Assembly (NCBI GenBank): GCA_002395065.1
Contig: DGVS01000007.1
Location: forward strand, 67,981 to 131,980
Length of the DNA: 64,000 bases
Origin: Bacillales bacterium UBA4278
GTDB taxonomy: Bacteria; Bacillota_I; Bacilli_A; RFN20; CAG-826
Reading direction: 5' to 3'
The notes under the pieces were generated by a model. It did no database searches, was not told the origin of the DNA, and saw nothing but the letters and a program-made list of their open reading frames with translations. Shown here one piece after another: positions 1 through 64,000 of this stretch; the first letter of the stretch is position 1, and the number at the start of each line of letters is the position of its first letter. Made by a program: the position numbers and the translations under genes.

Positions 1-84
1 CTCTCATGGTGATGGGTGATAAAAAAAGAGGCATTGCTTTACTTAAGGCAGATATGTTCTATTCCTTAATGGAGGATCGTTAAG

Positions 85-954
85 ATGGAAGACATTTTAA
101 AAGTCGAACACCTCGATAAAGATTACCCATCATTTTCACTAAAAAATGTCAGTTTTGCGGTGAAACCTGGACAAATCATGGGTTTTATTGGTCGTAATGG
201 TGCTGGTAAAACAACAACACTAAAAAGCATTATGAATCTCGTTCATTACCAAAACGGAAAGATAACTGCTTTTGGTAAAGATATGATGGAAAACGAACTT
301 GAAAACAAACAACGTATAGGGTTTGCATTAAGCGAACTGAATTACTATCCAAACAAGACCATCCGTCAAATCATGAAGGTTACTAAAAAATTCTATAAGA
401 ACTTCGATGAAAAGAAATTTCTAGAAATATCTAAACTTTTTGATTTAAATTTGGATAAGAAACTGGAAGAACTGAGCAGTGGCATGAAAGTTAAATATTC
501 GGTTGCTGTAGCGTTATCTCATAAAGCAGAGCTATTAATTCTTGATGAGCCAACTTCAGGTTTAGACCCAGTTTCTAGAGATGAAGTGTTAGACATCTTC
601 CGCGAGATTGTTAAAAACGGAGATCGCGCAATTCTTTTCTCAACTCATATCACCAGTGACTTAGATAAATGCGCTACCGGAATTACATACATTCACGATG
701 GCTCAATTATTTATACAGGCACTAAGGAAGATTTCGTCAAATCATATCTCTTTGTCAAAGACAAAACAAAAAACAAAAAACTCAAAAACGAATACATATC
801 CTCAAAAGAATTAGAAGATCATATCGAGGGATTAATTGATGCAACTAAAAAAGATGTATTTGAAAAAGCAGGTATTGAACCAGTTGAACCTGATCTAGAA
901 CAAATCATGATCTATTTAGAAAGGAGCAAGAGCAATGAAAGCTTTACTTTATAA
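85..954 (+). CDS. ABC transporter ATP-binding protein (ABC-2 type)
   Basis: Walker A GRNGAGKTT, ABC signature LSSGMKVK, Walker B LLILDEPTSGLD; overlaps the downstream permease ORF. Confidence 0.85.
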   Translation: MEDILKVEHLDKDYPSFSLKNVSFAVKPGQIMGFIGRNGAGKTTTLKSIMNLVHYQNGKITAFGKDMMENELENKQRIGFALSELNYYPNKTIRQIMKVTKKFYKNFDEKKFLEISKLFDLNLDKKLEELSSGMKVKYSVAVALSHKAELLILDEPTSGLDPVSRDEVLDIFREIVKNGDRAILFSTHITSDLDKCATGITYIHDGSIIYTGTKEDFVKSYLFVKDKTKNKKLKNEYISSKELEDHIEGLIDATKKDVFEKAGIEPVEPDLEQIMIYLERSKSNESFTL

Positions 955-1618
955 AGAATTTAAATTAGCAATGCATCCAATCTGCTATGTGTTCATTTTC
1001 GCGTTTCCGCTCATGATTTTAATTCCAAGCTTTCCTTTAGCAATTGGATTCATTTATGTTTTAACTTGTTACCCAATCCTTTTCTTAGGAGCCAACAAAG
1101 GTCAACAAAGTAACGACTTATTATTTTCAACGTTACTGCCAGTACGCAAGAAAGATATTGTTCTTGCTCGAATAATTACTGTTGGAATACTCCAGGTTGT
1201 CTTTATTGCTATGCAATGTGTTCTTTATCCATTAGCTTTAAAGTTGAACGCTGAAATGCCAATAGACACAGCAGGAAAAATTCCTGGCATTGGTTTAGAT
1301 GGATTTGTATCAGTATTGGCGATTGCTATTATTGGTTATGCGATAGCTGATCTTGTTTTCTTCCCAATTTATTATCGAAGAGGCAAATCAATTGTTGCTT
1401 CAACATTATTTATGATTCTTGGTTTTGTTTTATATTTAGGAATCTTCACTATTGCTATTCCTTATATTCCAGGATGCGAATGGTACTTGAATTTCCTTTC
1501 CAAGAGCGGTGTTGGAGTTCAGTTTATTGTTCTTGCTGTTGCTTTAATAATTTACGCCGCACTTCACTTGTTGGTATATCGCATATCTTATAAGGAACTA
1601 GAAAAAGTTGATTTCTAA
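935..1618 (+). CDS. ABC-2 family transporter permease (multi-TM membrane protein)
   Basis: Hydrophobic six-TM-like profile; translationally coupled to the upstream ATPase. Confidence 0.6.
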   Translation: MKALLYKEFKLAMHPICYVFIFAFPLMILIPSFPLAIGFIYVLTCYPILFLGANKGQQSNDLLFSTLLPVRKKDIVLARIITVGILQVVFIAMQCVLYPLALKLNAEMPIDTAGKIPGIGLDGFVSVLAIAIIGYAIADLVFFPIYYRRGKSIVASTLFMILGFVLYLGIFTIAIPYIPGCEWYLNFLSKSGVGVQFIVLAVALIIYAALHLLVYRISYKELEKVDF

Positions 1619-1631
1619 AAAACGAATGAAG

Positions 1632-1662
1632 AAAAAATCTCCGAATTGCTGGAGATTTTTTC
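1632..1662 (+). terminator. Rho-independent terminator (AAAAAATCTCC-loop-GGAGATTTTTT)
   Basis: Inverted repeat followed by a T-run; loop carries the GAATTGCTGG motif. Confidence 0.6.
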
Positions 1663-1725
1663 ATTTCTTAACGTTTATTGAGGACTGGCTAGAAGGCATC
1701 TTCTCCGTAATCAATTTCGTTGAGT

Positions 1726-2550
1726 TTATTTTGATCCATCGTTTTTCTTCTTTGCCTTTTTAGTTAATATTTTTTTAATCACCCAAGTTTGAAATCTATC
1801 TGGTAAAAAATTGAGCACCTTTAATAAGAAGTTTCGATTAATTTTGTAAACAAACTTGTTTTTCTTTTTTGAAAGAATTTTTCCAAATAGTTTAGCCAGT
1901 TTTTCTGGTGGAATCTTCTTTGATTCAACAGAATTGACAATCTCATCAAATTTTGTGGCATGTTCTTTAAAAATAACCGTGTTTTGCTTAAAATCCTGGA
2001 GTTTTACAAGGGAAATATTTAGTAAACCAGTATCAATTGCGCCTGGTCGAACAACAACAACTTGGTGTCCAAGAAGCTGTAATTCCATTCTTAATGAATA
2101 AGCATATTTGTCTAAGGCTGCTTTGGTGATCCCATAGATTCCAGTAAATGGAAGAGGATCAATGGTCGCGAGCTCGCTTGTTGTTATGACAACTTTTCCT
2201 TTTTTATCTAATAAAGGAACAAAACATTTATTAATTCGATAAACACCAAAAAGATTAATATCGTAACTACGAATAAAATCTTCTTCACTCATTTCAATCA
2301 GAGAATTTAAATCATAAATTCCGGCTAAATGGATAATCGCGTCAAATTTGACGCCAATTTGTTTGATTTGGTTAAAGGCATACTCAATCGACTTTGAGTC
2401 ACGGATATTAACTTGATAATAATGAAAGTGTTCTAGTGGCGATGGTTCCTTAATATCAAAACCATAGACTTCATAGCCTTGAGAAATCAATTGCTTAGCA
2501 GTGGCAAAACCAATACCGCCTGAAGCACCAGTAATTAAAACTGCTTTCAT
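1726..2550 (-). CDS. Short-chain dehydrogenase/reductase (SDR) family oxidoreductase
   Basis: N-terminal TGASGGIGFATAKQL Rossmann motif; catalytic Y/K region typical of SDRs. Confidence 0.85.
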   Translation of the reverse strand: MKAVLITGASGGIGFATAKQLISQGYEVYGFDIKEPSPLEHFHYYQVNIRDSKSIEYAFNQIKQIGVKFDAIIHLAGIYDLNSLIEMSEEDFIRSYDINLFGVYRINKCFVPLLDKKGKVVITTSELATIDPLPFTGIYGITKAALDKYAYSLRMELQLLGHQVVVVRPGAIDTGLLNISLVKLQDFKQNTVIFKEHATKFDEIVNSVESKKIPPEKLAKLFGKILSKKKNKFVYKINRNFLLKVLNFLPDRFQTWVIKKILTKKAKKKNDGSK

Positions 2551-2585
2551 ATATTAGAAATATAGCACATTTGCCAAGAATATTT

Positions 2586-3773
2586 TTATTTTTTCTCGTG
2601 GACAAACTTAACAAATGTCTTCATATCTTTTTCGTTTGTAAAAACCGCAAAATAATATTCATCACCCATCGCAGCTCTAAAAGCATCTGGATAAGAGTCA
2701 TGTTCAACGATGTGCTCTCCAAATAATTGTTCGATCTCGTGGTTAGAATGTTGATAATTAAATTCTTTCTTTCTATTGACGCTTACTGCAATTCGGTTAC
2801 TTTCATAAACTGGACAAACTTTGTTTCCCACAATTACATCAGCATACGTTTTGTAATAAGAAATATTAGTGGTGAGATTAAGCAAATCTGATGTATTACC
2901 ACCTGGTGAACGTAGATTTGCTTCTAATGCGACAATATCACCTTTTTTGCCTAATCCTTGCTTATCCTTTGTCAAAACAAAGAACTCGATATGGAAACAA
3001 CGTTGTTGCAGTTTAAACGCCTTGACAACTTTGCAGCCCATATTAAAAAAATCATGATTCATCTTTGTTTTAGCATAGTAATAGACATCCTTATTTTTAG
3101 ATACGATTTCGGCAATTGGTGTTGGGAATGTCTCATTAAAACACATCGCCACTTTCGATTTTGCGTCAGTGATTCCATCAAACGAGGTGATATAACCATC
3201 AAGGTATTCCTCCATGATGTATGGTTCACGAAGTTCTAATTCGTGGAACTTTTTTAGTTCCTCGATATTCTTAATTTTAAATGTATGACTTGCGCCAACA
3301 CCCGCATCAGGTTTAGCGAACACCGGAAAACCAACTTCTTTAGTAAATTCAATTGATTTCTTCAAAGAAGAAACAATGATATAACGAGCAGTCTTTACAC
3401 CGGCTCGTTTAAAGAACTTCTTCATTGTTGATTTCTTTTGGCGTACTTCTAAATCAGACGGCCTCATTCCATTAGGAACGTTAAACCATTCACGATATGT
3501 CGCATCATTTTTGAGCCAATATTCGTTATTTGATTCAATAAAATCTATTTGTCCATACTTACTTAGTAAGTAACTAATCGTGTTAATCATCCAATCAACA
3601 CGATTCATATCACTGACAAAGCAATATTCAGTTAAAGAACTTTTTAATTCATCCGATAAACTTTCAAATGGTTGATCACCAATGCCTAAAACACGGACAC
3701 CAGCTTTTTTGAGTTCACTAGCGAAGTGTTCGTATGTTTTCGGGAAGTTTGGAGAGATAAAGATATAGTTCAT
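2586..3773 (-). CDS. ATP-grasp domain protein, substrate unknown
   Basis: Central region with PVFAKPDAGVGASHTFKI and EEYLDG resembles the ATP-grasp fold (D-Ala ligase/carbamoyl-phosphate synthase-like). Confidence 0.65.
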   Translation of the reverse strand: MNYIFISPNFPKTYEHFASELKKAGVRVLGIGDQPFESLSDELKSSLTEYCFVSDMNRVDWMINTISYLLSKYGQIDFIESNNEYWLKNDATYREWFNVPNGMRPSDLEVRQKKSTMKKFFKRAGVKTARYIIVSSLKKSIEFTKEVGFPVFAKPDAGVGASHTFKIKNIEELKKFHELELREPYIMEEYLDGYITSFDGITDAKSKVAMCFNETFPTPIAEIVSKNKDVYYYAKTKMNHDFFNMGCKVVKAFKLQQRCFHIEFFVLTKDKQGLGKKGDIVALEANLRSPGGNTSDLLNLTTNISYYKTYADVIVGNKVCPVYESNRIAVSVNRKKEFNYQHSNHEIEQLFGEHIVEHDSYPDAFRAAMGDEYYFAVFTNEKDMKTFVKFVHEKK

Positions 3774-3878
3774 AATCGGAGTGTTATTTTATACCTCTTT
3801 CTAAAAAAAGAAAGAACTTTCTAATTTTTCTTAATATTACAAGTTTGTTTTGGTAAAATACTTGCGAGGTAAATAACT

Positions 3879-4709
3879 ATGTCTCGTGCTGATCAAATTT
3901 TTGTCGAAAACATGAAGGATATTTTAGAAAATGGTTTCTGGGATACAGACCTTCCAGTTCGCCCACATTGGGAAGATGGAACTCCAGCCCACACCGTCAA
4001 AAAATTCTGCATTGTTAATCGCTATAATCTTCAAGAAGAATTACCAATTCTCACGATTCGTCGTACAGCATTTAAATCATGCCTAGATGAACTACTTTGG
4101 ATTTGGCAAAAGAAATCCAACAATATTCATGATTTAAACTCCCACATCTGGGATAGCTGGGCTGATGAAAATGGTTCAATTGGTAAAGCCTATGGCTACC
4201 AACTTGCTAAAAAAAGCATTTATCCAGAAGGCGAATTCGACCAAGTTGATCGCGTTCTTTATGATTTAAAACATAACCCACAATCACGTCGAATCATGAC
4301 TAATATTTATAACTTTGAAGACCTTCATGAAATGGGGCTTTATCCATGCGCTTATTCGATGACTTTCAATGTTAGTGGTGATACTTTGAATGGTATTCTC
4401 AATCAAAGAAGTAATGATATGCTTACCGCAAATAACTGGAACGTGCTGCAATATTCACTTCTTTTAATGATGTTTGCCCAAGTTTCTGGTTTAAAACCAG
4501 GAACACTTGTTCATGTCATTGCTGACGCTCACATCTATGACCGTCACGTTGATATCGTGAAAGAAATTATCAAAAAACCACAACATCCAGCTCCAAAACT
4601 AATAATGGATAAATCGATTAAGAACTTCTACGACTTCACAGTGGATAGTTTTAAACTCGTTGATTACGAGTATGAAAAACTCGATAAAAAGATTCCAGTC
4701 GCAATCTAA
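3879..4709 (+). CDS. thyA: Thymidylate synthase (ThyA, B. subtilis ThyA / phage phi3T-like type)
   Basis: Strong recalled similarity to B. subtilis ThyA (DGTPAHT, LWIWQKKSNNIHDL, PCAYSMTFNV); RBS-spaced ATG. Confidence 0.9.
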   Translation: MSRADQIFVENMKDILENGFWDTDLPVRPHWEDGTPAHTVKKFCIVNRYNLQEELPILTIRRTAFKSCLDELLWIWQKKSNNIHDLNSHIWDSWADENGSIGKAYGYQLAKKSIYPEGEFDQVDRVLYDLKHNPQSRRIMTNIYNFEDLHEMGLYPCAYSMTFNVSGDTLNGILNQRSNDMLTANNWNVLQYSLLLMMFAQVSGLKPGTLVHVIADAHIYDRHVDIVKEIIKKPQHPAPKLIMDKSIKNFYDFTVDSFKLVDYEYEKLDKKIPVAI

Positions 4710-4717
4710 TTAAATCT

Positions 4718-5227
4718 ATGATTTACTTTATTCTTTGTGTCGATAAAAAGTTTGGGATCGGAAAGAAAAACGATCTCCTCTTTCATCTACCAAAAGATAT
4801 GGCTTTCTTCCGGGAGAAGACCAAAGGTCACGCTGTGGCGATGGGTGAAAACACCTTACTCTCATTCCCTGGTCAAAAACCTCTTCCAAAGAGAACAAAT
4901 ATTGTTCTAAGTCAAGACAAGAGTCACAATTATGAAGGTGTGATAAATGTCCATGACTTCCAAGAATTCCTTCGTTTAGTTAAGGAACACTCTAAAGAAG
5001 ACGTGTTCGTGATTGGAGGGGCTTCGATTTATCACCAAACTCTTCCTTATGTCGACGGTGTCTACTTAACCAAAGTTGACGCCGATGGTGGAGCAGAGCT
5101 TTTCTTCGATAATATCGATGAAATCGGAACATTTGAGTGTGTTTCTAGCTCAGAACCTCTTGATGATAACGGATACAAAATCCGTTTCTGTTATTATAAA
5201 AACAACGCTAAAATAGACATTGAATAA
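4718..5227 (+). CDS. folA: Dihydrofolate reductase
   Basis: MIYFILCVDKKFGIGKKNDLLFHLPKDMAFFREKT N-terminus typical of DHFR; directly downstream of thyA. Confidence 0.85.
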   Translation: MIYFILCVDKKFGIGKKNDLLFHLPKDMAFFREKTKGHAVAMGENTLLSFPGQKPLPKRTNIVLSQDKSHNYEGVINVHDFQEFLRLVKEHSKEDVFVIGGASIYHQTLPYVDGVYLTKVDADGGAELFFDNIDEIGTFECVSSSEPLDDNGYKIRFCYYKNNAKIDIE

Positions 5228-5266
5228 AGACAAGTAAAATTGATAAAAGACTTGTCTTTTTCTTTT
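5228..5266 (+). terminator. Rho-independent terminator after folA
   Basis: GACAAGT...ACTTGTC hairpin followed by a T-run. Confidence 0.6.
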
Positions 5267-5317
5267 ACTTGTATAATATAATGACCTTATGCGTCCCTTT
5301 ATAAAGGAGATTCATTT

Positions 5318-5749
5318 ATGAAAAAACCAACCGGTATTAGTTTAAAAAATAAAACTCTCGTCATTGGTTGTGGCCAACTTGGTGCAACAATCGCGAATAA
5401 ATTTTCAAAAGAAGGTAAGAACATTTTAATTGTTGACGAATCGGAAAAATCATTCGAAAGACTTAGCGAAGACTTTTCTGGTTACACAATTGTTGGAGAA
5501 TGTACCGACCTAGAAGTTCTTGAACAAGCCTATATTAAATCCTCTAAGGAAGTCGTTGTCGTCACCGGTGATGACTCGATTAATGTTTTAGTCGCTACAA
5601 TTGCGAAAAAACTTTATAACGTTCCAAACGTCTATGTTCGTCTCTCTGACCCAGATAACGAAATCCTTTTAAAAGGATTAGGCGTGAAAGTTATCTTCCC
5701 ACTCGAACTTTCCTTCGATAAATTTAACTTAATGAGAGGAGGTAAATAA
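5318..5749 (+). CDS. RCK/TrkA-N domain protein (NAD-binding, K+ transport regulatory subunit)
   Basis: IGCGQLGATIANKF GxGxxG Rossmann motif; TrkA-N only, no C-domain. Confidence 0.7.
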   Translation: MKKPTGISLKNKTLVIGCGQLGATIANKFSKEGKNILIVDESEKSFERLSEDFSGYTIVGECTDLEVLEQAYIKSSKEVVVVTGDDSINVLVATIAKKLYNVPNVYVRLSDPDNEILLKGLGVKVIFPLELSFDKFNLMRGGK

Positions 5750-5751
5750 TT

Positions 5752-6417
5752 ATGAAGATCGTTATTGCTAACGGAAACCATGCTGCTGACTATGTCATTG
5801 GCATCTATAAGAATCATAAGAAACACCAAATTATTCTCATTAATGATAATAAAGATAGTGTTAAATACCTCTCTGATAAGAACAATATTCCAGTTCTTTA
5901 TGGACATCCTCATAAAAAGGAAGTCCTTGAACAAGCTAAAATTAGAGACTGCGATATCTTTATGGCATTAGGCTATAAAGATGCCGATAACTTTGTTGCT
6001 TGCTTATTAGCTAAGAAAGCATTTGGAGCACGTAAAACAATTTGTACGGTCTCCAACCCAAAAAACGTTACTCTCTTTAGAGACCTTGGCATTGATTCAG
6101 TTATTTCATCAACAGCTCTTCTTGCTGACTCTTTAATTGCTGAATCTTCCTTAGAAGACTTCATCAAACAAGTTTCTATCGAAGATAACTCCATTGTCAT
6201 GGTTGAAATTGTTGTGAAAGACACATACCACATTTCAAGACGTCGTATTATGGATATTGATTTTCCAAAAACCGGAACAATTTCCTGTATTTACCGTAAA
6301 CCTCACGCCATTATTCCTAATGGTCAAACAGTTATCCTTCCAAAGGATAAACTTGTTATCGTGACAACCCCTGAAGAAAAGGATGCCATTATTAAATTCG
6401 TCCAAACCGCTGAATAA
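5752..6417 (+). CDS. TrkA/KtrA-like K+ transport regulatory protein (degenerate N-domain + TrkA-C domain)
   Basis: RCK architecture with C-terminal TrkA-C-like segment; N-terminal glycine motif degenerate (IANGNHAA). Confidence 0.65.
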   Translation: MKIVIANGNHAADYVIGIYKNHKKHQIILINDNKDSVKYLSDKNNIPVLYGHPHKKEVLEQAKIRDCDIFMALGYKDADNFVACLLAKKAFGARKTICTVSNPKNVTLFRDLGIDSVISSTALLADSLIAESSLEDFIKQVSIEDNSIVMVEIVVKDTYHISRRRIMDIDFPKTGTISCIYRKPHAIIPNGQTVILPKDKLVIVTTPEEKDAIIKFVQTAE

Positions 6418-6419
6418 AA

Positions 6420-7916
6420 ATGAAAAAAGTTGCTAGTGGATATCGATTAGTTTTTGGATACTTAGGGATTTTCCTAGTTTTCATTTCGATCATTACCTTC
6501 TTACCTTTGGTAATGCTAATTTTCTATCCAAATGAAAGTGGAGTGTGGTGGCATTTTACTGTTCCTGGTGGAGCAAGTTTAATCTTCGGATTACTCCTAT
6601 ACTTTTTATTGTTGTTTAGAAAAGATCGTGCTCGATTAGGAAAACACCAAGACCAAGTTATCTTGGTTTCGCTATGGATTTTAGCAATTTTAATTTGCTC
6701 TTTACCATTTGTTTTTAGTGGTAAAATGACCTTCACTGAAGCAGTGTTTGAAACAACTAGTGGCTTTGCCACAATTGGTTTAACTCGTTTCACCATGTGG
6801 GATAGCCACGTCTTCATCTTCTATCGAAGCTTACTCCTCTTCTTTGGTGGAGTTGGTTTGGTCTTAATTATTACATCCGCGTTAAGTGATCGTTATGGAT
6901 TACGCTTATACATCGCGGAAGGTCATAACGATAAGTTAATGCCAAACCTGACAAAGTCAGCTCGACTTATTTTAGGCATCTATATTCTTTACATTTTCTT
7001 AGGAACAGTTGCTTTCATTATCTCTGGAATGAGCGCCTTTGATGCGATTAACCATTCGATTGCCGCGATTGCAACAGGTGGATTCTCCTCTCTTCCAGGT
7101 GGATTAATGGCTGCCGGTGGAAACCAAACAGCAAACCAAATCATTTGCTCAGTCTTAATGCTTCTTGGTGGAACAAACTTCCTCATTCACCTATTCCTTA
7201 TTACTGGTAAATTCAAACGAGTTTTCAAGGATCTTGAAATCCGTTTCTTTGGTGTTTTATCTTGCATCATGATTCCTCTATTTGTCGTGTCATTCCTTGT
7301 TGGTCCAAGTGGATTTAGTTTCGGTGAGTCACTTAGCTATGGTGTCTTTACTTATATTTCCGCGATTACAACATCCGGATTTACAAATGTTCCTGCAACT
7401 TACGCATTTGGCGCAACTTCAACAGTTGGTACAACATTCTTAGTTATTATGATGTGTATTATCGGTGGTGGAATGGGTTCCACAGCTGGTGGTGCAAAAC
7501 AATATCGAGTTGCTCTAGCATTTAAAGCTTTCCATTGGAATTTACGTGAAAGAAGCGCATCAAAGAACATGTTTTATCCGAAACGCGTTTATCGTTGTGG
7601 ACAATCTCGTATTGTTGAACAAGGCGAGATTAGTGAAGCTTATGGCTATATCTTACTTTATATCGTGACGTTATTTACTGGAACATTTCTTGTCATGGTT
7701 TTTGGTGGTGGACATTTCTCCTTTGGAGAATGTGCCTTCGAATTTGCTAACGCCTTATCATCCACAGGCATGTCTTGTGGTTTAACTACGCAAGCCAATA
7801 ATGCCATGCTTTGGACAATGACCTTAGGTATGTTTGCCGGACGTCTTGAAATTATCCCAATTTACTACATGTTCTATCGAATTGGACATGATATCTTTAG
7901 AAAGGAGATTGATTAA
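6420..7916 (+). CDS. TrkH/KtrB family potassium uptake membrane protein
   Basis: About 10 TM segments with repeated GG-containing selectivity-filter-like loops (TGGFSS, GGTNF, TSGFTN); adjacent to the RCK genes. Confidence 0.85.
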   Translation: MKKVASGYRLVFGYLGIFLVFISIITFLPLVMLIFYPNESGVWWHFTVPGGASLIFGLLLYFLLLFRKDRARLGKHQDQVILVSLWILAILICSLPFVFSGKMTFTEAVFETTSGFATIGLTRFTMWDSHVFIFYRSLLLFFGGVGLVLIITSALSDRYGLRLYIAEGHNDKLMPNLTKSARLILGIYILYIFLGTVAFIISGMSAFDAINHSIAAIATGGFSSLPGGLMAAGGNQTANQIICSVLMLLGGTNFLIHLFLITGKFKRVFKDLEIRFFGVLSCIMIPLFVVSFLVGPSGFSFGESLSYGVFTYISAITTSGFTNVPATYAFGATSTVGTTFLVIMMCIIGGGMGSTAGGAKQYRVALAFKAFHWNLRERSASKNMFYPKRVYRCGQSRIVEQGEISEAYGYILLYIVTLFTGTFLVMVFGGGHFSFGECAFEFANALSSTGMSCGLTTQANNAMLWTMTLGMFAGRLEIIPIYYMFYRIGHDIFRKEID

Positions 7917-7918
7917 CT

Positions 7919-8341
7919 ATGTTAATTAATGAACTTGAACAAGTTAATATCGCCGCTTTAAAAGCCCATGACCAAGTCACTCGTGCTGTTTTAAGCGTCG
8001 TTATCAATCGTTACCGTATGAACGCGATTGAACTTAAATCGCAAGGCAAAGAAGCAACTGATGCTGATTTAATCAAAATTATTTCCAAAGTCATCAAAGA
8101 ACTTGACGAAGAAAAAGAAGGAAACATCAAGACTGGTCGAGTCGAAGCTGCTCAAGCAATCGACAAGCAAAAAACCGTCATTGAAAAGTATCTTCCAAAG
8201 ATGATGAGCGAAGACGAAATTCGTGCTGTCATTGCTAAACTTGAAGATAAATCAATCCCATCTGTGATGAAGCATTTCAAGGCCAATTATGATGGCCAAG
8301 CCGATATGGCTCTTGTGAGCAAAATTGCTCGTGGACAATAA
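7919..8341 (+). CDS. GatB/YqeY domain protein
   Basis: 140 aa; N-terminal ALKAHDQVTRAVL and EEKEGNIKTGRVE regions typical of the YqeY family. Confidence 0.75.
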   Translation: MLINELEQVNIAALKAHDQVTRAVLSVVINRYRMNAIELKSQGKEATDADLIKIISKVIKELDEEKEGNIKTGRVEAAQAIDKQKTVIEKYLPKMMSEDEIRAVIAKLEDKSIPSVMKHFKANYDGQADMALVSKIARGQ

Positions 8342-8357
8342 AAAGCAAAAACAGAAA

Positions 8358-8386
8358 GTTAACCGAGAATTGCTGGTTAATTTTTT
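8358..8386 (+). terminator. Terminator hairpin GTTAACC-loop-GGTTAAC + T-run; carries the dispersed 19-mer TTAACCGAGAATTGCTGGT
   Basis: Perfect 7-bp inverted repeat followed by TTTTTTG. Confidence 0.65.
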
Positions 8387-8416
8387 GTAAAAGTACCGCA
8401 AAACCCCAATATTTCT

Positions 8417-9481
8417 ATGAATAAAAAATCACGGTCAATTCTAGTAATTTCTCTAACATCGGTTGTTAGTTTAGCACTTGGTGTTTTTGGTTATATTTAT
8501 TTCTCTTTCCTCCATCATTACAAAGGTAAAACTGTTGTATGTGAATGGAATGAAACAGACACTTTTGACATTAACTCATTACCAACTGTTGAAGTGAAAA
8601 AAGGGCAAGATTTCAAGATCTTAAACTTTGCTGATATTCAACTTAGTGACACGGAAAATATGTTCAATATGAACCGCATCCACAAGGAAATGTCATACTT
8701 AGTTAAACAAACGAAACCAGATTTAATCACTTTAACCGGTGATCAAACATGGTTTAATGAAAACCGCACTTCGTTGCTTAGTGTCATCAACTGGTTGGAT
8801 AGCTTTAAAATTCCATACGCTCCAATTTTTGGAAACCATGATTTTGGAAATCCAGGTCATACAGCGGTGGCGACACCAAATTACTGCTGTGAGAAGTATG
8901 AGGATGGAAAATACTCTTTATTTAGAAGAGGCCCAACCAACATCGATTCATTAGGTAACTATGTTGTGCGTGTCGTTAAGGATAACCGAACATTTTCCTT
9001 ACTTTACATGGTTGACTCCGGGGTAAATGATCGAATCAACGATAAACAAATCTCCTATTTCAATTGGATTGCTCAAGGTGTTAAAGAACATGATGGAGAT
9101 TTCCCAAAGAAAAGCTATGCTTTCATGCATAAACCTCTTCCAGAATACATTGATGCTTATAAAGCCCATGAAAAAGGCTATCCATACACTGAAACACGTG
9201 GAGAAATGTATAACTATTATTACTTGGGAGGCAGTGAACAAAATGGATTCTTTAGCTTTGCTAAGTCAATTGGAATATCCGATATCGTTGCTGGACATCA
9301 ACATGGAAATTGTTTCTCTATTCGCTACCAAAATGTTTGGTTAACTTCCGCACTTAAAACCGGGGAATTTGGTGGATTTATTGATAAAGATGGTGTCTAT
9401 TTAAATGGAGCATCCTTATTTACATATAATGGCTTTGAATCTTCTTTAAAAAATATTTTCGTTACGAAAGGAAAATTCTAG
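8417..9481 (+). CDS. Membrane-anchored metallophosphoesterase (calcineurin-like)
   Basis: N-terminal TM; GDQ, GNHD, GHQH metallophosphatase motifs. Confidence 0.7.
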   Translation: MNKKSRSILVISLTSVVSLALGVFGYIYFSFLHHYKGKTVVCEWNETDTFDINSLPTVEVKKGQDFKILNFADIQLSDTENMFNMNRIHKEMSYLVKQTKPDLITLTGDQTWFNENRTSLLSVINWLDSFKIPYAPIFGNHDFGNPGHTAVATPNYCCEKYEDGKYSLFRRGPTNIDSLGNYVVRVVKDNRTFSLLYMVDSGVNDRINDKQISYFNWIAQGVKEHDGDFPKKSYAFMHKPLPEYIDAYKAHEKGYPYTETRGEMYNYYYLGGSEQNGFFSFAKSIGISDIVAGHQHGNCFSIRYQNVWLTSALKTGEFGGFIDKDGVYLNGASLFTYNGFESSLKNIFVTKGKF

Positions 9482-9537
9482 TTCAAGAAATATTTATTGA
9501 GATTGATAGATTTAATATCTATAATATTTTTCGCACC

Positions 9538-9611
9538 GGGGGTGTCGTACAATGGTAGTACAACGGTCTCCAAAACCGCTAATAAGGGTTCGATTCCTTT
9601 CACCCCCGCCC
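9538..9611 (+). tRNA. tRNA-Trp (anticodon CCA)
   Basis: 7-bp acceptor GGGGGTG/CACCCCC, D-stem GTAC/GTAC, anticodon loop CTCCAAA, T-loop TTCGATT. Confidence 0.85.
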
Positions 9612-9616
9612 AAAAT

Positions 9617-9650
9617 TAAACAGATTCTTAATGGAATCTGTTTTATTTTT
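9617..9650 (+). terminator. Terminator after tRNA-Trp
   Basis: AACAGATTC-loop-GAATCTGTT hairpin followed by TTTATTTTT. Confidence 0.6.
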
Positions 9651-9770
9651 CAATAAATTCATTTGTAATTTGTGCAGCAACTTGCTGCTGAATTTCATTT
9701 TATCTAGACTATTTAAACAGATATTAATAAAATATTAATAGAAAAGAAATATTAAATATAAGAGTAAGTT

Positions 9771-10775
9771 ATGAACAAAGAAATACTCGAAAAAGGTAAA
9801 GAGCTTTATAATGCTAAAGAATATTACGAATGTGCGAAGTATCTTTTACAGTGTCTCGATACTAACGATGTAGAAGCAATGCACATGATTGCGATCATTT
9901 ATTACCATGGTTTTGGAACCGAAACTGACCGAATCGAAGCACTCAAATGGTATTTAAAAGCTGCTGTCGCAGGTAACTACAAGTCTCAATATAACCTCGG
10001 TGTCATTTATGACAAAGGCGAGTGTGATGTCGAAAAAAACTATGAAAGAGCCCACCAGTGGTTTTTAAAATCTGCTGAGCAAGGTTTTCCAAAAGCGATG
10101 AACCAAGTTGGTTGGTCTTACGAGTACGGAAGAGGAGTCGAAAAGGACTTTAAGGAAGCTGCTAAGTGGTACAAAAAAGGTGCTGAACTTGGTGATAAAT
10201 TTGCACAATTCAATCTCGCAGGTCTTTATTATGATGGTCGCGGTGTAGAACAAAACAAAGAAGAAGCATTTCAATGGTTTTTAAAATCTGCTGAGCAAGG
10301 TTATACTCCGGCTCAAGTCAAAGTCGCTAAACTTTATGAAAATGGCGAAGGTGTTAACAAAAATCCAGAACAAGTTTTCCAATGGTATAAAAAAGCAGCT
10401 GAAAATGAAGATGACGAAGGCATGGTAAATCTCGCTAGTTGTTACTATAGCGGATATGGTGTAAAACAAAGCCATGAAGAGGCCGCTAAGTGGTATCTCA
10501 GAGCCGCAACATATGAGAATAATCTTGCTGAATATAACTTAGCCATCCTTTATATTAAAGGAGAAGGAGTTCCCCAAAACTTTGATAAAGGAGTCTATTG
10601 GATGGAAATGGCTGCCGAACATGGTCGCGCCAGCGCCCAATATTACCTTGGTACTTTTTATGAAGATGGTAAATTCGGTGTTCGGCAGGATATAAAGAAA
10701 GCTTATTATTGGTTTAAGAAAGCTTCCTTACAGGGTCACGAAAAAGCTAAAGGCAAGATGTCTATTTGGCAATAA
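9771..10775 (+). CDS. Sel1-repeat (TPR-like) protein
   Basis: Eight or more about 36-aa repeats with A..W(Y/F).KAAEQG.. / A.YNLG..Y..G.GV..D consensus. Confidence 0.8.
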   Translation: MNKEILEKGKELYNAKEYYECAKYLLQCLDTNDVEAMHMIAIIYYHGFGTETDRIEALKWYLKAAVAGNYKSQYNLGVIYDKGECDVEKNYERAHQWFLKSAEQGFPKAMNQVGWSYEYGRGVEKDFKEAAKWYKKGAELGDKFAQFNLAGLYYDGRGVEQNKEEAFQWFLKSAEQGYTPAQVKVAKLYENGEGVNKNPEQVFQWYKKAAENEDDEGMVNLASCYYSGYGVKQSHEEAAKWYLRAATYENNLAEYNLAILYIKGEGVPQNFDKGVYWMEMAAEHGRASAQYYLGTFYEDGKFGVRQDIKKAYYWFKKASLQGHEKAKGKMSIWQ

Positions 10776-10792
10776 ATTCAAGAGGAACTGAT

Positions 10793-11479
10793 ATGAAAAA
10801 GAATCTAAAAATCTCTCTCATTTTAAATAGTGTTATTGTTTTCTTATTCTTATTTGGAATGATTACTTCCTTATTAAATTGGCAGTGGATGGGCATTAAT
10901 GGAAACCTTACACCTCAAACTGATAATTTCCTCTGGTTCTTTACAGTTGATAGCAACATCTTTTTAACTGTTGCTGCATTAATTCTAGTTATCTTTGATG
11001 TACTTATTCTTTTAAATAAAAGAAAAGATATTCCTCATTGGGTTTATGTGGTGAAATATGTCGCGACATGCACAACAACATTAACACTAATGACTGTCAT
11101 TTTATATCTAAGTCCATTACTCGGCTTAGATTTCTGGAAGTTATTCTTAAATAACAACCTATTCTTCCATCTTGTCTCTCCGGTGATCGGAATCGTTTCA
11201 TTAATCTTTTTTGAAGCAAAAGAAGAGATGAACTGGAAGGTATCATTCCTGTCTTTAGTTCCAATGGGTTTATATTCCATCTTCTATATCACTAATGTGT
11301 ACACCCATCTAAATAACGGACAAGTTGATCCAAAATATGACTTCTACTATTTCGCTTCAAAAGGAATCTTTATGACATGTGTGATGATTATTGTGATGCT
11401 AGCAATAACTTATGGTTCAGCAATTGGTCTATATTACCTACGCGAAATTAGAAGAAAGAAACCTTCTCAAAATAAGTAA
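10793..11479 (+). CDS. Integral membrane protein, function unknown
   Basis: RBS AGGAA before ATG at 10793; six or more TM helices. Confidence 0.5.
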   Translation: MKKNLKISLILNSVIVFLFLFGMITSLLNWQWMGINGNLTPQTDNFLWFFTVDSNIFLTVAALILVIFDVLILLNKRKDIPHWVYVVKYVATCTTTLTLMTVILYLSPLLGLDFWKLFLNNNLFFHLVSPVIGIVSLIFFEAKEEMNWKVSFLSLVPMGLYSIFYITNVYTHLNNGQVDPKYDFYYFASKGIFMTCVMIIVMLAITYGSAIGLYYLREIRRKKPSQNK

Positions 11480-11502
11480 AATCCCCAGCAATTTACGAAA
11501 AA

Positions 11503-11527
11503 GAACCAGCAATTCCTGGTTCTTTTC
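11503..11527. terminator. Bidirectional terminator GAACCAG-CAATTC-CTGGTTC between convergent genes
   Basis: Perfect 7-bp inverted repeat flanked by A-run and T-run. Confidence 0.65.
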
Positions 11528-11540
11528 GTTTATTCAAATC

Positions 11541-12251
11541 TTATAAGAAGAACAGCGAGAACGCGATTAAATACTGTGCTACATAATAAGTCACAGCATT
11601 TAAAATCAAATCGATTGGTCGATCTTTTCCAACTGCAAAATATGTTCCAGATAGAATAAGATCAGAAATGACAAAGAAGAGAGCTGCTCCTAAAAGAACA
11701 AATAATGTGGTGGAGCTAAATCCATTTAGGATGTTTAATGAAACAACTAAAGCAGCAAAACTGAACAAGAAACAACCATAAATAAAGACGACAAGTCGAT
11801 ATTCGCCGAAGTTAAACTTCATTGGTTTTTCTAAAACAAGGTTTCCAACACTCATTAAGATTCCAATAACAATAGGAAGAATAATGTAGAGAATACTTTC
11901 CCCATGATAAAACTCCATCATGAGTCCGCTCATATAAAAAATATGACCAACCATGAACGCGATAAATCCAGCATAAGTAAAATGCCTTTCATAATCACGT
12001 TTCACGTATTTAAGTTCAAGTAGGACATCTCCTACTAATCCACAAATCAAACCAAATAAAACAAATAATGGGAGATTTGTGGATGATTTTGTTACTAATG
12101 AAACTGTTGCAACAGCAATAAAGAAGAGCGAAGCAACTGATTTAATAAGAGTTTCTTTTAAGCAATACCCTTTTAATTTCTCGAGTAAGAAAAATCCAAG
12201 GAAGAACATCCCTAATGTAATAAAGAGGATTACTAAGATTAATGGAATCAT
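11541..12251 (-). CDS. Polytopic membrane protein (possibly YhhN/lysoplasmalogenase-like)
   Basis: Eight TM-like segments; family assignment only from overall shape. Confidence 0.4.
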   Translation of the reverse strand: MIPLILVILFITLGMFFLGFFLLEKLKGYCLKETLIKSVASLFFIAVATVSLVTKSSTNLPLFVLFGLICGLVGDVLLELKYVKRDYERHFTYAGFIAFMVGHIFYMSGLMMEFYHGESILYIILPIVIGILMSVGNLVLEKPMKFNFGEYRLVVFIYGCFLFSFAALVVSLNILNGFSSTTLFVLLGAALFFVISDLILSGTYFAVGKDRPIDLILNAVTYYVAQYLIAFSLFFL

Positions 12252-12261
12252 TGCTTTTCTC

Positions 12262-13668
12262 CTATTTTAAGAATTTGGCAAACATCTTCTTTTTCTTTGG
12301 CGTATATGGATGCTCTCTTAATGAGAGATTAAAATGTGTTTTTCCGAATAAAACGGTGGATGGATGAGTAAATTCTCTAAATCCCCATTCCCCGTGATAT
12401 GCACCTATTCCTGAGTGTCCAGTTCCATTAAATGGAACACCTTTTACCATGAGGTGAAGACAAACTTCATTAATACAGCCTCCTCCATATTGTTGAGTGG
12501 ACATTACTTTCTTCGCCCATTTCTTATTCTTAGTAAAGACATAGAAGGCCAAACCATGTTCTCTTCTTTGAATCACATCTAGAAGTTCATCAACTTTATC
12601 ATCATCGTATTTAACGATTGGAAGTAGTGGTCCAAAGATCTCATGTTGAACAATTGGTTCATGAATATCAACTGGATAAATGAGAGTGGTAGAATACTTA
12701 CAAGTATTAATATCGCCTTCTCCACCAAAAACAATTCGATCGCGATATTCTTCTGCTTCATCACGAATCTTTTCATATGCTCGTTGAGCAATTAATTTCG
12801 GATATTCTTCATTTAAATAAGGTTTTTCACCAATTTGCTTAATAATTGCTTTCTTTAATTCTTCCACAAATTCATCAGCAATCTCACTTGCGACAGCAAC
12901 TTGATTGATGTTGATACAGATTTGTCCAGAATTACAAATCTTAAAGAAAGCAATCTTTCGCGCCGCATCTTTAATGTTCGCGTCTTTTCTAATCACGCAC
13001 CAGTTCCCGGTTTCCCCACCTAATTCAAGAGTAACTGGGATGAGATTCTTTGACGCCATCTCCATGACGTGTTTTCCAACATTTGGTGAACCAGTGTAGA
13101 AGATCTTATCGACTCTTTCTTCTAAACAGAAATCGGCGACATCATGACCTCCATCAATGACGACAACATAATTGTCTGGGAATGTTTCTGAGATAATTTC
13201 TTTTAAAGCTTCTGTACACGCTTTCGATTTTGAACTTGTTTTAATTAATGCGGTGTTTCCTCCAGCAATTGATGCTGCTAACACACCCATCGAAAGAAGA
13301 ATAGGAAAGTTAAACGGTGAGATAATTAAAGAAACACCATAAGGTATCTTAAAAACTTTGGTGGTTAATGATGGAAAGCACGCTAACCCAGAGAAATGCC
13401 TTTCTGGTTTGGCCCATCTTTTTAATCCATGGATACATTCATTAATTTCCATCACGACATCGCCAATGTCGCAGAAGAAAGCTTCGGTATCACTTCGACC
13501 TAAGTCTTCATATAAAGCTTTCTCGAGTTTTTCTCTATTTTTAATGATTGCTTCTTTTAATTTAACGAGTTGTTCTTTTCTCCATTTAATATCAAGAGTT
13601 TGATTGGATAAGAAAAACTCATGTTGTCTTTCCACGATGGAGTGGATCTCATCTTTGGTGTATGACAT
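12262..13668 (-). CDS. NAD(P)-dependent aldehyde dehydrogenase (ALDH class 3-like)
   Basis: 468 aa; ALDH catalytic region with ELGG and C-containing NSGQIC motif. Confidence 0.85.
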   Translation of the reverse strand: MSYTKDEIHSIVERQHEFFLSNQTLDIKWRKEQLVKLKEAIIKNREKLEKALYEDLGRSDTEAFFCDIGDVVMEINECIHGLKRWAKPERHFSGLACFPSLTTKVFKIPYGVSLIISPFNFPILLSMGVLAASIAGGNTALIKTSSKSKACTEALKEIISETFPDNYVVVIDGGHDVADFCLEERVDKIFYTGSPNVGKHVMEMASKNLIPVTLELGGETGNWCVIRKDANIKDAARKIAFFKICNSGQICININQVAVASEIADEFVEELKKAIIKQIGEKPYLNEEYPKLIAQRAYEKIRDEAEEYRDRIVFGGEGDINTCKYSTTLIYPVDIHEPIVQHEIFGPLLPIVKYDDDKVDELLDVIQRREHGLAFYVFTKNKKWAKKVMSTQQYGGGCINEVCLHLMVKGVPFNGTGHSGIGAYHGEWGFREFTHPSTVLFGKTHFNLSLREHPYTPKKKKMFAKFLK

Positions 13669-13732
13669 ATAAATGTCTCCTTAAAATAATTATAAAACAT
13701 CATTTAAAAATGTGTTAAGAAGCTATTCGAAT

Positions 13733-13805
13733 AAATTGTGTCACAAGCTGTGACCCAATTCCTTCTATTTTCGAAATAAATTAGGACACAACCTGTGCCC
13801 CAATT
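13733..13805. promoter_or_regulatory. Two about 28-bp direct repeats (AAATTgtGtCACAAGCTGTGaCCCAATT / AAATTAGGACACAACCTGTGCCCCAATT), each with internal dyad, in the divergent ALDH / XRE-regulator intergenic region
   Basis: Seen directly; repeats 13733-13760 and 13778-13805. Confidence 0.4.
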
Positions 13806-14010
13806 GTATTCTTAAGAGTGCCAAATTTATTTGGCAATTCTTTTTTATAATAATTTTAAACATAATGATTAATCTTGGTTTTGTATTTGCGTTTTCGTTA
13901 AAATAATATTAAAAAGAAACCAATAGTTGCGGAAATTCTAACTACAGTTGGTAGAGCAACCAAAACTAAATTTGTTAAATTAGTCTCGTAATCAAGGAGG
14001 TCGAAATAAA

Positions 14011-14733
14011 ATGACTATTGAAATCGCTGATCGACTAATTAAATTAAGAAAGAAATACGGGTACTCGCAAGAAGAACTCGCTGATAAACTCGGATTAAGT
14101 AGACAAGCCGTCTCTAAATGGGAAAGAGCTGAAGCAAGCCCAGATACAGATAACCTTATTTGTCTAGCTAAACTATATGGAGTCTCTTTAGATGAACTTC
14201 TAAACACAGATGACTCAGTAGAAAAGATTGTTGAAGAACAAGTTAAACCTCAACAAGAATCAAAGAAAGAAGGAATCCACATCGTTGATGATGAAGGTAA
14301 TGAAGTTCATATTGCAGATCATCACATCTATCTAAAGGATAAAGATGGAAAGAAAGTTGAGAAAAAGCACATTCTTGGAAAAGCTGAAAAAGTTAATATC
14401 TTGATCTCTTCAATCTTGGGAGGTCTTGCGTTAATCACCTACATTTTCTTAGGAGTATTACTTGGAATGTGGTGGAACGCCTGGGTGGTCTTCTTTGTTC
14501 CAGAAATCATTGCCTCAATCGTTCGCTGCATTCAACATAAGAATGCGAACAAATTCAATATGGCGTTTACTGCTTGCTTTGTCTTCTTCTTTGTTTGTAT
14601 GGTTGCTCCAGGCGGATTATGGCATCCAATGTGGGTTGTTTTCTTAGCCATCCCTGTTTACCACTCCATCTGCGGATCAATTAACAAAGTCTTAGGCAAA
14701 AAGGACGAAGACGAAGAATACGAAAAAGAATAG
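14011..14733 (+). CDS. XRE-family HTH transcriptional regulator with C-terminal membrane domain
   Basis: N-terminal LIKLRKKYGYSQEELADKLGLSRQAVSKWE HTH_3 motif; three C-terminal TM helices. Confidence 0.75.
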   Translation: MTIEIADRLIKLRKKYGYSQEELADKLGLSRQAVSKWERAEASPDTDNLICLAKLYGVSLDELLNTDDSVEKIVEEQVKPQQESKKEGIHIVDDEGNEVHIADHHIYLKDKDGKKVEKKHILGKAEKVNILISSILGGLALITYIFLGVLLGMWWNAWVVFFVPEIIASIVRCIQHKNANKFNMAFTACFVFFFVCMVAPGGLWHPMWVVFLAIPVYHSICGSINKVLGKKDEDEEYEKE

Positions 14734-14756
14734 ATAAATCCTTTCCAAAATAAAAA

Positions 14757-14790
14757 TTCACCCGTAAATTGCTGGTGAATTTTTATTTTT
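14757..14790 (+). terminator. Terminator TTCACC-loop-GGTGAA + T-run (loop CGTAAATTGCT)
   Basis: Inverted repeat followed by TTTTTATTTTT. Confidence 0.6.
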
Positions 14791-14801
14791 CTTTTTGTCA
14801 A

Positions 14802-15341
14802 TTAATGACTATGTTCGCCTTCATAACCTTCATCATCGAGGAAGACATAACCAGTACCTGGAAGATAGGTGAGTAAAATTATGACAGCTGTAACAACAAC
14901 CGCAAGAGCGATTAAGTAATATTTGGCTCTTTTAACAATCTCAAGTTTAGCAATATCAAAGGCTAGTAAGGCACAAAAAATCATCACCATCATGAATGTG
15001 ATAATGTCGACAAATAGGACGCTGTGAAGTGTGAAACTTTGATAAATGGTGAAGATACCAATCATTAAAGGAATGGAAAGCGTTCCTCCAATGACAAAGC
15101 CTCCGAAGTAGCCCCAGTCTTTCTTTTTACAAGCTAAGATGATGCCGGCAACCAAGAATGGATACCAAAGCATCTTCATGTGTTCCCAGCTTGTCTCATT
15201 AACTGGGAAGATGACTCCAAGAATCTTTTTCGCGATCTCACTATTAAAAATATCCGTCACGAAATGCATACATGTTCCGATGACAATCATCAGTGTAATT
15301 GTGACGATTTGTGTGAGGTGATCTTTAAACCATTGTTTCAT
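14802..15341 (-). CDS. Integral membrane protein, function unknown
   Basis: GGAGG RBS before ATG at 15341; about 5 TM helices. Confidence 0.5.
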   Translation of the reverse strand: MKQWFKDHLTQIVTITLMIVIGTCMHFVTDIFNSEIAKKILGVIFPVNETSWEHMKMLWYPFLVAGIILACKKKDWGYFGGFVIGGTLSIPLMIGIFTIYQSFTLHSVLFVDIITFMMVMIFCALLAFDIAKLEIVKRAKYYLIALAVVVTAVIILLTYLPGTGYVFLDDEGYEGEHSH

Positions 15342-15429
15342 AAAATACCTCCGAAACCCCATTAGGCGAGGTTTATAAGATTAATTATATATAGGAAATA
15401 CGTTAGATATAACTAACTTTTGTATTTAT

Positions 15430-15444
15430 ATCTACATTGTAGAT
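15430..15444. promoter_or_regulatory. Perfect 15-bp palindrome ATCTACATTGTAGAT upstream of a TTACGA-17-TATAAT promoter of the nuclease gene
   Basis: Seen directly; promoter hexamers at about 15474-15502. Confidence 0.35.
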
Positions 15445-15564
15445 AAAAAAATATTTTAATTTTCTCTTACGAGCGCACGCTATTTTTCTTATAATGTATT
15501 TTCAATTACTAAAAGTTGTTTCTTGGTGATTGATAAAAGAGAAAAAATTTCCGGGTCTCTCACT

Positions 15565-18500
15565 ATGAAAACAAAACTCTCCCTCGTATTAGCCTCATTA
15601 GCGATGGCTTTTTCTGTTGGCGCAGGTGCTGCTTCCACAAATAAAAAAGTCGAGCAAGCGGAGGCTGCTACATATTCACAAACAGTTGACCAATATTATT
15701 CAACGTCTCAACAATCCGGGGATGCAGCTATTGATTGGAATCAAACTGGAGCAACATTAAAAACTTCTCTTTTTAAAAAAATTAAGATTACAACTGCTGG
15801 TTGGTCCTACGATGGTCTTTGGGAAGCATACAAAAAAACAGACGTTCGTCCTGATGGAACACATTTCTGGGATATCTATTCTGATTCCACAGATTACACA
15901 TTAAATGATAATAGAATTAATGCTTCTTATAAGAAAGAAGGCGATTCAATTAACCGTGAACACGTGATTCCTCAGTCCACATTTAATGAAGCTGCTCCAA
16001 TGAAGAGTGACATTCATCATGTTTTACCATCCGATGGTTACGTGAATAACCGTCGTTCAGCTTATCCGCACGGTATTGTTACTGGTTCACCAACTTACAC
16101 ATCAAACGATGGATGTAAATTAGGTTCGGGAACTGGTAGTACAACAGTTTTTGAACCAATGGATAACTACAAAGGCGATATTGCTCGTATCTATTTTTAC
16201 TTTGTAACTTGTTATCAAGACAAAATGTCGAGCAATTCTTTTAGTGCCTTCGATAAATCAACTCACCCATCAATTAAAACGGCTTATTTAAATGTCTACT
16301 TGCAATGGGCAAAGGATGACCCTGTTTCCCAAAAAGAAATTGATCGAAATAATGCCGCGTATGCTGGACAAGGTAATAGAAACCCATTCATTGATTGTCC
16401 ATATGCTGTTGGTGCGATTTGGGATTCAACCCATGCAACTGATTACGGTAACAAAGGCGAATATACATCAGGGACTGGTGTATCAATTAGCAAAACCTCT
16501 GCATCCATGATTAGTGGTGGAACAACAACCATTAGCGCCACATCAACAGAAGGCGGAACAATTAATTGGACAACATCCAATAGCAGCGTTGTTTCTTTAA
16601 GTTCATCCACATCATCTAGTGGAAACAGTATTACTTTAACTGCTGGATCAGCTGGTTCAGCAACAATCACTGCAAGTCAAACAATCAGTGGAACAACATA
16701 TTCAAAGACTTGTTCTGTTACTGTTTCAGCAACAAAACAAGTTACCTCAATTGCAATTAGTGGACAGAAAACGTCTTATGCAGTCGATGATACATTTGTT
16801 AAACCAACTGTAACTGCGACATATAATGACGGAACGCAAGCTACAGTTACTTCTGATGCAACATGCTCTGGCTACAATATGTCGATCGCTGGAAATTACA
16901 CAGTAACTGTTTCTTATAGTTATGGTGGAGCAACCAAAACTACAACATATGAAATTACCGTTTCTTCCTCTGGCGGAGGTTCAGGGGGTATTGATGATTA
17001 TACAATCTCAACAACTCCATTAACTTCTAGCGGAATCACAAACAATATGCTTGTTGTTTGGGGTACATCAACTTCTAATCTTGCAAGTAGTATTGGAAGT
17101 AACTGGGTGTATCTTTCTGCGGTTGGCGATGACACAATGATTTTTGTTGTCGAGGGAACATCAAGCGGCTTTAAATTAAAATATACCTCAGATAATACAT
17201 ATGTCGCATCATCTGGAGCAAAGAAAGTTGAATTAAATAGCACTGGAACCACATTTACTTTAAATAGCAATAAATGTGTTTATAATTCCACGTCTGGAGC
17301 TTTTGTTTATAACACAAGTGGTTTGCGACCATATGCTTCTGGTTCATATACTAATGCATATTTATATGCATTAACACCAAATAAAACTCTTTCTGAAATT
17401 GACGTTTACACATTCCCAACCAAAGTGTCGTACACCATTGGTGAATATTTTGACCCAACCGGACTAGTAATTACTAGAACATACTCTGATTCGTCATCCG
17501 ATACCTATTCTTATGCTGGACATACATCAGAGTTTACTTTTGATCCTTCAACTTCCACGCCTCTTGCGAGTGGAATGGAAACTGTAGAAGTTACATATGG
17601 TGGTCAATCTTGCTCCTTTGAAATTGAATTGACTGCCGCAAAAGAATTGTCATCTATTTCTATATCCGGATATACAACTGCTTTTGTAGAAGGTGATACA
17701 TTTGCCTTTGGCGGCACAGTTACTGCTCATTACGCTGATGCTTCAACAGAAAACGTTACAAGTACAGCTACATTTAGCGGTTATGATATGACAACAGTTG
17801 GCAATCAAACTGTTGCTGTCACTTATCAAGGCGAATCTGCAACATATCAAATTGCAGTTTCTGCAGGAACATTAAACTCGATTACTGTTAGCGGTCAGAC
17901 AACTACATATACAAAAAATGCTGCATTCTCCTTTGATGGAATATGTACAGCAACATTCGCGAATGGCTATCAAAAGGAAGTCACCCCAACCAGTGTTACT
18001 TCTCCCGATATGACAACAGCCGGAAACAAAACAATCATAGTTTCCTATACATATAACGGAAACACGAGAACAACCTCCTATGATATTTCTGTTAATTCAT
18101 ATCGAACAGTTATGGAAGAAAGCTATTCTCTTATTGGCACAATAAGCTATACTTCTGGTTCTGAAGTAGTTTCCGTTAATACCCTTTCAACAAGTAAGAG
18201 CGGATATACGAATATCGAGAATGGTCCTGACACCAGCAATAAAGCGATACGATTGGGCTCTGGAAGTAATAAAGGCACACTAACTATTACCTCAACCACA
18301 TCAAACATTCGCAAAATTGTTGTAAATGCTCGTACCTACAACACTGACTCACCAGTTAATATGACAATTGGTGGTACATCAAATTCTTTAACAACGAGCT
18401 ATGCTGATTACACAAAGGAATATACAACTGCAACTAATTCATGTGCCATTGCAACAACCACAAATGGAAAACGCGCATGGATTAAATCTGTTACAGTTTA

Positions 18501-18915
18501 TACATATTCATCTCAAGATATTGGGCAAACCGAAGATTGTGTTGGCTTAGAAACATTCATTAACACTTATATGCACATGGATTACACTGAAAACCTCGGC
18601 TATTGCAGTGATAGTGAACATCATTATTATTCAACCGCTAAAGAGGCGTTCAATGGATTGAATTCACATCAACGTTCATTATTTACTGGTAACTCCGCCT
18701 ATACTACTGAATGGACTAGATTATCTACTTGGGCTTCTAAAAACGGAGATTCATTAAATAACAGTAATCAATTAGCTGCTGGAGCAAATCCAAACCCAGT
18801 TTCAATCATCGTTGGAAATAGTGGTAATATCGTTGCAATTATCACTGTGGTTGCATTGATCTCAGCTGCTTCAATTGGTGGATACTTCTTTCTAAAGAAG
18901 CGTAAAGAATTCTAA
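15565..18915 (+). CDS. Surface-anchored extracellular nuclease: signal peptide, endonuclease-I family domain, multiple Big_2 (Ig-like) domains, C-terminal TM anchor
   Basis: Endonuclease_1 motifs EHVIPQS, DIHHVLPSDGYVNNRRS, NRNPFID; repeated about 80-aa Ig-like modules; C-terminal IVAIITVVALISAASIGGYFFLKKRK. Start at ATG 15565 assumed. Confidence 0.75.
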   Translation: MKTKLSLVLASLAMAFSVGAGAASTNKKVEQAEAATYSQTVDQYYSTSQQSGDAAIDWNQTGATLKTSLFKKIKITTAGWSYDGLWEAYKKTDVRPDGTHFWDIYSDSTDYTLNDNRINASYKKEGDSINREHVIPQSTFNEAAPMKSDIHHVLPSDGYVNNRRSAYPHGIVTGSPTYTSNDGCKLGSGTGSTTVFEPMDNYKGDIARIYFYFVTCYQDKMSSNSFSAFDKSTHPSIKTAYLNVYLQWAKDDPVSQKEIDRNNAAYAGQGNRNPFIDCPYAVGAIWDSTHATDYGNKGEYTSGTGVSISKTSASMISGGTTTISATSTEGGTINWTTSNSSVVSLSSSTSSSGNSITLTAGSAGSATITASQTISGTTYSKTCSVTVSATKQVTSIAISGQKTSYAVDDTFVKPTVTATYNDGTQATVTSDATCSGYNMSIAGNYTVTVSYSYGGATKTTTYEITVSSSGGGSGGIDDYTISTTPLTSSGITNNMLVVWGTSTSNLASSIGSNWVYLSAVGDDTMIFVVEGTSSGFKLKYTSDNTYVASSGAKKVELNSTGTTFTLNSNKCVYNSTSGAFVYNTSGLRPYASGSYTNAYLYALTPNKTLSEIDVYTFPTKVSYTIGEYFDPTGLVITRTYSDSSSDTYSYAGHTSEFTFDPSTSTPLASGMETVEVTYGGQSCSFEIELTAAKELSSISISGYTTAFVEGDTFAFGGTVTAHYADASTENVTSTATFSGYDMTTVGNQTVAVTYQGESATYQIAVSAGTLNSITVSGQTTTYTKNAAFSFDGICTATFANGYQKEVTPTSVTSPDMTTAGNKTIIVSYTYNGNTRTTSYDISVNSYRTVMEESYSLIGTISYTSGSEVVSVNTLSTSKSGYTNIENGPDTSNKAIRLGSGSNKGTLTITSTTSNIRKIVVNARTYNTDSPVNMTIGGTSNSLTTSYADYTKEYTTATNSCAIATTTNGKRAWIKSVTVYTYSSQDIGQTEDCVGLETFINTYMHMDYTENLGYCSDSEHHYYSTAKEAFNGLNSHQRSLFTGNSAYTTEWTRLSTWASKNGDSLNNSNQLAAGANPNPVSIIVGNSGNIVAIITVVALISAASIGGYFFLKKRKEF

Positions 18916-18932
18916 TCAGTGTATGGATAATT

Positions 18933-18965
18933 AAAAAATCTCGTTAAAAATGGCGAGATTTTTTG
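18933..18965 (+). terminator. Terminator AAAAAATCTCG-loop-CGAGATTTTTTG
   Basis: Hairpin + T-run; near-identical copy at 19646-19680. Confidence 0.65.
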
Positions 18966-19050
18966 TTTCAAATTTTTCCATTTAGTATTGAATTATGGTA
19001 TAAAAATGGTATAATAAAGCCAGATTGAAGATGGAGAAACTGAAAGGAAA

Positions 19051-19332
19051 ATGAGTATGATACAAGCATTACCAAAGGTATTACCAGTAAATGAACTGAA
19101 GAATACCGCCAATATTATGAAGGTATGCCAAGAAACTGAAGGCCCTATTGTTATCACTAAAAATGGTTATGGAGCGGCTGTTATGATGAGCATTAAAGTT
19201 TATGAAGAAATGTTTGTTAAAATGAGAGCCGCAGCATTAATTAATGAAAGCCTTGATGATATTGACAATGGTGGTGAATTAATTGATGGCGAAAAATTCT
19301 TTAGTGAAATAAAAAGAAAACATGGAAGATAA
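19051..19332 (+). CDS. Type II antitoxin, Phd/YefM family
   Basis: 93 aa; VITKNGYGAAVMMSIKVYEEM core typical of Phd/YefM; overlaps the downstream toxin ORF. Confidence 0.8.
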   Translation: MSMIQALPKVLPVNELKNTANIMKVCQETEGPIVITKNGYGAAVMMSIKVYEEMFVKMRAAALINESLDDIDNGGELIDGEKFFSEIKRKHGR

Positions 19333-19632
19333 ATATTCATTTGTTATTTCACAACGTGCTAGAACTGATTTGGAAAACATTTATCAGTACATTTCAGAAG
19401 TTTTGTTAAACCCGAAAGCAGCAGATGATTTAATGGATCATTTTTCAAATCTTTTAAAAACATTTGCTCTTTCCCATATAGTTGTGAAGCAATTAACAAT
19501 GAATTTGTCAAAGATCATTCCATAAGAAAATTGTTGGTTAATAACTACATTGCTTTTTACCGAGTTAAAGATAAGCAAATTCAAATAGTTCGAATTCTAT
19601 TTGGCATGAGTGATTATCAAAAATTATTATAA
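19322..19632 (+). pseudogene. ParE/RelE-family toxin, frameshifted (T3 run at about 19469-19471; a T4 run would restore ...LLKTFALFPYSCEAINNEF...IAFYRVKDKQIQIVRILFGMSDYQKLL)
   Basis: ORF track stops at 19525, but the -1 frame continues with the conserved ParE C-terminus to the TAA at 19630-19632. Confidence 0.7.
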
Positions 19633-19645
19633 ATTGCTGGTTAAT

Positions 19646-19680
19646 TAAAAAATCTCGTCAATTCGGCGAGATTTTTTGTA
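19646..19680 (+). terminator. Terminator AAAAAATCTCG-loop-CGAGATTTTTTG (second copy)
   Basis: Same stem as 18933-18965 with a different loop. Confidence 0.65.
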
Positions 19681-19704
19681 TTTAACCAAGAATTGCTGGA
19701 TATT

Positions 19705-20565
19705 TTAAATCTTTAGATCAACAGTTTCAGAGATGTAATAGTGATAATTATATTCATCACAATACTCTTGGATTTCTTTCTTTAAAGTGTTGTTTTTTGT
19801 GTACTCAATAAAGAGAACATCTCCATAATATCTCATGAATTTAACAACACTAATGAGATACTCTTTTTCTTTTGCTATTTGTCTAGAGAAGACATTGTTT
19901 TCATAATCATCAATCTTGGAGAAGATACATTCTTGAGCATACGCTTTAATCTTTGATAATTCAGGACGATTTTCGTCTTTCATTCTTTCAAGAAAATCAG
20001 TTCCTGAATTAATCATGAGTTTCATTCCAGTGGAACTAAGATCATTTAGCATCTTCAAACAACCTTGATAGATGTCTTCTTTATTAATGTCGCTTCCTTG
20101 ATAGACTTCGGACACAATATAGTAAACATCAAAGTTATCCATAAAGATTCCATCTGCACCAAGATCTTTAAGTCTATTAGCTTCGCTTAGGATATGTTCT
20201 TGCCAGAAAGAGTTAGATACATCAACCCACCTTTCATCTGGCCAGTTTTCATAATCCATAAATGTTAAATCTTTATACGTTTCATAATATGAACGATATT
20301 TCTCTAGTGATCCAACCGATAAATAAGCATAAATAAAGCAATCACTTTGTTTAAGTGTAGAAATAGCGTTCGTATTAAAGCTATCTAAATCAATCGCGAC
20401 ATTTGGATAGTTCTTAATTTTATTAACACTACTTGAATCACATCCAAGAAAAACTCCATATTTTAGTGGAGCGGTGTATTCCCCTTTGGATGTTTTCTTT
20501 TTTGAAGAATTACATCCAGATAAAGAAAGCGCTAATAACGGAATTAAAAACAGAAGTTTTTTCAT
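19705..20565 (-). CDS. Lipoprotein, GH114-like (TM1410/PelA-hydrolase-like TIM-barrel) putative glycoside hydrolase
   Basis: Lipobox LSLSGC; YAYLSVGSLEKYRSYY, WVDVSNSFWQEHIL, LGADGIFMDNFDVY resemble GH114 conserved blocks (recalled, not searched). Confidence 0.5.
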   Translation of the reverse strand: MKKLLFLIPLLALSLSGCNSSKKKTSKGEYTAPLKYGVFLGCDSSSVNKIKNYPNVAIDLDSFNTNAISTLKQSDCFIYAYLSVGSLEKYRSYYETYKDLTFMDYENWPDERWVDVSNSFWQEHILSEANRLKDLGADGIFMDNFDVYYIVSEVYQGSDINKEDIYQGCLKMLNDLSSTGMKLMINSGTDFLERMKDENRPELSKIKAYAQECIFSKIDDYENNVFSRQIAKEKEYLISVVKFMRYYGDVLFIEYTKNNTLKKEIQEYCDEYNYHYYISETVDLKI

Positions 20566-20692
20566 GCGCCTATATTCTACACACTCGCATAAAAGTGTCC
20601 CACGAAAAATTTTTATATTTCAATGAAATATCTTTTTAATGAATGAAAAATTTGGTCATTTTTTACGAATAGAGATATTAAAAGCTTTTTGA

Positions 20693-21067
20693 GTGAAAGG
20701 AGAAACTAGTATGAAAAAGAAATCAAAACATGCCCCATTAAGAAGAAGGCACGAATTTAGATACCATAAAGTTCCGGTAGTTTTAGATAGTGGACATATT
20801 TTTAATATTAAGCATCCGGCATATATCTTTTTAGAAAAAGGAAATATCTTTATTTATGTGTCTTTAACCCACTCTAAAAAAGTAGGAGAAAATATTGTTA
20901 TAGAACTTAAGAAAAATCCTAATTCAAAAGACCAATCAAAATCATATTGGATTGTTGAATTTAAAGAAGATACAAAAAATCGCTTCGGAAGAAAGCTTCC
21001 TGATTGGAAAATCGATAAGTTTGATGATTTGAATATTTTAAATGAATATAAAAAAAGCAAGGAATAA
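20693..21067 (+). CDS. Hypothetical small basic protein
   Basis: GGAG RBS; 124 aa, K/R-rich N-terminus; no family recognised. Confidence 0.4.
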   Translation: MKGETSMKKKSKHAPLRRRHEFRYHKVPVVLDSGHIFNIKHPAYIFLEKGNIFIYVSLTHSKKVGENIVIELKKNPNSKDQSKSYWIVEFKEDTKNRFGRKLPDWKIDKFDDLNILNEYKKSKE

Positions 21068-21107
21068 GTCCTTGCAATAGGTTTTTATCCTTTTTAAACC
21101 CAATTTA

Positions 21108-21260
21108 TTTCGTTGATGCGGTGTACCTTCACCATAAGGAGCATCATGCTTTTCGTTGGCCCCAATAGGTATGACCAACGAACAGGCGATTCTGTCACCT
21201 CGAACTTATTTCGGCTTATTGACACAGGAATACTAGTTCCAACAAATCGCCCGGTTCATA
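21108..21260. other. GC-rich (about 47% vs about 25-30% flanks) non-coding patch with nested inverted repeats; candidate structured RNA or relic att/integration site
   Basis: CGTTGG..CCAACG, GGCGAT..ATCGCC, GGTG..CACC, CGAA..TTCG dyads; no plausible ORF on either strand. Confidence 0.25.
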
Positions 21261-21450
21261 TTAAAGCAAACACTATTTTCTTTGTAAAGAACTTATTTTA
21301 AAAGATTATGTCATCGTTTCGAACTGGTATTGATATCAAAACTTATCTTATTAGATTAAAAAATATTTTGCTTAAATTAATATTATTATTCTACCAAGTA
21401 TATATATCTACCAATTAATAATATTAATTAAAGCAACATATATCCCCCTC

Positions 21451-21481
21451 TTGACAGATATATTACCCCTTGTGCTTAAAT
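21451..21481 (+). promoter_or_regulatory. Putative promoter (TTGACA ... TTAAAT) in an extremely AT-rich tract upstream of the RhuM-like gene
   Basis: TTGACA at 21451-21456; -10-like element 18-19 nt downstream. Confidence 0.3.
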
Positions 21482-21509
21482 GCGTGTTAAATCAATAAAG
21501 GAGAACAAT

Positions 21510-22385
21510 ATGGAAAATTTAGAAATTGTAAAATTCAATAATGGAGACTTTGAATTAGATGTCAAAGTGTCTCCGAACGAAGATACCGTCTGGCTTTCTA
21601 AAGAACAAATGGGTTTGCTATTTGATCGTGATAGAAGCGTTATTTCTAGACATATCAAACACATTTTCATGGAAAAGGAATTAGATGAAAAAAGCAACGT
21701 GCATTTTTTGCACATTGCCGTTTCTGACAAACCAGTTCCATTTTATAGCTTAGATGTCATTATTTCTGTCGGTTATCGTGTCCACTCTAAAAAAGGTGTT
21801 ATTTTTCGCAAGTGGGCGAATCGCATTTTAAAAGATTATTTGATTAAAGGTTATGTTGTTAATCCGAAAAAGATTGAGATAACGGTGGACGATTGGAATG
21901 CGTTAAACACCCAAGTGAAATATCTTGAAAATAAAATCGAAAAAATCGAAGAAAACATTTCAAAACGTGAAATATCAGACCAACTTTTCTTTGAAGGCGA
22001 ATTTTATAATGCTGCAAATTATCTAAGTGGAATATTAAAAAGTGCGAAACAAAGTGTTGCAATCATCGATCCATATTTTGATGCTATTGCGATGGAATAC
22101 TTAAAATACATTAAAAATGGAATACGCATTGAAATATTTACATCAATCGAGAAGTTAATTAATGATTTCGAAGTTCAAAAATTTCGAAAGCAAAACTCAA
22201 ACTTTAAGGTGTTTATTACGCATTCTTTTCACGATCGATTCATTATTATTGACCAAACAAAATGTTATCAAATTGGAACATCTTTAAATTCTTTAGGAAA
22301 CAAAACATTTGGTGTTACACAAATAAAAGATGCCGAATATATCGACATCCTTCAAAATCGAGTCAATCAAAGCAAAATAGCTTAA
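21510..22385 (+). CDS. RhuM-family N-terminal domain protein fused to a C-terminal domain with a PLD/HKD-like signature
   Basis: AAGGAGA RBS before ATG 21510. N-terminus VWLSKEQMGLLFDRDRSVISRHIKHIFMEKELDE...SLDVIISVGYRVHSKKGVIFRKWANRILKDYLIKGY matches the RhuM family. Coiled-coil linker, then C-terminus HDRFIIID-x7-GTSLN (H-x-R-x4-D...G-T-S-x-N). Confidence 0.6.
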   Translation: MENLEIVKFNNGDFELDVKVSPNEDTVWLSKEQMGLLFDRDRSVISRHIKHIFMEKELDEKSNVHFLHIAVSDKPVPFYSLDVIISVGYRVHSKKGVIFRKWANRILKDYLIKGYVVNPKKIEITVDDWNALNTQVKYLENKIEKIEENISKREISDQLFFEGEFYNAANYLSGILKSAKQSVAIIDPYFDAIAMEYLKYIKNGIRIEIFTSIEKLINDFEVQKFRKQNSNFKVFITHSFHDRFIIIDQTKCYQIGTSLNSLGNKTFGVTQIKDAEYIDILQNRVNQSKIA

Positions 22386-23272
22386 TTTTTCTCGAGTTTT
22401 CTTTCTGCGTATATCACGCATTCATTTGCACACACAATCATCAAAATAGTGAGAATCGCTCCCATTGAGACATCGCTTAAGAAGTGTGCACCAACAAGAA
22501 TTCTAGAGAATGAAACAAGAATGACCCACACAAATGATCCATAAAGCAATGGAAGTTGAATCTTGTCTTGTCCTTTTACGAAGTAAGGAACAAGTAATGC
22601 AAACATAATCGTAAGTGCGCTTCCACCAGCGTGTCCGCTTGGGAAAGATTTAAATTCTTCACTAGTTAATCCAGTTAGAGACATCAAATCCTTATAGTTT
22701 TTACATGGCTGATACCAGTTATGGAAATCAATGGCTTCATATAATGTTAGACTTCTATATCTTGGGCGGTGGAAGATACTTTTTAAAAGAGTTACTCCTG
22801 GAACAAGCGCCATAAAAATAAAGAAGGCACTGATTAATAAAATAATCCAAATTCCTTTTCGATCCGTTTTGTTAAACAAGTAATATCCAAGATAAGTCAT
22901 CCCAGATGCAAATGGAACAACAATTATGTATCCAACCCATTTTATAGATGGATTATAAAATCCGTTTGCTCCAAAGAACTCTCTTCCAGCGAAGAAGATG
23001 TTTAATCCAAAACAGGCCACACATAGAACAATAAAAACAACATTGTATCCAATCTTATATTGCTTTTTTAAGGCAATAGATAAGAAGCCTCCTCCAATAA
23101 AGGAGAGCAATAAGTATCCTGGAAGTGTTCCAATGGAGGAAACAAATAATCCAAAGGCGTTGTCTCGAGAAAAGATTGCTTGTGAGACTTGTTCATCAAA
23201 AAACGTACCAAGAACAAAAGTAATTACAAAGAATCCAAGAATAATGTATAGATTTAGACGTAATTTTTTCAT
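22382..23272 (-). CDS. PAP2-family membrane phosphatase
   Basis: PSGHAGGS and SRILVGAHFLSDV PAP2 motifs; multi-TM. Confidence 0.8.
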   Translation of the reverse strand: MKKLRLNLYIILGFFVITFVLGTFFDEQVSQAIFSRDNAFGLFVSSIGTLPGYLLLSFIGGGFLSIALKKQYKIGYNVVFIVLCVACFGLNIFFAGREFFGANGFYNPSIKWVGYIIVVPFASGMTYLGYYLFNKTDRKGIWIILLISAFFIFMALVPGVTLLKSIFHRPRYRSLTLYEAIDFHNWYQPCKNYKDLMSLTGLTSEEFKSFPSGHAGGSALTIMFALLVPYFVKGQDKIQLPLLYGSFVWVILVSFSRILVGAHFLSDVSMGAILTILMIVCANECVIYAERKLEKN

Positions 23273-23577
23273 TTCAAAAACCTATCTTTCGAAAATATTT
23301 TAAAAAAAATTTTTCATCTAATAAAGAATCTTCTCTTTTTGTGAATTTTCAATTAACAACATTCTAAAGAATCATTCGAATCAATCGACACAAAAAGTGA
23401 AGAGTCTGTGTTCAATAAATATATATTATTTAATCTTTTTTGCACCACTAACATGTTAGTTGTCTAAACAATTAACAAATTCTTCTTACTTGTGATATGA
23501 GCGCTAGTGTATAATCAATAATACACTTGTTAATGTGAGAGTGTATACACACACATTACCTTAAGGAAACCACTACT

Positions 23578-26500
23578 ATGAAAAACCTATTCAAAACAAG
23601 AAGAACAAAAATCTATCTTGGCATTATTGCAAGTGCTGTCTTTGCAGTAACAATTGCTTTATTTGCCAATTTCAAACCATCTTTATTTAGAAATGCATCC
23701 GCTGCCAATGATTACACAATTACATTTAATCGTAATAACGGTGGTGCCGGTTTCCCTTCTTCATATGGTAGTGGCACAAATAGTAGTGGTCATACAAGCA
23801 GAGGCAATCAAATCTCTTTCACATATAACAATGCAAAATCAACCTCCGGCAAGTTCTGTACTTTAGCTAATGGAGGTTATTTATATAACTTAACAGCCAT
23901 TACTGGATTAGAATCAGTGGAGATCGGATTTAGTGGTGGTTCACTTTCTTTATATTCCAGTAAATCTACGACATTTGATGGTGATGCTGAGTCATTAACT
24001 ACTGAATCAGCTTTATCAATCGCTGCCAACTATGACTATTTTAAGCTAGTTGCTAGCGGTGAAACTGCTATTGAATACATTAAAGTTTTCTATACTTGTT
24101 CTGCTCGTGAAGAACAATCATATTATGTGAAGGTTAATGAAACCTCACAAGTAACAAGTGGCCAATATTTGATTGTCTATGAGAGCGGAAGTGTTGCTTT
24201 AAATCTTCAAACTGAAGAAGATGTGGCAAATAACGGTACATCGGTTACTATTGTCGAAGACAAGATCGAGTCTACATCGGCAACAGATGTTTTAGCATTT
24301 ACTTTAGATGATACTAATGGATCTCTATTGGCTCCTTGTGGAAAATACATTACTCACACTGGATCTAAAAATACATTGAATTTCTCTGATTCTGCTGTTG
24401 GACACGATATTTCCGTTGAAGACGGTGTCGCAAACATTGAAGTTACATCTCAAAGTTATCATATTGCTTATAACAACAATACTGATCAAAAGCGATTTAG
24501 ATATTACCTGAATTCTGCTGCTAATGTCGCGTTATTTAAATTGAATGGTGAATCCGGCGGAGGCACTGTAGTAACAAACTATACCATTACCTATATGAGC
24601 AATGGTGGTACTGGAACAATGGAACCTACAAGTGGCACCAATCCAGTTGTTGCTTCATGTTCATTCACTGCACCATCTGGTCAAGAATTCTCTAAATGGA
24701 ATACAGCTGCAAATGGCAGCGGAACCGATGTCGCTGTTGGCACAGCCTTAAGTGCTGATACTACCTTATATGCTATTTGGGAGGCTTCTTCCTCTGGAGG
24801 TAGTTCAACATTCGAACTTTTCTCTGGAACAATTGAAGAAGGCGATTACATTATTACCTATGATGACTGTGCAATGAATACTACAGTAACATCGACACGT
24901 TTACAATATTATTCTGTCACACCTGTCAATGACGTGATTACTGACCCAAGTGATGATATTATCTGGCACATTGCCAAAAGCGGTAATTACTGGACTCTTT
25001 ATAACGAAGAAGTTGAAGCTTATGTTGCTTCAACTGGTGCAAAAAACAAAGCACAAATGCTTGAAGATGGTACAGATGATAAATCTTTATGGTCAATTAC
25101 TGGTTCTGAAACTTATGAGTTTGTTAATAAACAAAACGCAAGCAGTGGTGTTAATGCAAATTTAAGAAAAAATGGAACATACGGATTTGCATGTTATTCT
25201 TCGAGTACAGGTGGCGAATTAACTCTGTACAAATCTGTAGAAGCCACTCCACAAGGACCAATCTCGGTGAGCGGTGTTTCACTTAACCATGTTTCGGCAG
25301 AGATTACCAATGAAACTGGAATTCAACTTTCTGCCACAATTTCTCCAAACAATGCTACGAACCAAAATGTATCTTGGTCATCAGATAAACCCGGTATCGC
25401 TTCTGTTGATCAGTCTGGAAATGTTACAGGTGTTTCTGCTGGCACAGCCATTATTACTGTAACAACCGAAGATGGCAATAAGACCGCCACTTGTGAAGTG
25501 ACGGTTACGATGATTGTTCACGTTACAGGCGTGTCTTTAGATCATACATCTTTAGATTTGCATCCAGGTGAACAAGACAGTTTAACAGCAACCGTTTCGC
25601 CGTCAAATGCAAGCAATAAGAATGTTACGTGGTCGACAAATGCATCTAGTGTTGCAACCGTTAATAACGGAACTGTTACTGCAGTTTCCGCTGGTACGGC
25701 AACAATTACCATCACAACTGTTGATGGAAGCAAAACGGCTCAGTGCACCGTGACTGTAACAAATATCGCCGTTACTGGTATTTCATTAAATAAAAATTCA
25801 TTAACACTTGATCGTCCAGGATCAGAGACATTAACTGCAACAATTGCCCCTTCAAATGCATCGAATAAAAATGTTAATTGGAGCTCCGGAAATACAAATG
25901 TTGCTACAGTCAGTGGTGGCACAGTTACTGCTGTTGGCACAGGTACAACAATCATTACCGCAACATCTGCTGCTGACAATACAAAATATGCAACTTGTAC
26001 TGTTACAGTTAACCCTGTGAATGTTTCAAGCGTTTCATTGAATAAAAATGCTTTAAGTTTAGGTGTTGGCGCCAAAGAAACATTAACAGCAACTGTGTCT
26101 CCTTCAAATGCAGATAATACCAATATTAATTGGTCGACAAGTGATTCTGGTGTAGCTACCGTTACTAACGGAGAGGTTACAGGTGTTGCAGCTGGTACCG
26201 CAACTATTACCGCTACATCAGCAGCTGATAGCTCCAAGAAAGCCACATGTACTGTTACCGTCACAAGTCAAAGTCCTGTTTCATCCTATACAATAGAATT
26301 TAAGGTTGGAACTGGTGACGGAAGTACGTTGTCAGATACTACCGAAAACTCGACTTACATCGAATCTGGTTCGGAATACGTCAATAGTATTTCTTATGCT
26401 AATAAGGTGTATGGCCCCGGATCTTATGGATTAAAACTCGGTGCTTCTAGTAGTGCTGGTTCACTTACGCTTTCTATTGATAGCACAGAAGTTTCAACAA

Positions 26501-28149
26501 TTGTTGTTAACGCTAAGTTATATCGTTCAGATAAATCTGCTACATTGGATGTAAATTCAACCGGCGCTCAAAGTGTTGGTTCATCATTCACTGACTACAC
26601 ATATACCATTGATGACACAATTACTTCTATTACCCTCGGATCAACAAAATATATTTGGATTTCTGGCGTGACTGTGAATATCAAGAATTCAACACCTATA
26701 AATCCAACATCCATCTCGATTGATCCATCAAGCCTTGAATTAGGAAAAGGTGGAAACAGAAACTTAATTGTTAATTACACCCCATCAAATGCTAACCAAA
26801 ATAAGGAAGTTACCTGGACTCGTTATAGTGGTAGTTCTAATATTTCTGTTGATCAGAATGGTTTGGTTACCGTTTCTTCAAATGCTTCAGTTGGAAATAG
26901 CGCGGTAATTCGTGCAACATTAACTAATTTAACAAGCATTTATGCACAGTGCACAGTTACTGTCACAGATGTACAAAAAGCTAAATACACAGTTCTCTTG
27001 TATCTCTGTGGATCAACCCTTGAATATGGTAAGAATAATTCTGGAAACTATCAACTTTGGGGTTCCGCAACCGATGATATGAGAGAGATTCTCAACGCGT
27101 CTGGAACATACAAAAGTGATGTCAACATTGTTGTTGAAACAGGCGGCTCGAAGAAATGGGAAACTACCTATGGCGTTTCTAAGGACAAATTAGAGGTCCG
27201 ACATGTCTCTGGAAGTTCTTATGTTAAGGATTCTCCAAGTACTATTACTACTCAAGCAAACATGGGTGAAGCATCAACGCTTCAGACATTCCTTGAATAC
27301 GGTTTAACAACTTATCCAGCCGATAAGACAGCTTTGATTCTTTGGGATCACGGCGGTGCTATGACAGGTGTTTGTTGTGATGATAACTATAGTATGGAAT
27401 GTTTGACAGCGGCTGAAGTCAAATCTGCCGTTAGCGGAGCCCTATCTAATTGTGGAATGTCTGGACAAAAACTTGAATGGATTGGTTACGATGCATGTTT
27501 AATGGGTGTTGCTGATATTGCGTCAATCAACTCTGATTACTTTAATTACATGGTTGCATCTCAAGAATCAGAACCTGGTGATGGTTGGGATTATACAACT
27601 TGGGTTTCTAGCCTGTATAACAATCCAACTAATACAAGAACAGTCCTTGATAGTATTACAACTAGTTACCGAGCACAGTATGTTGGTGGAACATACACAA
27701 ATGATGCTACACTTGCAGCTTATGATTTATCATGTATGTCAGCTTTTACAACTGCTTTCGAGAATTTTGCTTCTCATGTAAGTGGAAGTTGGTCTGGCTT
27801 AACGACAGCTTATGATAATTCGCTTAAGTTTGGCATCGATGATGATAATGATTATATGTACGGTATTGCTGATATGAAGAGCTTTATAAATAATGCTAAT
27901 ACTCAAATTAATGGAATATCTACATATACCTCAGCTGTGTTAACAGCATTAAATAATCTCGTTATTTACAATAAATACTGCACAGCTTATACAAGTTCTA
28001 CTGGTTATCCGTGTGGTGTTTGTGTGTTCATAGCTCATCTTGATAACAGTTACAAACCTTATACAAGAAAAGCTGAATACACGACAAACGATACGAAATT
28101 TACTACATGGAGAAATATTAATATCAGTAATGGTTCTTGGGGATCATAA
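23578..28149 (+). CDS. Giant N-terminally anchored surface protein: tandem Big_2 Ig-like repeats and C-terminal clostripain-like (peptidase C11) domain
   Basis: N-terminal TM/signal; four or more near-identical about 80-aa Big_2 repeats. C-terminus YTVLLYLCGSTLEYG ... ILWDHGGAMTG (His) ... IGYDACLMG (Cys) matches C11 catalytic dyad blocks. Confidence 0.8.
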   Translation: MKNLFKTRRTKIYLGIIASAVFAVTIALFANFKPSLFRNASAANDYTITFNRNNGGAGFPSSYGSGTNSSGHTSRGNQISFTYNNAKSTSGKFCTLANGGYLYNLTAITGLESVEIGFSGGSLSLYSSKSTTFDGDAESLTTESALSIAANYDYFKLVASGETAIEYIKVFYTCSAREEQSYYVKVNETSQVTSGQYLIVYESGSVALNLQTEEDVANNGTSVTIVEDKIESTSATDVLAFTLDDTNGSLLAPCGKYITHTGSKNTLNFSDSAVGHDISVEDGVANIEVTSQSYHIAYNNNTDQKRFRYYLNSAANVALFKLNGESGGGTVVTNYTITYMSNGGTGTMEPTSGTNPVVASCSFTAPSGQEFSKWNTAANGSGTDVAVGTALSADTTLYAIWEASSSGGSSTFELFSGTIEEGDYIITYDDCAMNTTVTSTRLQYYSVTPVNDVITDPSDDIIWHIAKSGNYWTLYNEEVEAYVASTGAKNKAQMLEDGTDDKSLWSITGSETYEFVNKQNASSGVNANLRKNGTYGFACYSSSTGGELTLYKSVEATPQGPISVSGVSLNHVSAEITNETGIQLSATISPNNATNQNVSWSSDKPGIASVDQSGNVTGVSAGTAIITVTTEDGNKTATCEVTVTMIVHVTGVSLDHTSLDLHPGEQDSLTATVSPSNASNKNVTWSTNASSVATVNNGTVTAVSAGTATITITTVDGSKTAQCTVTVTNIAVTGISLNKNSLTLDRPGSETLTATIAPSNASNKNVNWSSGNTNVATVSGGTVTAVGTGTTIITATSAADNTKYATCTVTVNPVNVSSVSLNKNALSLGVGAKETLTATVSPSNADNTNINWSTSDSGVATVTNGEVTGVAAGTATITATSAADSSKKATCTVTVTSQSPVSSYTIEFKVGTGDGSTLSDTTENSTYIESGSEYVNSISYANKVYGPGSYGLKLGASSSAGSLTLSIDSTEVSTIVVNAKLYRSDKSATLDVNSTGAQSVGSSFTDYTYTIDDTITSITLGSTKYIWISGVTVNIKNSTPINPTSISIDPSSLELGKGGNRNLIVNYTPSNANQNKEVTWTRYSGSSNISVDQNGLVTVSSNASVGNSAVIRATLTNLTSIYAQCTVTVTDVQKAKYTVLLYLCGSTLEYGKNNSGNYQLWGSATDDMREILNASGTYKSDVNIVVETGGSKKWETTYGVSKDKLEVRHVSGSSYVKDSPSTITTQANMGEASTLQTFLEYGLTTYPADKTALILWDHGGAMTGVCCDDNYSMECLTAAEVKSAVSGALSNCGMSGQKLEWIGYDACLMGVADIASINSDYFNYMVASQESEPGDGWDYTTWVSSLYNNPTNTRTVLDSITTSYRAQYVGGTYTNDATLAAYDLSCMSAFTTAFENFASHVSGSWSGLTTAYDNSLKFGIDDDNDYMYGIADMKSFINNANTQINGISTYTSAVLTALNNLVIYNKYCTAYTSSTGYPCGVCVFIAHLDNSYKPYTRKAEYTTNDTKFTTWRNINISNGSWGS
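25260..26280 (+). repeat. Tandem about 240-bp intragenic repeats encoding Big_2 modules
   Basis: Repeated ...TATVSPSNASNKNV.WS...VATV..GTVTAVSAGTATIT...CTVTVT units; generate spurious antisense ORFs 25542-26264. Confidence 0.7.
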
Positions 28150-28557
28150 CTAAACTTTAAAAAAGATAAGCCGATATGAAAGGTAACCTTTCCAATGTCT
28201 ATGATTTGGGGTACATTTCAATGATTGGTTTCTAAAGCAACTTTAACAACGAATCTAAAATCCTTGGTTGTTCTCTTTATGTGCATAAAGAAACTATTTC
28301 TTTCATGGTTTATAGACGCGCTAATGTGATACAACTCCTTTCTATCAGCAATGATAAATCGATCATGGAAGGTATTCTTTTCAATTAACTTAGTCGCCTA
28401 TAACCTTGCACAAAAAGGCAGAGGCTTGCAAAAGGGCTTGTGTATGTACTGGCTAAATAGTGCTCAGTACTCCGATGTTAGTACCTATTACACAACAAGC
28501 GAAACTCGTTTAACAACTTGGAGATCATTCTGTGTTAATAAAGGTACACACGCTTAA
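28150..28557 (+). pseudogene. Degenerate 3' remnant paralogous to the C-terminus of the upstream C11-domain gene
   Basis: Frames read ...NVYDLGYISMIGF... and GLCMYWLNSAQYSDVSTYYTTSETRLTTWRSF, compared with DYMYGIADMKSF and GVCVFIAHLDNSYKPYTRKAEYTTNDTKFTTWRNI in the intact gene; multiple stops and frameshifts. Confidence 0.45.
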
Positions 28558-28628
28558 TCAATAACCAAACTAAAAGCGAGACCTTGTTGGTGAACTAGTC
28601 AAGCGAAAGTAGACAATTCAAATAAGTC

Positions 28629-29474
28629 CTAATACCCCATGTCATGTTTATATTGATGTGGGGTTTTATATTGCAATGCATATGCTGGACGTTCGTGATT
28701 GAACCAATGTATGTATGCCTTGATAAACTTGTTTATATCATCACAATGTTTCAAATCAAAATCATAAAACATCTCATCTTTCATCCAACCGTTAATTGAT
28801 TCCATAATTGGATTATCTGTTGGAGTTCCTACTCGAGACATTGAATGTTTCATGTTAATATTAGTTAGAAGCTCATTATAGCTTCTGGAAGAATAAACCG
28901 AACCTTGGTCTGCGTGAAGAATGGTAACCTGGTCAGTTTGTTCTTTTTTAATTAGTTTTATTACTTCTTTAAGTCCATCGTGATATGTTCTTGGATCGCC
29001 CTCTCTAGAACTAAGCCCGTAAGATACTATTTCGTTATTGAATGTATCCAAATGTAACGTTAATTCGTGACGATTCCCTTTGTAATGGAATATGGTCATA
29101 TCTGACACAATGATTTCATACGGTTTAGATGCATTCCAATTCCCACAAATAAGGTTTGTGAATCCTAGTTTTTCCTCTTTGGGTCTTTTCCATTTAATCC
29201 TAGGAGCTTCTGATTTAATTCCTGCATATTTGCAACATACATGAACATAATTTGGTTTTAATATGAGTCCGTATTTTTGCTTTAAATAAGCTGAGATCCA
29301 TCGATATCCATGGGTTTTATGTTTGTTATGAACCTCTTGAATAATCTTAAGATTATCTTCCCTTCTTTTTACCCATTCTGGCTTATTAACCCGTCTTTGT
29401 TTCCATTTATAATATACGCTCCTATTAACACCCATAATTGAACATAGAAATTTAACCGGATATTTATTTGACAA
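28629..29474 (-). CDS. IS3-family transposase OrfB (DDE integrase core)
   Basis: KYPVKFLCSIMGVNRSVYYKW N-terminal region; DDE-type core with HADQGSVY and downstream E. Confidence 0.8.
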   Translation of the reverse strand: MSNKYPVKFLCSIMGVNRSVYYKWKQRRVNKPEWVKRREDNLKIIQEVHNKHKTHGYRWISAYLKQKYGLILKPNYVHVCCKYAGIKSEAPRIKWKRPKEEKLGFTNLICGNWNASKPYEIIVSDMTIFHYKGNRHELTLHLDTFNNEIVSYGLSSREGDPRTYHDGLKEVIKLIKKEQTDQVTILHADQGSVYSSRSYNELLTNINMKHSMSRVGTPTDNPIMESINGWMKDEMFYDFDLKHCDDINKFIKAYIHWFNHERPAYALQYKTPHQYKHDMGY

Positions 29475-29541
29475 GAGTTCGATTATTTCGAATTCTTTTT
29501 GCTGATAATAACGTATTCTTTTCTTCGACCAACTCCTTTCG

Positions 29542-29890
29542 CTAAATAACCTTTTTTAATCGTTCACACTCAACTTCCTTTTTGGCTAATTCAAGTCTTA
29601 ATCTTTCAACTTCTGTGAGATTCTTTTTAACATACAACGCTGAATATGGGTTACCAGATCCACATTTACCTGTTTTAGATTTTAAGCCATCAATACCATC
29701 TTTTTCATATGCGCGAACCCATTTGCCAATGGTCGTATCGCTAATACCAAGTTCGTCACCTATTTTTTTTAAAAGGGATATTCTCGTTAATACATCTAAG
29801 AACAATTTGTTCTTTTTCAATAGGAGATCGCATATTGTTTTTTGTTCCTCTTGGGCGACCTCTGATTGCTCTGTCTTTCTTTTTAGACAT
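29542..29890 (-). pseudogene. IS3-family transposase OrfA (HTH + leucine zipper), frameshifted in an A8 homopolymer (top-strand T8 at 29763-29770)
   Basis: N-terminus MSKKKDRAIRGRPRGTKNNMRSPIEKEQIVLRCINENIPFKK in one frame, continues IGDELGISDTTIGKWVRAYEKDGIDGLKSKTG... in the next; GGAGG RBS before ATG 29890. Confidence 0.65.
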
Positions 29891-30008
29891 AATTGCCTCC
29901 TTTTCATAATCATACTAAAAGAAAAAGTAGACCGCATTTTTTATACGTGTCTACTTTTATCTTATCGGAGCACCGATCGGCCTCGCCTTTTAGTTTGGTT
30001 ATTATTTC

Positions 30009-30434
30009 TTACTGACAATACTCTGGTAACAATTTTAAGAAATCTTCTGGAAGAATCGCTTTTACTTTTGAGTTCGCAAAATGTTTGATATTTCGTGTAA
30101 TGATGAAATCAGCATTGATTCTAGAAGATGTTTCATCAAGAAGAGCATCTTCAAAATCATTTATCTTTGATAAATATGCTGCATTAACATCCATGACCGT
30201 GGAATCACATAAGTGAACACCATTAAGTAAATCAAAAGTCATTGATTTTGTTTTTACTTGGTCGTGAGTGTATTTCTTTAGTAAGTAAAAGATGTCTGTT
30301 AATGCTTTAACACTAATCACTCCTAAGAAGACGTCACAAGCCGAAGCATAAATAATCTTTTGCGCAGTTTTTGAAAATGGTTGTCTTGATTGTAAAGCAT
30401 CAAGAACAACACATGTATCAATCATTCCAACCAT
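30009..30434 (-). CDS. PIN-domain (VapC-like) type II toxin
   Basis: N-terminal MIDTCVVLDALQ and C-terminal ADFIITRNIKHF PIN signatures; start overlaps the antitoxin stop (ATGA-type overlap). Confidence 0.75.
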   Translation of the reverse strand: MVGMIDTCVVLDALQSRQPFSKTAQKIIYASACDVFLGVISVKALTDIFYLLKKYTHDQVKTKSMTFDLLNGVHLCDSTVMDVNAAYLSKINDFEDALLDETSSRINADFIITRNIKHFANSKVKAILPEDFLKLLPEYCQ

Positions 30435-30654
30435 GTTGTTTGATTCTTTCTTTATAAGCATCTTCTAGAGATGCATCATTTGGAAGAACACCAAATAATG
30501 ATTCGACTGAACTGATCCGACTTTCATTAACTGGTGAAAATTTTGACCAAATTTTTCCATTTTTTGTTACAAAAATAGTGGTTGTGCGCGATAGCTCTAA
30601 ATAATAACCAAGGTTTTTCTTTAATTCTGTAGCTGTAATTGACATAGTTTTCAT
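30418..30654 (-). CDS. Type II antitoxin (Phd/YefM-like) paired with the PIN toxin
   Basis: 78 aa; ATELKKNLGYYLELSRTTTIFVTKNGK resembles YefM-type antitoxins; palindromic operators upstream. Confidence 0.65.
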   Translation of the reverse strand: MKTMSITATELKKNLGYYLELSRTTTIFVTKNGKIWSKFSPVNESRISSVESLFGVLPNDASLEDAYKERIKQHGWND

Positions 30655-30669
30655 ATCTCCATTGTAAAA

Positions 30670-30707
30670 GTAAATCGCACGATTTACAAAACAAATCGTA
30701 CGAATTT
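30670..30707. promoter_or_regulatory. Two palindromic operator-like sites (GTAAATCGCACGATTTAC and AAATCGTACGAATTT) upstream of the VapB-like antitoxin
   Basis: Near-perfect dyads at 30670-30687 and 30693-30707. Confidence 0.4.
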
Positions 30708-30835
30708 ATTAAATCTAAGGTGGTCTAACACGATATTTCCTCATACTATCTTTATTCGTAAAAAATGAGGAAAAGTGTTCAAAAAAAGAGAGAAATTTGA
30801 ACTCTCTCTTCTTTAATTAACAAAGTTAATTATTT

Positions 30836-31237
30836 TTAATCAATTTTTCCAATGACGTTTTCAATGTGCTTCTTAATGATTTGCCACGTCTCATCAGAGA
30901 AGTCATGTTCTAATTTACACGCGTCTTCATACGCCGTTTCTTCAGAGACACCGAGACTTACAAGTAACTTCGCGACTTTTTTATGTCTTTCATAAACCTT
31001 GGAAGCAATGTTGTAACCTTCTTCAGTTAGATGGATGTGCCCTTTTTGATCAATCTTAATCAATTTCTCATCAGATAGTTTTGTCATGGCAATCGAAACT
31101 GAAGGTTTAGAAAAACTCATCGCCCGTGCAACATCAATTGAACGCACAAAATCTTTTTCATTAGAAACTTGGAGGATGGCTACTAAATAGTCCTCACGAG
31201 ATTCATGTTTTCTCATATGGTGATTAGATATTAACAA
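30836..31237 (-). CDS. DtxR/MntR-family metal-dependent transcriptional regulator
   Basis: ESREDYLVAILQV..., DVARAMSFSKPSVSIAMTKL HTH and C-terminal metal-site region resemble B. subtilis MntR. Confidence 0.8.
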   Translation of the reverse strand: MLISNHHMRKHESREDYLVAILQVSNEKDFVRSIDVARAMSFSKPSVSIAMTKLSDEKLIKIDQKGHIHLTEEGYNIASKVYERHKKVAKLLVSLGVSEETAYEDACKLEHDFSDETWQIIKKHIENVIGKID

Positions 31238-31281
31238 ATTTAAATATTAAAACAAGAGTCTCTTTTCTCCTCTCTTAACAT

Positions 31282-31299
31282 TGAAATATTAATATTTCA
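31282..31299. promoter_or_regulatory. Perfect 18-bp palindrome TGAAATATTAATATTTCA overlapping the -35 (TTGAAA) of a TATAAT promoter for the lipoprotein gene, in the regulator-lipoprotein divergent region
   Basis: Seen directly; -10 TATAAT at 31304-31309, 17-bp spacer. Confidence 0.45.
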
Positions 31300-31317
31300 T
31301 ACGTATAATATTAAGCA

Positions 31318-32340
31318 ATGAAAAAAGCAGTTATTCTTCCTTTGTTAGTTGTTTCTCTTCTTCTAGGCGGGTGTAAAACAACACCGAAAAAGAAGACATC
31401 CAAAGGAAGTTCAATCCATTCTGAAACGACTTCTCATGAAGGAGACTCATCTAGCCAAGTCGCTATATCATCAGGCACCTCTTTAACGACGCAAATTCCT
31501 CCAAGCAGCAGTTTGAGTGGAACATCATCAAGTTCTTCTGAAATTGATCCTCCTGGGGGAGAGGTCTTTGAGGGAATTTTTATTCGTTGGTATCCAGAAA
31601 CTGTTAAAGTTAGTTCAACAAAATCATCCGCTACAATTGTTGATGTTGTTTATGCTGAAGGTCACTCTGGCGAAGAATTTGATAACCCTTTAACCTGGGA
31701 CACATCTGATCACTCGATCGCAGAAGCCGACCAATATGGTCGAATTACCGCGAAACAAAAAGGAATTGTGACTTTAACCTGTACAACAATTGTCGATAAT
31801 TTATCTGCATCGTGTCGTATTGTTTGTTATAACAACGATTCTGATTTTAACAAAACTTGGAATCGACTTGGTGCTAGTGACAACCTTCAATCAGGAGACC
31901 AATTAATTATCGCTTGTCCGGAGTTTAATAAAGCAGCAACAACCGAATCTACTGGAAGTTATCTTCATGCTACCAGCGTTACATATAATAGTGATAAATC
32001 ACAAATAACCGATGCTTCTGGTGCAGCAAAATTCATCTTAGGAGAGGATTATCGAGGTAGAGAAGGTTATAACCTTGAAGTTCCAGAACTTGCTGAACCT
32101 TATTTAGCGTTTACAAACGAAGCTAAAATCCACTGGGAAAACCAGCCAAAGAAGTCTAATACCTTATGGTATATTTCCTTTGATTTAGATAATAATGTTT
32201 GGGATATGAGAACTGTCACCATCGGTGATGGTTGGATGATGTATAACCATGATAAAGATGGTTTTGCTCCATACCAAAATAGTGAAACAGAGATGATGAA
32301 AGTGATGACGCTTTATCGTCTAACTTATACATTAAAATAA
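31318..32340 (+). CDS. Lipoprotein with S/T-rich linker and Big_2-like domain, function unknown
   Basis: Lipobox LLLGGC; GRITAKQKGIVTLTCTT Ig-like module. Confidence 0.55.
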   Translation: MKKAVILPLLVVSLLLGGCKTTPKKKTSKGSSIHSETTSHEGDSSSQVAISSGTSLTTQIPPSSSLSGTSSSSSEIDPPGGEVFEGIFIRWYPETVKVSSTKSSATIVDVVYAEGHSGEEFDNPLTWDTSDHSIAEADQYGRITAKQKGIVTLTCTTIVDNLSASCRIVCYNNDSDFNKTWNRLGASDNLQSGDQLIIACPEFNKAATTESTGSYLHATSVTYNSDKSQITDASGAAKFILGEDYRGREGYNLEVPELAEPYLAFTNEAKIHWENQPKKSNTLWYISFDLDNNVWDMRTVTIGDGWMMYNHDKDGFAPYQNSETEMMKVMTLYRLTYTLK

Positions 32341-32350
32341 GATTATTTAA

Positions 32351-33454
32351 TTAGTCAGAGAAATCAGTATCCTGCACAACAAAGAATGTATAAGCAGGAT
32401 ACTTTTCTTTAAGTAAAGAAATAATTGAAGCAATCTTTTCTTGCGGTTTGTCATATTTAAAATCAAAGATTAAATCAAAAGTAATGAGTTTCTTTTCTTC
32501 GTCAAGATAGAAACCATGGACTTGGATAATATCTTGGTCTTTCTTAACTAAATCATAGACAAAATCTTTGATTTCCTTTACTTCTGGATTAGTTTCATTT
32601 GTGGCATAGATTCCAACAGTAAGAACCGCGCCAGTTTCGGCATAAACTTTGGCGGCGATACTTCTAGTTAAGTGGTGGATTTCAACCGCGTTCATCTTGT
32701 CATCTACTTCAATATGAATCGACGCAATGATTCTTTCAGTACCATAATTATTAATAATCAGGTCATATGCCCCTTTAACTTCCTTAAAGGAACAAACTAA
32801 ACGTTTAATTGTATCGATTTCTTCTTGGGATGCTCTTTCTCCAATGATGAGAGAAATTCCATCATGAAGAATCTCATAAGATGTCTTAAGAATAAATAAT
32901 CCGATTAAGATACCGATGTATCCTTCAATGTTGATTCCCCAAATAAGAGAAGTTCCTATACCGATTAATGTTGCTACTGAAAGTAATGCATCAAAAAACG
33001 CATCTTTTCCGCTCGCTTTTAAAGGTTCTGAATTAACTTTCTTACCAATTTTTGTAAAGTAGAAAGAAACAACAATTTTGACGATAATTGCGGCACCAAT
33101 AACAATTAACGAAGCAATACTATGTTCAACTACTGGATTTTCAATTAACGATTTAATGGATTCATAAATCGCCATCACTCCAGCAGCCAAAACAATCATC
33201 CCAATAATCAAACTTGTTAAATACTCAACACGTCCATGACCATATGGATGTTTTTTATCTGGTTTTTTATTGGACAGTTTTGTGCCAATAATCGTGATCA
33301 TACTAGATAAGGAATCGGATAAGTTATTTATGGCGTCTGTAATAATCGCAACACTATGTGCAATAACACCAATAATAGCTTTGCCAATCACAAGAAAAAT
33401 ATTGGCAAGAATTCCAACAATACTGGTGCGAATAATAGTTTTCTCTCGATTCAT
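32351..33454 (-). CDS. Cation diffusion facilitator (CDF) family metal efflux transporter
   Basis: Six TM + cytoplasmic domain; HSVAIITDAINNLSD and HPYGHGRVEYL CDF motifs. Confidence 0.85.
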   Translation of the reverse strand: MNREKTIIRTSIVGILANIFLVIGKAIIGVIAHSVAIITDAINNLSDSLSSMITIIGTKLSNKKPDKKHPYGHGRVEYLTSLIIGMIVLAAGVMAIYESIKSLIENPVVEHSIASLIVIGAAIIVKIVVSFYFTKIGKKVNSEPLKASGKDAFFDALLSVATLIGIGTSLIWGINIEGYIGILIGLFILKTSYEILHDGISLIIGERASQEEIDTIKRLVCSFKEVKGAYDLIINNYGTERIIASIHIEVDDKMNAVEIHHLTRSIAAKVYAETGAVLTVGIYATNETNPEVKEIKDFVYDLVKKDQDIIQVHGFYLDEEKKLITFDLIFDFKYDKPQEKIASIISLLKEKYPAYTFFVVQDTDFSD

Positions 33455-33475
33455 AAAATTACCAGCAATTTTCGG

Positions 33476-33958
33476 TTATTTCTTTAATTCTGCAATGATT
33501 TTTTCTTCGAAGGATGATGGTTTAGCAATTGGTTCAAAACGCTCGACAAAATTACCATCTTTTCCAATTAAGAATTTGGTAAAGTTCCATTTCACTTTTT
33601 TTACTTTGCCCTTTTCATTTTGCTTACAAAGATAAACGAATAATGGATCAGCGTTATCTCCGTTTACTTCAACCTTTTTAAATCTTGGGAATTTAGTTCC
33701 GAAGTTTAAACTACAGAAACTATTAATTTCTTCATCACTTCCTGGAGCTTGGTGGAAGAATTGGTTGCATGGGAAATCAAGAATTTCAAATCCTTGATCG
33801 GCATATTTTTCGTAAAGTTCTTCAAGCTCAGAATATTGTTTGGTAAATCCGCATTTTGTTGCGGTGTTAACAATTAAAAGAACTTTTCCTTTATATTTTG
33901 ACAAAGAGCAATCTTCGCCCTTTTGATCTTTTACAGTAAAATCATAAATGTTCATCAT
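33476..33958 (-). CDS. Glutathione peroxidase
   Basis: CGFTKQY, LDFPCNQF, WNFTKFLIGKDG GPx motifs. Confidence 0.85.
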   Translation of the reverse strand: MMNIYDFTVKDQKGEDCSLSKYKGKVLLIVNTATKCGFTKQYSELEELYEKYADQGFEILDFPCNQFFHQAPGSDEEINSFCSLNFGTKFPRFKKVEVNGDNADPLFVYLCKQNEKGKVKKVKWNFTKFLIGKDGNFVERFEPIAKPSSFEEKIIAELKK

Positions 33959-34062
33959 TTTTCTCCTATTGAGTAACTAAATAATAGACAATATTTTTAG
34001 AAAAATAAAATTAAACTTACACGCATATTAATAATAATGTATATTGTTAGAGGAGCCTAACT

Positions 34063-35865
34063 ATGAAAAAGCATTTCTCTACTATTTTATCTCTTATATT
34101 TGTATCTCTTCTTTTAGCCTCTTGTGGAACAACCAAACGTCGTGTTAAAAGAAATTCTAGTGCTGAACACGATTCTGATCCAATCACAAACATCACTAGT
34201 GACGAAACAAGTCAAACAGCAGAAGATCAAGAGCATCAACAAACAATTGATGATGAACAAAGTCATGATGTTCCTACTGAGGATGAACGTGAAACGGTGG
34301 AAGGAACAGTAATATCAACTGCTGGAAACTATACTTTGAAAGGTAATTATGATCATGTCGAGATTACTGCTCCAAGTGGTTCAGAAGTTTATATCTATCT
34401 TGATGGAGTAACAATCAATAGCTCAGCAGGTATTGCTTTATCAAACGGAAATAAGGGTATTGTTCATTTAGTTATTATTAATGGAACTACCAATTCAATT
34501 ATTAATGATGTTGCTAATACAAATGCCCTTCATATCAAAGGTAATTTGTTTATTTCAGGCAATGGAACATTAAATGTTGAGTCAAAACAAAAGAGCGCAA
34601 TTAAAGTCAGTGAAACCCTAACAATTAGTGGAGTCACAATTAATGCCACCTCTTCTAAACACGCAATTACTGCTGAAACACTTGTTGCTAGCGGCTGTAC
34701 TCTAAACTGTTCAGCTACAGACGGAGATGGTATTCAAACTGAATACGAAGCAGATACATATTCTTCCGCTAAAGGTTATGTTTATCTTAAGGATGTCAAC
34801 CTAACGATCAATGGTAAAGGAGATGGAATTCAAGCCAGCACTTACATTGATATTTATGGCGGAACTATCAATGTTTCTTTAACAGGAACATTTGTTCCTT
34901 ATTCCCAAAAAGATACATATGAATTAACAGATGATGACTATAAGTGGAACTCTCAATATAAACGAATCGCTAGTGATAACCACACATTTTATAGTTCTCG
35001 TTATGCTTTAACTTCCTCGGTTAAGGCTCTGAAAGCTGGTCCTATTGAAAATAGTGCTGGCGAAGATGTTACCTCTGGTGATTACGCTATTACATTAAGA
35101 GGTTTATCAACAATAACACTTAATTCAACAGACGATGCGGTTCACACAAATTATGGAAAAGTTTCTATAGAAAGTGTGAACTTAACAATCACTACAAGCG
35201 ATGATGCAATTCATGCTGATTACAATACAATAATTAACAATGCCTCAATCGTTGTTAATGACTCTTATGAAGGAATTGAAGGGCAAAACGTGACGATTGA
35301 TGGAGAAAATACAAACATCGTTGTGAATAGCCAAGATGATGGTATTAATGCTGCATCAGATTACGGAACTTCATATGTTTGCACAATTAATAATGGCTAT
35401 GTCCGCTGCAAAGCAGGCGGAGATGGCTTGGATGCTAATACAACTTTAAATATCAACGGTGGAACAGTCATTGTTGAAGGACCAGGAAGTGGAAACGGAT
35501 CTTTAGATGCAGATAGAATAAACATCAATGGTGGTATTGTTTTTGCTTGTTCAAATAACGGAATGTTAGAAAACATGACCGCTACGCAACCAACATTTAT
35601 TTATTCAGGATCATCACAAGCGGCTAATTCTTTAATCAGTGTGGCTGATGCAGCCAATGATGATAACGCCTTATTTACATACACTCTTAAATTATCTTGC
35701 ACGCAAATTATTTTCTCTTCCCCAGGAATGAGCGTCGGTAAAACCTATACTATCTTTAACGGAGAAACTGAAGTCGTTGATATTAATATGACTTCCTCCT
35801 TAACGAAAGTTGGTTCATCTGGTGGTGGGCAAGGTGGCGGCCCTGGAGGCGGTGGCTGGCATTAA
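34063..35865 (+). CDS. Lipoprotein with repetitive parallel beta-helix-like domain (Cthe_2159-like carbohydrate-binding protein, tentative) and Gly-rich tail
   Basis: Lipobox LLLASCG; recurring ..GDGI.. / ..DDAIH.. / ..DDGINA.. beta-helix rung pattern; C-terminal GSSGGGQGGGPGGGGWH. Confidence 0.5.
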   Translation: MKKHFSTILSLIFVSLLLASCGTTKRRVKRNSSAEHDSDPITNITSDETSQTAEDQEHQQTIDDEQSHDVPTEDERETVEGTVISTAGNYTLKGNYDHVEITAPSGSEVYIYLDGVTINSSAGIALSNGNKGIVHLVIINGTTNSIINDVANTNALHIKGNLFISGNGTLNVESKQKSAIKVSETLTISGVTINATSSKHAITAETLVASGCTLNCSATDGDGIQTEYEADTYSSAKGYVYLKDVNLTINGKGDGIQASTYIDIYGGTINVSLTGTFVPYSQKDTYELTDDDYKWNSQYKRIASDNHTFYSSRYALTSSVKALKAGPIENSAGEDVTSGDYAITLRGLSTITLNSTDDAVHTNYGKVSIESVNLTITTSDDAIHADYNTIINNASIVVNDSYEGIEGQNVTIDGENTNIVVNSQDDGINAASDYGTSYVCTINNGYVRCKAGGDGLDANTTLNINGGTVIVEGPGSGNGSLDADRININGGIVFACSNNGMLENMTATQPTFIYSGSSQAANSLISVADAANDDNALFTYTLKLSCTQIIFSSPGMSVGKTYTIFNGETEVVDINMTSSLTKVGSSGGGQGGGPGGGGWH

Positions 35866-35929
35866 AAAATAATAGAAAGCGAGCATTGCTCGTTTTCTTT
35901 TTAAAAAGTATCGGTATAATATTTACGAA

Positions 35930-36730
35930 ATGAAAAAGAATTCTGAGATAAAAATTATCTTCACGGACGTTGACTGGACAATTCTTAATCATGGACATGG
36001 AAAACACGTCTATGATAAGAAGAGTTTAAAAGCTCTTAAAAAAGCCCAGAGAAACGGTGTGAAAGTTTTTATTGCTACCGCTCGTCCTTACGAATCTCTT
36101 CAGTTAACCGGATTCTTTGAAGAATTTAAGCCTGATGGAATGATTTTAGCCAATGGAGCACTTATTTTTATTGGCGATAAAATCATCCATCACGATTACA
36201 TGAAACCTGAATTAGTACGCAAGATTTGTGATATCGCCAAGAAAAAAGATATCGTTATTCAATTCGTCTCGGAATATGAACGATGGATCTCTGAGCCAAT
36301 CAATGAAGTCGCCCAACATTATTTCGATTTCTATTTTGAAAAAATACCAGCAATTCGCGGTTATAATGGTGAAAATATCTCAGGATTGCTGTTATTTTGC
36401 ACAGAAGATAAAGATCCAGAAATTGTTGGTGAAATCGCTCATCCAGGGCTTGATGCTTTCCGTTTATTTCCATACGCTTTGGATATTCGTGACCACGTTA
36501 TTCAAAAGAGCGACGGTATTCAAAAGGTACTCGACTATTACGGATTAAAGAAAGAGAACGCACTTGCTCTGGGAGATGATGTTCAAGATGTGTCAATGTT
36601 TAAACTTTGCAAGTATAGTGCCGCAATGGAAAACGGTGTTGAAAAAGCTAAGTCATATGCCTCATATGTCACCACACATATTGATTGCCATGGCGTAAAG
36701 AAAGCTCTAAAGTATTTCAAGGTTATTTAA
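35930..36730 (+). CDS. Cof-type HAD-IIB family hydrolase
   Basis: DVDWTIL motif I, K..IATARP, GDDVQDVSMF motif IV. Confidence 0.75.
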   Translation: MKKNSEIKIIFTDVDWTILNHGHGKHVYDKKSLKALKKAQRNGVKVFIATARPYESLQLTGFFEEFKPDGMILANGALIFIGDKIIHHDYMKPELVRKICDIAKKKDIVIQFVSEYERWISEPINEVAQHYFDFYFEKIPAIRGYNGENISGLLLFCTEDKDPEIVGEIAHPGLDAFRLFPYALDIRDHVIQKSDGIQKVLDYYGLKKENALALGDDVQDVSMFKLCKYSAAMENGVEKAKSYASYVTTHIDCHGVKKALKYFKVI

Positions 36731-38125
36731 ATGTCTAAGTACGGAGTTTTATTAGCTATCTCATCATTACCTGGTTCTCATGGAATCGGTGATTTTGGTA
36801 ACCAAGCATATCGATTTATAAATTGGTTAAAGAAGAACGACTATTCCTACTGGCAGATTCTTCCTCTTAATCCAATTGGTCCCGGACATTCTCCATACAT
36901 GTCAACATGCAGTGAAGCAATTGAACCAAGATACATTTCACTCGATAAATTAACTGAAATTGGTCTTCTTCCAAAGGTGAAGAAATATCACTCAACTTCT
37001 GGAAGAGTCAATTATGAGAAAGTTTGGCCATTTAAAGAAAAGTATCTAAAGATAGCGTTCAATAACGATGAGCAAAAGATCCACTTTGTTAAAGAATTTG
37101 AATCATCCCATCCGTGGGTTAAAGCATTTGCCGTTTTTTCATGTTTAAAAAAGAAATATAACAACACTTCTTGGAATACATGGAGTGAGGAAGACAAACA
37201 TTTTGATTTTTCAAAAGATATTCCAGATGATGAATGCCTATTTATTGAATGGTGTCAAGCTGTTGCCTATAAGCAATGGGAGAATGTTTTATCTTACGCT
37301 CGTCAAAACGAGATCAAGATTATTGCCGATTGTCCATTTTATGTTGGTTTAGAAAGTGTTGATTGCTGGGCTCACAAAGATGAGTTTATCCTTGATGAAA
37401 ATTATCATCCAACTTTAGTTAGCGGTTGTCCACCAGATGCTTTCAGTGATGATGGACAGCTTTGGGGAACACCAATTTATAACTTCGAAAAGATGAGAGA
37501 AAATGGTTATTCCTTCCTCATTAATCGCTTAGCAAATCTATGTAAAACTTGTGATATTCTTCGACTCGATCACTTCCGAGCTTTTGATACGTATTGTGTT
37601 ATTCCTGCTGAAGATGAAAATGCTCGTCGAGGTGAATGGAGAGAAGGACCAAGATACGACTTTTTTGACAAATTATACCAGCAATTTCCGGATATTTCGT
37701 TAATTGCAGAAGATTTAGGTGATATTTTCCAAAGTGTTCACGATCTAAGAAATCACTACAATTTGCCTGGCATGTATGTCACCGAATTTATGATTTTTGA
37801 TGAGAATTTAAAGAGCAATGAAAACCAAATTGTTTATCCAGGCACTCATGACAATAACACCATTAAAGGTTGGTTAAAATCACTGAGCGATGAACAAAGA
37901 CAATTTTTAAAAAACAAATTCAAATGTCCATCATTGTCGGATGGATTTAAACATTATGTATGGAACCAACCATCAAAAATGACAATCTTCCTAATGCAAG
38001 ATCTTCTCTCACTTAGTGGGAAAGCTCGTATGAACTTCCCAGGTACAATTGGTTCACCAAACTGGGAATGGAAATTAAGAAGTATGTCCCAACTTTGTTG
38101 GCCATCATATCGAAGAGTAAAATAG
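36731..38125 (+). CDS. malQ: 4-alpha-glucanotransferase (amylomaltase, GH77)
   Basis: N-terminus SLPGSHGIGDFGNQAYRFINWLKKNDYSYWQILPLNP typical of GH77; catalytic region LRLDHFRAF. Confidence 0.85.
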   Translation: MSKYGVLLAISSLPGSHGIGDFGNQAYRFINWLKKNDYSYWQILPLNPIGPGHSPYMSTCSEAIEPRYISLDKLTEIGLLPKVKKYHSTSGRVNYEKVWPFKEKYLKIAFNNDEQKIHFVKEFESSHPWVKAFAVFSCLKKKYNNTSWNTWSEEDKHFDFSKDIPDDECLFIEWCQAVAYKQWENVLSYARQNEIKIIADCPFYVGLESVDCWAHKDEFILDENYHPTLVSGCPPDAFSDDGQLWGTPIYNFEKMRENGYSFLINRLANLCKTCDILRLDHFRAFDTYCVIPAEDENARRGEWREGPRYDFFDKLYQQFPDISLIAEDLGDIFQSVHDLRNHYNLPGMYVTEFMIFDENLKSNENQIVYPGTHDNNTIKGWLKSLSDEQRQFLKNKFKCPSLSDGFKHYVWNQPSKMTIFLMQDLLSLSGKARMNFPGTIGSPNWEWKLRSMSQLCWPSYRRVK

Positions 38126-38240
38126 TGGAGTGAAACCGCTATTTTTCTTTATCGCGCAGTTATGTGTGGTATGATTTTAATGATGTTAGAGCCTAAATTA
38201 ATTTAGTGAAAGCATCACAAGGAGATACAAAAAGAAACTT

Positions 38241-40133
38241 ATGGCATTTGGAATTCTATACGATTTCTTAATGGGACAAACAATCGAGGCCCACAACTAC
38301 TTTGGGGCTCATTTTGTCGATGGTGGTGTGGTTTTCCGTTTATATGCTCCTTGTGCCAATGATGTCTCGGTTATCGGTGAATGGAATAACTGGGACGTTG
38401 GCGCAAACAAAATGAGCCGTGTTGATGATAGTGGAGTTTGGGAAGTTTTCGTTCCAAATCTAAGTAACTATCAAAGATATAAATTTCATTTTATGAATGC
38501 TCAAGGTCGATATGTTGATAAGATTGATCCATACGCATTCTATAGCGAACTTCGTCCAGGAACATGTTCTCGCCTTTTTGATATTCGCAATTTTGCTTGG
38601 CATGATGATGAATGGATGAAAAAGAGAACAAGAAACTTTGATTCCCCAATGTCCATCTATGAAATGCATCTTGGTTCTTGGATTGATCAACCATTTGATG
38701 GACATATTCATTCCTACGAAGAAATTGCTGATCGATTAATTCCTTACCTTAAAGGTATGGGTTATACACACGTTGAAATGATGCCTCTAGTTCAACATCC
38801 ATTTGATGGTTCCTGGGGTTATCAAGGAACAGGATTCTTCTCCGTTGATTCTCGATACGGAAATCCATTCCAGCTCATGTCTTTGGTAGACCGACTTCAT
38901 CAAGCTGGAATCGGATGTATCATTGATTTTGCTCCAGTCCACTTTGCTAAAGACAAATGGGCTTTATGTAGATATGATGGTTCATATTTGTATGAATATT
39001 CTAATAAATACCGTGTTTCTCCATGGGGAAGTTATCAATTTGATTTAGGTAAAGACCCGGTCCGTAGCTTTTTGATGAGCGCGATGAACTACTTTGTTGA
39101 TTACTACCATTTTGATGGAGTTCGCGTTGATGCTGTTGCGAACATTGTTTATTACAATGGAGATTCATCAATCGGCACTAATGAGGGAGCAGTAGAGTTT
39201 ATCAAACGACTTAATGCGAAGATGCATATTGCTCATAATTCAGTGATGATGATTGCTGAGGACTCCACAGCCTATAGCGGAACAACTCGACCAACTGAAT
39301 ACGGTGGGCTTGGTTTTGACTACAAATGGGACCTTGGATGGATGAATGATACTTTAAAGTATTATTCCAAAGATCCAGTTTATAAAAAGTACGAACATAA
39401 TAAGCTCACATTCTCGATGGCTTATTTCTACAGCGATAACTTTATGCTTCCTCTTTCTCATGACGAAGTTGTCCATGGAAAGGGAACTATTATTAATAAG
39501 ATGTGGGGTGATTATCACGAGAAATTCGCTTTGATCAGAAACCTCTATACATACCAATTTGGTCACCCTGGAAAGAAACTCAATTTTATGGGTAACGAGT
39601 TTGCAACATTTGATGAATGGAACGAAGCCCGTGGCCTTGCTTGGGGCGTGAAACAGTTCCCAATGCATAACGCTGTAACAAAATTAGTTCATGATTTAAA
39701 TTTCCTTTACCAAAAGGAAAAAGCAATGTATTTTGAAGAGCATAATCCGGTCCATTTTAGATGGCTGATGGTCGACAATGCTGATCAAAGTGTTTTCGCT
39801 TTTGAAAGATGTGTTGATAATGACGTTCTTGTTTTTGTCTATAACATGACTCCTAACTTCTATGAAAACTATACGATTCCAATGCTCCATGAAGGAACAT
39901 TTGAGGAAATCTTTAACTCCGATAAAAAAGAATATGGTGGAGATGACCAATATAACGGACTACCTCTTCAAACAGGACCAGGAAGTTTTGAAGGACTTCC
40001 ACATCATTTAACATTCAAACTTGGTTCATTTACAGCAGCAATTTTTAAGCGTATTGATCCAAATAAAAAAGTCCTGCAAAAATCCGCTATTTCTAAAAAA
40101 TCGCCTGCAAAAACCGAAGGAAAATCAAAATGA
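38241..40133 (+). CDS. glgB: 1,4-alpha-glucan branching enzyme (GH13_9)
   Basis: CBM48-like N-terminus; GVRVDAV, HSVMMIAEDS, LSHDEVVHGKG catalytic blocks. Confidence 0.9.
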   Translation: MAFGILYDFLMGQTIEAHNYFGAHFVDGGVVFRLYAPCANDVSVIGEWNNWDVGANKMSRVDDSGVWEVFVPNLSNYQRYKFHFMNAQGRYVDKIDPYAFYSELRPGTCSRLFDIRNFAWHDDEWMKKRTRNFDSPMSIYEMHLGSWIDQPFDGHIHSYEEIADRLIPYLKGMGYTHVEMMPLVQHPFDGSWGYQGTGFFSVDSRYGNPFQLMSLVDRLHQAGIGCIIDFAPVHFAKDKWALCRYDGSYLYEYSNKYRVSPWGSYQFDLGKDPVRSFLMSAMNYFVDYYHFDGVRVDAVANIVYYNGDSSIGTNEGAVEFIKRLNAKMHIAHNSVMMIAEDSTAYSGTTRPTEYGGLGFDYKWDLGWMNDTLKYYSKDPVYKKYEHNKLTFSMAYFYSDNFMLPLSHDEVVHGKGTIINKMWGDYHEKFALIRNLYTYQFGHPGKKLNFMGNEFATFDEWNEARGLAWGVKQFPMHNAVTKLVHDLNFLYQKEKAMYFEEHNPVHFRWLMVDNADQSVFAFERCVDNDVLVFVYNMTPNFYENYTIPMLHEGTFEEIFNSDKKEYGGDDQYNGLPLQTGPGSFEGLPHHLTFKLGSFTAAIFKRIDPNKKVLQKSAISKKSPAKTEGKSK

Positions 40134-40537
40134 GAACATTCTGGTATAAGTATAAATCACACATTATTACATTCCTAGTTAGCCTTGTTTTTGGTGCCGG
40201 AATTTTCTGCCTTTATTTCTTCTTAAAAGATCAAAGTTTAAGAGCAGCAGTCGATGCTTGTTCAATCGCTGGAGTGGCCTTGATTGGCGCTGGATTAATA
40301 GTGATTATTACCCGTCTTGGAGCCTTTGATACGTTTGCTTTTGGTTTCAAACAATTGTTCACATCGATGTTTAATCGTGATCCGAATGCATATAACTCTA
40401 TGGCGGATTATAAACTGCAAAAATATGACGAACGACAAAAGAAGAAAAAGACCTATTTAATGCTCTTTTTATCTGGTCTTCTTTACCTTCTCGCAGTCGT
40501 TGTTTTAGAGATCATTTTAGGTCTAAATATTAAATAA
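40130..40537 (+). CDS. Small membrane protein (3 TM), function unknown
   Basis: Overlaps glgB stop by 4 nt; hydrophobic helices. Confidence 0.5.
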   Translation: MRTFWYKYKSHIITFLVSLVFGAGIFCLYFFLKDQSLRAAVDACSIAGVALIGAGLIVIITRLGAFDTFAFGFKQLFTSMFNRDPNAYNSMADYKLQKYDERQKKKKTYLMLFLSGLLYLLAVVVLEIILGLNIK

Positions 40538-40552
40538 GTTTTCACACAAATA

Positions 40553-40648
40553 TGTGCTCACAAATGTGCCTATGCACAATTTTTATTATTGCATACTCGC
40601 ACAGTGGTATATATAATATACGCAATTACTATTATCGTGTACTCGCAC
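40553..40648 (+). promoter_or_regulatory. Promoter region of S8 protease gene: dyad TGTGC-N4-GCACA (40565-40578), TTGCAT-17-TGgTATATATAAT promoter, and direct repeat ATACTCGCAC (40593-40602 / 40639-40648) bracketing the -10
   Basis: Seen directly. Confidence 0.4.
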
Positions 40649-40663
40649 GAAGGAGGTAATGTT

Positions 40664-43600
40664 ATGAAGAAAAGTCGATTACTCTGCGGCGTAATTGCAA
40701 CTATGTCTTTAGGAACAATCGGTGTCTCAACTGGTGCAATCAAGTCTGTTGAAGCATTAGAGCCTGATACTCGGGTGATTGTTAAACTCAACAAAGACAT
40801 TGAGGATATTTCTTCTGAGGAAGCTATATCCCAACAAGAAAAACTCTTTTCTCGTATTCGTTATGCCGTTAATCCAAATGTTGAATTGATTAACCATTTT
40901 AATGTTCTCAATAACGCGATGACCATTAAGGTTAACAAGGAAGATATTAAGAAAATCGAAGAACTTTCTGGTGTTGAAAAGGTCTATAAAGATAAATTTC
41001 ACGTCAAGAAATCTAACACTAAAGGTACTACTTTTAAGGTTAAGAAAGCCGCAACTGACGAAATTGATCAAAATGAAAACGTTTCCGCTCGAACCATGCG
41101 CAAGCCGGGTTATGATGACGGAACAGGTAACATTCTTCCAGGAACCACATATGATGGTGAAGGAACTGTTGTTGCGATTTTGGACAATGAATTCTACTTC
41201 CAAGGTGAAACAAGCGAATCTGCTGCTTGGCACCACGAAGTCTTTGAACCACTTGATGAAAGCGTCAATGTCCGTTTCAAAAAAGGCGAATGGAACACAA
41301 AGTACAAAACTAAGTTCCAACTATTCTTAAATGCTTATAAGAACAGTGATACTTCTAGTGGTCTTAAGTTAGACCAACCAGGAAAAGAAGGATCCCTTTA
41401 CTTTAATAGTAAGGTTCCATTCTATTATGACTATGGTGGTTCATCCGAAACTGGAAATAGTTCTGATGCTATTCCAGATTTTGATGTCCATAGTGATCTC
41501 GACTACCATGGTAGTCACGTTGCATCAATTACTGCTGCTAACGCTCCTGAATACAAAGGAATCGCTCCAAAAGCCCAATTAGCTTGTATGAAAGTCTTCA
41601 CTGAATACAAGGCTGGTGATATTGCTAAAGAATTAGGCTTTGGTGATAGTAATGGAGGTTATGATTCCTGCATTCTTCAAGCTCTTGAAGACTGCCGTAC
41701 ACTTGGTGTTGATGGAATCAACATGTCCCTTGGTAGTGACTTAAGTGAATTTGACGATGATGATCTCGCGATGGAAACCATTCGAAAGATGGTTGAGGAA
41801 GATAGCATCTTAACATCCATTTCTAATGGTAATGCTGGTAAGGATTCCTATGCCTTCGCTGGTGGATACGCTAACTGGACAAACGAAATGGTCGAAACCG
41901 GTATTCTTGGTAGCTATGCTAACAATCCAGCTTCGATGTCCATTGGTAGTGCTCACCCAGATTATATTTACTATAAGACCGGTATTAGATGTGAAGACGC
42001 CAATATCGCTTATGATGACCAAATCGTTAATAACGAACGTTATCCAAGTGAATATGATACCGAATTCAAGATGCGTGATCTTGTCGCAAGTCTTGAAGAC
42101 AAACTTGAATGGGTTTATGTTCCAGGTTTCGGTACTGTCAACGACTATAACAGTGTCAAAGTTGATGGTAAGATTGCGGTTGTTAACCGTGGATCCATCT
42201 CCTTTGCTGATAAATATGCTAACGCTGTCAGTAAAGGTGCTAAAGGTCTGTTCATCATTAATAACGACCCAACTGAAACAGACTTTACATTCCGTTGCTC
42301 GTTTGGTGATGACTTCTATCCAACAATGCCTTGTGCTGTTGTCTTGTTTAAAGACAAACCATATTTTGAAACGAAACGTTCAGGTTCATTTACCTTTATT
42401 GAAAAAGAACTTTCTAAAGATAGTGCTGCTCGCACAATGTCATCCTTCTCTAGTGATGGTGCACGTAGTGACCTAGATATTAAGCCAGAAATTACTGCTC
42501 CAGGTGATATTATCCGTGGTGCTGTTCCACCTCAAACTGCTGAAGATAAGGCAGATACTCCTTTAACAACATATGAGTACCTTTCAGGTACTTCTATGTC
42601 CGCACCAAACTATGCTGGTGCTCAATCTGTTGTTCTTTCAAAAGTTAGCGGACCACTCATCCAAGATGGTGAACTTAGTGATGCTGACTTAAAAGTTATT
42701 AAAGAAGAACGCAAAAAAGTGAACATGCGTTTAATGTCCACAGCTAACCCAATGAACGATGCGGAAGCTAATCCTGAAACAGGAAAAGTTAATTACGCTT
42801 CTCCACGTGTGCAAGGTGCTGGTATGGCGGACATTTATGGCGCACTCAACTCTAAAGTCTACCTTGAAGGATTTAAGGTTGTTAATGGAGAAGAAGTCGG
42901 TTTAGGTAAATCCAAGATCGAGCTCCACAACAATGCTGATATCAACAAAGGTGACGTGAAACTCTCCTTCTACGCTCATAACGAAGGAACTGAAACTCTT
43001 AATTACAAAGTAAAACTGACTGTGATGCGTCCTGCTCAAGCCGAAAACAACAAGATCATTACAGATGATTACAATTACCTCGGAGAAGTTGATTCTTTTG
43101 AAAAACTTCCTGGTATTCAATACTACGATGACTCCTATAAGGAAGTTGTTTACACCCAAGGTACTGCTTCATATAAAGATGTTTATAAAGTTACTAAACA
43201 GTTGAAGTATTACCGTACCGAAGAGGACTTTAAGGCGGAAACAAATCCGGTCATCATTGAACCAGATACTTACTATGTAAGTAGCCAAGTTGTTGATGCC
43301 AGTGAAGGCGTTGTTTATGAATCACTTCCAACTCACAAATATTTATCCACCAAAGACGTTGTCTTAGATGTCATTGAAGGACAAAGCGTGAGCATTCAAC
43401 CAGGCAAATCAAAAATCACGATTAACCCATATTCCTTAAAGGATGAAGATAAACGCGCCATCCTTGAAGCCTACCAATATGGAACATACATTGAAGGCTT
43501 TGTTGAACTCATCGCCGATGGCTTCTATGAAGACCTCTCGATGCCATTCCTTGGTTTCTATGGTGGTGGAGACGTCATTGAAGGACAAACTTATAGTTCT

Positions 43601-44794
43601 GCTCCAATCGTCGAGGAATTCCAATTCGAAAAGAAATATGGGCAAATCTATCCAAGCGATCTAATTAATGACGCCGCAAAACTCCTTGTCGGTAAAGATA
43701 ACACTGACATGGGTTCATTATGGATGGTCGGTTATGCCGATTCTCCAGATTCCATCTCCACAGATCAGATTTTAAAGAATGATCGTAACATTACCCAACT
43801 CAATGGATTCTATCCAGTTGGTACTGATCCTCTCACATTTAGTGATGATGATGCCGCGAACAACATTTATGTTGGTAATGCTGAAAAGACCAACACAATG
43901 ATTATTCAACAGTTCGTCTTACGATCTGTGAGAAACAACTACTTTACAATCACGAATAAAGAAACTGGTAAAGTCGTTTATCGTTCCGCATTAGAAGATA
44001 TGCTTTATGGAACAACAAACGACGAGTACGCCTTATATAAGTCCCATCTTGAAGGTGGCTACCTCAGTGGTGGTTATGTCGCTCATAGAGCGTTCGCCAT
44101 TGTGCCTCTCTATGATGAGTCGACTCGTGCAAGATTCCCAGATGGTAGTTATGAGATTAAGTTTAATTATCAACTCAACGCCACTGGAGAATGGATTTCT
44201 AAATCCTATAACATGCACTTCGATAACACCCCACCAAAGGTGACTAAACTTTATCAACACGAAGGAAAAGTTCGTATTGAAGTCCAAGATGCTGCATTAT
44301 CTTATCTCACTGTTGGTTATACCAACATTCCAATGGAATATGATGAGAAACGCCAAGTCTACTTTGTTGATATTGATCCAGACTTCATTGAATCAAGCAT
44401 CAGCGAGCTTGGACGTACACTTGATGGACAATATCGTCTCTATTTAAGCCCAGTGGACAAAGCATTTGGCTCGAGTGGAGCGATTATCCACTTTAAAGAA
44501 ACTGGCAATTATGATGACTTCACAATTGTCCAGAATCGTTATTTAAAATCCAACCACGACTTTAAAGTCGGTGAAGATGGCAAGATCACATTCATCGAAA
44601 TCGATGATTATGGCATGGAACATGTTGTGACCTTTGACTCAACAATCTCTGTTGCGGAAGGTCATAAACCTGATGCATCCAAAGATCTCGCTGTCGCCAT
44701 CACCGTTCCAGTTGTGATTGGTGCCGCATTATTTATCGGAGGCACTATTGTGATTACCAAAGGTCTCCGTCGAAAACGCTTAAGAAAACATTAA
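40664..44794 (+). CDS. Cell-envelope subtilisin-like serine protease (S8, lactocepin/PrtP-like) with PA domain and C-terminal TM anchor
   Basis: AGGAGG RBS before ATG 40664; signal peptide; catalytic triad blocks VAILDNEF (Asp), HGSHVASI (His), GTSMSAPNYAG (Ser); C-terminal hydrophobic anchor + RRKRLRKH. Confidence 0.85.
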   Translation: MKKSRLLCGVIATMSLGTIGVSTGAIKSVEALEPDTRVIVKLNKDIEDISSEEAISQQEKLFSRIRYAVNPNVELINHFNVLNNAMTIKVNKEDIKKIEELSGVEKVYKDKFHVKKSNTKGTTFKVKKAATDEIDQNENVSARTMRKPGYDDGTGNILPGTTYDGEGTVVAILDNEFYFQGETSESAAWHHEVFEPLDESVNVRFKKGEWNTKYKTKFQLFLNAYKNSDTSSGLKLDQPGKEGSLYFNSKVPFYYDYGGSSETGNSSDAIPDFDVHSDLDYHGSHVASITAANAPEYKGIAPKAQLACMKVFTEYKAGDIAKELGFGDSNGGYDSCILQALEDCRTLGVDGINMSLGSDLSEFDDDDLAMETIRKMVEEDSILTSISNGNAGKDSYAFAGGYANWTNEMVETGILGSYANNPASMSIGSAHPDYIYYKTGIRCEDANIAYDDQIVNNERYPSEYDTEFKMRDLVASLEDKLEWVYVPGFGTVNDYNSVKVDGKIAVVNRGSISFADKYANAVSKGAKGLFIINNDPTETDFTFRCSFGDDFYPTMPCAVVLFKDKPYFETKRSGSFTFIEKELSKDSAARTMSSFSSDGARSDLDIKPEITAPGDIIRGAVPPQTAEDKADTPLTTYEYLSGTSMSAPNYAGAQSVVLSKVSGPLIQDGELSDADLKVIKEERKKVNMRLMSTANPMNDAEANPETGKVNYASPRVQGAGMADIYGALNSKVYLEGFKVVNGEEVGLGKSKIELHNNADINKGDVKLSFYAHNEGTETLNYKVKLTVMRPAQAENNKIITDDYNYLGEVDSFEKLPGIQYYDDSYKEVVYTQGTASYKDVYKVTKQLKYYRTEEDFKAETNPVIIEPDTYYVSSQVVDASEGVVYESLPTHKYLSTKDVVLDVIEGQSVSIQPGKSKITINPYSLKDEDKRAILEAYQYGTYIEGFVELIADGFYEDLSMPFLGFYGGGDVIEGQTYSSAPIVEEFQFEKKYGQIYPSDLINDAAKLLVGKDNTDMGSLWMVGYADSPDSISTDQILKNDRNITQLNGFYPVGTDPLTFSDDDAANNIYVGNAEKTNTMIIQQFVLRSVRNNYFTITNKETGKVVYRSALEDMLYGTTNDEYALYKSHLEGGYLSGGYVAHRAFAIVPLYDESTRARFPDGSYEIKFNYQLNATGEWISKSYNMHFDNTPPKVTKLYQHEGKVRIEVQDAALSYLTVGYTNIPMEYDEKRQVYFVDIDPDFIESSISELGRTLDGQYRLYLSPVDKAFGSSGAIIHFKETGNYDDFTIVQNRYLKSNHDFKVGEDGKITFIEIDDYGMEHVVTFDSTISVAEGHKPDASKDLAVAITVPVVIGAALFIGGTIVITKGLRRKRLRKH

Positions 44795-44809
44795 TTAGGA
44801 GGTAAACGA

Positions 44810-47800
44810 ATGAAAAAAACTCACATTATATCATTTGCTTTTGCTGCCCTAATGAGTGTTGCAGCTCTTTCAGGCTGTTCGAAAAATGGAAGTGATATTC
44901 CACTTGAGTTCGACTTCTCCATTGGTATTGAAGGTGATTATTCCGCGTTAGAGATCTCTGATCAAAAGTATCGCCTTGTTGTCTATGACAACGGTGTAGA
45001 TACCCAACGTCGTGAATACACTTACAAATCATCTAATGAAGCCTACGCAAGTGTCGTACCAACCACAGGTTTTATTACCACACACGCACCAGGACGAGTC
45101 CGATTTACGGTCACCGAAACTAGATCTGGTATTGAAGAATACAAGGTCATTAACGTTATCGAAGCTTCGGATAAAGCAACTGGTGGATATAACTATTCCG
45201 CAGCCGCAACAGAAGAGCAAATTGATGAACGTACAGAAATCCTTGGCAAACTAGAAAAGTATGCCATGGACACACATTTAACTGGTATTTCTCTATTTGA
45301 GAATGGCGGTTATGTCTGTTATAGCGATCGTTCCCATGATTTACTTGGTGATCGTCGTTATGTCACCGGCTTTGGTTATGGTCTACTTTCTGATAGTGAT
45401 CCATTTACTGAACCACTTTCTGGTAGTGCCGTTGATAAAGAATTTCCACTTTACTACCACACCGCAAGTAGTTCTGACCCATTAACAATTAATGCGTTAG
45501 ATGCTTCTGGTAGCCAAGTTAGTGATCTATCTGGCTACATTACTTCAAGTTACTTCTCCACGAAGTTAAACAATGAAGGCACAAACGCGATTTGGTATCC
45601 GCTTTTAGCGGATCGTAACGCACACGTTACTGATCCAGAAACCGATAACCCAATGATGTTCCATCTTGGACCAAAGAACGGTTCTGGAATGTATACTGGC
45701 TGGAGAATCTATGTCCGTACCGACTTAGCTTATAAGTATAATGGTACCTTAGCTAACCCAGATCCAGCTTACCAATCATTTAACAACTACCCAGTGAAAT
45801 TAGCTGACTACGAATTCGCCCTTCGTTTCCTTTTAACAGGTTCACATAACCTCAAACGTGGTAACGAAATGGCCGCGGATACTTCGTATGGTATTAAAGG
45901 CGCCAATAGCTACAACGCTTTGACTAAGTCATCGACCAGTGACGCCTTTAATGAAACAACCTGGGAAAACATGAAGAAGAGCCATAAGCTCGGTATTCGT
46001 ACTGGTGAAGTCACTGCTGATAAACCAGAGGTTTATGAAGGTGAAGGAAGAAACTATCCAGTTGGTAAATACATTGAGTTTGAATTAATCAACCCAATTG
46101 ACTCATTTACCGCGATGTATACTCTTTCCTCTTCGCTTTATTCACCTCTTCCAAAGGAATTCATCCAGAAGATTGGCGCCCGTGCTGATGGTGAAATTGA
46201 TGATGAATCGATCAAACGTGCTTCCAAACGTTATGGAACATTCAACAATAACGATACTGTTCCTTCACAAATGAAGAACAACATTGTTGAATCAACCATC
46301 TGTTTAGGTGCTTACTACTTAAATAAATGGGATAAGGAAACACGTATTGTGTTTACCCATAACACTGATTGGTTCGAATACAAAGAAGGACGTTACCAAA
46401 TCGAAGGTGTTCGTATGCGTATCAACACCTCGATTAACGAAAACCCAGACGCCTACTATAACGACTTTATTAATGGTAACCTCGACTCCTGTTCTCTCCC
46501 ACAAAAACACTTAAAGGAGAAGAGTAACGTTGAATTACATTGTCGTAAGGTGCCAGGTGACTCGGTCTTTAAACTAAATGTTAACTCTTGTACAAGAGAA
46601 CAATGGGACGAAAGATTCGGCCCAAGTGGAAAGATTTCTGCTGGACACTCCTGGGATGTTAAACCTTGGATGTCGAACGATGCGTTCTTAAATGGTTTAT
46701 TCTGGTCGATTGACCGTAAATCATTCGCTGAAAAACGTGGTGTTGAACCATCGATTAACTATTTTTCTGATAGTTACATGTCTTATCCACAAAAGAATAT
46801 TTCTTATAACTCCACCCAAGCGCATAAAGATGCGGTGAAGTCATACCATAACGTGATCAACAAAGGTGGAGAACAAATTGATGACTACGGCTATAACAAA
46901 GATAAAGCCGTAACATATTTTAAAACCGCTGTTTCACAACTTGTGAAACAAGGCAAACTGAACTACGGTACTAGTGAAAATCCAACCGTGATCAAGATTG
47001 AAATCTGGTGGATGTATCAATCAGATATTACTGATTATGGTACCGATATTAAGGGTTATTTTGAAACAGCATTCAATGATCCAAGTGTCTCGCATGGACG
47101 TATTAAATTAAATGTTGTTAATAACGCTGTTACCGTGTGGGAATACGTTTATGACCAACACCTCCAAGTCGGTGAATTTGACCTCGGCTTTGGTGCGATT
47201 AGTGGTAACACATATAACCCATTAAACTTCTTAGAAGTTTTAAAATCAGATAACTCTTCAACATTCACTTTGAACTGGGGTGCTGATACTTCCAAGATCG
47301 ATGACCGTTATCCTCTTGTATATAAGGATAATAAATATTCATTTGATGCTCTTTGGGAAGTTGCTGACCATGGTGGTGTTGTGAAAGACGGTGTTAACGT
47401 CAAACCTGTTGAAGAATGTTATCTTTCAACATTCTCCACTCTTTCTAGCGGCTCAGCTAAGACTGATACTAGCGTAGAACTTGAATACAAGTTCGTTGAA
47501 GACGTTGGTGAGTCTGTCAAGTTTGCGATGGAATCCGTGTCTCTTTACGTTATTGGCGGCCAAATCTTCGGAGAAGATGATGGTGTTTCATACGATAAAG
47601 ACGCACACATGATTACATTAACTTACGATGCCCAGAAAGCCATTGAAGAAAGCATCCAGAAAGCAAATAAATGGGATGCCGCAACATACACGGGAGATGA
47701 AAAGTACAAAGATCACTTGACCCGTGAATGTTATAAGAAATACTGGCTCTTTGACGTCACGTATTCGATTAAGATTGGCGAAGGACAAGAAACACTTAAC

Positions 47801-47848
47801 TCTGTTACCGCCGGTCGTACATCAAGTGATGATCCATATGGATATTAA
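44810..47848 (+). CDS. Very large lipoprotein, putative oligopeptide ABC transporter substrate-binding protein (OppA-like, family 5)
   Basis: Lipobox ALSGC; positioned as first gene of an oppBCDF operon; family assignment by context rather than recognised motif. Confidence 0.55.
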   Translation: MKKTHIISFAFAALMSVAALSGCSKNGSDIPLEFDFSIGIEGDYSALEISDQKYRLVVYDNGVDTQRREYTYKSSNEAYASVVPTTGFITTHAPGRVRFTVTETRSGIEEYKVINVIEASDKATGGYNYSAAATEEQIDERTEILGKLEKYAMDTHLTGISLFENGGYVCYSDRSHDLLGDRRYVTGFGYGLLSDSDPFTEPLSGSAVDKEFPLYYHTASSSDPLTINALDASGSQVSDLSGYITSSYFSTKLNNEGTNAIWYPLLADRNAHVTDPETDNPMMFHLGPKNGSGMYTGWRIYVRTDLAYKYNGTLANPDPAYQSFNNYPVKLADYEFALRFLLTGSHNLKRGNEMAADTSYGIKGANSYNALTKSSTSDAFNETTWENMKKSHKLGIRTGEVTADKPEVYEGEGRNYPVGKYIEFELINPIDSFTAMYTLSSSLYSPLPKEFIQKIGARADGEIDDESIKRASKRYGTFNNNDTVPSQMKNNIVESTICLGAYYLNKWDKETRIVFTHNTDWFEYKEGRYQIEGVRMRINTSINENPDAYYNDFINGNLDSCSLPQKHLKEKSNVELHCRKVPGDSVFKLNVNSCTREQWDERFGPSGKISAGHSWDVKPWMSNDAFLNGLFWSIDRKSFAEKRGVEPSINYFSDSYMSYPQKNISYNSTQAHKDAVKSYHNVINKGGEQIDDYGYNKDKAVTYFKTAVSQLVKQGKLNYGTSENPTVIKIEIWWMYQSDITDYGTDIKGYFETAFNDPSVSHGRIKLNVVNNAVTVWEYVYDQHLQVGEFDLGFGAISGNTYNPLNFLEVLKSDNSSTFTLNWGADTSKIDDRYPLVYKDNKYSFDALWEVADHGGVVKDGVNVKPVEECYLSTFSTLSSGSAKTDTSVELEYKFVEDVGESVKFAMESVSLYVIGGQIFGEDDGVSYDKDAHMITLTYDAQKAIEESIQKANKWDAATYTGDEKYKDHLTRECYKKYWLFDVTYSIKIGEGQETLNSVTAGRTSSDDPYGY

Positions 47849-47867
47849 TAGTGAAAGGAGAAAATTG

Positions 47868-49058
47868 ATGAAAAAGAAAACACATATTCTACTTCTTCCA
47901 CTGATGTTCTTGTTAGTGGGCTGTAATAGCAGTGCACACCAAGAATTTTCACCAAGCGAATCTGGTTCATATTCACCTGTTTCGATTCAGGACCTCTCAT
48001 TCTTTGCTTTAAAGGATGTTGATGTTTCGATTACTGTTGATGAAACATATGAATTACGTTCCATTTTTAATCCAGTGCTTTCACCTCTTCCAAGTGTCAC
48101 ATATGTTTCTAGTGACCCAAGCGTTGTCAGTGTCAGCACTAGCGGAATCATCACCGGAAAAAGTAGCGGTTTTGCAAAAATAACCGCAAATTGCGGTCAA
48201 TTTTCGAGTGAATGTACCGTTAGCGTAACTAAAGCAAACTCGAAAACTACCGCAGTCACGAATTTAAATCAGATTTTTAAGGAACAAAATAAAGAATCCT
48301 TTGTCAAACCTGATTATCTTGCTGTTCATGAACGATCCAATTATGTCCTTTATAAGGATGGCGAAATCATGAACGAAAGTGAAGGCTTTGAAGAGACAGT
48401 CATGTCCAAAGAAAACGCCTATATTTATATTAATGATACATACGAAAAACGCTATGGCGTCGTTGGTGGTAACCCAACTTATTCCGTTGGAATGTGGCTC
48501 TTCTATTGTACCGAGGAATTTGAAACGTTCATTTTCCATGAGACACATGGTGTTCGTCGTTATTTAAAGGTTGACTGTGCGAAATACATCGAGTCTGGTG
48601 ACCGTTGGGGCGCGATTGGCGAAGTGATGGGTAACATCTTTACTAACTATTTCTCCATCTTAGAGCGTCAATACCTCACCGTTGCCGATGCAGCTACACT
48701 CAAATCAGAAGTAATCTCAAACGTCGCGGAGGCTCGTGCTGATGATTATGGCGGTGCCTATGCTAACAGCAAAGATGTCTATAAGAAACAAAAAATGGAT
48801 TACGATTTACAACGCATTTTTGGAATTCCAGCATCTGGTGGACTTTGTGACATCGAGATGAGCGATGAATACTACTTTAGCGATAACTACTGCAAATATT
48901 GTAACTTTGCCCAGGTTACAAGCTATAACTGGAGAGGGAATGACTATGTTTACGACCAACGTGGTTGGAGAGCATACGACATTGAAGCGAAACCTCTATA
49001 TTATCCAGATATTAAAGCGGAAGGTTGGACCGAAGGAGAAGATATCTTTGATATCTAA
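47868..49058 (+). CDS. Lipoprotein with Big_2-like domain inside the opp operon, function unknown
   Basis: GGAG RBS before ATG 47868; lipobox LLVGC; Ig-like VTYVSSDPSVVSVSTSGIITGKSSGFAKITA. Confidence 0.5.
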   Translation: MKKKTHILLLPLMFLLVGCNSSAHQEFSPSESGSYSPVSIQDLSFFALKDVDVSITVDETYELRSIFNPVLSPLPSVTYVSSDPSVVSVSTSGIITGKSSGFAKITANCGQFSSECTVSVTKANSKTTAVTNLNQIFKEQNKESFVKPDYLAVHERSNYVLYKDGEIMNESEGFEETVMSKENAYIYINDTYEKRYGVVGGNPTYSVGMWLFYCTEEFETFIFHETHGVRRYLKVDCAKYIESGDRWGAIGEVMGNIFTNYFSILERQYLTVADAATLKSEVISNVAEARADDYGGAYANSKDVYKKQKMDYDLQRIFGIPASGGLCDIEMSDEYYFSDNYCKYCNFAQVTSYNWRGNDYVYDQRGWRAYDIEAKPLYYPDIKAEGWTEGEDIFDI

Positions 49059-49084
49059 TCTCGTTATTAGGAAAGGAGAAAAAA

Positions 49085-50143
49085 ATGCTTAAGTACTCAA
49101 TTAAACGTATCATTCTAGCATTCGTGACCACGTTCATTATTTTGACGCTCACATTTTTCCTCATTAAATCACTTGGTCCAGCTAAAATCGCTTCTAGCAA
49201 ACCAGCGGAAGTTTACTCCTTCTATGAAACACAAGTCGAATACGGATACTGTGTCTCCTTTGACTCAATTCATCCAGAACTAGGAAGCTTCTTAGCTAAG
49301 TATGATGTCCCGGGCACTAGTAAGGTCATCTACTATTATGAAAAACCGATTGTTGAACAATACGGTGAATGGATTAAAAACATTGTTACCAAATTTGACT
49401 GGGGTCGTTCCACACATATTGACCCAGGCGCAAGCGCCATCTATATCATTGCGGAACGTTTACCAGTTTCCTTAAAGATTAATATTATTTCTGTTGTTTT
49501 ATCCGTTCCACTTGGAATCGGCTTAGGTATCTTAGCCGGTTTAAAGAAAAATACCTGGGTTGACCACACCATCTCCACATCCGTCATGGTGTTCATCTCC
49601 ATTCCATCGTTCGTTGTTATTACCTTCCTCCTTTGGGGCTTAGCGTATCATGGCAACTTACCAACCGAATGGCCAACCCCTGATAAATCAGATGGAGTGA
49701 AAGCACTTGGTTATATTATTCCAGTCTTATCTCTATCATTTGGTTCGATCTGCGGCTACACCCGTTTCGTTCGTGCGGAACTTTGTGAAGTTATGTCGAG
49801 TGAATACTTATTACTCGCCCGAACCAAAGGCTTAACCAAACGTCAAGCCATTATGCGTCACGCTTTACGTAACGCATTCGTCCCAATTCTTCCATCGATC
49901 CTTGCCGAATTCATCGGTATCTTCTCTGGATCAATGATTCTTGAAAAGATTTATAGCATTGGTGGAATTGGAGACTTATATATTCGTGCTCTTTCTGCAG
50001 GTAATACCGCGGACAGAGACTTAAACGTTTTAATGGTTGATATGGCCATCTTCACGATTGTCGGATTACTTGCGGGAGTAATTCTCGACCTCTCTTATGG
50101 CTTTATTGATCCACGTATTCGTATGGGAGAAAAGAACTCATAA
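49085..50143 (+). CDS. oppB: Oligopeptide ABC transporter permease OppB
   Basis: BPD_transp_1 EAA-like region LLLARTKGLTKRQAIMRHALRNAFVPIL. Confidence 0.85.
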   Translation: MLKYSIKRIILAFVTTFIILTLTFFLIKSLGPAKIASSKPAEVYSFYETQVEYGYCVSFDSIHPELGSFLAKYDVPGTSKVIYYYEKPIVEQYGEWIKNIVTKFDWGRSTHIDPGASAIYIIAERLPVSLKINIISVVLSVPLGIGLGILAGLKKNTWVDHTISTSVMVFISIPSFVVITFLLWGLAYHGNLPTEWPTPDKSDGVKALGYIIPVLSLSFGSICGYTRFVRAELCEVMSSEYLLLARTKGLTKRQAIMRHALRNAFVPILPSILAEFIGIFSGSMILEKIYSIGGIGDLYIRALSAGNTADRDLNVLMVDMAIFTIVGLLAGVILDLSYGFIDPRIRMGEKNS

Positions 50144-52356
50144 TGAAAAAGAAAAATGATGAATTTGAACTTCTAAAAGATTTACCTGAGGCCGCCCGCG
50201 ATCCTGAGATCAAGGCTGAAGATTTTGAACTTGTCGCCACAGATACGACAATTCATGAACAGAAGTTCCAAACTAAACCAACAACCTTCTTCCGTGACTG
50301 CTTAAGAAGATTCCGCAAAAACAAATCTTCTGTTGTTGCGACATGTATTTTGGGTGTCTTATTGCTTTTAGCAATCATTGTTCCAATTGCTTCACCATAT
50401 GATGTTAGTGCTGATGCAACAAACCTCGACTTTGAATACCTTGAACCAAAACTATTTGATGCTGGTACAGGATTCTGGGATGGAACAAGAAGATACGAAA
50501 ACTACTCTGTTGACGTTAGTGCTAAACCAGACGCCAAAACTGAAGAAGAAAAACAAGAATACTGGTGGCCAAACAAGACTTTCTTTAGAGAGTCTGCCAT
50601 TAGTAAAAAAGAATTCTCGGATGAAACATACATCAATTCCATCTCTGACTATGGTAAAGACGGATTTATCCGTCATACCTTAGTGAAGGATATGAAAGAT
50701 GATTATGCCGAATTATCCACCCAAATCATCGAGGAAGAACTTGATTTAACAACAACTTCCATCAAAATTACTTCTTTTGATACTTATGATCTAGACAAGA
50801 TTAATCTTCTTCCAAAAGAAGAAGCTCAACCACTTGATAGTAACTACACCTTAACGGAAGCTGGTCTCTATCTTGTTGCGATTGATGAAGATAGTGAAGA
50901 TCCAACAAAAGAAGTTAAAACTTATTATGAAATTGTTGAACCAAAGATGACTCAAGACATTGGCTCAGCTGTTTTAAGTAAGAAAACTGCAGCAGTGGAT
51001 GTAGCTACTGCTTTAGCACAGCACGGTGAAACACGCACTTCATTTAAGAAGTACTACTTCACTGTTGGTATCGAAAACAAACACGAAAACAAGAATAAAT
51101 GTACCTTAATTAAGTCTCTTGTTTTTGATGTTAGTGGAAACGAAGAAATCAAATCCATGTTATGCGACTATGAAAAAGTTGTTGATGAACAAACAGTCCA
51201 GAACAATGGTGCTTCCTTTACTGATGCTTCTAGCTCCTTTAGAGAGGAACCAGAAGATAAGTACGATAAGAACAAACCAAATTATGCTTACTTAACTCAT
51301 AACTCGAACCGCGGTAAAGGTATCTTTATGTCTAAGACATACCTTGTCTCATTCGTTTATGACACATATGAAGCAAAACTTGGTACACGTTTAACCACAG
51401 TTTCTTATAGTGACCTCAAAGCTTACTCTCGTGCTCATGTTTCTACCAGGAACAAATGGGGTAAGAAACTGATGAATATCAACATTGACATCACCGACGA
51501 AGGTGGTGCATGGCATGTTGATGAATCAACATTCATTTGTGAAATCCTTGAGCCAGAACTTTGTCCGTTAGCGAAAAATCTCACGATTGACGATATCTGG
51601 GTCCATCCAGATGGCGATGGTTTCATCATCGAAGGCTATGTGACGATGTATAAGTACTATGGTTATAGTACAATGCCAAAATTTATCCTTGGTACCGATA
51701 AGAATGGTAAAGACATGTTTAAATACGTCTTTGACGGTCTACGTTGGTCCCTCCTACTTGGTATCATCTCTTCCGCCGTCTGCTTTGTCTTCGGTTTGAT
51801 CTGGGGTGCCATCTGCGGATATTTCGGTGGCAACGTTGACTTAATCATGGAACGCTTTACCGATATTCTCTCTGGTATTCCATGGATTGTCGTAATGACT
51901 TTAGTCATCATTCACCTAGGTTCGAACTTTGTATCGTTTGCGATCGCTTTGTGTCTAACCGGGTGGATTGGAACAGCGGCAACAACGCGAACGCAGTTCT
52001 ATCGATTTAGATCTCGAGAATACGTTTTAGCGTCTCGTACATTAGGCGCAAGCGATGCTCGACTCATTTCCAAACACATCTTACCAAACGCGATGGGTAC
52101 AATTATTACCTCAGCGGTCTTAATGATCCCAAGTGTCATCTTCTCTGAAGCAACGATTTCCTACTTAGGACTTGGCTTTAAGAACTTAAGTTCACTTGGT
52201 GTTATTCTCTCGAATAACCAGACTGAGTTACAACAGTATCCATATCTATTAATCTTCCCAGCCGTCATTATTGCCTTGTTAATGATTTCATTTAACTTAT
52301 TTGGTAATGGATTACGTGATGCGGTGAACCCAAGCTTGAAAGGAGAAGGTGAATAA
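50143..52356 (+). CDS. oppC: Oligopeptide ABC transporter permease OppC with about 480-aa extracytoplasmic insertion after TM1
   Basis: C-terminal 250 aa are a canonical DppC/OppC permease core (ASRTLGASDARLISKHILPN); long hydrophilic N-terminal domain. Confidence 0.8.
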   Translation: MKKKNDEFELLKDLPEAARDPEIKAEDFELVATDTTIHEQKFQTKPTTFFRDCLRRFRKNKSSVVATCILGVLLLLAIIVPIASPYDVSADATNLDFEYLEPKLFDAGTGFWDGTRRYENYSVDVSAKPDAKTEEEKQEYWWPNKTFFRESAISKKEFSDETYINSISDYGKDGFIRHTLVKDMKDDYAELSTQIIEEELDLTTTSIKITSFDTYDLDKINLLPKEEAQPLDSNYTLTEAGLYLVAIDEDSEDPTKEVKTYYEIVEPKMTQDIGSAVLSKKTAAVDVATALAQHGETRTSFKKYYFTVGIENKHENKNKCTLIKSLVFDVSGNEEIKSMLCDYEKVVDEQTVQNNGASFTDASSSFREEPEDKYDKNKPNYAYLTHNSNRGKGIFMSKTYLVSFVYDTYEAKLGTRLTTVSYSDLKAYSRAHVSTRNKWGKKLMNINIDITDEGGAWHVDESTFICEILEPELCPLAKNLTIDDIWVHPDGDGFIIEGYVTMYKYYGYSTMPKFILGTDKNGKDMFKYVFDGLRWSLLLGIISSAVCFVFGLIWGAICGYFGGNVDLIMERFTDILSGIPWIVVMTLVIIHLGSNFVSFAIALCLTGWIGTAATTRTQFYRFRSREYVLASRTLGASDARLISKHILPNAMGTIITSAVLMIPSVIFSEATISYLGLGFKNLSSLGVILSNNQTELQQYPYLLIFPAVIIALLMISFNLFGNGLRDAVNPSLKGEGE

Positions 52357-54053
52357 TGGAACAAAAAGAAATTGTTTTATCCGTGAAAGATCTTCGCGTG
52401 AACTTCTCTACCGACCACGGTTATGTTCAAGCTGTTCGCGGTGTTTCCTTTGATTTATATAAAGGAGAAACCCTCTGTATTGTTGGTGAATCTGGTTCAG
52501 GTAAATCAGTCACCTCCAAAACAATCATGGGTATTTTAGCTGCTAACGGTCGGATCGTTGGTGGCTCCATCATGTACCAAGGTGAAGACCTCACCAAGGT
52601 TAGTGAAGACGAATTCCATCGCATTCGCGGTAATAAGATTGGAATGATCTTCCAAGATCCTCTTAGCTCACTCAACCCAATTGTTCGGATTGGTAAACAA
52701 ATTACCGAAGCAATGCTGGTCAACAATGACCGCATGAAACGTCTTTATGAAGAAAAGGTTGCTGATGAACTTGTTGCGTACCGTAACGCCCAAACCGAAC
52801 TTCGTACTGGTTTAAATAAAGGCAAAGAACTAGTCAAGTTCTATAAGAGCGAGAAAAAGAAGGAAGTTGCTAAAGCAAAAAGCTATGCACATAACGAGAA
52901 AGAATCTCGTTTATACACTTTAAAACAAACTTCTGGAGCAAATCTATTTGAGATTCAAAATGATGATTCTTTAACGGATGCCGAGAAGTATATTAAGTCT
53001 CGTTATCTTGAAGAAGATACCATCGACGAAAAAAAGAAGATTTCTAAGTTCGCGAAAGAGCTTGATAAGTCCACCAAGGACAAAGTCAACAAAGTCAAAG
53101 CTGAATTTGATGAAAAGATTGCTAAGGCTAAAGCCGAAGCCAAATCCGAAAAAGGTGATTTGATTGCTAAATACAAACCACTTATTAAGGAAAATAAGGC
53201 GAAATACAAAGAAGCTTCGAAGAAAGCGAAACAAGAAGTCAAAGAATACAAACACGAACTCAAAGTCAAATGCGATGAAGATATCGCCAAAATCAAACTT
53301 GATACAGACGATCGACAAGAGCAGAAGGAAAAGATTGAGAAACGTAAAGCCGAATACATTGCTTCAATTAAGATCACTAAAGCCGAAGCTAAAGCTAGAG
53401 CTTTAAAGATTATGGCTGAAGTCGGTATTCCAAACCCAGAAAAACGTTTCCGTCAATATCCATTTGAGTTCTCCGGTGGTATGAGACAACGTATTGTTAT
53501 TGCGATTGCCTTAACCGCTGACCCAGATATTCTCATCTGTGACGAACCAACAACCGCTCTTGACGTGACGATTCAAGCACAGATTCTTGAACTCATTAAC
53601 CGTCTTAAACGTGAGCGTGAATTATCATGTATCTTCATTACCCACGACTTAGGTGTCGTGGCCAACATGGCTGACCGTGTCGCGGTGATGTATGCTGGTA
53701 AGATTGTTGAATATGGCTTAGAAGAAGATATCTTCTATGATCCACGTCACCCATACACCTGGGCTCTACTTTCCTCGATTCCTGATATTGATAGCAAGGA
53801 AAAACTCGAGGCGATCCCAGGAACACCTCCAAATATGATTTATCCACCAATTGGAGATGCGTTTGCCTTACGTAGTAAATACGCCATGGCAATCGACTTT
53901 AAGAAAGAGCCACCTTTATTTAAGGTGTCTGATACACATTATGCTGCCACATGGCTTCTTGATCCACGTGCACCAAAGGTAGAAATGCCAAAGATTGTTA
54001 AAACTCGTATCGAGAACTCTTTAAAAGCAGCGAAGAAAGGAGCGAAAAAATAA
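52356..54053 (+). CDS. oppD: Oligopeptide ABC transporter ATPase OppD with about 220-aa Lys/Glu-rich coiled-coil insertion
   Basis: Walker A GESGSGKSVT, signature FSGGMRQR, Walker B ILICDEPTTALD; insertion between Q-loop and signature motif. Confidence 0.85.
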   Translation: MEQKEIVLSVKDLRVNFSTDHGYVQAVRGVSFDLYKGETLCIVGESGSGKSVTSKTIMGILAANGRIVGGSIMYQGEDLTKVSEDEFHRIRGNKIGMIFQDPLSSLNPIVRIGKQITEAMLVNNDRMKRLYEEKVADELVAYRNAQTELRTGLNKGKELVKFYKSEKKKEVAKAKSYAHNEKESRLYTLKQTSGANLFEIQNDDSLTDAEKYIKSRYLEEDTIDEKKKISKFAKELDKSTKDKVNKVKAEFDEKIAKAKAEAKSEKGDLIAKYKPLIKENKAKYKEASKKAKQEVKEYKHELKVKCDEDIAKIKLDTDDRQEQKEKIEKRKAEYIASIKITKAEAKARALKIMAEVGIPNPEKRFRQYPFEFSGGMRQRIVIAIALTADPDILICDEPTTALDVTIQAQILELINRLKRERELSCIFITHDLGVVANMADRVAVMYAGKIVEYGLEEDIFYDPRHPYTWALLSSIPDIDSKEKLEAIPGTPPNMIYPPIGDAFALRSKYAMAIDFKKEPPLFKVSDTHYAATWLLDPRAPKVEMPKIVKTRIENSLKAAKKGAKK

Positions 54054-55930
54054 TGAAACTCAAACGTGAAGTTAGCTATCGCCCTGAACTCGTTGAACAA
54101 GGGGTTGAATTATCTGTTCGACACTTAAAGCAATATTTTAACTTTGGTCACGGACGTAATTCGTTTAAAACAAAAGCCGTGCATGATGTCTCTTTCGACA
54201 TCAAAAAAGGCGAATGTTTTGGTCTTGTTGGTGAATCCGGTTGTGGTAAAACCACAACAGGTCGTTCATTAATTCGTCTCTACCACATTACCAGTGGTTC
54301 CATTTATTTTGAAGGTTACCGAATTAGTGCTGGACGAAGATGGAACGATAAGGAAATTAAGTGGTCCCGTATTAAAGGACATAACAAGATTAAAGAACTT
54401 CGTCACGAAGCTAGCCTAAAACTTCAAGAAGAAAAGGATAGCGCTAAACGCAAAGAAATTGTTCGTAAGCGTGATGAAGAAATCAAAAAGATTAAAGCTC
54501 ACATTAAATCAACTCGTAAGGAGCAAAAAGAAGCCATTGCTCAAATTAAGTACGACAACAAACATGTCGATAAGAAATTAATGAGCAAGATGCAGATGAT
54601 TTTCCAGGATCCAGTTGATTCTCTTGACCCACGTATGACTGTCGAAGACATCATTCAAGAAGGTCTTCGTATCCAAGGCGAGAACAATAAGTTCGCCAAC
54701 TCTCGAAAAGTGGCCGAAGTTCTCGAAAGAGTTGGATTAATTCCAGAATATGCTTCTCGTTATCCACACGAATTCTCTGGTGGACAACGTCAGCGTATCG
54801 GTATTGCTCGTGCACTCGTGATGAATCCAAGATTCCTCATCTGCGACGAACCAATCTCCGCCTTGGACGTCTCGATCCGTGCCCAAATCATTAACTTGTT
54901 AAATGATTTAAAAGAGGAAATGGGCTTAACAATCATGTTTATTGCTCACGACTTATCTGTCGTCAAATATTTCTGTGACCGTATTGGTGTGATGTATTTT
55001 GGTCAACTCGTTGAGTTAGCCAGTTCTGATGAACTCTTTAGACATCCATTACACCCATACACCAACGCCTTATTGTCGGCTATTCCAAAGCCAGATCCAA
55101 TCAGCGAAAAGAAACGTCAAAGAATTGTCTATAAACCAGATGAAGTTCACGATTATTCTAAAGAAAAGCCACAGCTTGTGGAAATTGTTCCAGGACACTG
55201 GGTTTTAGCCAATAAGCCAGAAATCAAGAAATATAAAGAAGTGATTGCTTCGATTGATAAAGAAGCACCAGTTGTTTCAAAAGCTGAAGAAAAGGCGAAA
55301 GAAAAAGCCTTGAAAGAAGCTCTTCGTAAACAAGAAGAAGAAACTAAAGCGCTTGAAAGAGCAAAAGCCGCTGAAGAAGCTCGTAAAGCTCAAGAAGCAG
55401 CCAAAGCAGAAGAAGAACAACGTCGTAAGCGCGAATACGCTCGTGCCCATCGCGATTCTAATCCAGATGTTCCACGTATGTTTAAGTCCGAACCTGCTAA
55501 AAAGGCAAAAGAACCAAGATTTGCTAATGAAAATGAGCGTGAAGTGGCGGAAAGACTACGTCGCTATCGTCCTGAAGCTGAACAACGTCCAGCCCTCTTA
55601 GACAAGAAAGAAGAACATTATGATCTTCCACTCTTTACAAAGAAAGTCGAGCCAAAAGAAGAACATGTCGAACTTCGAATGTTTGAGAAGAAACCTGTTC
55701 AGGCAAAGTTAGAAGAAAGTGTTAGTGCTCCAAAACTTGAAAGCAACAAACTTGTCCATCTAACCAAAAACGCCAAAGGTGAATATCAACTTAAACAAGT
55801 TGGCGAATCTAAACCAATTGCTGTCTTCAAGAGTAATGACGAAGCGATGAAATTCGCTTACGCCTTAAAAGAAGTTAATGGTGTATCCGTTTGTGCTCGT
55901 GATGAAAACGGCAAAGTTTACAAGATTTAA
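54053..55930 (+). CDS. oppF: Oligopeptide ABC transporter ATPase OppF with internal insertion and about 290-aa C-terminal extension
   Basis: Walker [11 protein letters not shown], signature FSGGQRQR, Walker [12 protein letters not shown]; K/E/A-rich tail. Confidence 0.85.
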
Positions 55931-55941
55931 CTAATTTAAAA

Positions 55942-55975
55942 ACCCAGTCATCAGTTCAAGTGGCTGGGTTTTTTA
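55942..55975 (+). terminator. Terminator after oppF
   Basis: AACCCAG...CTGGGTT hairpin + TTTTTATTT. Confidence 0.65.
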
Positions 55976-55980
55976 TTTGG

Positions 55981-56526
55981 TTAGAATGTATGATCAATTT
56001 TATGAGCTGCTTTATAAGCAGTGATATCTGAGATGAGGGAAGAGACAAAACCAACTAGTAACATTAGCGGCGTATTAATCAAGAATGATAACAAGGCTGT
56101 TTCCCATCCTTTTTGGTAAAGGATAAAGCAGTTTAGAATCGTTAATAGTGGTGAAATGATGATAAAGAAGATAAATGATGTAATCAGTGTCGCAAGTAAA
56201 CGATACTGCATATTTCCTGTATAAGTATCATTTCTGACACCAAATAAGCCTGTAAACCAACGTCCAATACGTGTGAGAGGGATAAAGTTAGCAATGCACA
56301 TGGCCAATACAAAACTCACACCAAAGTTAATGGCAAAGTCTCTAAAGCTTAGAAGCTTAAACGCAATATGAAGTGTTCCATCACTAAATGTGGAACAAGC
56401 AGAGATGGAAGAGAACAAACACAAAAAGAAGCAAACTGGAATATTGCAGACAATAGAATAAACCAGTAGGGCGGTTTTTGACTTACGGTATGCGATTTTT
56501 TCCTCTTGCGTCATATTCTTTTTCAT
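55981..56526 (-). CDS. Integral membrane protein, function unknown
   Basis: Five TM helices. Confidence 0.45.
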   Translation of the reverse strand: MKKNMTQEEKIAYRKSKTALLVYSIVCNIPVCFFLCLFSSISACSTFSDGTLHIAFKLLSFRDFAINFGVSFVLAMCIANFIPLTRIGRWFTGLFGVRNDTYTGNMQYRLLATLITSFIFFIIISPLLTILNCFILYQKGWETALLSFLINTPLMLLVGFVSSLISDITAYKAAHKIDHTF

Positions 56527-56585
56527 AGGTTGAAAATTATATAGTAATCCGTCTATTTATCAAGAGGTATATTTAGAAAGCGATT

Positions 56586-57698
56586 TCAACTCATTAACTT
56601 TTGGCCACAAATAAAAGCCCAGGTTAAGTTATAACCGCCACACGGACCATGCATATCCAAGACTTCTCCAACAAAGTGAACGTTTGGTTCAGATTTGCTT
56701 TCAAAGTTTGGTTTGACTTGATCGATACTAATGCCACCAATCGTAATTTGACTATTTTCAAAATCATAAAAATCTTTAAAAGTGAACTTGAAATTTTGTA
56801 GATCTTTAATGTAGTTTTTATCACTAATTCGTGAAGAAAAATATTCGACTAATTTTGGAGAAAAATAATTCTCTAAAAATTCTGTTTTAACCGAGAATTG
56901 CTGGTAATTTTCCTTTAAATCTCCATTAAAATCTGGAAGAACATTTAAAACTATTTCGTAATTATATGTTGGGTTTTTGATATGGTTTGATGCGTTGAAA
57001 ATAACGATGCCAGAAAGGCCATCTTTCTTAAATAAAACCTCACCGTCTTCATTGAAAACTTTTATACCGTTTTCTAATAAAGTAACGTTTGCTTTAACAC
57101 GCAAACCATCAACAAGTTTTGTGTTCTCCTTTGTTTCAATTGGAACAAGTCCAGGATGAAGCGGAACGATGGTGTAGTGGTGTTTCTTTAAAATTTCATA
57201 AATCGATCCATCATTACCAAGTCCTTTTGTTGATTTACCACCTGTAGCAATAATAAGTTTGTCAGAATCATAAGTATCTCTATTAGTTTTAACTCTGACA
57301 CCGTTTTTAATAACTTCGTAATCAACGAAGTCTTCCTCAAGATGAATCTTTACACCTAGTTTGTCGGCTTCTTTTAACATTTGGTTACGAACCGTTTGTG
57401 CAGATTCACTGTATGGATAAATTAGATCCCCAATCGCTTTTGTTTTAAATCCATATGATTCGACATACTTAATATATTCTTTAAAAGAATATAAACCCAT
57501 CAATTCTGGATGATTATATTTGGAGATATCTAATTTTTGATTTCCTAAGTTACAACGTCCATTACCAGTTGCTAAAATCTTACGAAGTGCTTTATCACTG
57601 TGTTCAATGATGATGACATCGTCTTTTGGATACTTTCTTTTAATATTGATTGCCGAAGCAACACCTGATGCTCCAGCTCCGATAATGATGCATTTCAT
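56586..57698 (-). CDS. HI0933/YhiN-like FAD-dependent flavoprotein (aminoacetone-oxidase family)
   Basis: Start reassigned to ATG 57698 (listed longer ORF would overlap tRNA-Arg); IIIGAGASGVASAI dinucleotide-binding motif, GNGRCNL motif. Confidence 0.75.
   Translation of the reverse strand: MKCIIIGAGASGVASAINIKRKYPKDDVIIIEHSDKALRKILATGNGRCNLGNQKLDISKYNHPELMGLYSFKEYIKYVESYGFKTKAIGDLIYPYSESAQTVRNQMLKEADKLGVKIHLEEDFVDYEVIKNGVRVKTNRDTYDSDKLIIATGGKSTKGLGNDGSIYEILKKHHYTIVPLHPGLVPIETKENTKLVDGLRVKANVTLLENGIKVFNEDGEVLFKKDGLSGIVIFNASNHIKNPTYNYEIVLNVLPDFNGDLKENYQQFSVKTEFLENYFSPKLVEYFSSRISDKNYIKDLQNFKFTFKDFYDFENSQITIGGISIDQVKPNFESKSEPNVHFVGEVLDMHGPCGGYNLTWAFICGQKLMS
56887..56905 (+). repeat. Dispersed 19-mer TTAACCGAGAATTGCTGGT (intragenic copy)
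   Basis: Exact 19/19 match to 8358-8376 and to the reverse complement of 60434-60452. Confidence 0.8.
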
Positions 57699-57752
57699 AC
57701 AAATAACTTTAACATAATTTAGTTGTTTATTATATAATTTACTCATTAATTC

Positions 57753-57829
57753 GCCCCAATAGCGCAACTGGATAGAGTATCAGACTTCGAATCTGAGGGT
57801 TGTGGGTTCGATTCCTACTTGGGGCGCCA
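57753..57829 (+). tRNA. tRNA-Arg (anticodon TCG)
   Basis: Acceptor GCCCCAA/TTGGGGC, anticodon stem-loop TCAGA-CTTCGAA-TCTGA, T-loop TTCGATT, encoded CCA. Confidence 0.85.
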
Positions 57830-57857
57830 AAAGCACCGATTACGGTGCTTTTTTTCT
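57829..57857 (+). terminator. Terminator after tRNA-Arg
   Basis: GCACCG-ATTA-CGGTGC hairpin + TTTTTTTCT. Confidence 0.6.
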
Positions 57858-57901
57858 AAAGAAAAACCTCCACAAGGAGGTTGATTCTATTAGTTAATAA
57901 A

Positions 57902-59506
57902 TTAAGCTTTTGTAACAGTAATTATGGCTTGAGATTCAGAAAGAGAATTAACAGTAAATGACCAACCTAAATCTTGGTTGTTATTCATTTTACCAGTTTT
58001 ATAAAACTGGTTAGCATAATATGACATTGTGAATGTATCACCTTGTTTAAACAGATCACTATTTGTCATTTGGTTTTTTGGTTTATAATCCTCGTCTTTA
58101 TCATTACGGATAAATTGAAGAAGGTTGAAATTATAGTAACTTGAACCTTTAAAGGAAGCATAGCCTCCTCCATAGGAGTTGGCCATGACATGATAAACTC
58201 CGTAATCAGTTCCAGAATATGTTGGGTCGCTAATAAAGTCATCAGACCAAATTATTTCATCGCCTTGCCAGGAATGTTTTATTCCTGTAGCGTACATTAA
58301 ACGTGCATCCACGTGCCACACACGAATACCAATGTCAGTTGGGCCGCGATCATATTGAGAATAACTATAATCACTATCGAATTTGTTTAATCCGGTTGGC
58401 GAATATAATTCAACAAGTAAATATTCATCAAATGGTGAATCAACACTATGATTTGCAAGCAAAATTACATCATGTGTTGCTTGGAAATTACGTATTAAGA
58501 TGGTGGATGTTTCAGTTGGAATATAAGGTTCAGCCCATCCATAAGCCATCGCTGAATAAGGATCATGACCGCCGATATTCCAGTCTTGCATACTAAATCC
58601 ACCTGATGGGCAGTAGCGTGTCGATTCGTTATTGTCATAATAGTCTTCAAGACCAAGCACATGCCCCATTTCATGGATAAACGTATGCGCGTCAATATTA
58701 CAATGGCTACAATCTCCAGTAGCGTAAAGTGATTGCTGTGTTCTTAAATAAGCATTGTTGGAATCATACATAAAATCGTATGAAGCCCAGAAGAATGTTT
58801 TAGCAGTAGGATTGGTTACATCTGGATTATTACCCAGCCAATAGCAATAAGCCCAAAGATTTGATCCTGCTGATGGATTAGCAGCACTATCTGCGGCAGC
58901 ATAAATGAGCATCACACCATCAAGATAACCATCTCCGTTACTGTCATAATCAGTACGTGATTCAGTTGGATGATTATTAAAATAATCAGTTGTAGCAGTA
59001 TTAACTAGAGAAGTTGTTTTACTTAGATAAGCATCGTTTCCATAAATGGATGAGCTACTGCTAACGGTATACCAATCAGCAACAGTTGCCTCTAAATTAA
59101 GTTTGTTTAATGATTCTTCTTGATAGAAAGTTCTCACGCTTCTCCACCCAGTTTCTTCGTTTGTTCCAATATAAGCTTTTTCAATATCCGAACGAACACT
59201 TTCCTTCATTGAAGGAGAAATAAAATCTTCCGAATCAGAAAACCAGATTGGAATAATTAATAATTTTGGACTTCCACTAAGTGGACAATTGTCGGTTCCG
59301 TACGCACTATGAGAGTGGTAATCATCGTAATCATAAAGTAGCTTCGTCTTTTCAACAGATGGGTCTGGTTCAGGAATTGATGTCAAGCTTGATGAAGTGC
59401 TAACACTCGCGGTTGATTTCTTTTTCCTTGAATTATTAGACATTGTGCATCCAACTAGAATAAGCGTGGACAGCGGAATTATAAGAAGTTTCTTTTGAAT
59501 TTTCAT
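57902..59506 (-). CDS. Lipoprotein zinc metalloprotease (HExxH...D metzincin/M6-like motif)
   Basis: Lipobox LILVGC; HEMGHVLGLEDYYD zinc-binding motif. Confidence 0.6.
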   Translation of the reverse strand: MKIQKKLLIIPLSTLILVGCTMSNNSRKKKSTASVSTSSSLTSIPEPDPSVEKTKLLYDYDDYHSHSAYGTDNCPLSGSPKLLIIPIWFSDSEDFISPSMKESVRSDIEKAYIGTNEETGWRSVRTFYQEESLNKLNLEATVADWYTVSSSSSIYGNDAYLSKTTSLVNTATTDYFNNHPTESRTDYDSNGDGYLDGVMLIYAAADSAANPSAGSNLWAYCYWLGNNPDVTNPTAKTFFWASYDFMYDSNNAYLRTQQSLYATGDCSHCNIDAHTFIHEMGHVLGLEDYYDNNESTRYCPSGGFSMQDWNIGGHDPYSAMAYGWAEPYIPTETSTILIRNFQATHDVILLANHSVDSPFDEYLLVELYSPTGLNKFDSDYSYSQYDRGPTDIGIRVWHVDARLMYATGIKHSWQGDEIIWSDDFISDPTYSGTDYGVYHVMANSYGGGYASFKGSSYYNFNLLQFIRNDKDEDYKPKNQMTNSDLFKQGDTFTMSYYANQFYKTGKMNNNQDLGWSFTVNSLSESQAIITVTKA

Positions 59507-59654
59507 TTTTGTACTTTGAGTTATATATCACTAACCTGCTAGTATTTTATCAAAACTAAAATTTCTTTCATATAAGAAAGAGAAATTAATTTTTTCTATT
59601 TCATTATTAGTCGATTTGTGAAATGATATTCATGGTTTTGTACAACAAAAGATT

Positions 59655-60296
59655 ATGAAATATCTCGTCATTGCATCAACATTATTCGTCATTGGATCCC
59701 TCTTTGGTTGGGTTATCGAACTCTTCTTTCGCAGATTTGTTTCCCAAAAGAAATGGATGAATCCTGGATTTCTTGTCGGTCCATATCTTCCAATTTATGG
59801 ATTCGGAGTTCTTTGTTTATATGCGGTGAGTAATATTTCGTTTGGAATTAGTGAACATTGGTTAGATGTTATCGTTCACATCTTTTTGATTGGAGTTTTA
59901 ATGACGGTGGTTGAATTTATCGCCGGTTTAATCTTCATCAAAGGCTTAAAAGTTAAATTATGGGACTACTCCAAACGAAAAGGAAACATCATGGGCATCA
60001 TTTGTCCATCATTCTCCTTAATTTGGTTAGTTGTTGGGTCCTTGTATTTCTTTTTCCTTAATCCATCGCTTGTAAAAGTTATTAGTTGGATTAGTGAAAA
60101 TTTAATCTATACATACTTTATTGGTGGAGTTATTGGAGCAATGATTGTTGACTTTGCTTACTCACTCCATTTGGGAATTAAAGTGAAACAGTTTGCTGAA
60201 CTTTCAGGCCAACGTTTTGACTCAATAAAAAAGGAACTTATAAAAAAACTGGCTTCACTAACCAAAAAGCCTCAAGAAAATACGGAGAAAAATTAA
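59655..60296 (+). CDS. Membrane protein, DUF1113/'putative ABC-transporter type IV (CmpB-like)' family, tentative
   Basis: GWVIELFFRRF...NPGFLVGPYLPIYGFG conserved N-terminal block. Confidence 0.45.
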   Translation: MKYLVIASTLFVIGSLFGWVIELFFRRFVSQKKWMNPGFLVGPYLPIYGFGVLCLYAVSNISFGISEHWLDVIVHIFLIGVLMTVVEFIAGLIFIKGLKVKLWDYSKRKGNIMGIICPSFSLIWLVVGSLYFFFLNPSLVKVISWISENLIYTYFIGGVIGAMIVDFAYSLHLGIKVKQFAELSGQRFDSIKKELIKKLASLTKKPQENTEKN

Positions 60297-60297
60297 G

Positions 60298-61851
60298 ATG
60301 AAAGTTGCTATAACTGGTGCTAGTGGACACATGGGTGAAGTTCTGTTTGAAACACTACTTAAAGAAGAGAATATTGAACTAATAAAAGTTCTTCGTTTCC
60401 ACAAGAAGGAAACTAATAAATTAATTAAAAAGAACCAGCAATTCTCGGTTAAAATCTCTGCAATTGACGGTTCAATCGCTGATGAAGAAGCGGTTAAAAA
60501 ACTTTGTGATGGAGTCGATTATGTTCTTAATTTAGGAGCATTAATTCCACCTCATTCAGACCACAATCCACAAGGTTCAATTGAAGCTAATGAGATTGGT
60601 CCAAAAGTGCTTTGCAAAGTTATTGAAGAAATGGGTGAAAATCAACCAAAATTAATTCACATTTCAACCGTTGGATTATTTGGTGATCGTGACCAAAATC
60701 ATCTTTTCGGAAGAGTCGGTGATCCGCTCCTAGTTTCACCATTTGATATTTATGCTTTAACAAAGATGCGCGGCGAATTTACTGTTCTTGAGAGTAATGT
60801 CAAAACATGGACAGTTTTACGCCAAACCGCCATGCTTTACGATAAGCTTCTAATGGCGAATATTTCTGATGGATTGATGTTCCATACTTGTTTTAATTCT
60901 CCACTAGAATGGGTAACAGCAAAAGATTCGGCAATCCTAATTCGCAATATTTTGCGTCGTGACCAAGCTGGAGAACTAAACGAAGATAACTTCTGGAAAC
61001 ACTGTTTTAATATTGGCGGCGGTCCAAAAGGAAGAGGTACAGGTAGTGAAACATTTGATTTAGGTTTCAAAATGATTGGTGCATCCACCAAACAATTTTT
61101 TGACCCAAATTACAATGCGACACGTAACTTCCATGGTGTCTTTTACAGTGACTCTAATCAACTTCAAGAACTCTTCCATTTCCAAGAAGACAGTCTTGCT
61201 GGTTTCTGGGATGATGTCTTAAAAAGACATAAGTATTTCAAGATGGGACGAATTGTTCCAAAGAAACTTCTCAAATTAATTATTATTAAACGTCTTTTAA
61301 GAAGCTCGAATGCTCCACGTTATTGGTACAAACACAAAGACGAAGCAAAAATGCTGGCCTATTTTAACGGAAGCAAAGCTTACGAAGCTATTCCAAAGAG
61401 ATGGGATGATGTTTATTTGCTCGCCGATGGCAAAGATAAACACGGAAACAAAATCGATTATGAGCAAATAAAAAACACACCAACTTACACACATCTTCCT
61501 TTTGATATCTCTAAACCTCGAAATGAATTAACCAAAAAAGATCTTGAAGCATACGCTCAATATCGCGGAGGTAAACTTCTTAGTAAAGATTTCTCCAAAG
61601 GAGATATCTATCAAAAACTCCATTGGTTAGATCATAATGGAGTGGAATTTATTGCTTCTGCTCACACAGTTCTTTACTGCGGACATTGGCACAATGTTTC
61701 ATATGATAAATATGCTTGGGATTTTGATAAACAAGCCAAATTAGACCAACTCTGTGCTGAAATTTGGTATGATGCCCATGAAAAAAATGAAGATCGTTAC
61801 TACTGGTACGATGAAAACTTCGTTGCCCACTATAAATCAATTCATGAATAA
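60298..61851 (+). CDS. NAD-dependent epimerase/dehydratase-family protein with about 200-aa C-terminal extension
   Basis: N-terminal MKVAITGASGHMGEVL Rossmann motif; contains the dispersed 19-mer in-frame (NQQFSVK). Confidence 0.6.
   Translation: MKVAITGASGHMGEVLFETLLKEENIELIKVLRFHKKETNKLIKKNQQFSVKISAIDGSIADEEAVKKLCDGVDYVLNLGALIPPHSDHNPQGSIEANEIGPKVLCKVIEEMGENQPKLIHISTVGLFGDRDQNHLFGRVGDPLLVSPFDIYALTKMRGEFTVLESNVKTWTVLRQTAMLYDKLLMANISDGLMFHTCFNSPLEWVTAKDSAILIRNILRRDQAGELNEDNFWKHCFNIGGGPKGRGTGSETFDLGFKMIGASTKQFFDPNYNATRNFHGVFYSDSNQLQELFHFQEDSLAGFWDDVLKRHKYFKMGRIVPKKLLKLIIIKRLLRSSNAPRYWYKHKDEAKMLAYFNGSKAYEAIPKRWDDVYLLADGKDKHGNKIDYEQIKNTPTYTHLPFDISKPRNELTKKDLEAYAQYRGGKLLSKDFSKGDIYQKLHWLDHNGVEFIASAHTVLYCGHWHNVSYDKYAWDFDKQAKLDQLCAEIWYDAHEKNEDRYYWYDENFVAHYKSIHE
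60434..60452 (-). repeat. Dispersed 19-mer TTAACCGAGAATTGCTGGT (intragenic copy, reverse orientation)
   Basis: ACCAGCAATTCTCGGTTAA on top strand. Confidence 0.8.
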
Positions 61852-62503
61852 AAAATACAAAGCTCTTTTTCTTGATACAGATGGAACTCTTCTTGATACA
61901 CTTCAAGATATTTTAAGTGCAGTTAACTCCGCTTTAAAAGAATGTGGTTATACCAAGCAATATCAATACGAAGAAGGAAAGAAACTCATCGGTGGTGGAG
62001 CATATAAGCTCGCCGAACGAGCAATTTCCTTTGCAACCCCAAGTAAAGAAAAATATGAACAATTTCAAAATCTTTTCTTTGAGAAATATCTTGAAATGCA
62101 AGACGCAACAACAAAACCATTTAAAGGAATGACAGAACTTCTTCTTTCACTAAAAGAAAATTACGAGTTATTCATTGTTTCGAATAAACCTCAATTCCTT
62201 CTTGACGATATCATTAAGAAAACATTTCCAGAAGGGTTATTTATTGAAACCTGTGGTCATAAACCAAAGAACCCAGAAAAACCAAACCCAGTTTTAATCA
62301 ATTATCTTGTCGATAAGTATCATTTAAATAAAAAAGAATGTCTTTTTATTGGTGACTCTATCACTGACATTCAAACCGCGATTAATGGAAATGTTGACTC
62401 ATGTTTAGTCACTTATGGCTATGGAGTCAACATTGATTCATTTAAAGAAAAAGCCACATTAGTGGCTAATTCAGTTGAAGATTTAGCTAAGCTACTGAAG
62501 TAG
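61844..62503 (+). CDS. HAD-family hydrolase (phosphoglycolate-phosphatase-like)
   Basis: Start reassigned to ATG 61844; motif I FLDTDGTLLDT, motif IV GDSITD. Confidence 0.75.
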   Translation: MNKKYKALFLDTDGTLLDTLQDILSAVNSALKECGYTKQYQYEEGKKLIGGGAYKLAERAISFATPSKEKYEQFQNLFFEKYLEMQDATTKPFKGMTELLLSLKENYELFIVSNKPQFLLDDIIKKTFPEGLFIETCGHKPKNPEKPNPVLINYLVDKYHLNKKECLFIGDSITDIQTAINGNVDSCLVTYGYGVNIDSFKEKATLVANSVEDLAKLLK

Positions 62504-63764
62504 TAGTTGGTATTTCGTTTGCTTTTTGTAGCGAAATCTTGGTAATCACTGGACCTAGGAGCTCATAGATGATTGTGGCGGTTAAGACAACTGCAAGAAT
62601 CATCGAGCTCTGTTTTTCTAATCCTAGATGCGCTAACTCTTGACTTGCTGTTGTTGCTAAACCAATCGCCACACCGGCTTGTGGAAATAATGTAAAACCT
62701 AAATATTTTTGAACAGTTGGTTCAGAATGCGTGAGTTTTGCTGAGGAAAATGCACCTAAGTATTTACCTAAGCATCTGGAGATGATGTAGACCAAGGAGA
62801 CAATCACAACAATTAAAGCAGAGTCGCTTGCGAAGATCGTGATATCAAGTGATGCACCAGAAATGACAAAGAAAAGCATATAAAGTGGTGGAGTGAATTG
62901 ATCCACTCTTTCGATTGTGCGCATCGCATCACTTCTAAAGTTAATAAAGATGGCACCAATCATCATACATCCTAATAGTGGAGAGAATGATAGATTTGTA
63001 CCCAGGATTTGCCAGTGATTTTCTGTGCAAAGCATGGATAAACCAACAATGGTTAACACTGCGCATATAACCATAATCATTCTATTGGCACGTGATTTGA
63101 AGAATTTGCAGCCAAGAGAAACTAAGAATCCAAGGATTGTTCCAACAACGAGTGAACCAATAATTTCAATAAGAGGTACAAGTAAAATTTCTACCGCAGA
63201 AACCGAACCATTTCCTGCAAAAGCCTTAGATAATGCGAATAAAACAGCGAACGTAATTAAGGCCACAGCATCGTCAAATGCGACTACTGGAATTAATGTT
63301 GAAACAAGTGGTCCTCGAGCTTGATATTGACGAATGACCATAAGTGTCGCAGCAGGTGCCGTGGCACAAGCAATTGCGCCAAGAGTAAGAATAATTGAAA
63401 CAGGAAGTTGATCGCCTAAGAAAATACGGGCGATAAATAAACCGCCAATGGTAAGAATTGCTCCTCCGAGTGCTTCAAAAAGAGTGATTAAAACGATTCT
63501 TTTTCCAACCGCCTTCAAAGAAGAAGTCTTAAATGAAGTACCAATTGTGAAGGCAATAAAGCCTAACGCAATCTCGCTAATCCATTTAACCGCCGATAAC
63601 TTTCCTTCATCCCAACCGCCAATGTATTTTCCAAGTAAAAATGGGCCAAAAATAATTCCGGATAAAAGATATCCAGTAACGTTTGGTAGACGTAAAACTT
63701 TCATCAATCTTGATGATAAAAGTCCAACCAAAAGAGCTAAGGCAATACAAAGAATTTGATTCAT
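62487..63764 (-). CDS. Cation:proton antiporter (CPA/NhaP-KefB-like Na+/H+ exchanger family)
   Basis: 12 TM-like segments; N-terminus LPNVTGYLLSGIIFGP typical of CPA1/2. Confidence 0.8.
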   Translation of the reverse strand: MNQILCIALALLVGLLSSRLMKVLRLPNVTGYLLSGIIFGPFLLGKYIGGWDEGKLSAVKWISEIALGFIAFTIGTSFKTSSLKAVGKRIVLITLFEALGGAILTIGGLFIARIFLGDQLPVSIILTLGAIACATAPAATLMVIRQYQARGPLVSTLIPVVAFDDAVALITFAVLFALSKAFAGNGSVSAVEILLVPLIEIIGSLVVGTILGFLVSLGCKFFKSRANRMIMVICAVLTIVGLSMLCTENHWQILGTNLSFSPLLGCMMIGAIFINFRSDAMRTIERVDQFTPPLYMLFFVISGASLDITIFASDSALIVVIVSLVYIISRCLGKYLGAFSSAKLTHSEPTVQKYLGFTLFPQAGVAIGLATTASQELAHLGLEKQSSMILAVVLTATIIYELLGPVITKISLQKANEIPTTTSVA

Positions 63765-64000
63765 TTAGAAACTGCCTTCGAAACTTTCTAGTGGTGAAGT
63801 GAACATTCCACCTTTGGTATTTGTGAAATTACCCGTCTTTTCACGGATAATTTGTTTCACTTCTTCAATATTTTTCTCATCCAAAATGAAGTAAACAGTG
63901 GTGTTTTGCGTGAGTTTATGTTGGTCGATATGACTTAACGAAACGAACTGCAAAGTGTCTTCTCTTTCATCCTCAAAAACGTGTTTTAAGGAAGTAGACG
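63765..64000 (-). CDS. Partial CDS (C-terminal part; gene start lies beyond the window end), unknown; possibly antiporter-associated
   Basis: Frame open to the window edge. Confidence 0.35.
   Translation of the reverse strand, partial: STSLKHVFEDEREDTLQFVSLSHIDQHKLTQNTTVYFILDEKNIEEVKQIIREKTGNFTNTKGGMFTSPLESFEGSF

Follow-up and report, generated by a model that had tools for sequence, protein, structure and literature searches.

A dispersed 25-bp word resembling DNA-uptake sequences in a clade of uncultured gut and rumen Bacilli

Why should one short DNA word recur both in terminators and inside unrelated genes of the same 64-kb stretch of DNA, here called the window? The 19-mer TTAACCGAGAATTGCTGGT occurs exactly at 8359-8377 (+), 56887-56905 (+) and 60434-60452 (-), and with two mismatches at 19682-19700 (+), 33461-33479 (-) and 36346-36364 (-). 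These six matches at three mismatches or fewer compare with 0.01 expected from shuffles, a 600-fold excess, and the repeat described in an earlier note on this DNA is thus real. The coordinates given there for two of the exact copies are correct and those for the third (8358-8376) were one base off; its near-exact copies at 33461 (gpx/CDF) and 36346 (Cof) stand at two mismatches each, and its copy in malQ proved weak (17/25). Flanks differ at every copy, which excludes a segmental duplication. At one mismatch or fewer, GAATTGCTGG has 15 sites against 4.2 expected and a shuffle maximum of 10. The most over-represented 9-mer of the window is the core AATTGCTGG, with 13 copies against 0.71 under an order-2 Markov model; one of the 13, at 13262, has flanks without any match and looks like a chance occurrence.

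The conserved unit is longer than the 19 nt first proposed, namely an asymmetric word of about 25 bp that includes a 3' T-run, wTwACC-r-AG-AATTGCTGG-T-n-A-TTTT. Conservation extends from -11 to +16 around the core and takes in CC at -5/-4 and TTTT at +13 to +16. Loci picked without regard to the motif hold 17 cores per 94.8 kb, and spacing along the chromosomes of the clade is about one copy per 5-6 kb. The extrapolated density of the degenerate word, about 180 core copies per Mb, is several-fold below that of classical USS/DUS species and at the low end among known uptake sequences. It is this degenerate word that is abundant, the exact 19-mer occurring only two to four times per species genome. 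The spread is patchy: eight copies lie in the first 20 kb of the window, none between 38 and 56 kb and none in the 9.8 kb downstream of it. Six window copies are on the plus strand and six on the minus strand, and neighbouring copies flip along with their genes.

Beyond the window, the exact 19-mer has 22 matches in 185,579 species genomes. Seventeen of these fall in six related MAG species, and by our estimate the remaining five correspond to the chance rate. The word is confined to one clade of uncultured gut and rumen MAGs labelled "Bacillales/Bacilli bacterium", together with metagenome contigs related to them. In 42.8 kb from relatives at about 60% MalQ identity there are no copies; in viral contigs a strict pattern found no matches and a looser one found six, a chance-like number. 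Within the clade the word occurs in dialects: CCGAG-AATTGCTGG-TT in the clade of the window, CCAAG...GGTGATTTT in lower-GC relatives, and CCGYG-ATTTGCTGG in the clade of loci L069, L073 and L074.

The intergenic copies of the window are parts of rho-independent terminators, as the earlier note held, in several different arrangements. Between convergent ABC-2 permease and SDR genes, the hairpin at 1631-1662 (+; 17/25 to consensus) has the stem AAAAAATCTCC/GGAGATTTTTT and as its loop the core GAATTGCT at 1643-1652; its orthologue in related locus L072 reads GAATTGCCGG. A short terminator 3' of yqeY (8359-8383, +; 24/25) contains the exact 19-mer, with the stem TTAACC/GGTTAA, the loop GAGAATTGCT and then a T-run; in L073 the stem is kept and the loop lies in inverted orientation. 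Two tandem copies on the minus strand (11478-11528; cores 11506-11515 and 11485-11494) are located between convergent genes, and the first core is the loop of a hairpin at 11496-11528 with the stem AGAACC/GGTTCT; the L072 orthologue of the pair carries the substitution GAATCGCTGG. Also between convergent genes is a hairpin of -17 kcal/mol (14747-14789, +; stem AAAATAAAAATTCACC/GGTGAATTTTTATTTT, loop CGTAAATTGCT, core variant AAATTGCTGG), which has a 1-nt loop insertion in L072 and an inverted loop in L074.

Two further copies border a bidirectional terminator hairpin at 19648-19676 (-; minus-strand reading AAAAATCTCGCCGAATTGACGAGATTTTT) that is a diverged relative of the hairpin at 1631-1662. 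Directly 5' of it lies the partial copy AAATTGCTGGTTAATTA (19623-19647, +; 16/25; core at 19632), which extends into the 3' end of a parE pseudogene that carries a frameshift. The copy TTAACCAAGAATTGCTGGATATTTT (19682-19706, +; 23/25) adjoins the stop codon of the minus-strand gene 19705-20565, and L072 has ATCC and GATTTGCTGG at this site. The proposal that cores occupy hairpin loops therefore holds at 1643 and in the 11508 region, whereas the cores at 19632 and 19691 flank a separate hairpin. A minus-strand copy at 33455-33479 (22/25) fills the entire 21-nt gap from the gpx stop to the start of the CDF transporter gene; it has no usable hairpin and is retained in L068.

Could the functional unit be the hairpin, that is, an intrinsic-terminator or REP-like palindrome family spread by common descent or kept by a loop-recognising factor, with in-gene copies as weak antisense or cryptic terminators or by-products? 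We consider this unlikely, while noting how much of the intergenic evidence it fits. About two thirds of all copies are intergenic, mostly at gene 3' ends, an enrichment that we estimate at about 20-fold, and of 38 intergenic copies, 25 show significant pairing with the sequence upstream and have a T-run after them. The long hairpins of about 50 nt have both arms and the loop in common, including a recurrent T.C mismatch, and stems change in a compensatory way around a constant core (TCTCC/GGAGA, TTAACC/GGTTAA, GAACC/GGTTC, TTCACC/GGTGAA). REP/BIME and other stem-loop repeats mobilised by RAYT transposases (PMC2267715) are comparable: these imperfect palindromes, 30-50 nt long, also lie at the 3' ends of genes and may stand in tandem, have an internal mismatch that recurs, belong to particular lineages and can act as terminators; the tandem copies at 11478-11528 are reminiscent of REP clusters. 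Unlike in those families, the conserved part of the word is not a palindrome, and no RAYT gene was seen in the sampled DNA. REPs are extragenic, whereas a third of the copies of the word lie inside genes, without indels.

The geometry of the copies also speaks against the hairpin as the unit. The earlier note saw the word as loop plus 3' stem, which is correct at some sites; elsewhere it forms the whole 3' arm, the 5' arm of long hairpins, or no hairpin at all, as in short spacers, where it occurs in either orientation. The 66 distinct copies include 20 in spacers of co-directional genes, split evenly into 10 sense and 10 antisense; 10 more lie in convergent-gene spacers, and 4 lie in divergent-gene spacers, that is, in promoter regions. 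Loops invert between species while stems stay unchanged, so loop orientation is irrelevant to the RNA. Against the uptake reading taken up below counts a drift of terminator copies among closely related species: of four orthologous terminator sites, three have a base change or a 1-nt loop insertion in L072, and 3 of 13 differences in a 99%-identical region fall within its two copies.

Within genes of the window, antisense copies occur in a Cof-type HAD hydrolase (36340-36364, -; 21/25; read as KIPAIRGY), in MalQ (37671-37695, -; 17/25; YQQFPD) and, as exact 19-mers matching the consensus at 24/25, in an HI0933-like flavoprotein gene (56887-56911, +; QQFSVK) and an epimerase-family gene (60428-60473, -; KKNQQFSVK). 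The Cof copy has a partial inverted copy beside it at 36383-36398, is kept in L067, L068 and L069, and shows no indel relative to the L070 homologue. More distant MalQ orthologues have only the conserved peptide YQQ(F/I)P at the site, and this copy is probably in part a coding coincidence. The epimerase-family site lies within the N-terminal Rossmann domain of a 517-aa protein and has an upstream complementary arm, GAACCGTCAATT at 60462-60473, that codes for IDGS. The peptides QQFSVK and KIPAIRGY are as previously reported, and the frames do differ apart from the QQFSVK pair, which shares one frame in two proteins.

Taken over all surveyed loci, in-gene copies occur in at least 14 unrelated protein families (flavoprotein, epimerase, Cof, MalQ, PP-loop ATPase, LeuRS, ABC/FtsX, GT2, FAD-binding dehydrogenase, CYTH, Ser/Thr kinase, Lgt and others), on both strands and without indels. 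They use at least five frames, including QQFS, TSNS, PAI, PRIAGDF and NRELLV. This distribution bears out the view that selection or drive acts at the level of DNA and not on a protein motif. It also refutes, for full-length copies, the barely credible reading that the pattern reflects chance and codon usage, with common peptides such as PAI, QQF and IAG written in preferred codons: full 19-25-nt matches exceed shuffles 600-fold, occur in noncoding DNA as well as in these frames, and are clade-restricted. Chance does suffice for some weaker sites, as about 11 core-only matches without flanks in about 0.5 Mb are near its expectation, and the MalQ and PP-loop 'VPAIL' sites look like coding coincidences.

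In-gene copies keep CC, core and T-run, yet their hairpin potential is not raised (mean z -0.6 and -0.1; intergenic copies, -2.7), and they mostly lack the TTAACC/GGTTAA stem, which is not the conserved feature. Seven of them are sense copies with T-runs inside real genes, which is hard to reconcile with terminator function. The remaining 15 are antisense; this mild excess, which a hairpin unit would accommodate, indicates that some transcription-linked constraint exists.

On a very improbable alternative, the word would be a miniature mobile element of the MITE or RPE type that inserts at TTAA or similar sites and in-frame in genes. The consensus TTAA-CCGAGAATTGCTGG-TTAA resembles a short insert between duplicated TTAA, three identical copies lie within 64 kb, and Rickettsia palindromic elements likewise occur inside unrelated protein-coding genes. 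RPE insertions add 30-50 residues, however, whereas each of the four host proteins of the window aligns colinearly with homologues that lack the motif, a finding that contradicts insertion for the in-gene copies. TTAA flanks are absent from most copies, and no copy of the word is found at the ends of the IS3-family element of the window or of the IS605 TnpB element of L069. In a 21-homologue alignment of the epimerase family, homologues of at least 72% identity have KNQQF(S/L) and those no more than 63% identical have KNKKYK, again without any indel; judged from these alignments, the in-gene copies are products of substitution (KNKKYK to KNQQFS). Because they are not insertions, the REP/MITE alternative raised in the earlier note fails for them, transposed REPs included.

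In the one gene tested, that of the PP-loop ATPase, synonymous sites are conserved more strongly than coding constraint would require. Across five species no other 27-nt window of this gene is as conserved as the one over the motif, where 9 of 9 third codon positions are invariant against 0.50 gene-wide. In a 72%-identity epimerase orthologue, 21 consecutive nucleotides over the motif are identical, against 60% identity at third positions elsewhere. Such evidence would fit equally well a binding site for an abundant chromosomal protein unrelated to uptake, kept at its many positions by ordinary purifying selection: the word is long and asymmetric, does not depend on orientation or context, is conserved in coding DNA, and is present as sub-clade variants in one clade. 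Candidates would be a nucleoid organiser, a recombination hotspot, a repair or defence self-mark, or a transcriptional roadblock. Like Chi (RecBCD/AddAB), the word is an over-represented chromosomal sequence at about one per 5 kb in genic and intergenic DNA, and GCTGGT is common to its core and E. coli Chi. We nevertheless regard such a site as rather improbable. Chi and KOPS are 5-8 nt and strand-skewed, Chi being co-oriented with replication, whereas the word is some 25 nt long and divides evenly between the strands over 64 kb (6:6); parS, NBS, matS and Ter occur at a small number of sites in particular regions. We know of no transcription-factor consensus, such as cre or CodY, that matches it. 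Rather than promoter regions, the copies occupy terminators, with about half of them, and genes, with a third, and the fast drift of some copies between close species speaks against site-by-site function.

The reading we tentatively prefer, at somewhat less than even confidence, is that the word is a USS/DUS-like sequence for self-recognition at the DNA level, and that its use in terminators is secondary. Fragments bearing the word would be preferred by a DNA receptor of the transformation machinery, and uptake followed by homologous recombination would act as a molecular drive that spreads new and improved copies and keeps them, through point substitutions, wherever they are tolerated, coding DNA included. 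Intergenic copies would be recruited repeatedly as terminator loop, 3' arm or 5' arm because they have a T-run at their end and flanks that can in part pair with each other (ACC...GGT). Uptake itself is putative, and that it is the selective agent is something we infer from a genome pattern bearing the signature of DNA-uptake sequences. The earlier note had already pointed to such a likeness, and the distribution of the word resembles that of USS/DUS in lineage restriction, dialects and terminator use: about half of the copies in the window lie within or beside terminators, and about four to five of some 20 strong terminators (roughly a fifth) carry the word. Uptake sequences are carried by 17-29% of terminators in Pasteurellaceae and about 55% in Neisseria (PMC1852404), or by up to 22% and 37%, respectively (PMC13020248), and about half of all uptake sequences are located in terminators (bioRxiv 10.1101/2025.10.24.684340), as about half of the copies are here.

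Like the USS of Pasteurellaceae (core AAGTGCGGT plus an AT-rich flank), the word has an A/T tract next to a short core that varies very little. It shares with USS the use of both orientations, of coding and noncoding DNA and of several frames, the avoidance of stop-containing frames, an origin of copies by substitution, and clade-specific variant types. It departs from USS in its host, a Gram-positive-type Bacilli lineage without an outer membrane, in its several-fold lower density and much stronger intergenic enrichment, and in its degenerate terminator partners; an uptake bias and a receptor are putative here. With the DUS of Neisseriaceae (GCCGTCTGAA and its dialects; receptor ComP) it shares dialects that track phylogeny, a strong intergenic preference, and absence from foreign and viral DNA. 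The DUS terminator stem consists of two good inverted copies, whereas the word here is often the loop. ComP is a minor pilin; no counterpart of it turned up here, the only filament genes seen being Tad-like. Low density, strong intergenic enrichment, patchiness, hairpin partner arms that are poor copies of the word and do not make true inverted pairs, drift of terminator copies and the antisense excess count against an uptake function.

A candidate for the uptake machinery is found on the contig of the window, in a Tad-like type-IV-filament operon 1.4-6 kb upstream of it; in the sampled loci no pilin-like ORF fits a simple prepilin pattern, which counts against uptake. Surveys from 2007 to 2026 report uptake motifs in Pasteurellaceae and Neisseriaceae only. 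That no Gram-positive bacterium is known to have uptake-sequence specificity is a further point against this reading. If the word does serve DNA uptake, uptake sequences would extend beyond the relatives of Neisseria and Haemophilus, into the Bacilli.

The 19-mer TTAACCGAGAATTGCTGGT is strongly over-represented in the window, and the dispersed recurrence described in the earlier note is real. Exact copies lie at 8359-8377 (+), 56887-56905 (+) and 60434-60452 (-); the second and third had been placed correctly, and the first, given as 8358-8376, was one base off. Copies with two mismatches occur at 19682 (+), 33461 (-) and 36346 (-), and a copy reported inside malQ exists but is a weak match. 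At up to three mismatches there are six sites in the window against 0.01 expected from dinucleotide shuffles. A 10-mer core at no more than one mismatch is found at 15 sites (4.2 expected), and the 9-mer core AATTGCTGG is the most over-represented 9-mer of the window under an order-2 Markov model (13 observed, 0.71 expected). The flanks are unlike at each copy, so the copies are not a segmental duplication.

The window copies are evenly divided between the strands (six plus, six minus), and copies 3.5 kb apart flip with their host genes. Chi and KOPS sites, which are skewed and co-oriented with replication, were therefore rejected as models. The spread is patchy, with eight copies in the first 20 kb and none between 38 and 56 kb; the flanking DNA holds one variant copy in 9.9 kb upstream and none in 9.8 kb downstream. 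A run of very large surface-type proteins (23578-28149, 40589-44794 and 44810-47848) has higher GC (0.39-0.40), and the whole 38-56 kb stretch is motif-free. The run comprises a 1523-aa clostripain-like C11 peptidase with Big_2 and Flg_new repeats, a 1401-aa S8 peptidase and a 1012-aa SBP_bac_5 protein.

An alignment of 30 non-orthologous copies, retrieved by the 9-mer alone, is conserved at positions of about -11 to +16 relative to the core and reads w-T-w-A-C-C-(G/A)-A-G-AATTGCTGG-T-n-A-T-T-T-T. Almost the same constancy as in the core is seen in the CC at -5/-4 and in the T-run spanning +13 to +16, which indicates that the true unit is an asymmetric word of about 25 bp. Core matches that lack these flanks number about 11 in roughly 0.5 Mb, close to the chance expectation, and true copies are cleanly separable from them. 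Chance or codon usage could produce bare cores, but as the source of the word it is contradicted for the full-length copies and is almost certainly wrong. In loci retrieved through MalQ and TrkH homologues, and hence independently of the motif, there are 17 cores per 94.8 kb; by extrapolation the density is about 180 cores per Mb, the fragments covered in all amounting to about 0.6 Mb.

The word is not confined to the window, and its distribution follows a clade. Among 185,579 species, each represented by one genome, the exact 19-mer has 22 matches, of which 17 fall in six related MAG species labelled "Bacillales/Bacilli bacterium", with two to four in each. These are isolates UBA3207, UBA4365 and RGIG3288 (goat reticulum) and three metaWRAP bins, with contig accession series DEWP01, DGSJ01, CAMKPL01, CAMHJP01, CAMGZN01 and JAFSMX01. 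The remaining five matches are scattered over unrelated high-GC MAGs, about four being estimated by chance. Two off-clade matches, on contigs of the same high-GC Acidobacteriota MAG (L011:1144-1162 and L015:82-100), have 21 nt of upstream flank in common; they are copies of some repeat of that MAG, unrelated to the Bacilli motif. Window proteins are also encoded on metagenome contigs of 130-173 kb, and a degenerate 21-mer retrieved 42 metagenome contigs, many from a lower-GC (30-33%) relative. The closest named relative by MalQ is Candidatus Onthovivens, at 58% identity. In syntenic loci the word can be traced to relatives with protein identity as low as about 66% (L067-L069, L072-L074), and none was found in 42.8 kb of relatives at 58-60% identity (L070, L071). 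A phage or plasmid origin led nowhere, as a strict pattern had no matches in viral contigs and a looser one had six, a chance-like number.

Sub-clades carry variant forms, each represented by few sites. The dialect of the window clade is CCGAG-AATTGCTGG-TT, that of the low-GC group is (A)TAACCAAG...GGTGATTTT, and that of the group including loci L069, L073 and L074 is CCGYG-ATTTGCTGG.

The proteins that host in-gene copies are genuine and unrelated. Among them are an HI0933-like flavoprotein, an epimerase-family protein, a Cof hydrolase, MalQ, a PP-loop ATPase, LeuRS, an ABC/FtsX fusion, a GT2 protein, an FAD-binding dehydrogenase, a CYTH protein, a Ser/Thr kinase and Lgt. The word is translated as QQFS, TSNS, PAI(R/L)G, PRIAGDF or NRELLV, according to its strand and frame. 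The unrelated host families and several frames rule out a shared protein motif, as had been argued from the sequence. Nor were these copies inserted: alignments to solved structures and homologues revealed no insertion at any of the four in-gene sites of the window, and the host proteins are colinear with motif-free homologues, which excludes in-frame MITE- or RPE-type elements. A mobile insertion is contradicted for the full-length copies, and we consider it very improbable.

In the epimerase, substitution can be seen directly. All homologues of at least 72% identity read KK(N/H)(Q/R)QF(S/L), all those at or below 63% read KKNKKY(K/L/S), and the length is the same; the in-gene word therefore arose by substitution. 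The S/L alternation matches the G/A dialect position. A 72% orthologue matches at 21 nucleotides in a row across the word, in a region whose third codon positions are otherwise 60% identical. In the PP-loop gene, compared across five species (82-94% DNA identity), no 27-nt window is more conserved than the one that holds the motif: 26 of its 27 positions are invariant, including nine of nine third positions (0.50 gene-wide). Three sites vary within the block of about 65 nt that surrounds it.

Two mobile elements were compared with the word. Next to an IS3-family insertion sequence (window 28629-29937; an rve integrase ORF and an HTH ORF) come a PIN-domain ORF and a small upstream ORF, which may form a toxin-antitoxin pair; the IS and its borders are free of the motif, and orthologous loci L068 and L069 are without the IS. 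Locus L069, from a 66%-identity relative, carries an IS605-type TnpB (OrfB) element (4722-5921) between iron-dependent repressor and Big_2 genes, and no motif copy was seen at its ends. A link of the word to either element was rejected, the ends being motif-free. The likeness to REP or MITE elements proposed in the earlier note also failed for the in-gene copies. REP elements are strictly extragenic imperfect palindromes, whereas 22 of 66 distinct strict copies of the word are intragenic, and the in-gene copies lack the palindrome; no RAYT (IS200/IS605-like Y1 transposase) was seen in the sampled loci, L069 having only its TnpB element.

By context, these 66 copies divide into 15 antisense and 7 sense within genes, 10 between convergent genes, 10 sense and 10 antisense between co-directional genes, 4 in divergent (promoter) regions and 10 at contig edges. 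We estimate that the word is about 20-fold enriched in intergenic DNA. There, copies pair with upstream sequence (mean z of -2.7 against shuffled flanks, 25 of 38 below -2) and the motif's own T-run comes after the hairpin. Intergenic copies do form parts of rho-independent terminators, as first proposed: a stable hairpin with an immediate T-run 3' of a gene is present at window positions 1631-1662, 8357-8382, 11496-11528 and 14747-14789 and in many related loci; in-gene and spacer copies lack this arrangement. The word supplies the loop at these four window sites, but its role differs elsewhere. It makes up the whole 3' arm of hairpins of about 50 nt, AAAAATCACC(R)(K)CAAWTY...tCAAAGATAACCrA-GAATTGCTGGTGATTTTTT, in eight loci (L042, L043, L047, L049, L050, L055, L060 and L062), with a related hairpin in L024 (stem AAAAAGAACC...GGTTCTTTTT), and the 5' arm in L027, L034 and L056. 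The cores at 19632 and 19691, which had been assigned to hairpin loops, instead flank a hairpin. Without any hairpin, the word fills short intergenic spacers in L018, L028, L035, L052 and at window 33455-33479, and some of these copies abut or provide a TAA stop codon.

The stem AAAATCTC(C/G)...(G/C)GAGATTTT is common to the terminators at 1631-1662, 18935-18962 and 19648-19676, whose loops differ, which suggests that terminators here are related or convergent beyond the motif itself. A second word, AAAACCYCAAT, lies 12-23 nt 3' of five independent copies (window 8400-8410, L003:6852-6862, L019:1571-1581, L020:7048-7058 and L038:4739-4749) and is perhaps a degenerate inverted partner; its copy in the PP-loop gene falls within the conserved stretch of about 65 nt shared by the five species. 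A known RNA family was rejected, since an Rfam search of the window returned only two tRNAs at gathering score and the word matched no covariance model. Sigma-70, sigma-54 and extended -10 promoter readings were dismissed on inspection, because the spacings misfit and the downstream sequence is not conserved.

Between species, orthologous terminators are retained but their cores drift. Of the four such sites in L072, whose TrkH is 86% identical, three are altered (GAATTGCCGG, GAATCGCTGG and a 1-nt loop insertion). A phd/parE region that is 99% identical has 13 differences, 3 of them within the two motif copies that account for 6% of its length. In the same region, the parE toxin gene (19333-19645), next to the phd antitoxin gene (19051-19332), has a 1-nt deletion relative to L072:20939-21250; no intact ORF remains, the motif copy at 19632 overlaps the former stop codon, and the gene looks like a toxin pseudogene. 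Two terminators have kept their stems while the loop, and with it the word, is inverted: that of yqeY (window 8357-8382 and L073:9855-9890) and that 3' of an HTH gene (window 14747-14789 and L074:8520-8560). What is being preserved is therefore not the direction in which a transcript carries the word.

These observations bear on whether the word is a hairpin-centred terminator or REP-like family. Such a family would account well for the intergenic majority, but it leaves the hairpin-less in-gene copies, the 10:10 orientation between co-directional genes and the loop inversions unaccounted for, and we think it rather unlikely. The in-gene copies have no hairpin potential beyond that of the consensus itself, and their antisense bias is mild (15:7); an obligate antisense-terminator role for them was rejected on these grounds. 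The simplest explanation of the excess is counter-selection against sense copies with some remaining terminator activity.

The word is long, asymmetric, clade-specific, divided into dialects and indifferent to strand, frame and structural role; within genes it arose by substitution and has been kept at synonymous sites. These properties favour double-stranded DNA, over an RNA structure or a peptide, as what is recognized. The word may be the site of some other chromosomal DNA-binding protein; this would fit the same evidence as an uptake sequence, but no known class matches, and we think it rather unlikely. The uptake sequences of Pasteurellaceae (USS) and Neisseriaceae (DUS) are the only well-understood class with the whole set of properties, and a USS/DUS-like self-recognition word is the reading that our analysis ranks first, tentatively and at somewhat short of an even chance.

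The likeness to USS and DUS, also drawn in the earlier note, holds in part. One short word is strongly over-represented, it is found in either orientation, inside and outside coding DNA and in more than one frame, having arisen by substitution, and it is clade-restricted, with dialects of few sites each. In terminators the picture is mixed: USS and DUS classically form inverted pairs, whereas here the arms that pair with the word are degenerate and it frequently forms the loop itself. About half of its copies are terminator-associated, as are about half of uptake-sequence copies (bioRxiv 10.1101/2025.10.24.684340), and its presence in about 4-5 of some 20 strong terminators in the window is in the same range as the USS share of Pasteurellaceae terminators (PMC1852404; PMC13020248). 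USS and DUS number hundreds to thousands of copies chromosome-wide; for the present word the fragments covered extrapolate to about 180 cores per Mb with a patchy spread, and the exact 19-mer occurs two to four times per genome. In the known systems, DNA carrying the word is taken up preferentially by competence machinery with a sequence-specific receptor (ComP; ComN/PpdA by prediction). The low extrapolated core density, the patchiness, the intergenic enrichment, the degenerate partners, the fast terminator drift and the mild antisense excess were all counted against an uptake sequence.

Some neighbouring genes are of interest in this context. An eight-gene Tad-like type-IV-filament cluster lies 1.4-6 kb upstream of the window start on the same contig (L081:3877-8490, where window position 1 is L081 position 9917). 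It encodes an MG284/MPN403-family small protein, two unknown proteins, a TadA/CpaF-type secretion ATPase, two polytopic membrane proteins (one with a weak match to the pilus membrane protein UpsF), a protein that weakly matches TadF and a 63-aa protein whose N-terminus resembles that of pilins (MSEIKGQLLGIVLAIALFG...). Tad-type pili are required for transformation in Micrococcus luteus, which makes the cluster a candidate uptake filament, although not evidence of uptake. A simple prepilin-pattern search of the sampled loci found no ComG-type pilin. A very large nuclease gene (1130-1349 aa; window 15523-18915 and L072:16483-20532), with a weak DNase I match in the window copy and Endonuclease_1 and Big_3 domains in the L072 copy, could be relevant to extracellular DNA turnover.

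A more specific proposal, which we put forward as doubtful, is that this would be the first DNA-uptake sequence outside the Proteobacteria: these uncultured, reduced-genome gut and rumen Bacilli would prefer their own DNA through a receptor specific for wTwACCrAGAATTGCTGGTnATTTT, possibly carried by the Tad-like filament, and the word would then have been recruited into about one-fifth of the clade's terminators. Its built-in T-run and ACC...GGT flanks would make it convenient raw material for them. Dispersed repeats recruited into terminators are a familiar phenomenon, of which the word is a new example; taken as a candidate uptake-type word of Bacillota, it would belong to a class so far known from just two proteobacterial families. 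It was not reported in the literature searched, where a string search gave only unrelated primers. To our knowledge, sequence-specific DNA uptake, although recognized for more than 40 years, is confined to those two families, and we know of no Gram-positive precedent for uptake-sequence specificity. Recent surveys of thousands of genomes found terminator-embedded uptake words only in Pasteurellaceae and Neisseriaceae.

If the word does serve in uptake, it would be the third independent uptake word, in a Gram-positive-type lineage, and would imply that self-recognition has evolved repeatedly. A new type of receptor would also be implied, since this lineage has no outer membrane and no ComP. The word would further provide a sequence tag for tracing recombination and for metagenome binning in a poorly known rumen and gut clade. 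Even without uptake, a long DNA word that has been written into coding DNA by substitution and held against synonymous drift demands explanation.

Follow-up and report, generated by a model that had tools for sequence, protein, structure and literature searches.

Positions 21510 to 22385 of the window (the whole stretch of 64,000 nucleotides of Bacillales bacterium UBA4278 DNA that was analysed) hold a gene that an earlier note, made from the sequence alone, had read as a RhuM-family N-terminal domain fused to a phospholipase D (PLD)/HKD-like C-terminal domain, possibly acting as a defence or addiction nuclease. The locus raises the question of which parts this protein is made of, and of what a RhuM protein of this kind may do. 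Of the unexplained passengers of restriction-modification (R-M) operons, RhuM-family genes are among the most frequent, and catalogues give them no more than 'candidate' status as defence genes. Anantharaman et al. (2013) described R-M operons with RhuM genes, many of them DOC fusions, for which they proposed a toxin role in multilayer R-M loci, and a 2023 survey reported that RhuM genes are enriched beside invertible type I R-M loci. Plating of T7 and T5 was about 1000-fold lower in E. coli with one cold-seep RhuM protein of the PADLOC PDC-S05 family, whose C-domain type is not stated, and a 2026 preprint, which proposes no mechanism, describes a more than 100-fold reduction by VPA1262 proteins ('Juno') of plaque numbers for T4, lambda-vir and two BASEL phages.

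Gene model and domain architecture

An ORF is present on the forward strand of the window from nt 21480 to 22385. The ATG at nt 21510 was assigned as the start codon because the ribosome-binding site AAAGGAG (nt 21497–21503, +), lying 6 nt before it, is kept in all relatives, whereas the ATG at nt 21480 is not; the product is thus a RhuM-PLD-like protein of 291 aa (CDS nt 21510–22385, +). Pfam, NCBIfam and PADLOC matches support the assignment, and the gene is under purifying selection, with omega values of 0.09–0.23 against four orthologues.

The protein is, with near certainty, composed of three parts, namely a RhuM-core N-domain, a long helix and a C-terminal PLD-fold domain. In the AF2 model of the whole protein, built on 44 homologues, the mean pLDDT was 83.9; it was 86.8 for the N-domain modelled by itself and about 90 or higher for the C-domain.

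The RhuM-core N-domain (residues 1–115; nt 21510–21854, +) was delimited by Pfam PF13310, by the N-terminal models of PADLOC PDC-S05 and PDC-S23, and by AF2. In line with the family assignment of the earlier note, PF13310 (Virulence_RhuM) scored 67.1 bits against a cut-off of 33.7 (E = 1.9e-18), with residues 74–147 aligned to model positions 19–85 of 252. The Pfam gathering threshold is therefore passed, though on about a quarter of the model; the remainder of the 252 positions is not covered, being replaced in this protein by the helix and the PLD-like domain. The PADLOC N-terminal models match residues 1–150. AF2 predicts for the N-domain three strands, a helix-turn-helix (HTH), a beta-hairpin 'wing' and two helices. 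Foldseek comparison of the N-domain with the PDB gave no significant match, the best ones (winged-helix MarR/SlyA, ParB and APSES-type proteins) having E values of 0.2 or worse, so that the label 'winged helix' refers here to the order of the secondary structures only. A sequence search of the PDB with the full protein was empty, and one with the N-domain profile gave no significant match. That order, together with the literature on RhuM, ORF6N, Bro-N and KilA-N heads, suggests DNA binding by the N-domain.

The coiled-coil segment claimed in the earlier note corresponds to a 27-residue helix predicted by AF2 at residues 126–152 (nt 21885–21965, +), preceded by a low-confidence linker. In the whole-chain Foldseek matches this helix is positioned like the coiled coil of TrmB/TrmBL2, and we presume it to be a coiled-coil element through which the protein would dimerise.

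A His-x-Arg motif in the PLD-fold C-domain

The C-domain (residues 155–291; nt 21972–22382, +) was recognised by AF2, Foldseek, a sub-threshold PLDc_2 match and NCBIfam. When compared with the PDB by Foldseek, it matched NucT (E = 2e-6), mouse Zucchini (2.6e-6) and Nuc (7.8e-5), all with probability 1.00, and further matches were obtained with PLD1-4, vaccinia F13, FAM83, MITD1 and TrmB. With the whole chain, the top matches were TrmBL2 and TrmB (E = 1e-7), over about 270 aligned columns. Profile evidence for the PLD fold is weaker than the structural one: Pfam PLDc_2 remained sub-threshold (22.2 bits vs 27, E = 1.3e-4, residues 175–257), with a precomputed PF13091 match present in one 74%-identical homologue, and NCBIfam VPA1262_N_dom matched residues 146–265 with E = 2.4e-15, under its cut-off. 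The C-domain profile aligned with Nuc weakly (E = 0.033) and yet in exact register, 'sfHDRfliiD' falling on 'iqHDKVIIVD'.

The HKD-like motif with Arg in place of Lys, as described in the earlier note, was indeed found. The C-domain contains SFHDRFIIIDQTKCYQIGTSLNS, in which H241 corresponds to nt 22230, and the motif H241-D-R243-F-I-I-I-D248 ... G256-T-S258-L-N260 (nt 22230–22289, +) is invariant and aligned to H94/K96/D101 of Nuc. Residues H241, D242, R243, D248, G256 and S258 do not vary among 44 full-length homologues and, together with D187, are about 99% conserved across 153 diverse domains, which makes a chance resemblance very improbable. Arg occupies the position of the canonical Lys in 153 of the 153 aligned domains, the strict H-x-K-x4-D pattern being absent, and HDR is found in 116 of the 120 best matches, the remaining four being truncated proteins. 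The G-S-x-N element is present as G256-T-S258-L-N260, with Gly and Ser 99% conserved and the Asn position occupied by Asn or Lys family-wide. In classical HKD enzymes GSxN is followed by Asn-x-Glu, of which neither the 44 homologues nor the 153 domains show a conserved counterpart. The family has a motif of its own, D187-P-Y189-F-D191 (nt 22068–22082, +), placed where the first strand of the PLD fold ends, with D187 conserved in 99% and Y189 in 97% of the 153 domains; that it replaces the missing Glu of the classical HKD enzymes is speculation.

The motif is not a part of canonical RhuM proteins, since only positions 19–85 of the 252 of PF13310 are matched. With this, and with a PLD fold recognised by structure and weakly by profile, neither of the two outcomes that would have refuted the earlier note came about. 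As to its activity, a Lys-to-Arg change is the catalytically inactive mutant used for PLD2, and catalysis by a His-x-Arg site cannot therefore be assumed. In the profile alignment, TrmBL2 has neither the His nor a basic residue at the HDR positions.

Family, distribution and neighbourhoods

At least 8000 homologues were retrieved, and the best 120 have nearly all the same architecture, with lengths of 283–300 aa; in homologues of about 405 aa the N-domain is present twice. A search with the C-domain profile returned 7079 cluster representatives at E ≤ 1e-3 among 1.84 billion, in which the domain is joined to one or two RhuM cores, one or two ORF6N domains, Bro-N plus RhuM, HEAT repeats or short N-termini. 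In RefSeq these proteins are named 'RhuM family protein' or 'ORF6N domain-containing protein', and one Burkholderia copy of VPA1262 type is named 'phospholipase D family protein'. The RhuM-PLD architecture is scattered over Bacilli (Erysipelotrichaceae, Acholeplasmatales), Bacteroidota, Spirochaetota, Ignavibacteria and others, and occurs on conjugative plasmids and on Bacteroidales plasmids, including p5482 of B. thetaiotaomicron. Frameshifted RhuM-PLD copies were observed on several Bacteroidales plasmids.

The PADLOC PDC-S05 model PDLC04879 was matched full-length by our protein (E = 2.1e-71, residues 3–280 on positions 4–280 of 285), and the gene is a further member of this already catalogued candidate-defence family. 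A phage origin was considered and rejected, as a PHROGs search with the RhuM-PLD protein gave no match and full-length copies in phage records were only three, all in unannotated faecal contigs. The literature that was searched gave no description of the RhuM-PLD fusion, of the His-x-Arg clade or of its presence in Juno, so that the domain-level reading, as well as the exchangeable cassette and the ultraconserved upstream element reported below, appear undescribed so far.

From about 75 genome loci, 59 operon-like neighbours (same strand, within 150 nt) were collected. XRE-type HTH proteins were the neighbour in 11 of the 59 cases (five fused to GNAT and two to hexapeptide acetyltransferases), ORF6N and RhuM proteins in six each, HsdM and HsdS in five each, and some RhuM-PLD genes are embedded between hsdM and hsdS. 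At single loci, the gene stands beside an EcoRI-type methylase and a GmrSD-HNH gene; beside MNT-HEPN, SIR2 and a tandem second RhuM gene; beside AbiEii/DUF6088, SLOG-PRTase and a serine recombinase on a Parabacteroides plasmid; and beside a recombinase and a Fic protein on p5482. Other loci have plain housekeeping surroundings. RhuM-PLD genes are thus associated with defence genes at the level of the family. The defence role proposed in the earlier note finds support at this same level, in the PDC-S05 model, in the one tested PDC-S05 protein, in the embedding in type I R-M loci and in the domain shared with Juno.

The locus in the window and in related genomes

The immediate surroundings of the gene are of a different kind. 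The neighbours are a secreted Endonuclease_1/Big_3 protein, a Phd/YefM antitoxin whose ParE/RelE-like toxin is frameshifted, a GH114 lipoprotein and, upstream, a 118-aa orphan gene; they also include a PAP2 phosphatase gene, convergent with the RhuM-PLD gene and overlapping the end of it with its stop, and a large clostripain surface protein. Elsewhere the window codes for proteases, an Opp transporter, glgB and an IS3-type transposase. No defence island is present in the window, the neighbours being secreted hydrolases, the PAP2 phosphatase and transporters.

The locus was compared with that of the relatives L001, whose RhuM-PLD protein is 86% identical, and L100, L101, L103 and L104 (74–75%). 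The gene order GH114, RhuM-PLD, PAP2, clostripain is common to all of them. As the position is shared by at least five related genomes, the RhuM-PLD gene is a stable, vertically kept resident of the clade, and a recent insertion is excluded. L001 is without the toxin-antitoxin (TA) cassette, and L100 lacks the orphan gene as well. The small accessory islet described in the earlier note is accordingly real only in part: the Phd/YefM antitoxin, the GC-rich patch and the orphan gene exist, whereas the toxin is frameshifted and the RhuM-PLD gene itself is syntenic in at least five relatives. For the same synteny, and given the nature of the neighbours, the local context is not of the defence type that had been supposed.

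Nor did the suggested role in an addiction module hold, as no adjacent cognate partner gene was found and the downstream gene is the convergent PAP2. The orphan gene was rejected as a partner, being absent from L100 and from 80 other RhuM-PLD loci; it had no Pfam, PHROG or plasmid match. The GC-rich patch (40% GC) is poorly conserved with respect to L001 and had no plasmid match, and is most simply explained as decayed DNA that arrived with the orphan gene. An Rfam search of nt 18800–23700 found no RNA family, indicating that neither the patch nor the upstream element is a known RNA.

An exchangeable cassette and an ultraconserved upstream element

Comparison of the orthologues revealed a hypervariable HTH-plus-wing segment at residues 29–80 (nt 21594–21749, +). 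Between the window and L001 this segment is 33% identical and the rest of the protein 94–95%; between L001 and L101 it is 100% identical, with C-domains at 72%; between L101 and L103 it is 40% identical, with 93–97% elsewhere. At least three types recur, more distant homologues included. Residues 29–80 are thus a swappable cassette exchanged between orthologues, and we infer that it is the recognition surface that sets the target. Against L101 and L103, the RhuM-PLD gene has a dS of 1.57–1.59 and a dN of 0.18, and the PAP2 gene a dS of 0.47–0.50 and a dN of 0.06; the RhuM-PLD protein evolves about three times faster than its neighbours.

The region upstream of the gene is AT-rich, as had been noted, nt 21300–21499 having 24% GC against 36.6% of the whole window, a value in the lowest 0.5% of its 200-nt windows. 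Within it lies an ultraconserved non-coding element of about 100 nt (nt 21356–21456, no strand assigned), a candidate operator or regulatory sequence, which is 100% identical, save one variable base, in five genomes (the window, L001, L100, L101 and L104). The coding DNA adjoining it has a dS of 0.4–1.8, with synonymous sites saturated. The element occurs once within the window, and an exact-match scan of metagenome contigs for it found nothing. Most of its length is an inverted repeat (nt 21363–21441, no strand assigned) with 26-nt arms (21363–21388 and 21416–21441) that are 92% complementary, and a 27-nt spacer that contains two CTACCAA repeats; when folded as RNA, it gave z = -4.35.

The element ends in a -35-like TTGACA (nt 21451–21456), and 19 nt after it a candidate extended -10 (TGTGCTTAAAT; nt 21471–21481, +) was read from the sequence. 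The latter is a weak candidate because the consensus scan reported no match there; in the sigma-70 scan, promoter-like sites were no more numerous than in shuffled sequence. The palindrome was considered as the protein's own allele-specific operator, a role that was rejected as unlikely, since the element stays the same from one cassette type to another. Its binding partner is probably some other regulator, and not the variable cassette of the protein.

Proposed function and alternative readings

We propose that the RhuM-PLD protein is a dimeric, DNA-targeted nuclease of PLD type employed in defence, namely a single-protein anti-mobile-element (phage defence) factor of the RhuM/PADLOC PDC-S05 family. 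The gene would be expressed from its own promoter, behind the ultraconserved palindromic element, and the cassette at residues 29–80 of the N-domain would set the nucleic-acid target. Helix 126–152 would make the homodimer, so that two half-sites could come together in one composite active site, as in Nuc, BfiI and Zucchini, and cut the phosphodiester bonds of bound nucleic acid without a metal cofactor. We hold the mechanism as a whole to be evenly balanced between right and wrong, and a role in conflict or defence to be fairly probable; nuclease activity is, in turn, what we infer for the C-domain. This model is favoured because H, D, R, D, G and S, which resemble active-site residues and are missing from non-catalytic PLD-fold proteins such as TrmBL2, stay about 99% constant across differing N-terminal partners. 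The family-level links to defence speak for it too, as does an evolution of the type seen in conflicts, with exchange of the recognition cassette between orthologues and a fast-evolving protein that nevertheless has an omega of 0.1–0.2. Caution on catalysis is in order, since the Lys-to-Arg change inactivates classical PLDs and the closest whole-chain fold is that of the non-catalytic TrmBL2. The sub-threshold PLDc_2 match and the missing Asn-x-Glu count against the model, as do the lack of a defence island or self-protection partner in the window and the vertical retention of the gene in the clade.

The same resemblance to TrmBL2 raises the alternative that the protein is a TrmB-like DNA-binding regulator or a nucleoid-associated protein (xenogeneic silencer), in which the N-domain would bind DNA, the helix would dimerise and the PLD-like domain would only bind a phosphate-bearing ligand or oligomerise, with no catalysis. 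TrmBL2 and TrmB are the top Foldseek matches and have the same order of parts, a likeness that is weak by profile (E = 0.067) and that finds no Pfam TrmB or Regulator_TrmB match at E values up to 10. The Arg in place of Lys, inactivating in a classical PLD, speaks for such a protein, and several of the matched PLD-fold proteins (FAM83, MITD1 and TrmB) are indeed non-catalytic; the pseudo-enzymes of this fold, however, are devoid of the catalytic-type His, Asp, Ser and Gly that are invariant here. Stable synteny and a conserved upstream palindrome are typical of regulated or regulatory genes, but the palindrome stays identical while the HTH-wing cassette changes completely and is thus unlikely to be an operator through which each allele regulates itself. 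Conflict functions are, moreover, what the location between hsdM and hsdS and the sharing of a domain with Juno indicate, and altogether we regard a TrmB-like regulator, though the chief rival of the nuclease model, as unlikely.

The protein could also be an abortive-infection or toxin effector, with an N-domain that senses a cue from the phage, either DNA or protein, upon which the PLD-like domain would attack the host chromosome, RNA or membrane phospholipid, thus killing or arresting the cell. Such a role would agree with the proposal of Anantharaman et al. of RhuM toxins, often DOC-fused, in multilayer R-M loci; true phospholipases exist among the PLD-fold enzymes, and the adjacent XRE-HTH genes (11/59) could be regulators or antidotes in other genomes. 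In the window, however, no antidote or regulator gene is adjacent and the orphan gene is unlinked to RhuM-PLD elsewhere, a membrane-targeting feature is absent from the protein, and a variable recognition cassette suits nucleic-acid targeting better than lipid hydrolysis, which leaves this role quite improbable. The occurrence of frameshifted copies on several Bacteroidales plasmids and of a frameshifted toxin in the neighbouring TA pair would suit a decaying or functionless remnant of a mobile element; an intact frame with omega of 0.09–0.23 against four orthologues, invariant motifs and a conserved ribosome-binding site and promoter region speak so clearly against it that we consider this origin extremely improbable.

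Going beyond the dimeric nuclease proposed for this locus, RhuM-PLD proteins, their ORF6N/Bro-N siblings and Juno might together represent a new PLD catalytic variant, in which Arg and D187 stand for Lys and Glu; they would be modular, methylase-independent restriction-like nucleases that acquire new targets when the 50-residue HTH-wing cassette is swapped between strains, and the 100-nt palindromic element would be a shared control switch. This generalisation is tentative and rather doubtful. The His-x-Arg domain shared with Juno offers in any case a concrete effector hypothesis for thousands of proteins (7079 representatives), and the cassette and the upstream element are handles on what RhuM-PLD proteins recognise and how they are kept silent. 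Should the His-x-Arg site be catalytic, the accepted chemistry of the PLD superfamily would be widened; should it be non-catalytic, the TrmB layout would have in this family its bacterial equivalent.

Comparison with known systems

With canonical RhuM proteins (PF13310; PDC-S05) the RhuM-PLD protein shares the N-terminal core (PF13310 positions 19–85) and the genomic habits, the genes occurring singly between hsdM and hsdS as well as on islands and plasmids; unlike in those proteins, the C-terminal two thirds of PF13310 are replaced by the coiled coil and the PLD-fold domain. The Salmonella RhuM-region match is annotated as a Fic-family toxin and DOC fusions are described in the literature, whereas a PLD-fold domain is found here instead.

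Nuc (1byr), NucT and Zucchini have the same fold as the C-domain (Foldseek E values of 1e-6 to 1e-4; target-normalised TM of 0.55–0.65). As in the single-HKD nucleases, each chain contributes one half-site, with the His, the Asp and the G-x-S-x-N in register with Nuc; unlike in them, Arg replaces Lys in every RhuM-PLD member, Asn-x-Glu is missing and an extra invariant Asp (D187) is present. Nuc, BfiI and Zucchini work as dimers, and BfiI couples one PLD dimer to DNA-binding domains. The order of the domains differs, RhuM-PLD being built like BfiI reversed.

The best whole-chain fold match is with TrmB/TrmBL2, which have in common with our protein a head that binds DNA, followed by a coiled-coil helix and a PLD-like domain. 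The sequence relation is, however, not significant (PDB profile E = 0.067), the motif's His, basic residue and Ser are all missing from TrmBL2, TrmB has a winged helix where a RhuM-type N-domain is found here, and the two groups occur in different taxa and different genomic contexts.

Juno (VPA1262) shares the His-x-Arg PLD-like domain (VPA1262_N_dom, E = 2.4e-15; tblastn, E = 1e-6), and differs in being about 1000 aa long, in lacking a RhuM core and in having different regions at its N- and C-termini. The scores of our protein stay under the NCBIfam cut-offs for Juno (56.3 vs 80 for NF040700 and 17.1 vs 325 for NF040699), the PLD-like domain alone being shared, and the protein belongs neither to the Juno/VPA1262 family nor to that of TrmB. 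An Azospirillum protein named 'VPA1262 family N-terminal domain' carries the corresponding series IVDPYF ... VHDRFLVID ... GNSLN. ORF6N- and Bro-N-headed proteins have an identical C-domain and coiled-coil layout, and are set apart by their head domain, which belongs to the KilA-N/Bro-N/ORF6N group of phage-type DNA-binding domains.

A conserved non-coding element upstream of the RhuM-PLD gene

A non-coding element of about 100 nt lies directly 5' of the RhuM-PLD gene in the window (21356–21456) and in four related genome loci carrying this gene in the same position, namely L001 (7850–7950), L100, L101 and L104. The element has the same sequence across these five genomes, in contrast to their coding DNA, in which synonymous sites are saturated. 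It contains an inverted repeat with 26-nt arms and two CTACCAA repeats. In the 13 nt following the TTGACA at which the element ends (window 21457–21469), the window, L001, L100 and L101 read GATATATT(A/C)CCC(C/T). At the same place L104 and another related locus, L103, read AGGGGAATATATG, a near reverse complement of the other version, as if a short segment had been inverted.

Genes surrounding the locus

An orphan gene of 118 aa (20711–21067), for which no match was retrieved in Pfam, PHROG or plasmid searches, is followed at its 3' side by a poorly conserved non-coding patch of 40% GC (21070–21300); a hairpin at 21057–21075 looks like the terminator of the orphan gene. Since both the orphan gene and the patch are present in L001 and missing from L100, they represent an insertion beside the RhuM-PLD gene. 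Further upstream, a toxin-antitoxin cassette (19051–19632) consists of a Phd/YefM antitoxin gene followed by a ParE/RelE-like toxin gene, the latter being frameshifted near 19500–19525, with its C-terminal part encoded up to 19632 in a different reading frame. A terminator-like hairpin (AAAAAATCTCG..GGCGAGATTTTTTGT) occurs once on each side of this cassette, at 18936–18966 and at 19649–19680; the syntenic L001 lacks the cassette.

The locus is flanked by genes for two very large secreted proteins, one an Endonuclease_1 with Big_3 repeats (15523–18915), the other a clostripain C11 protease whose repeats are of the Big_2 type (23578–28149), the latter gene diverging from its L001 counterpart much more in the middle than at the ends. 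An IS3-type transposase with rve, rve_2 and rve_3 domains is encoded at 28629–29474 on the minus strand; at the corresponding place L001 has a PIN_3 toxin pair instead.

RhuM-PLD genes in other genomes

RhuM-PLD genes of Bacilli often have as their immediate neighbour, either 5' or 3' and with overlaps or gaps of 2–4 nt, a gene whose product joins an XRE-type HTH to an acetyltransferase of the GNAT or hexapeptide type (loci L003–L005, L006, L009, L011–L012, L018–L021, L031 and L035), and the two may form a two-gene unit. No such gene is present in the window. Longer forms (≈405–435 aa) have two tandem RhuM N-domains, then a coiled coil and the PLD-like domain (proteins P0020, P0022, P0028, P0040 and P0053; locus L013, 8084–9319), and at one locus genes of 299 aa and 411 aa stand in tandem.

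A RhuM-PLD copy also occurs across a widespread Bacteroidales plasmid family (matches H17–H30, about 98–139 kb, Bacteroides/Parabacteroides), where, being unannotated and in two pieces, it is probably a pseudogene. On plasmid p5482 of B. thetaiotaomicron (L099) the copy is intact, and its neighbours code for a serine recombinase and for a Fic protein.
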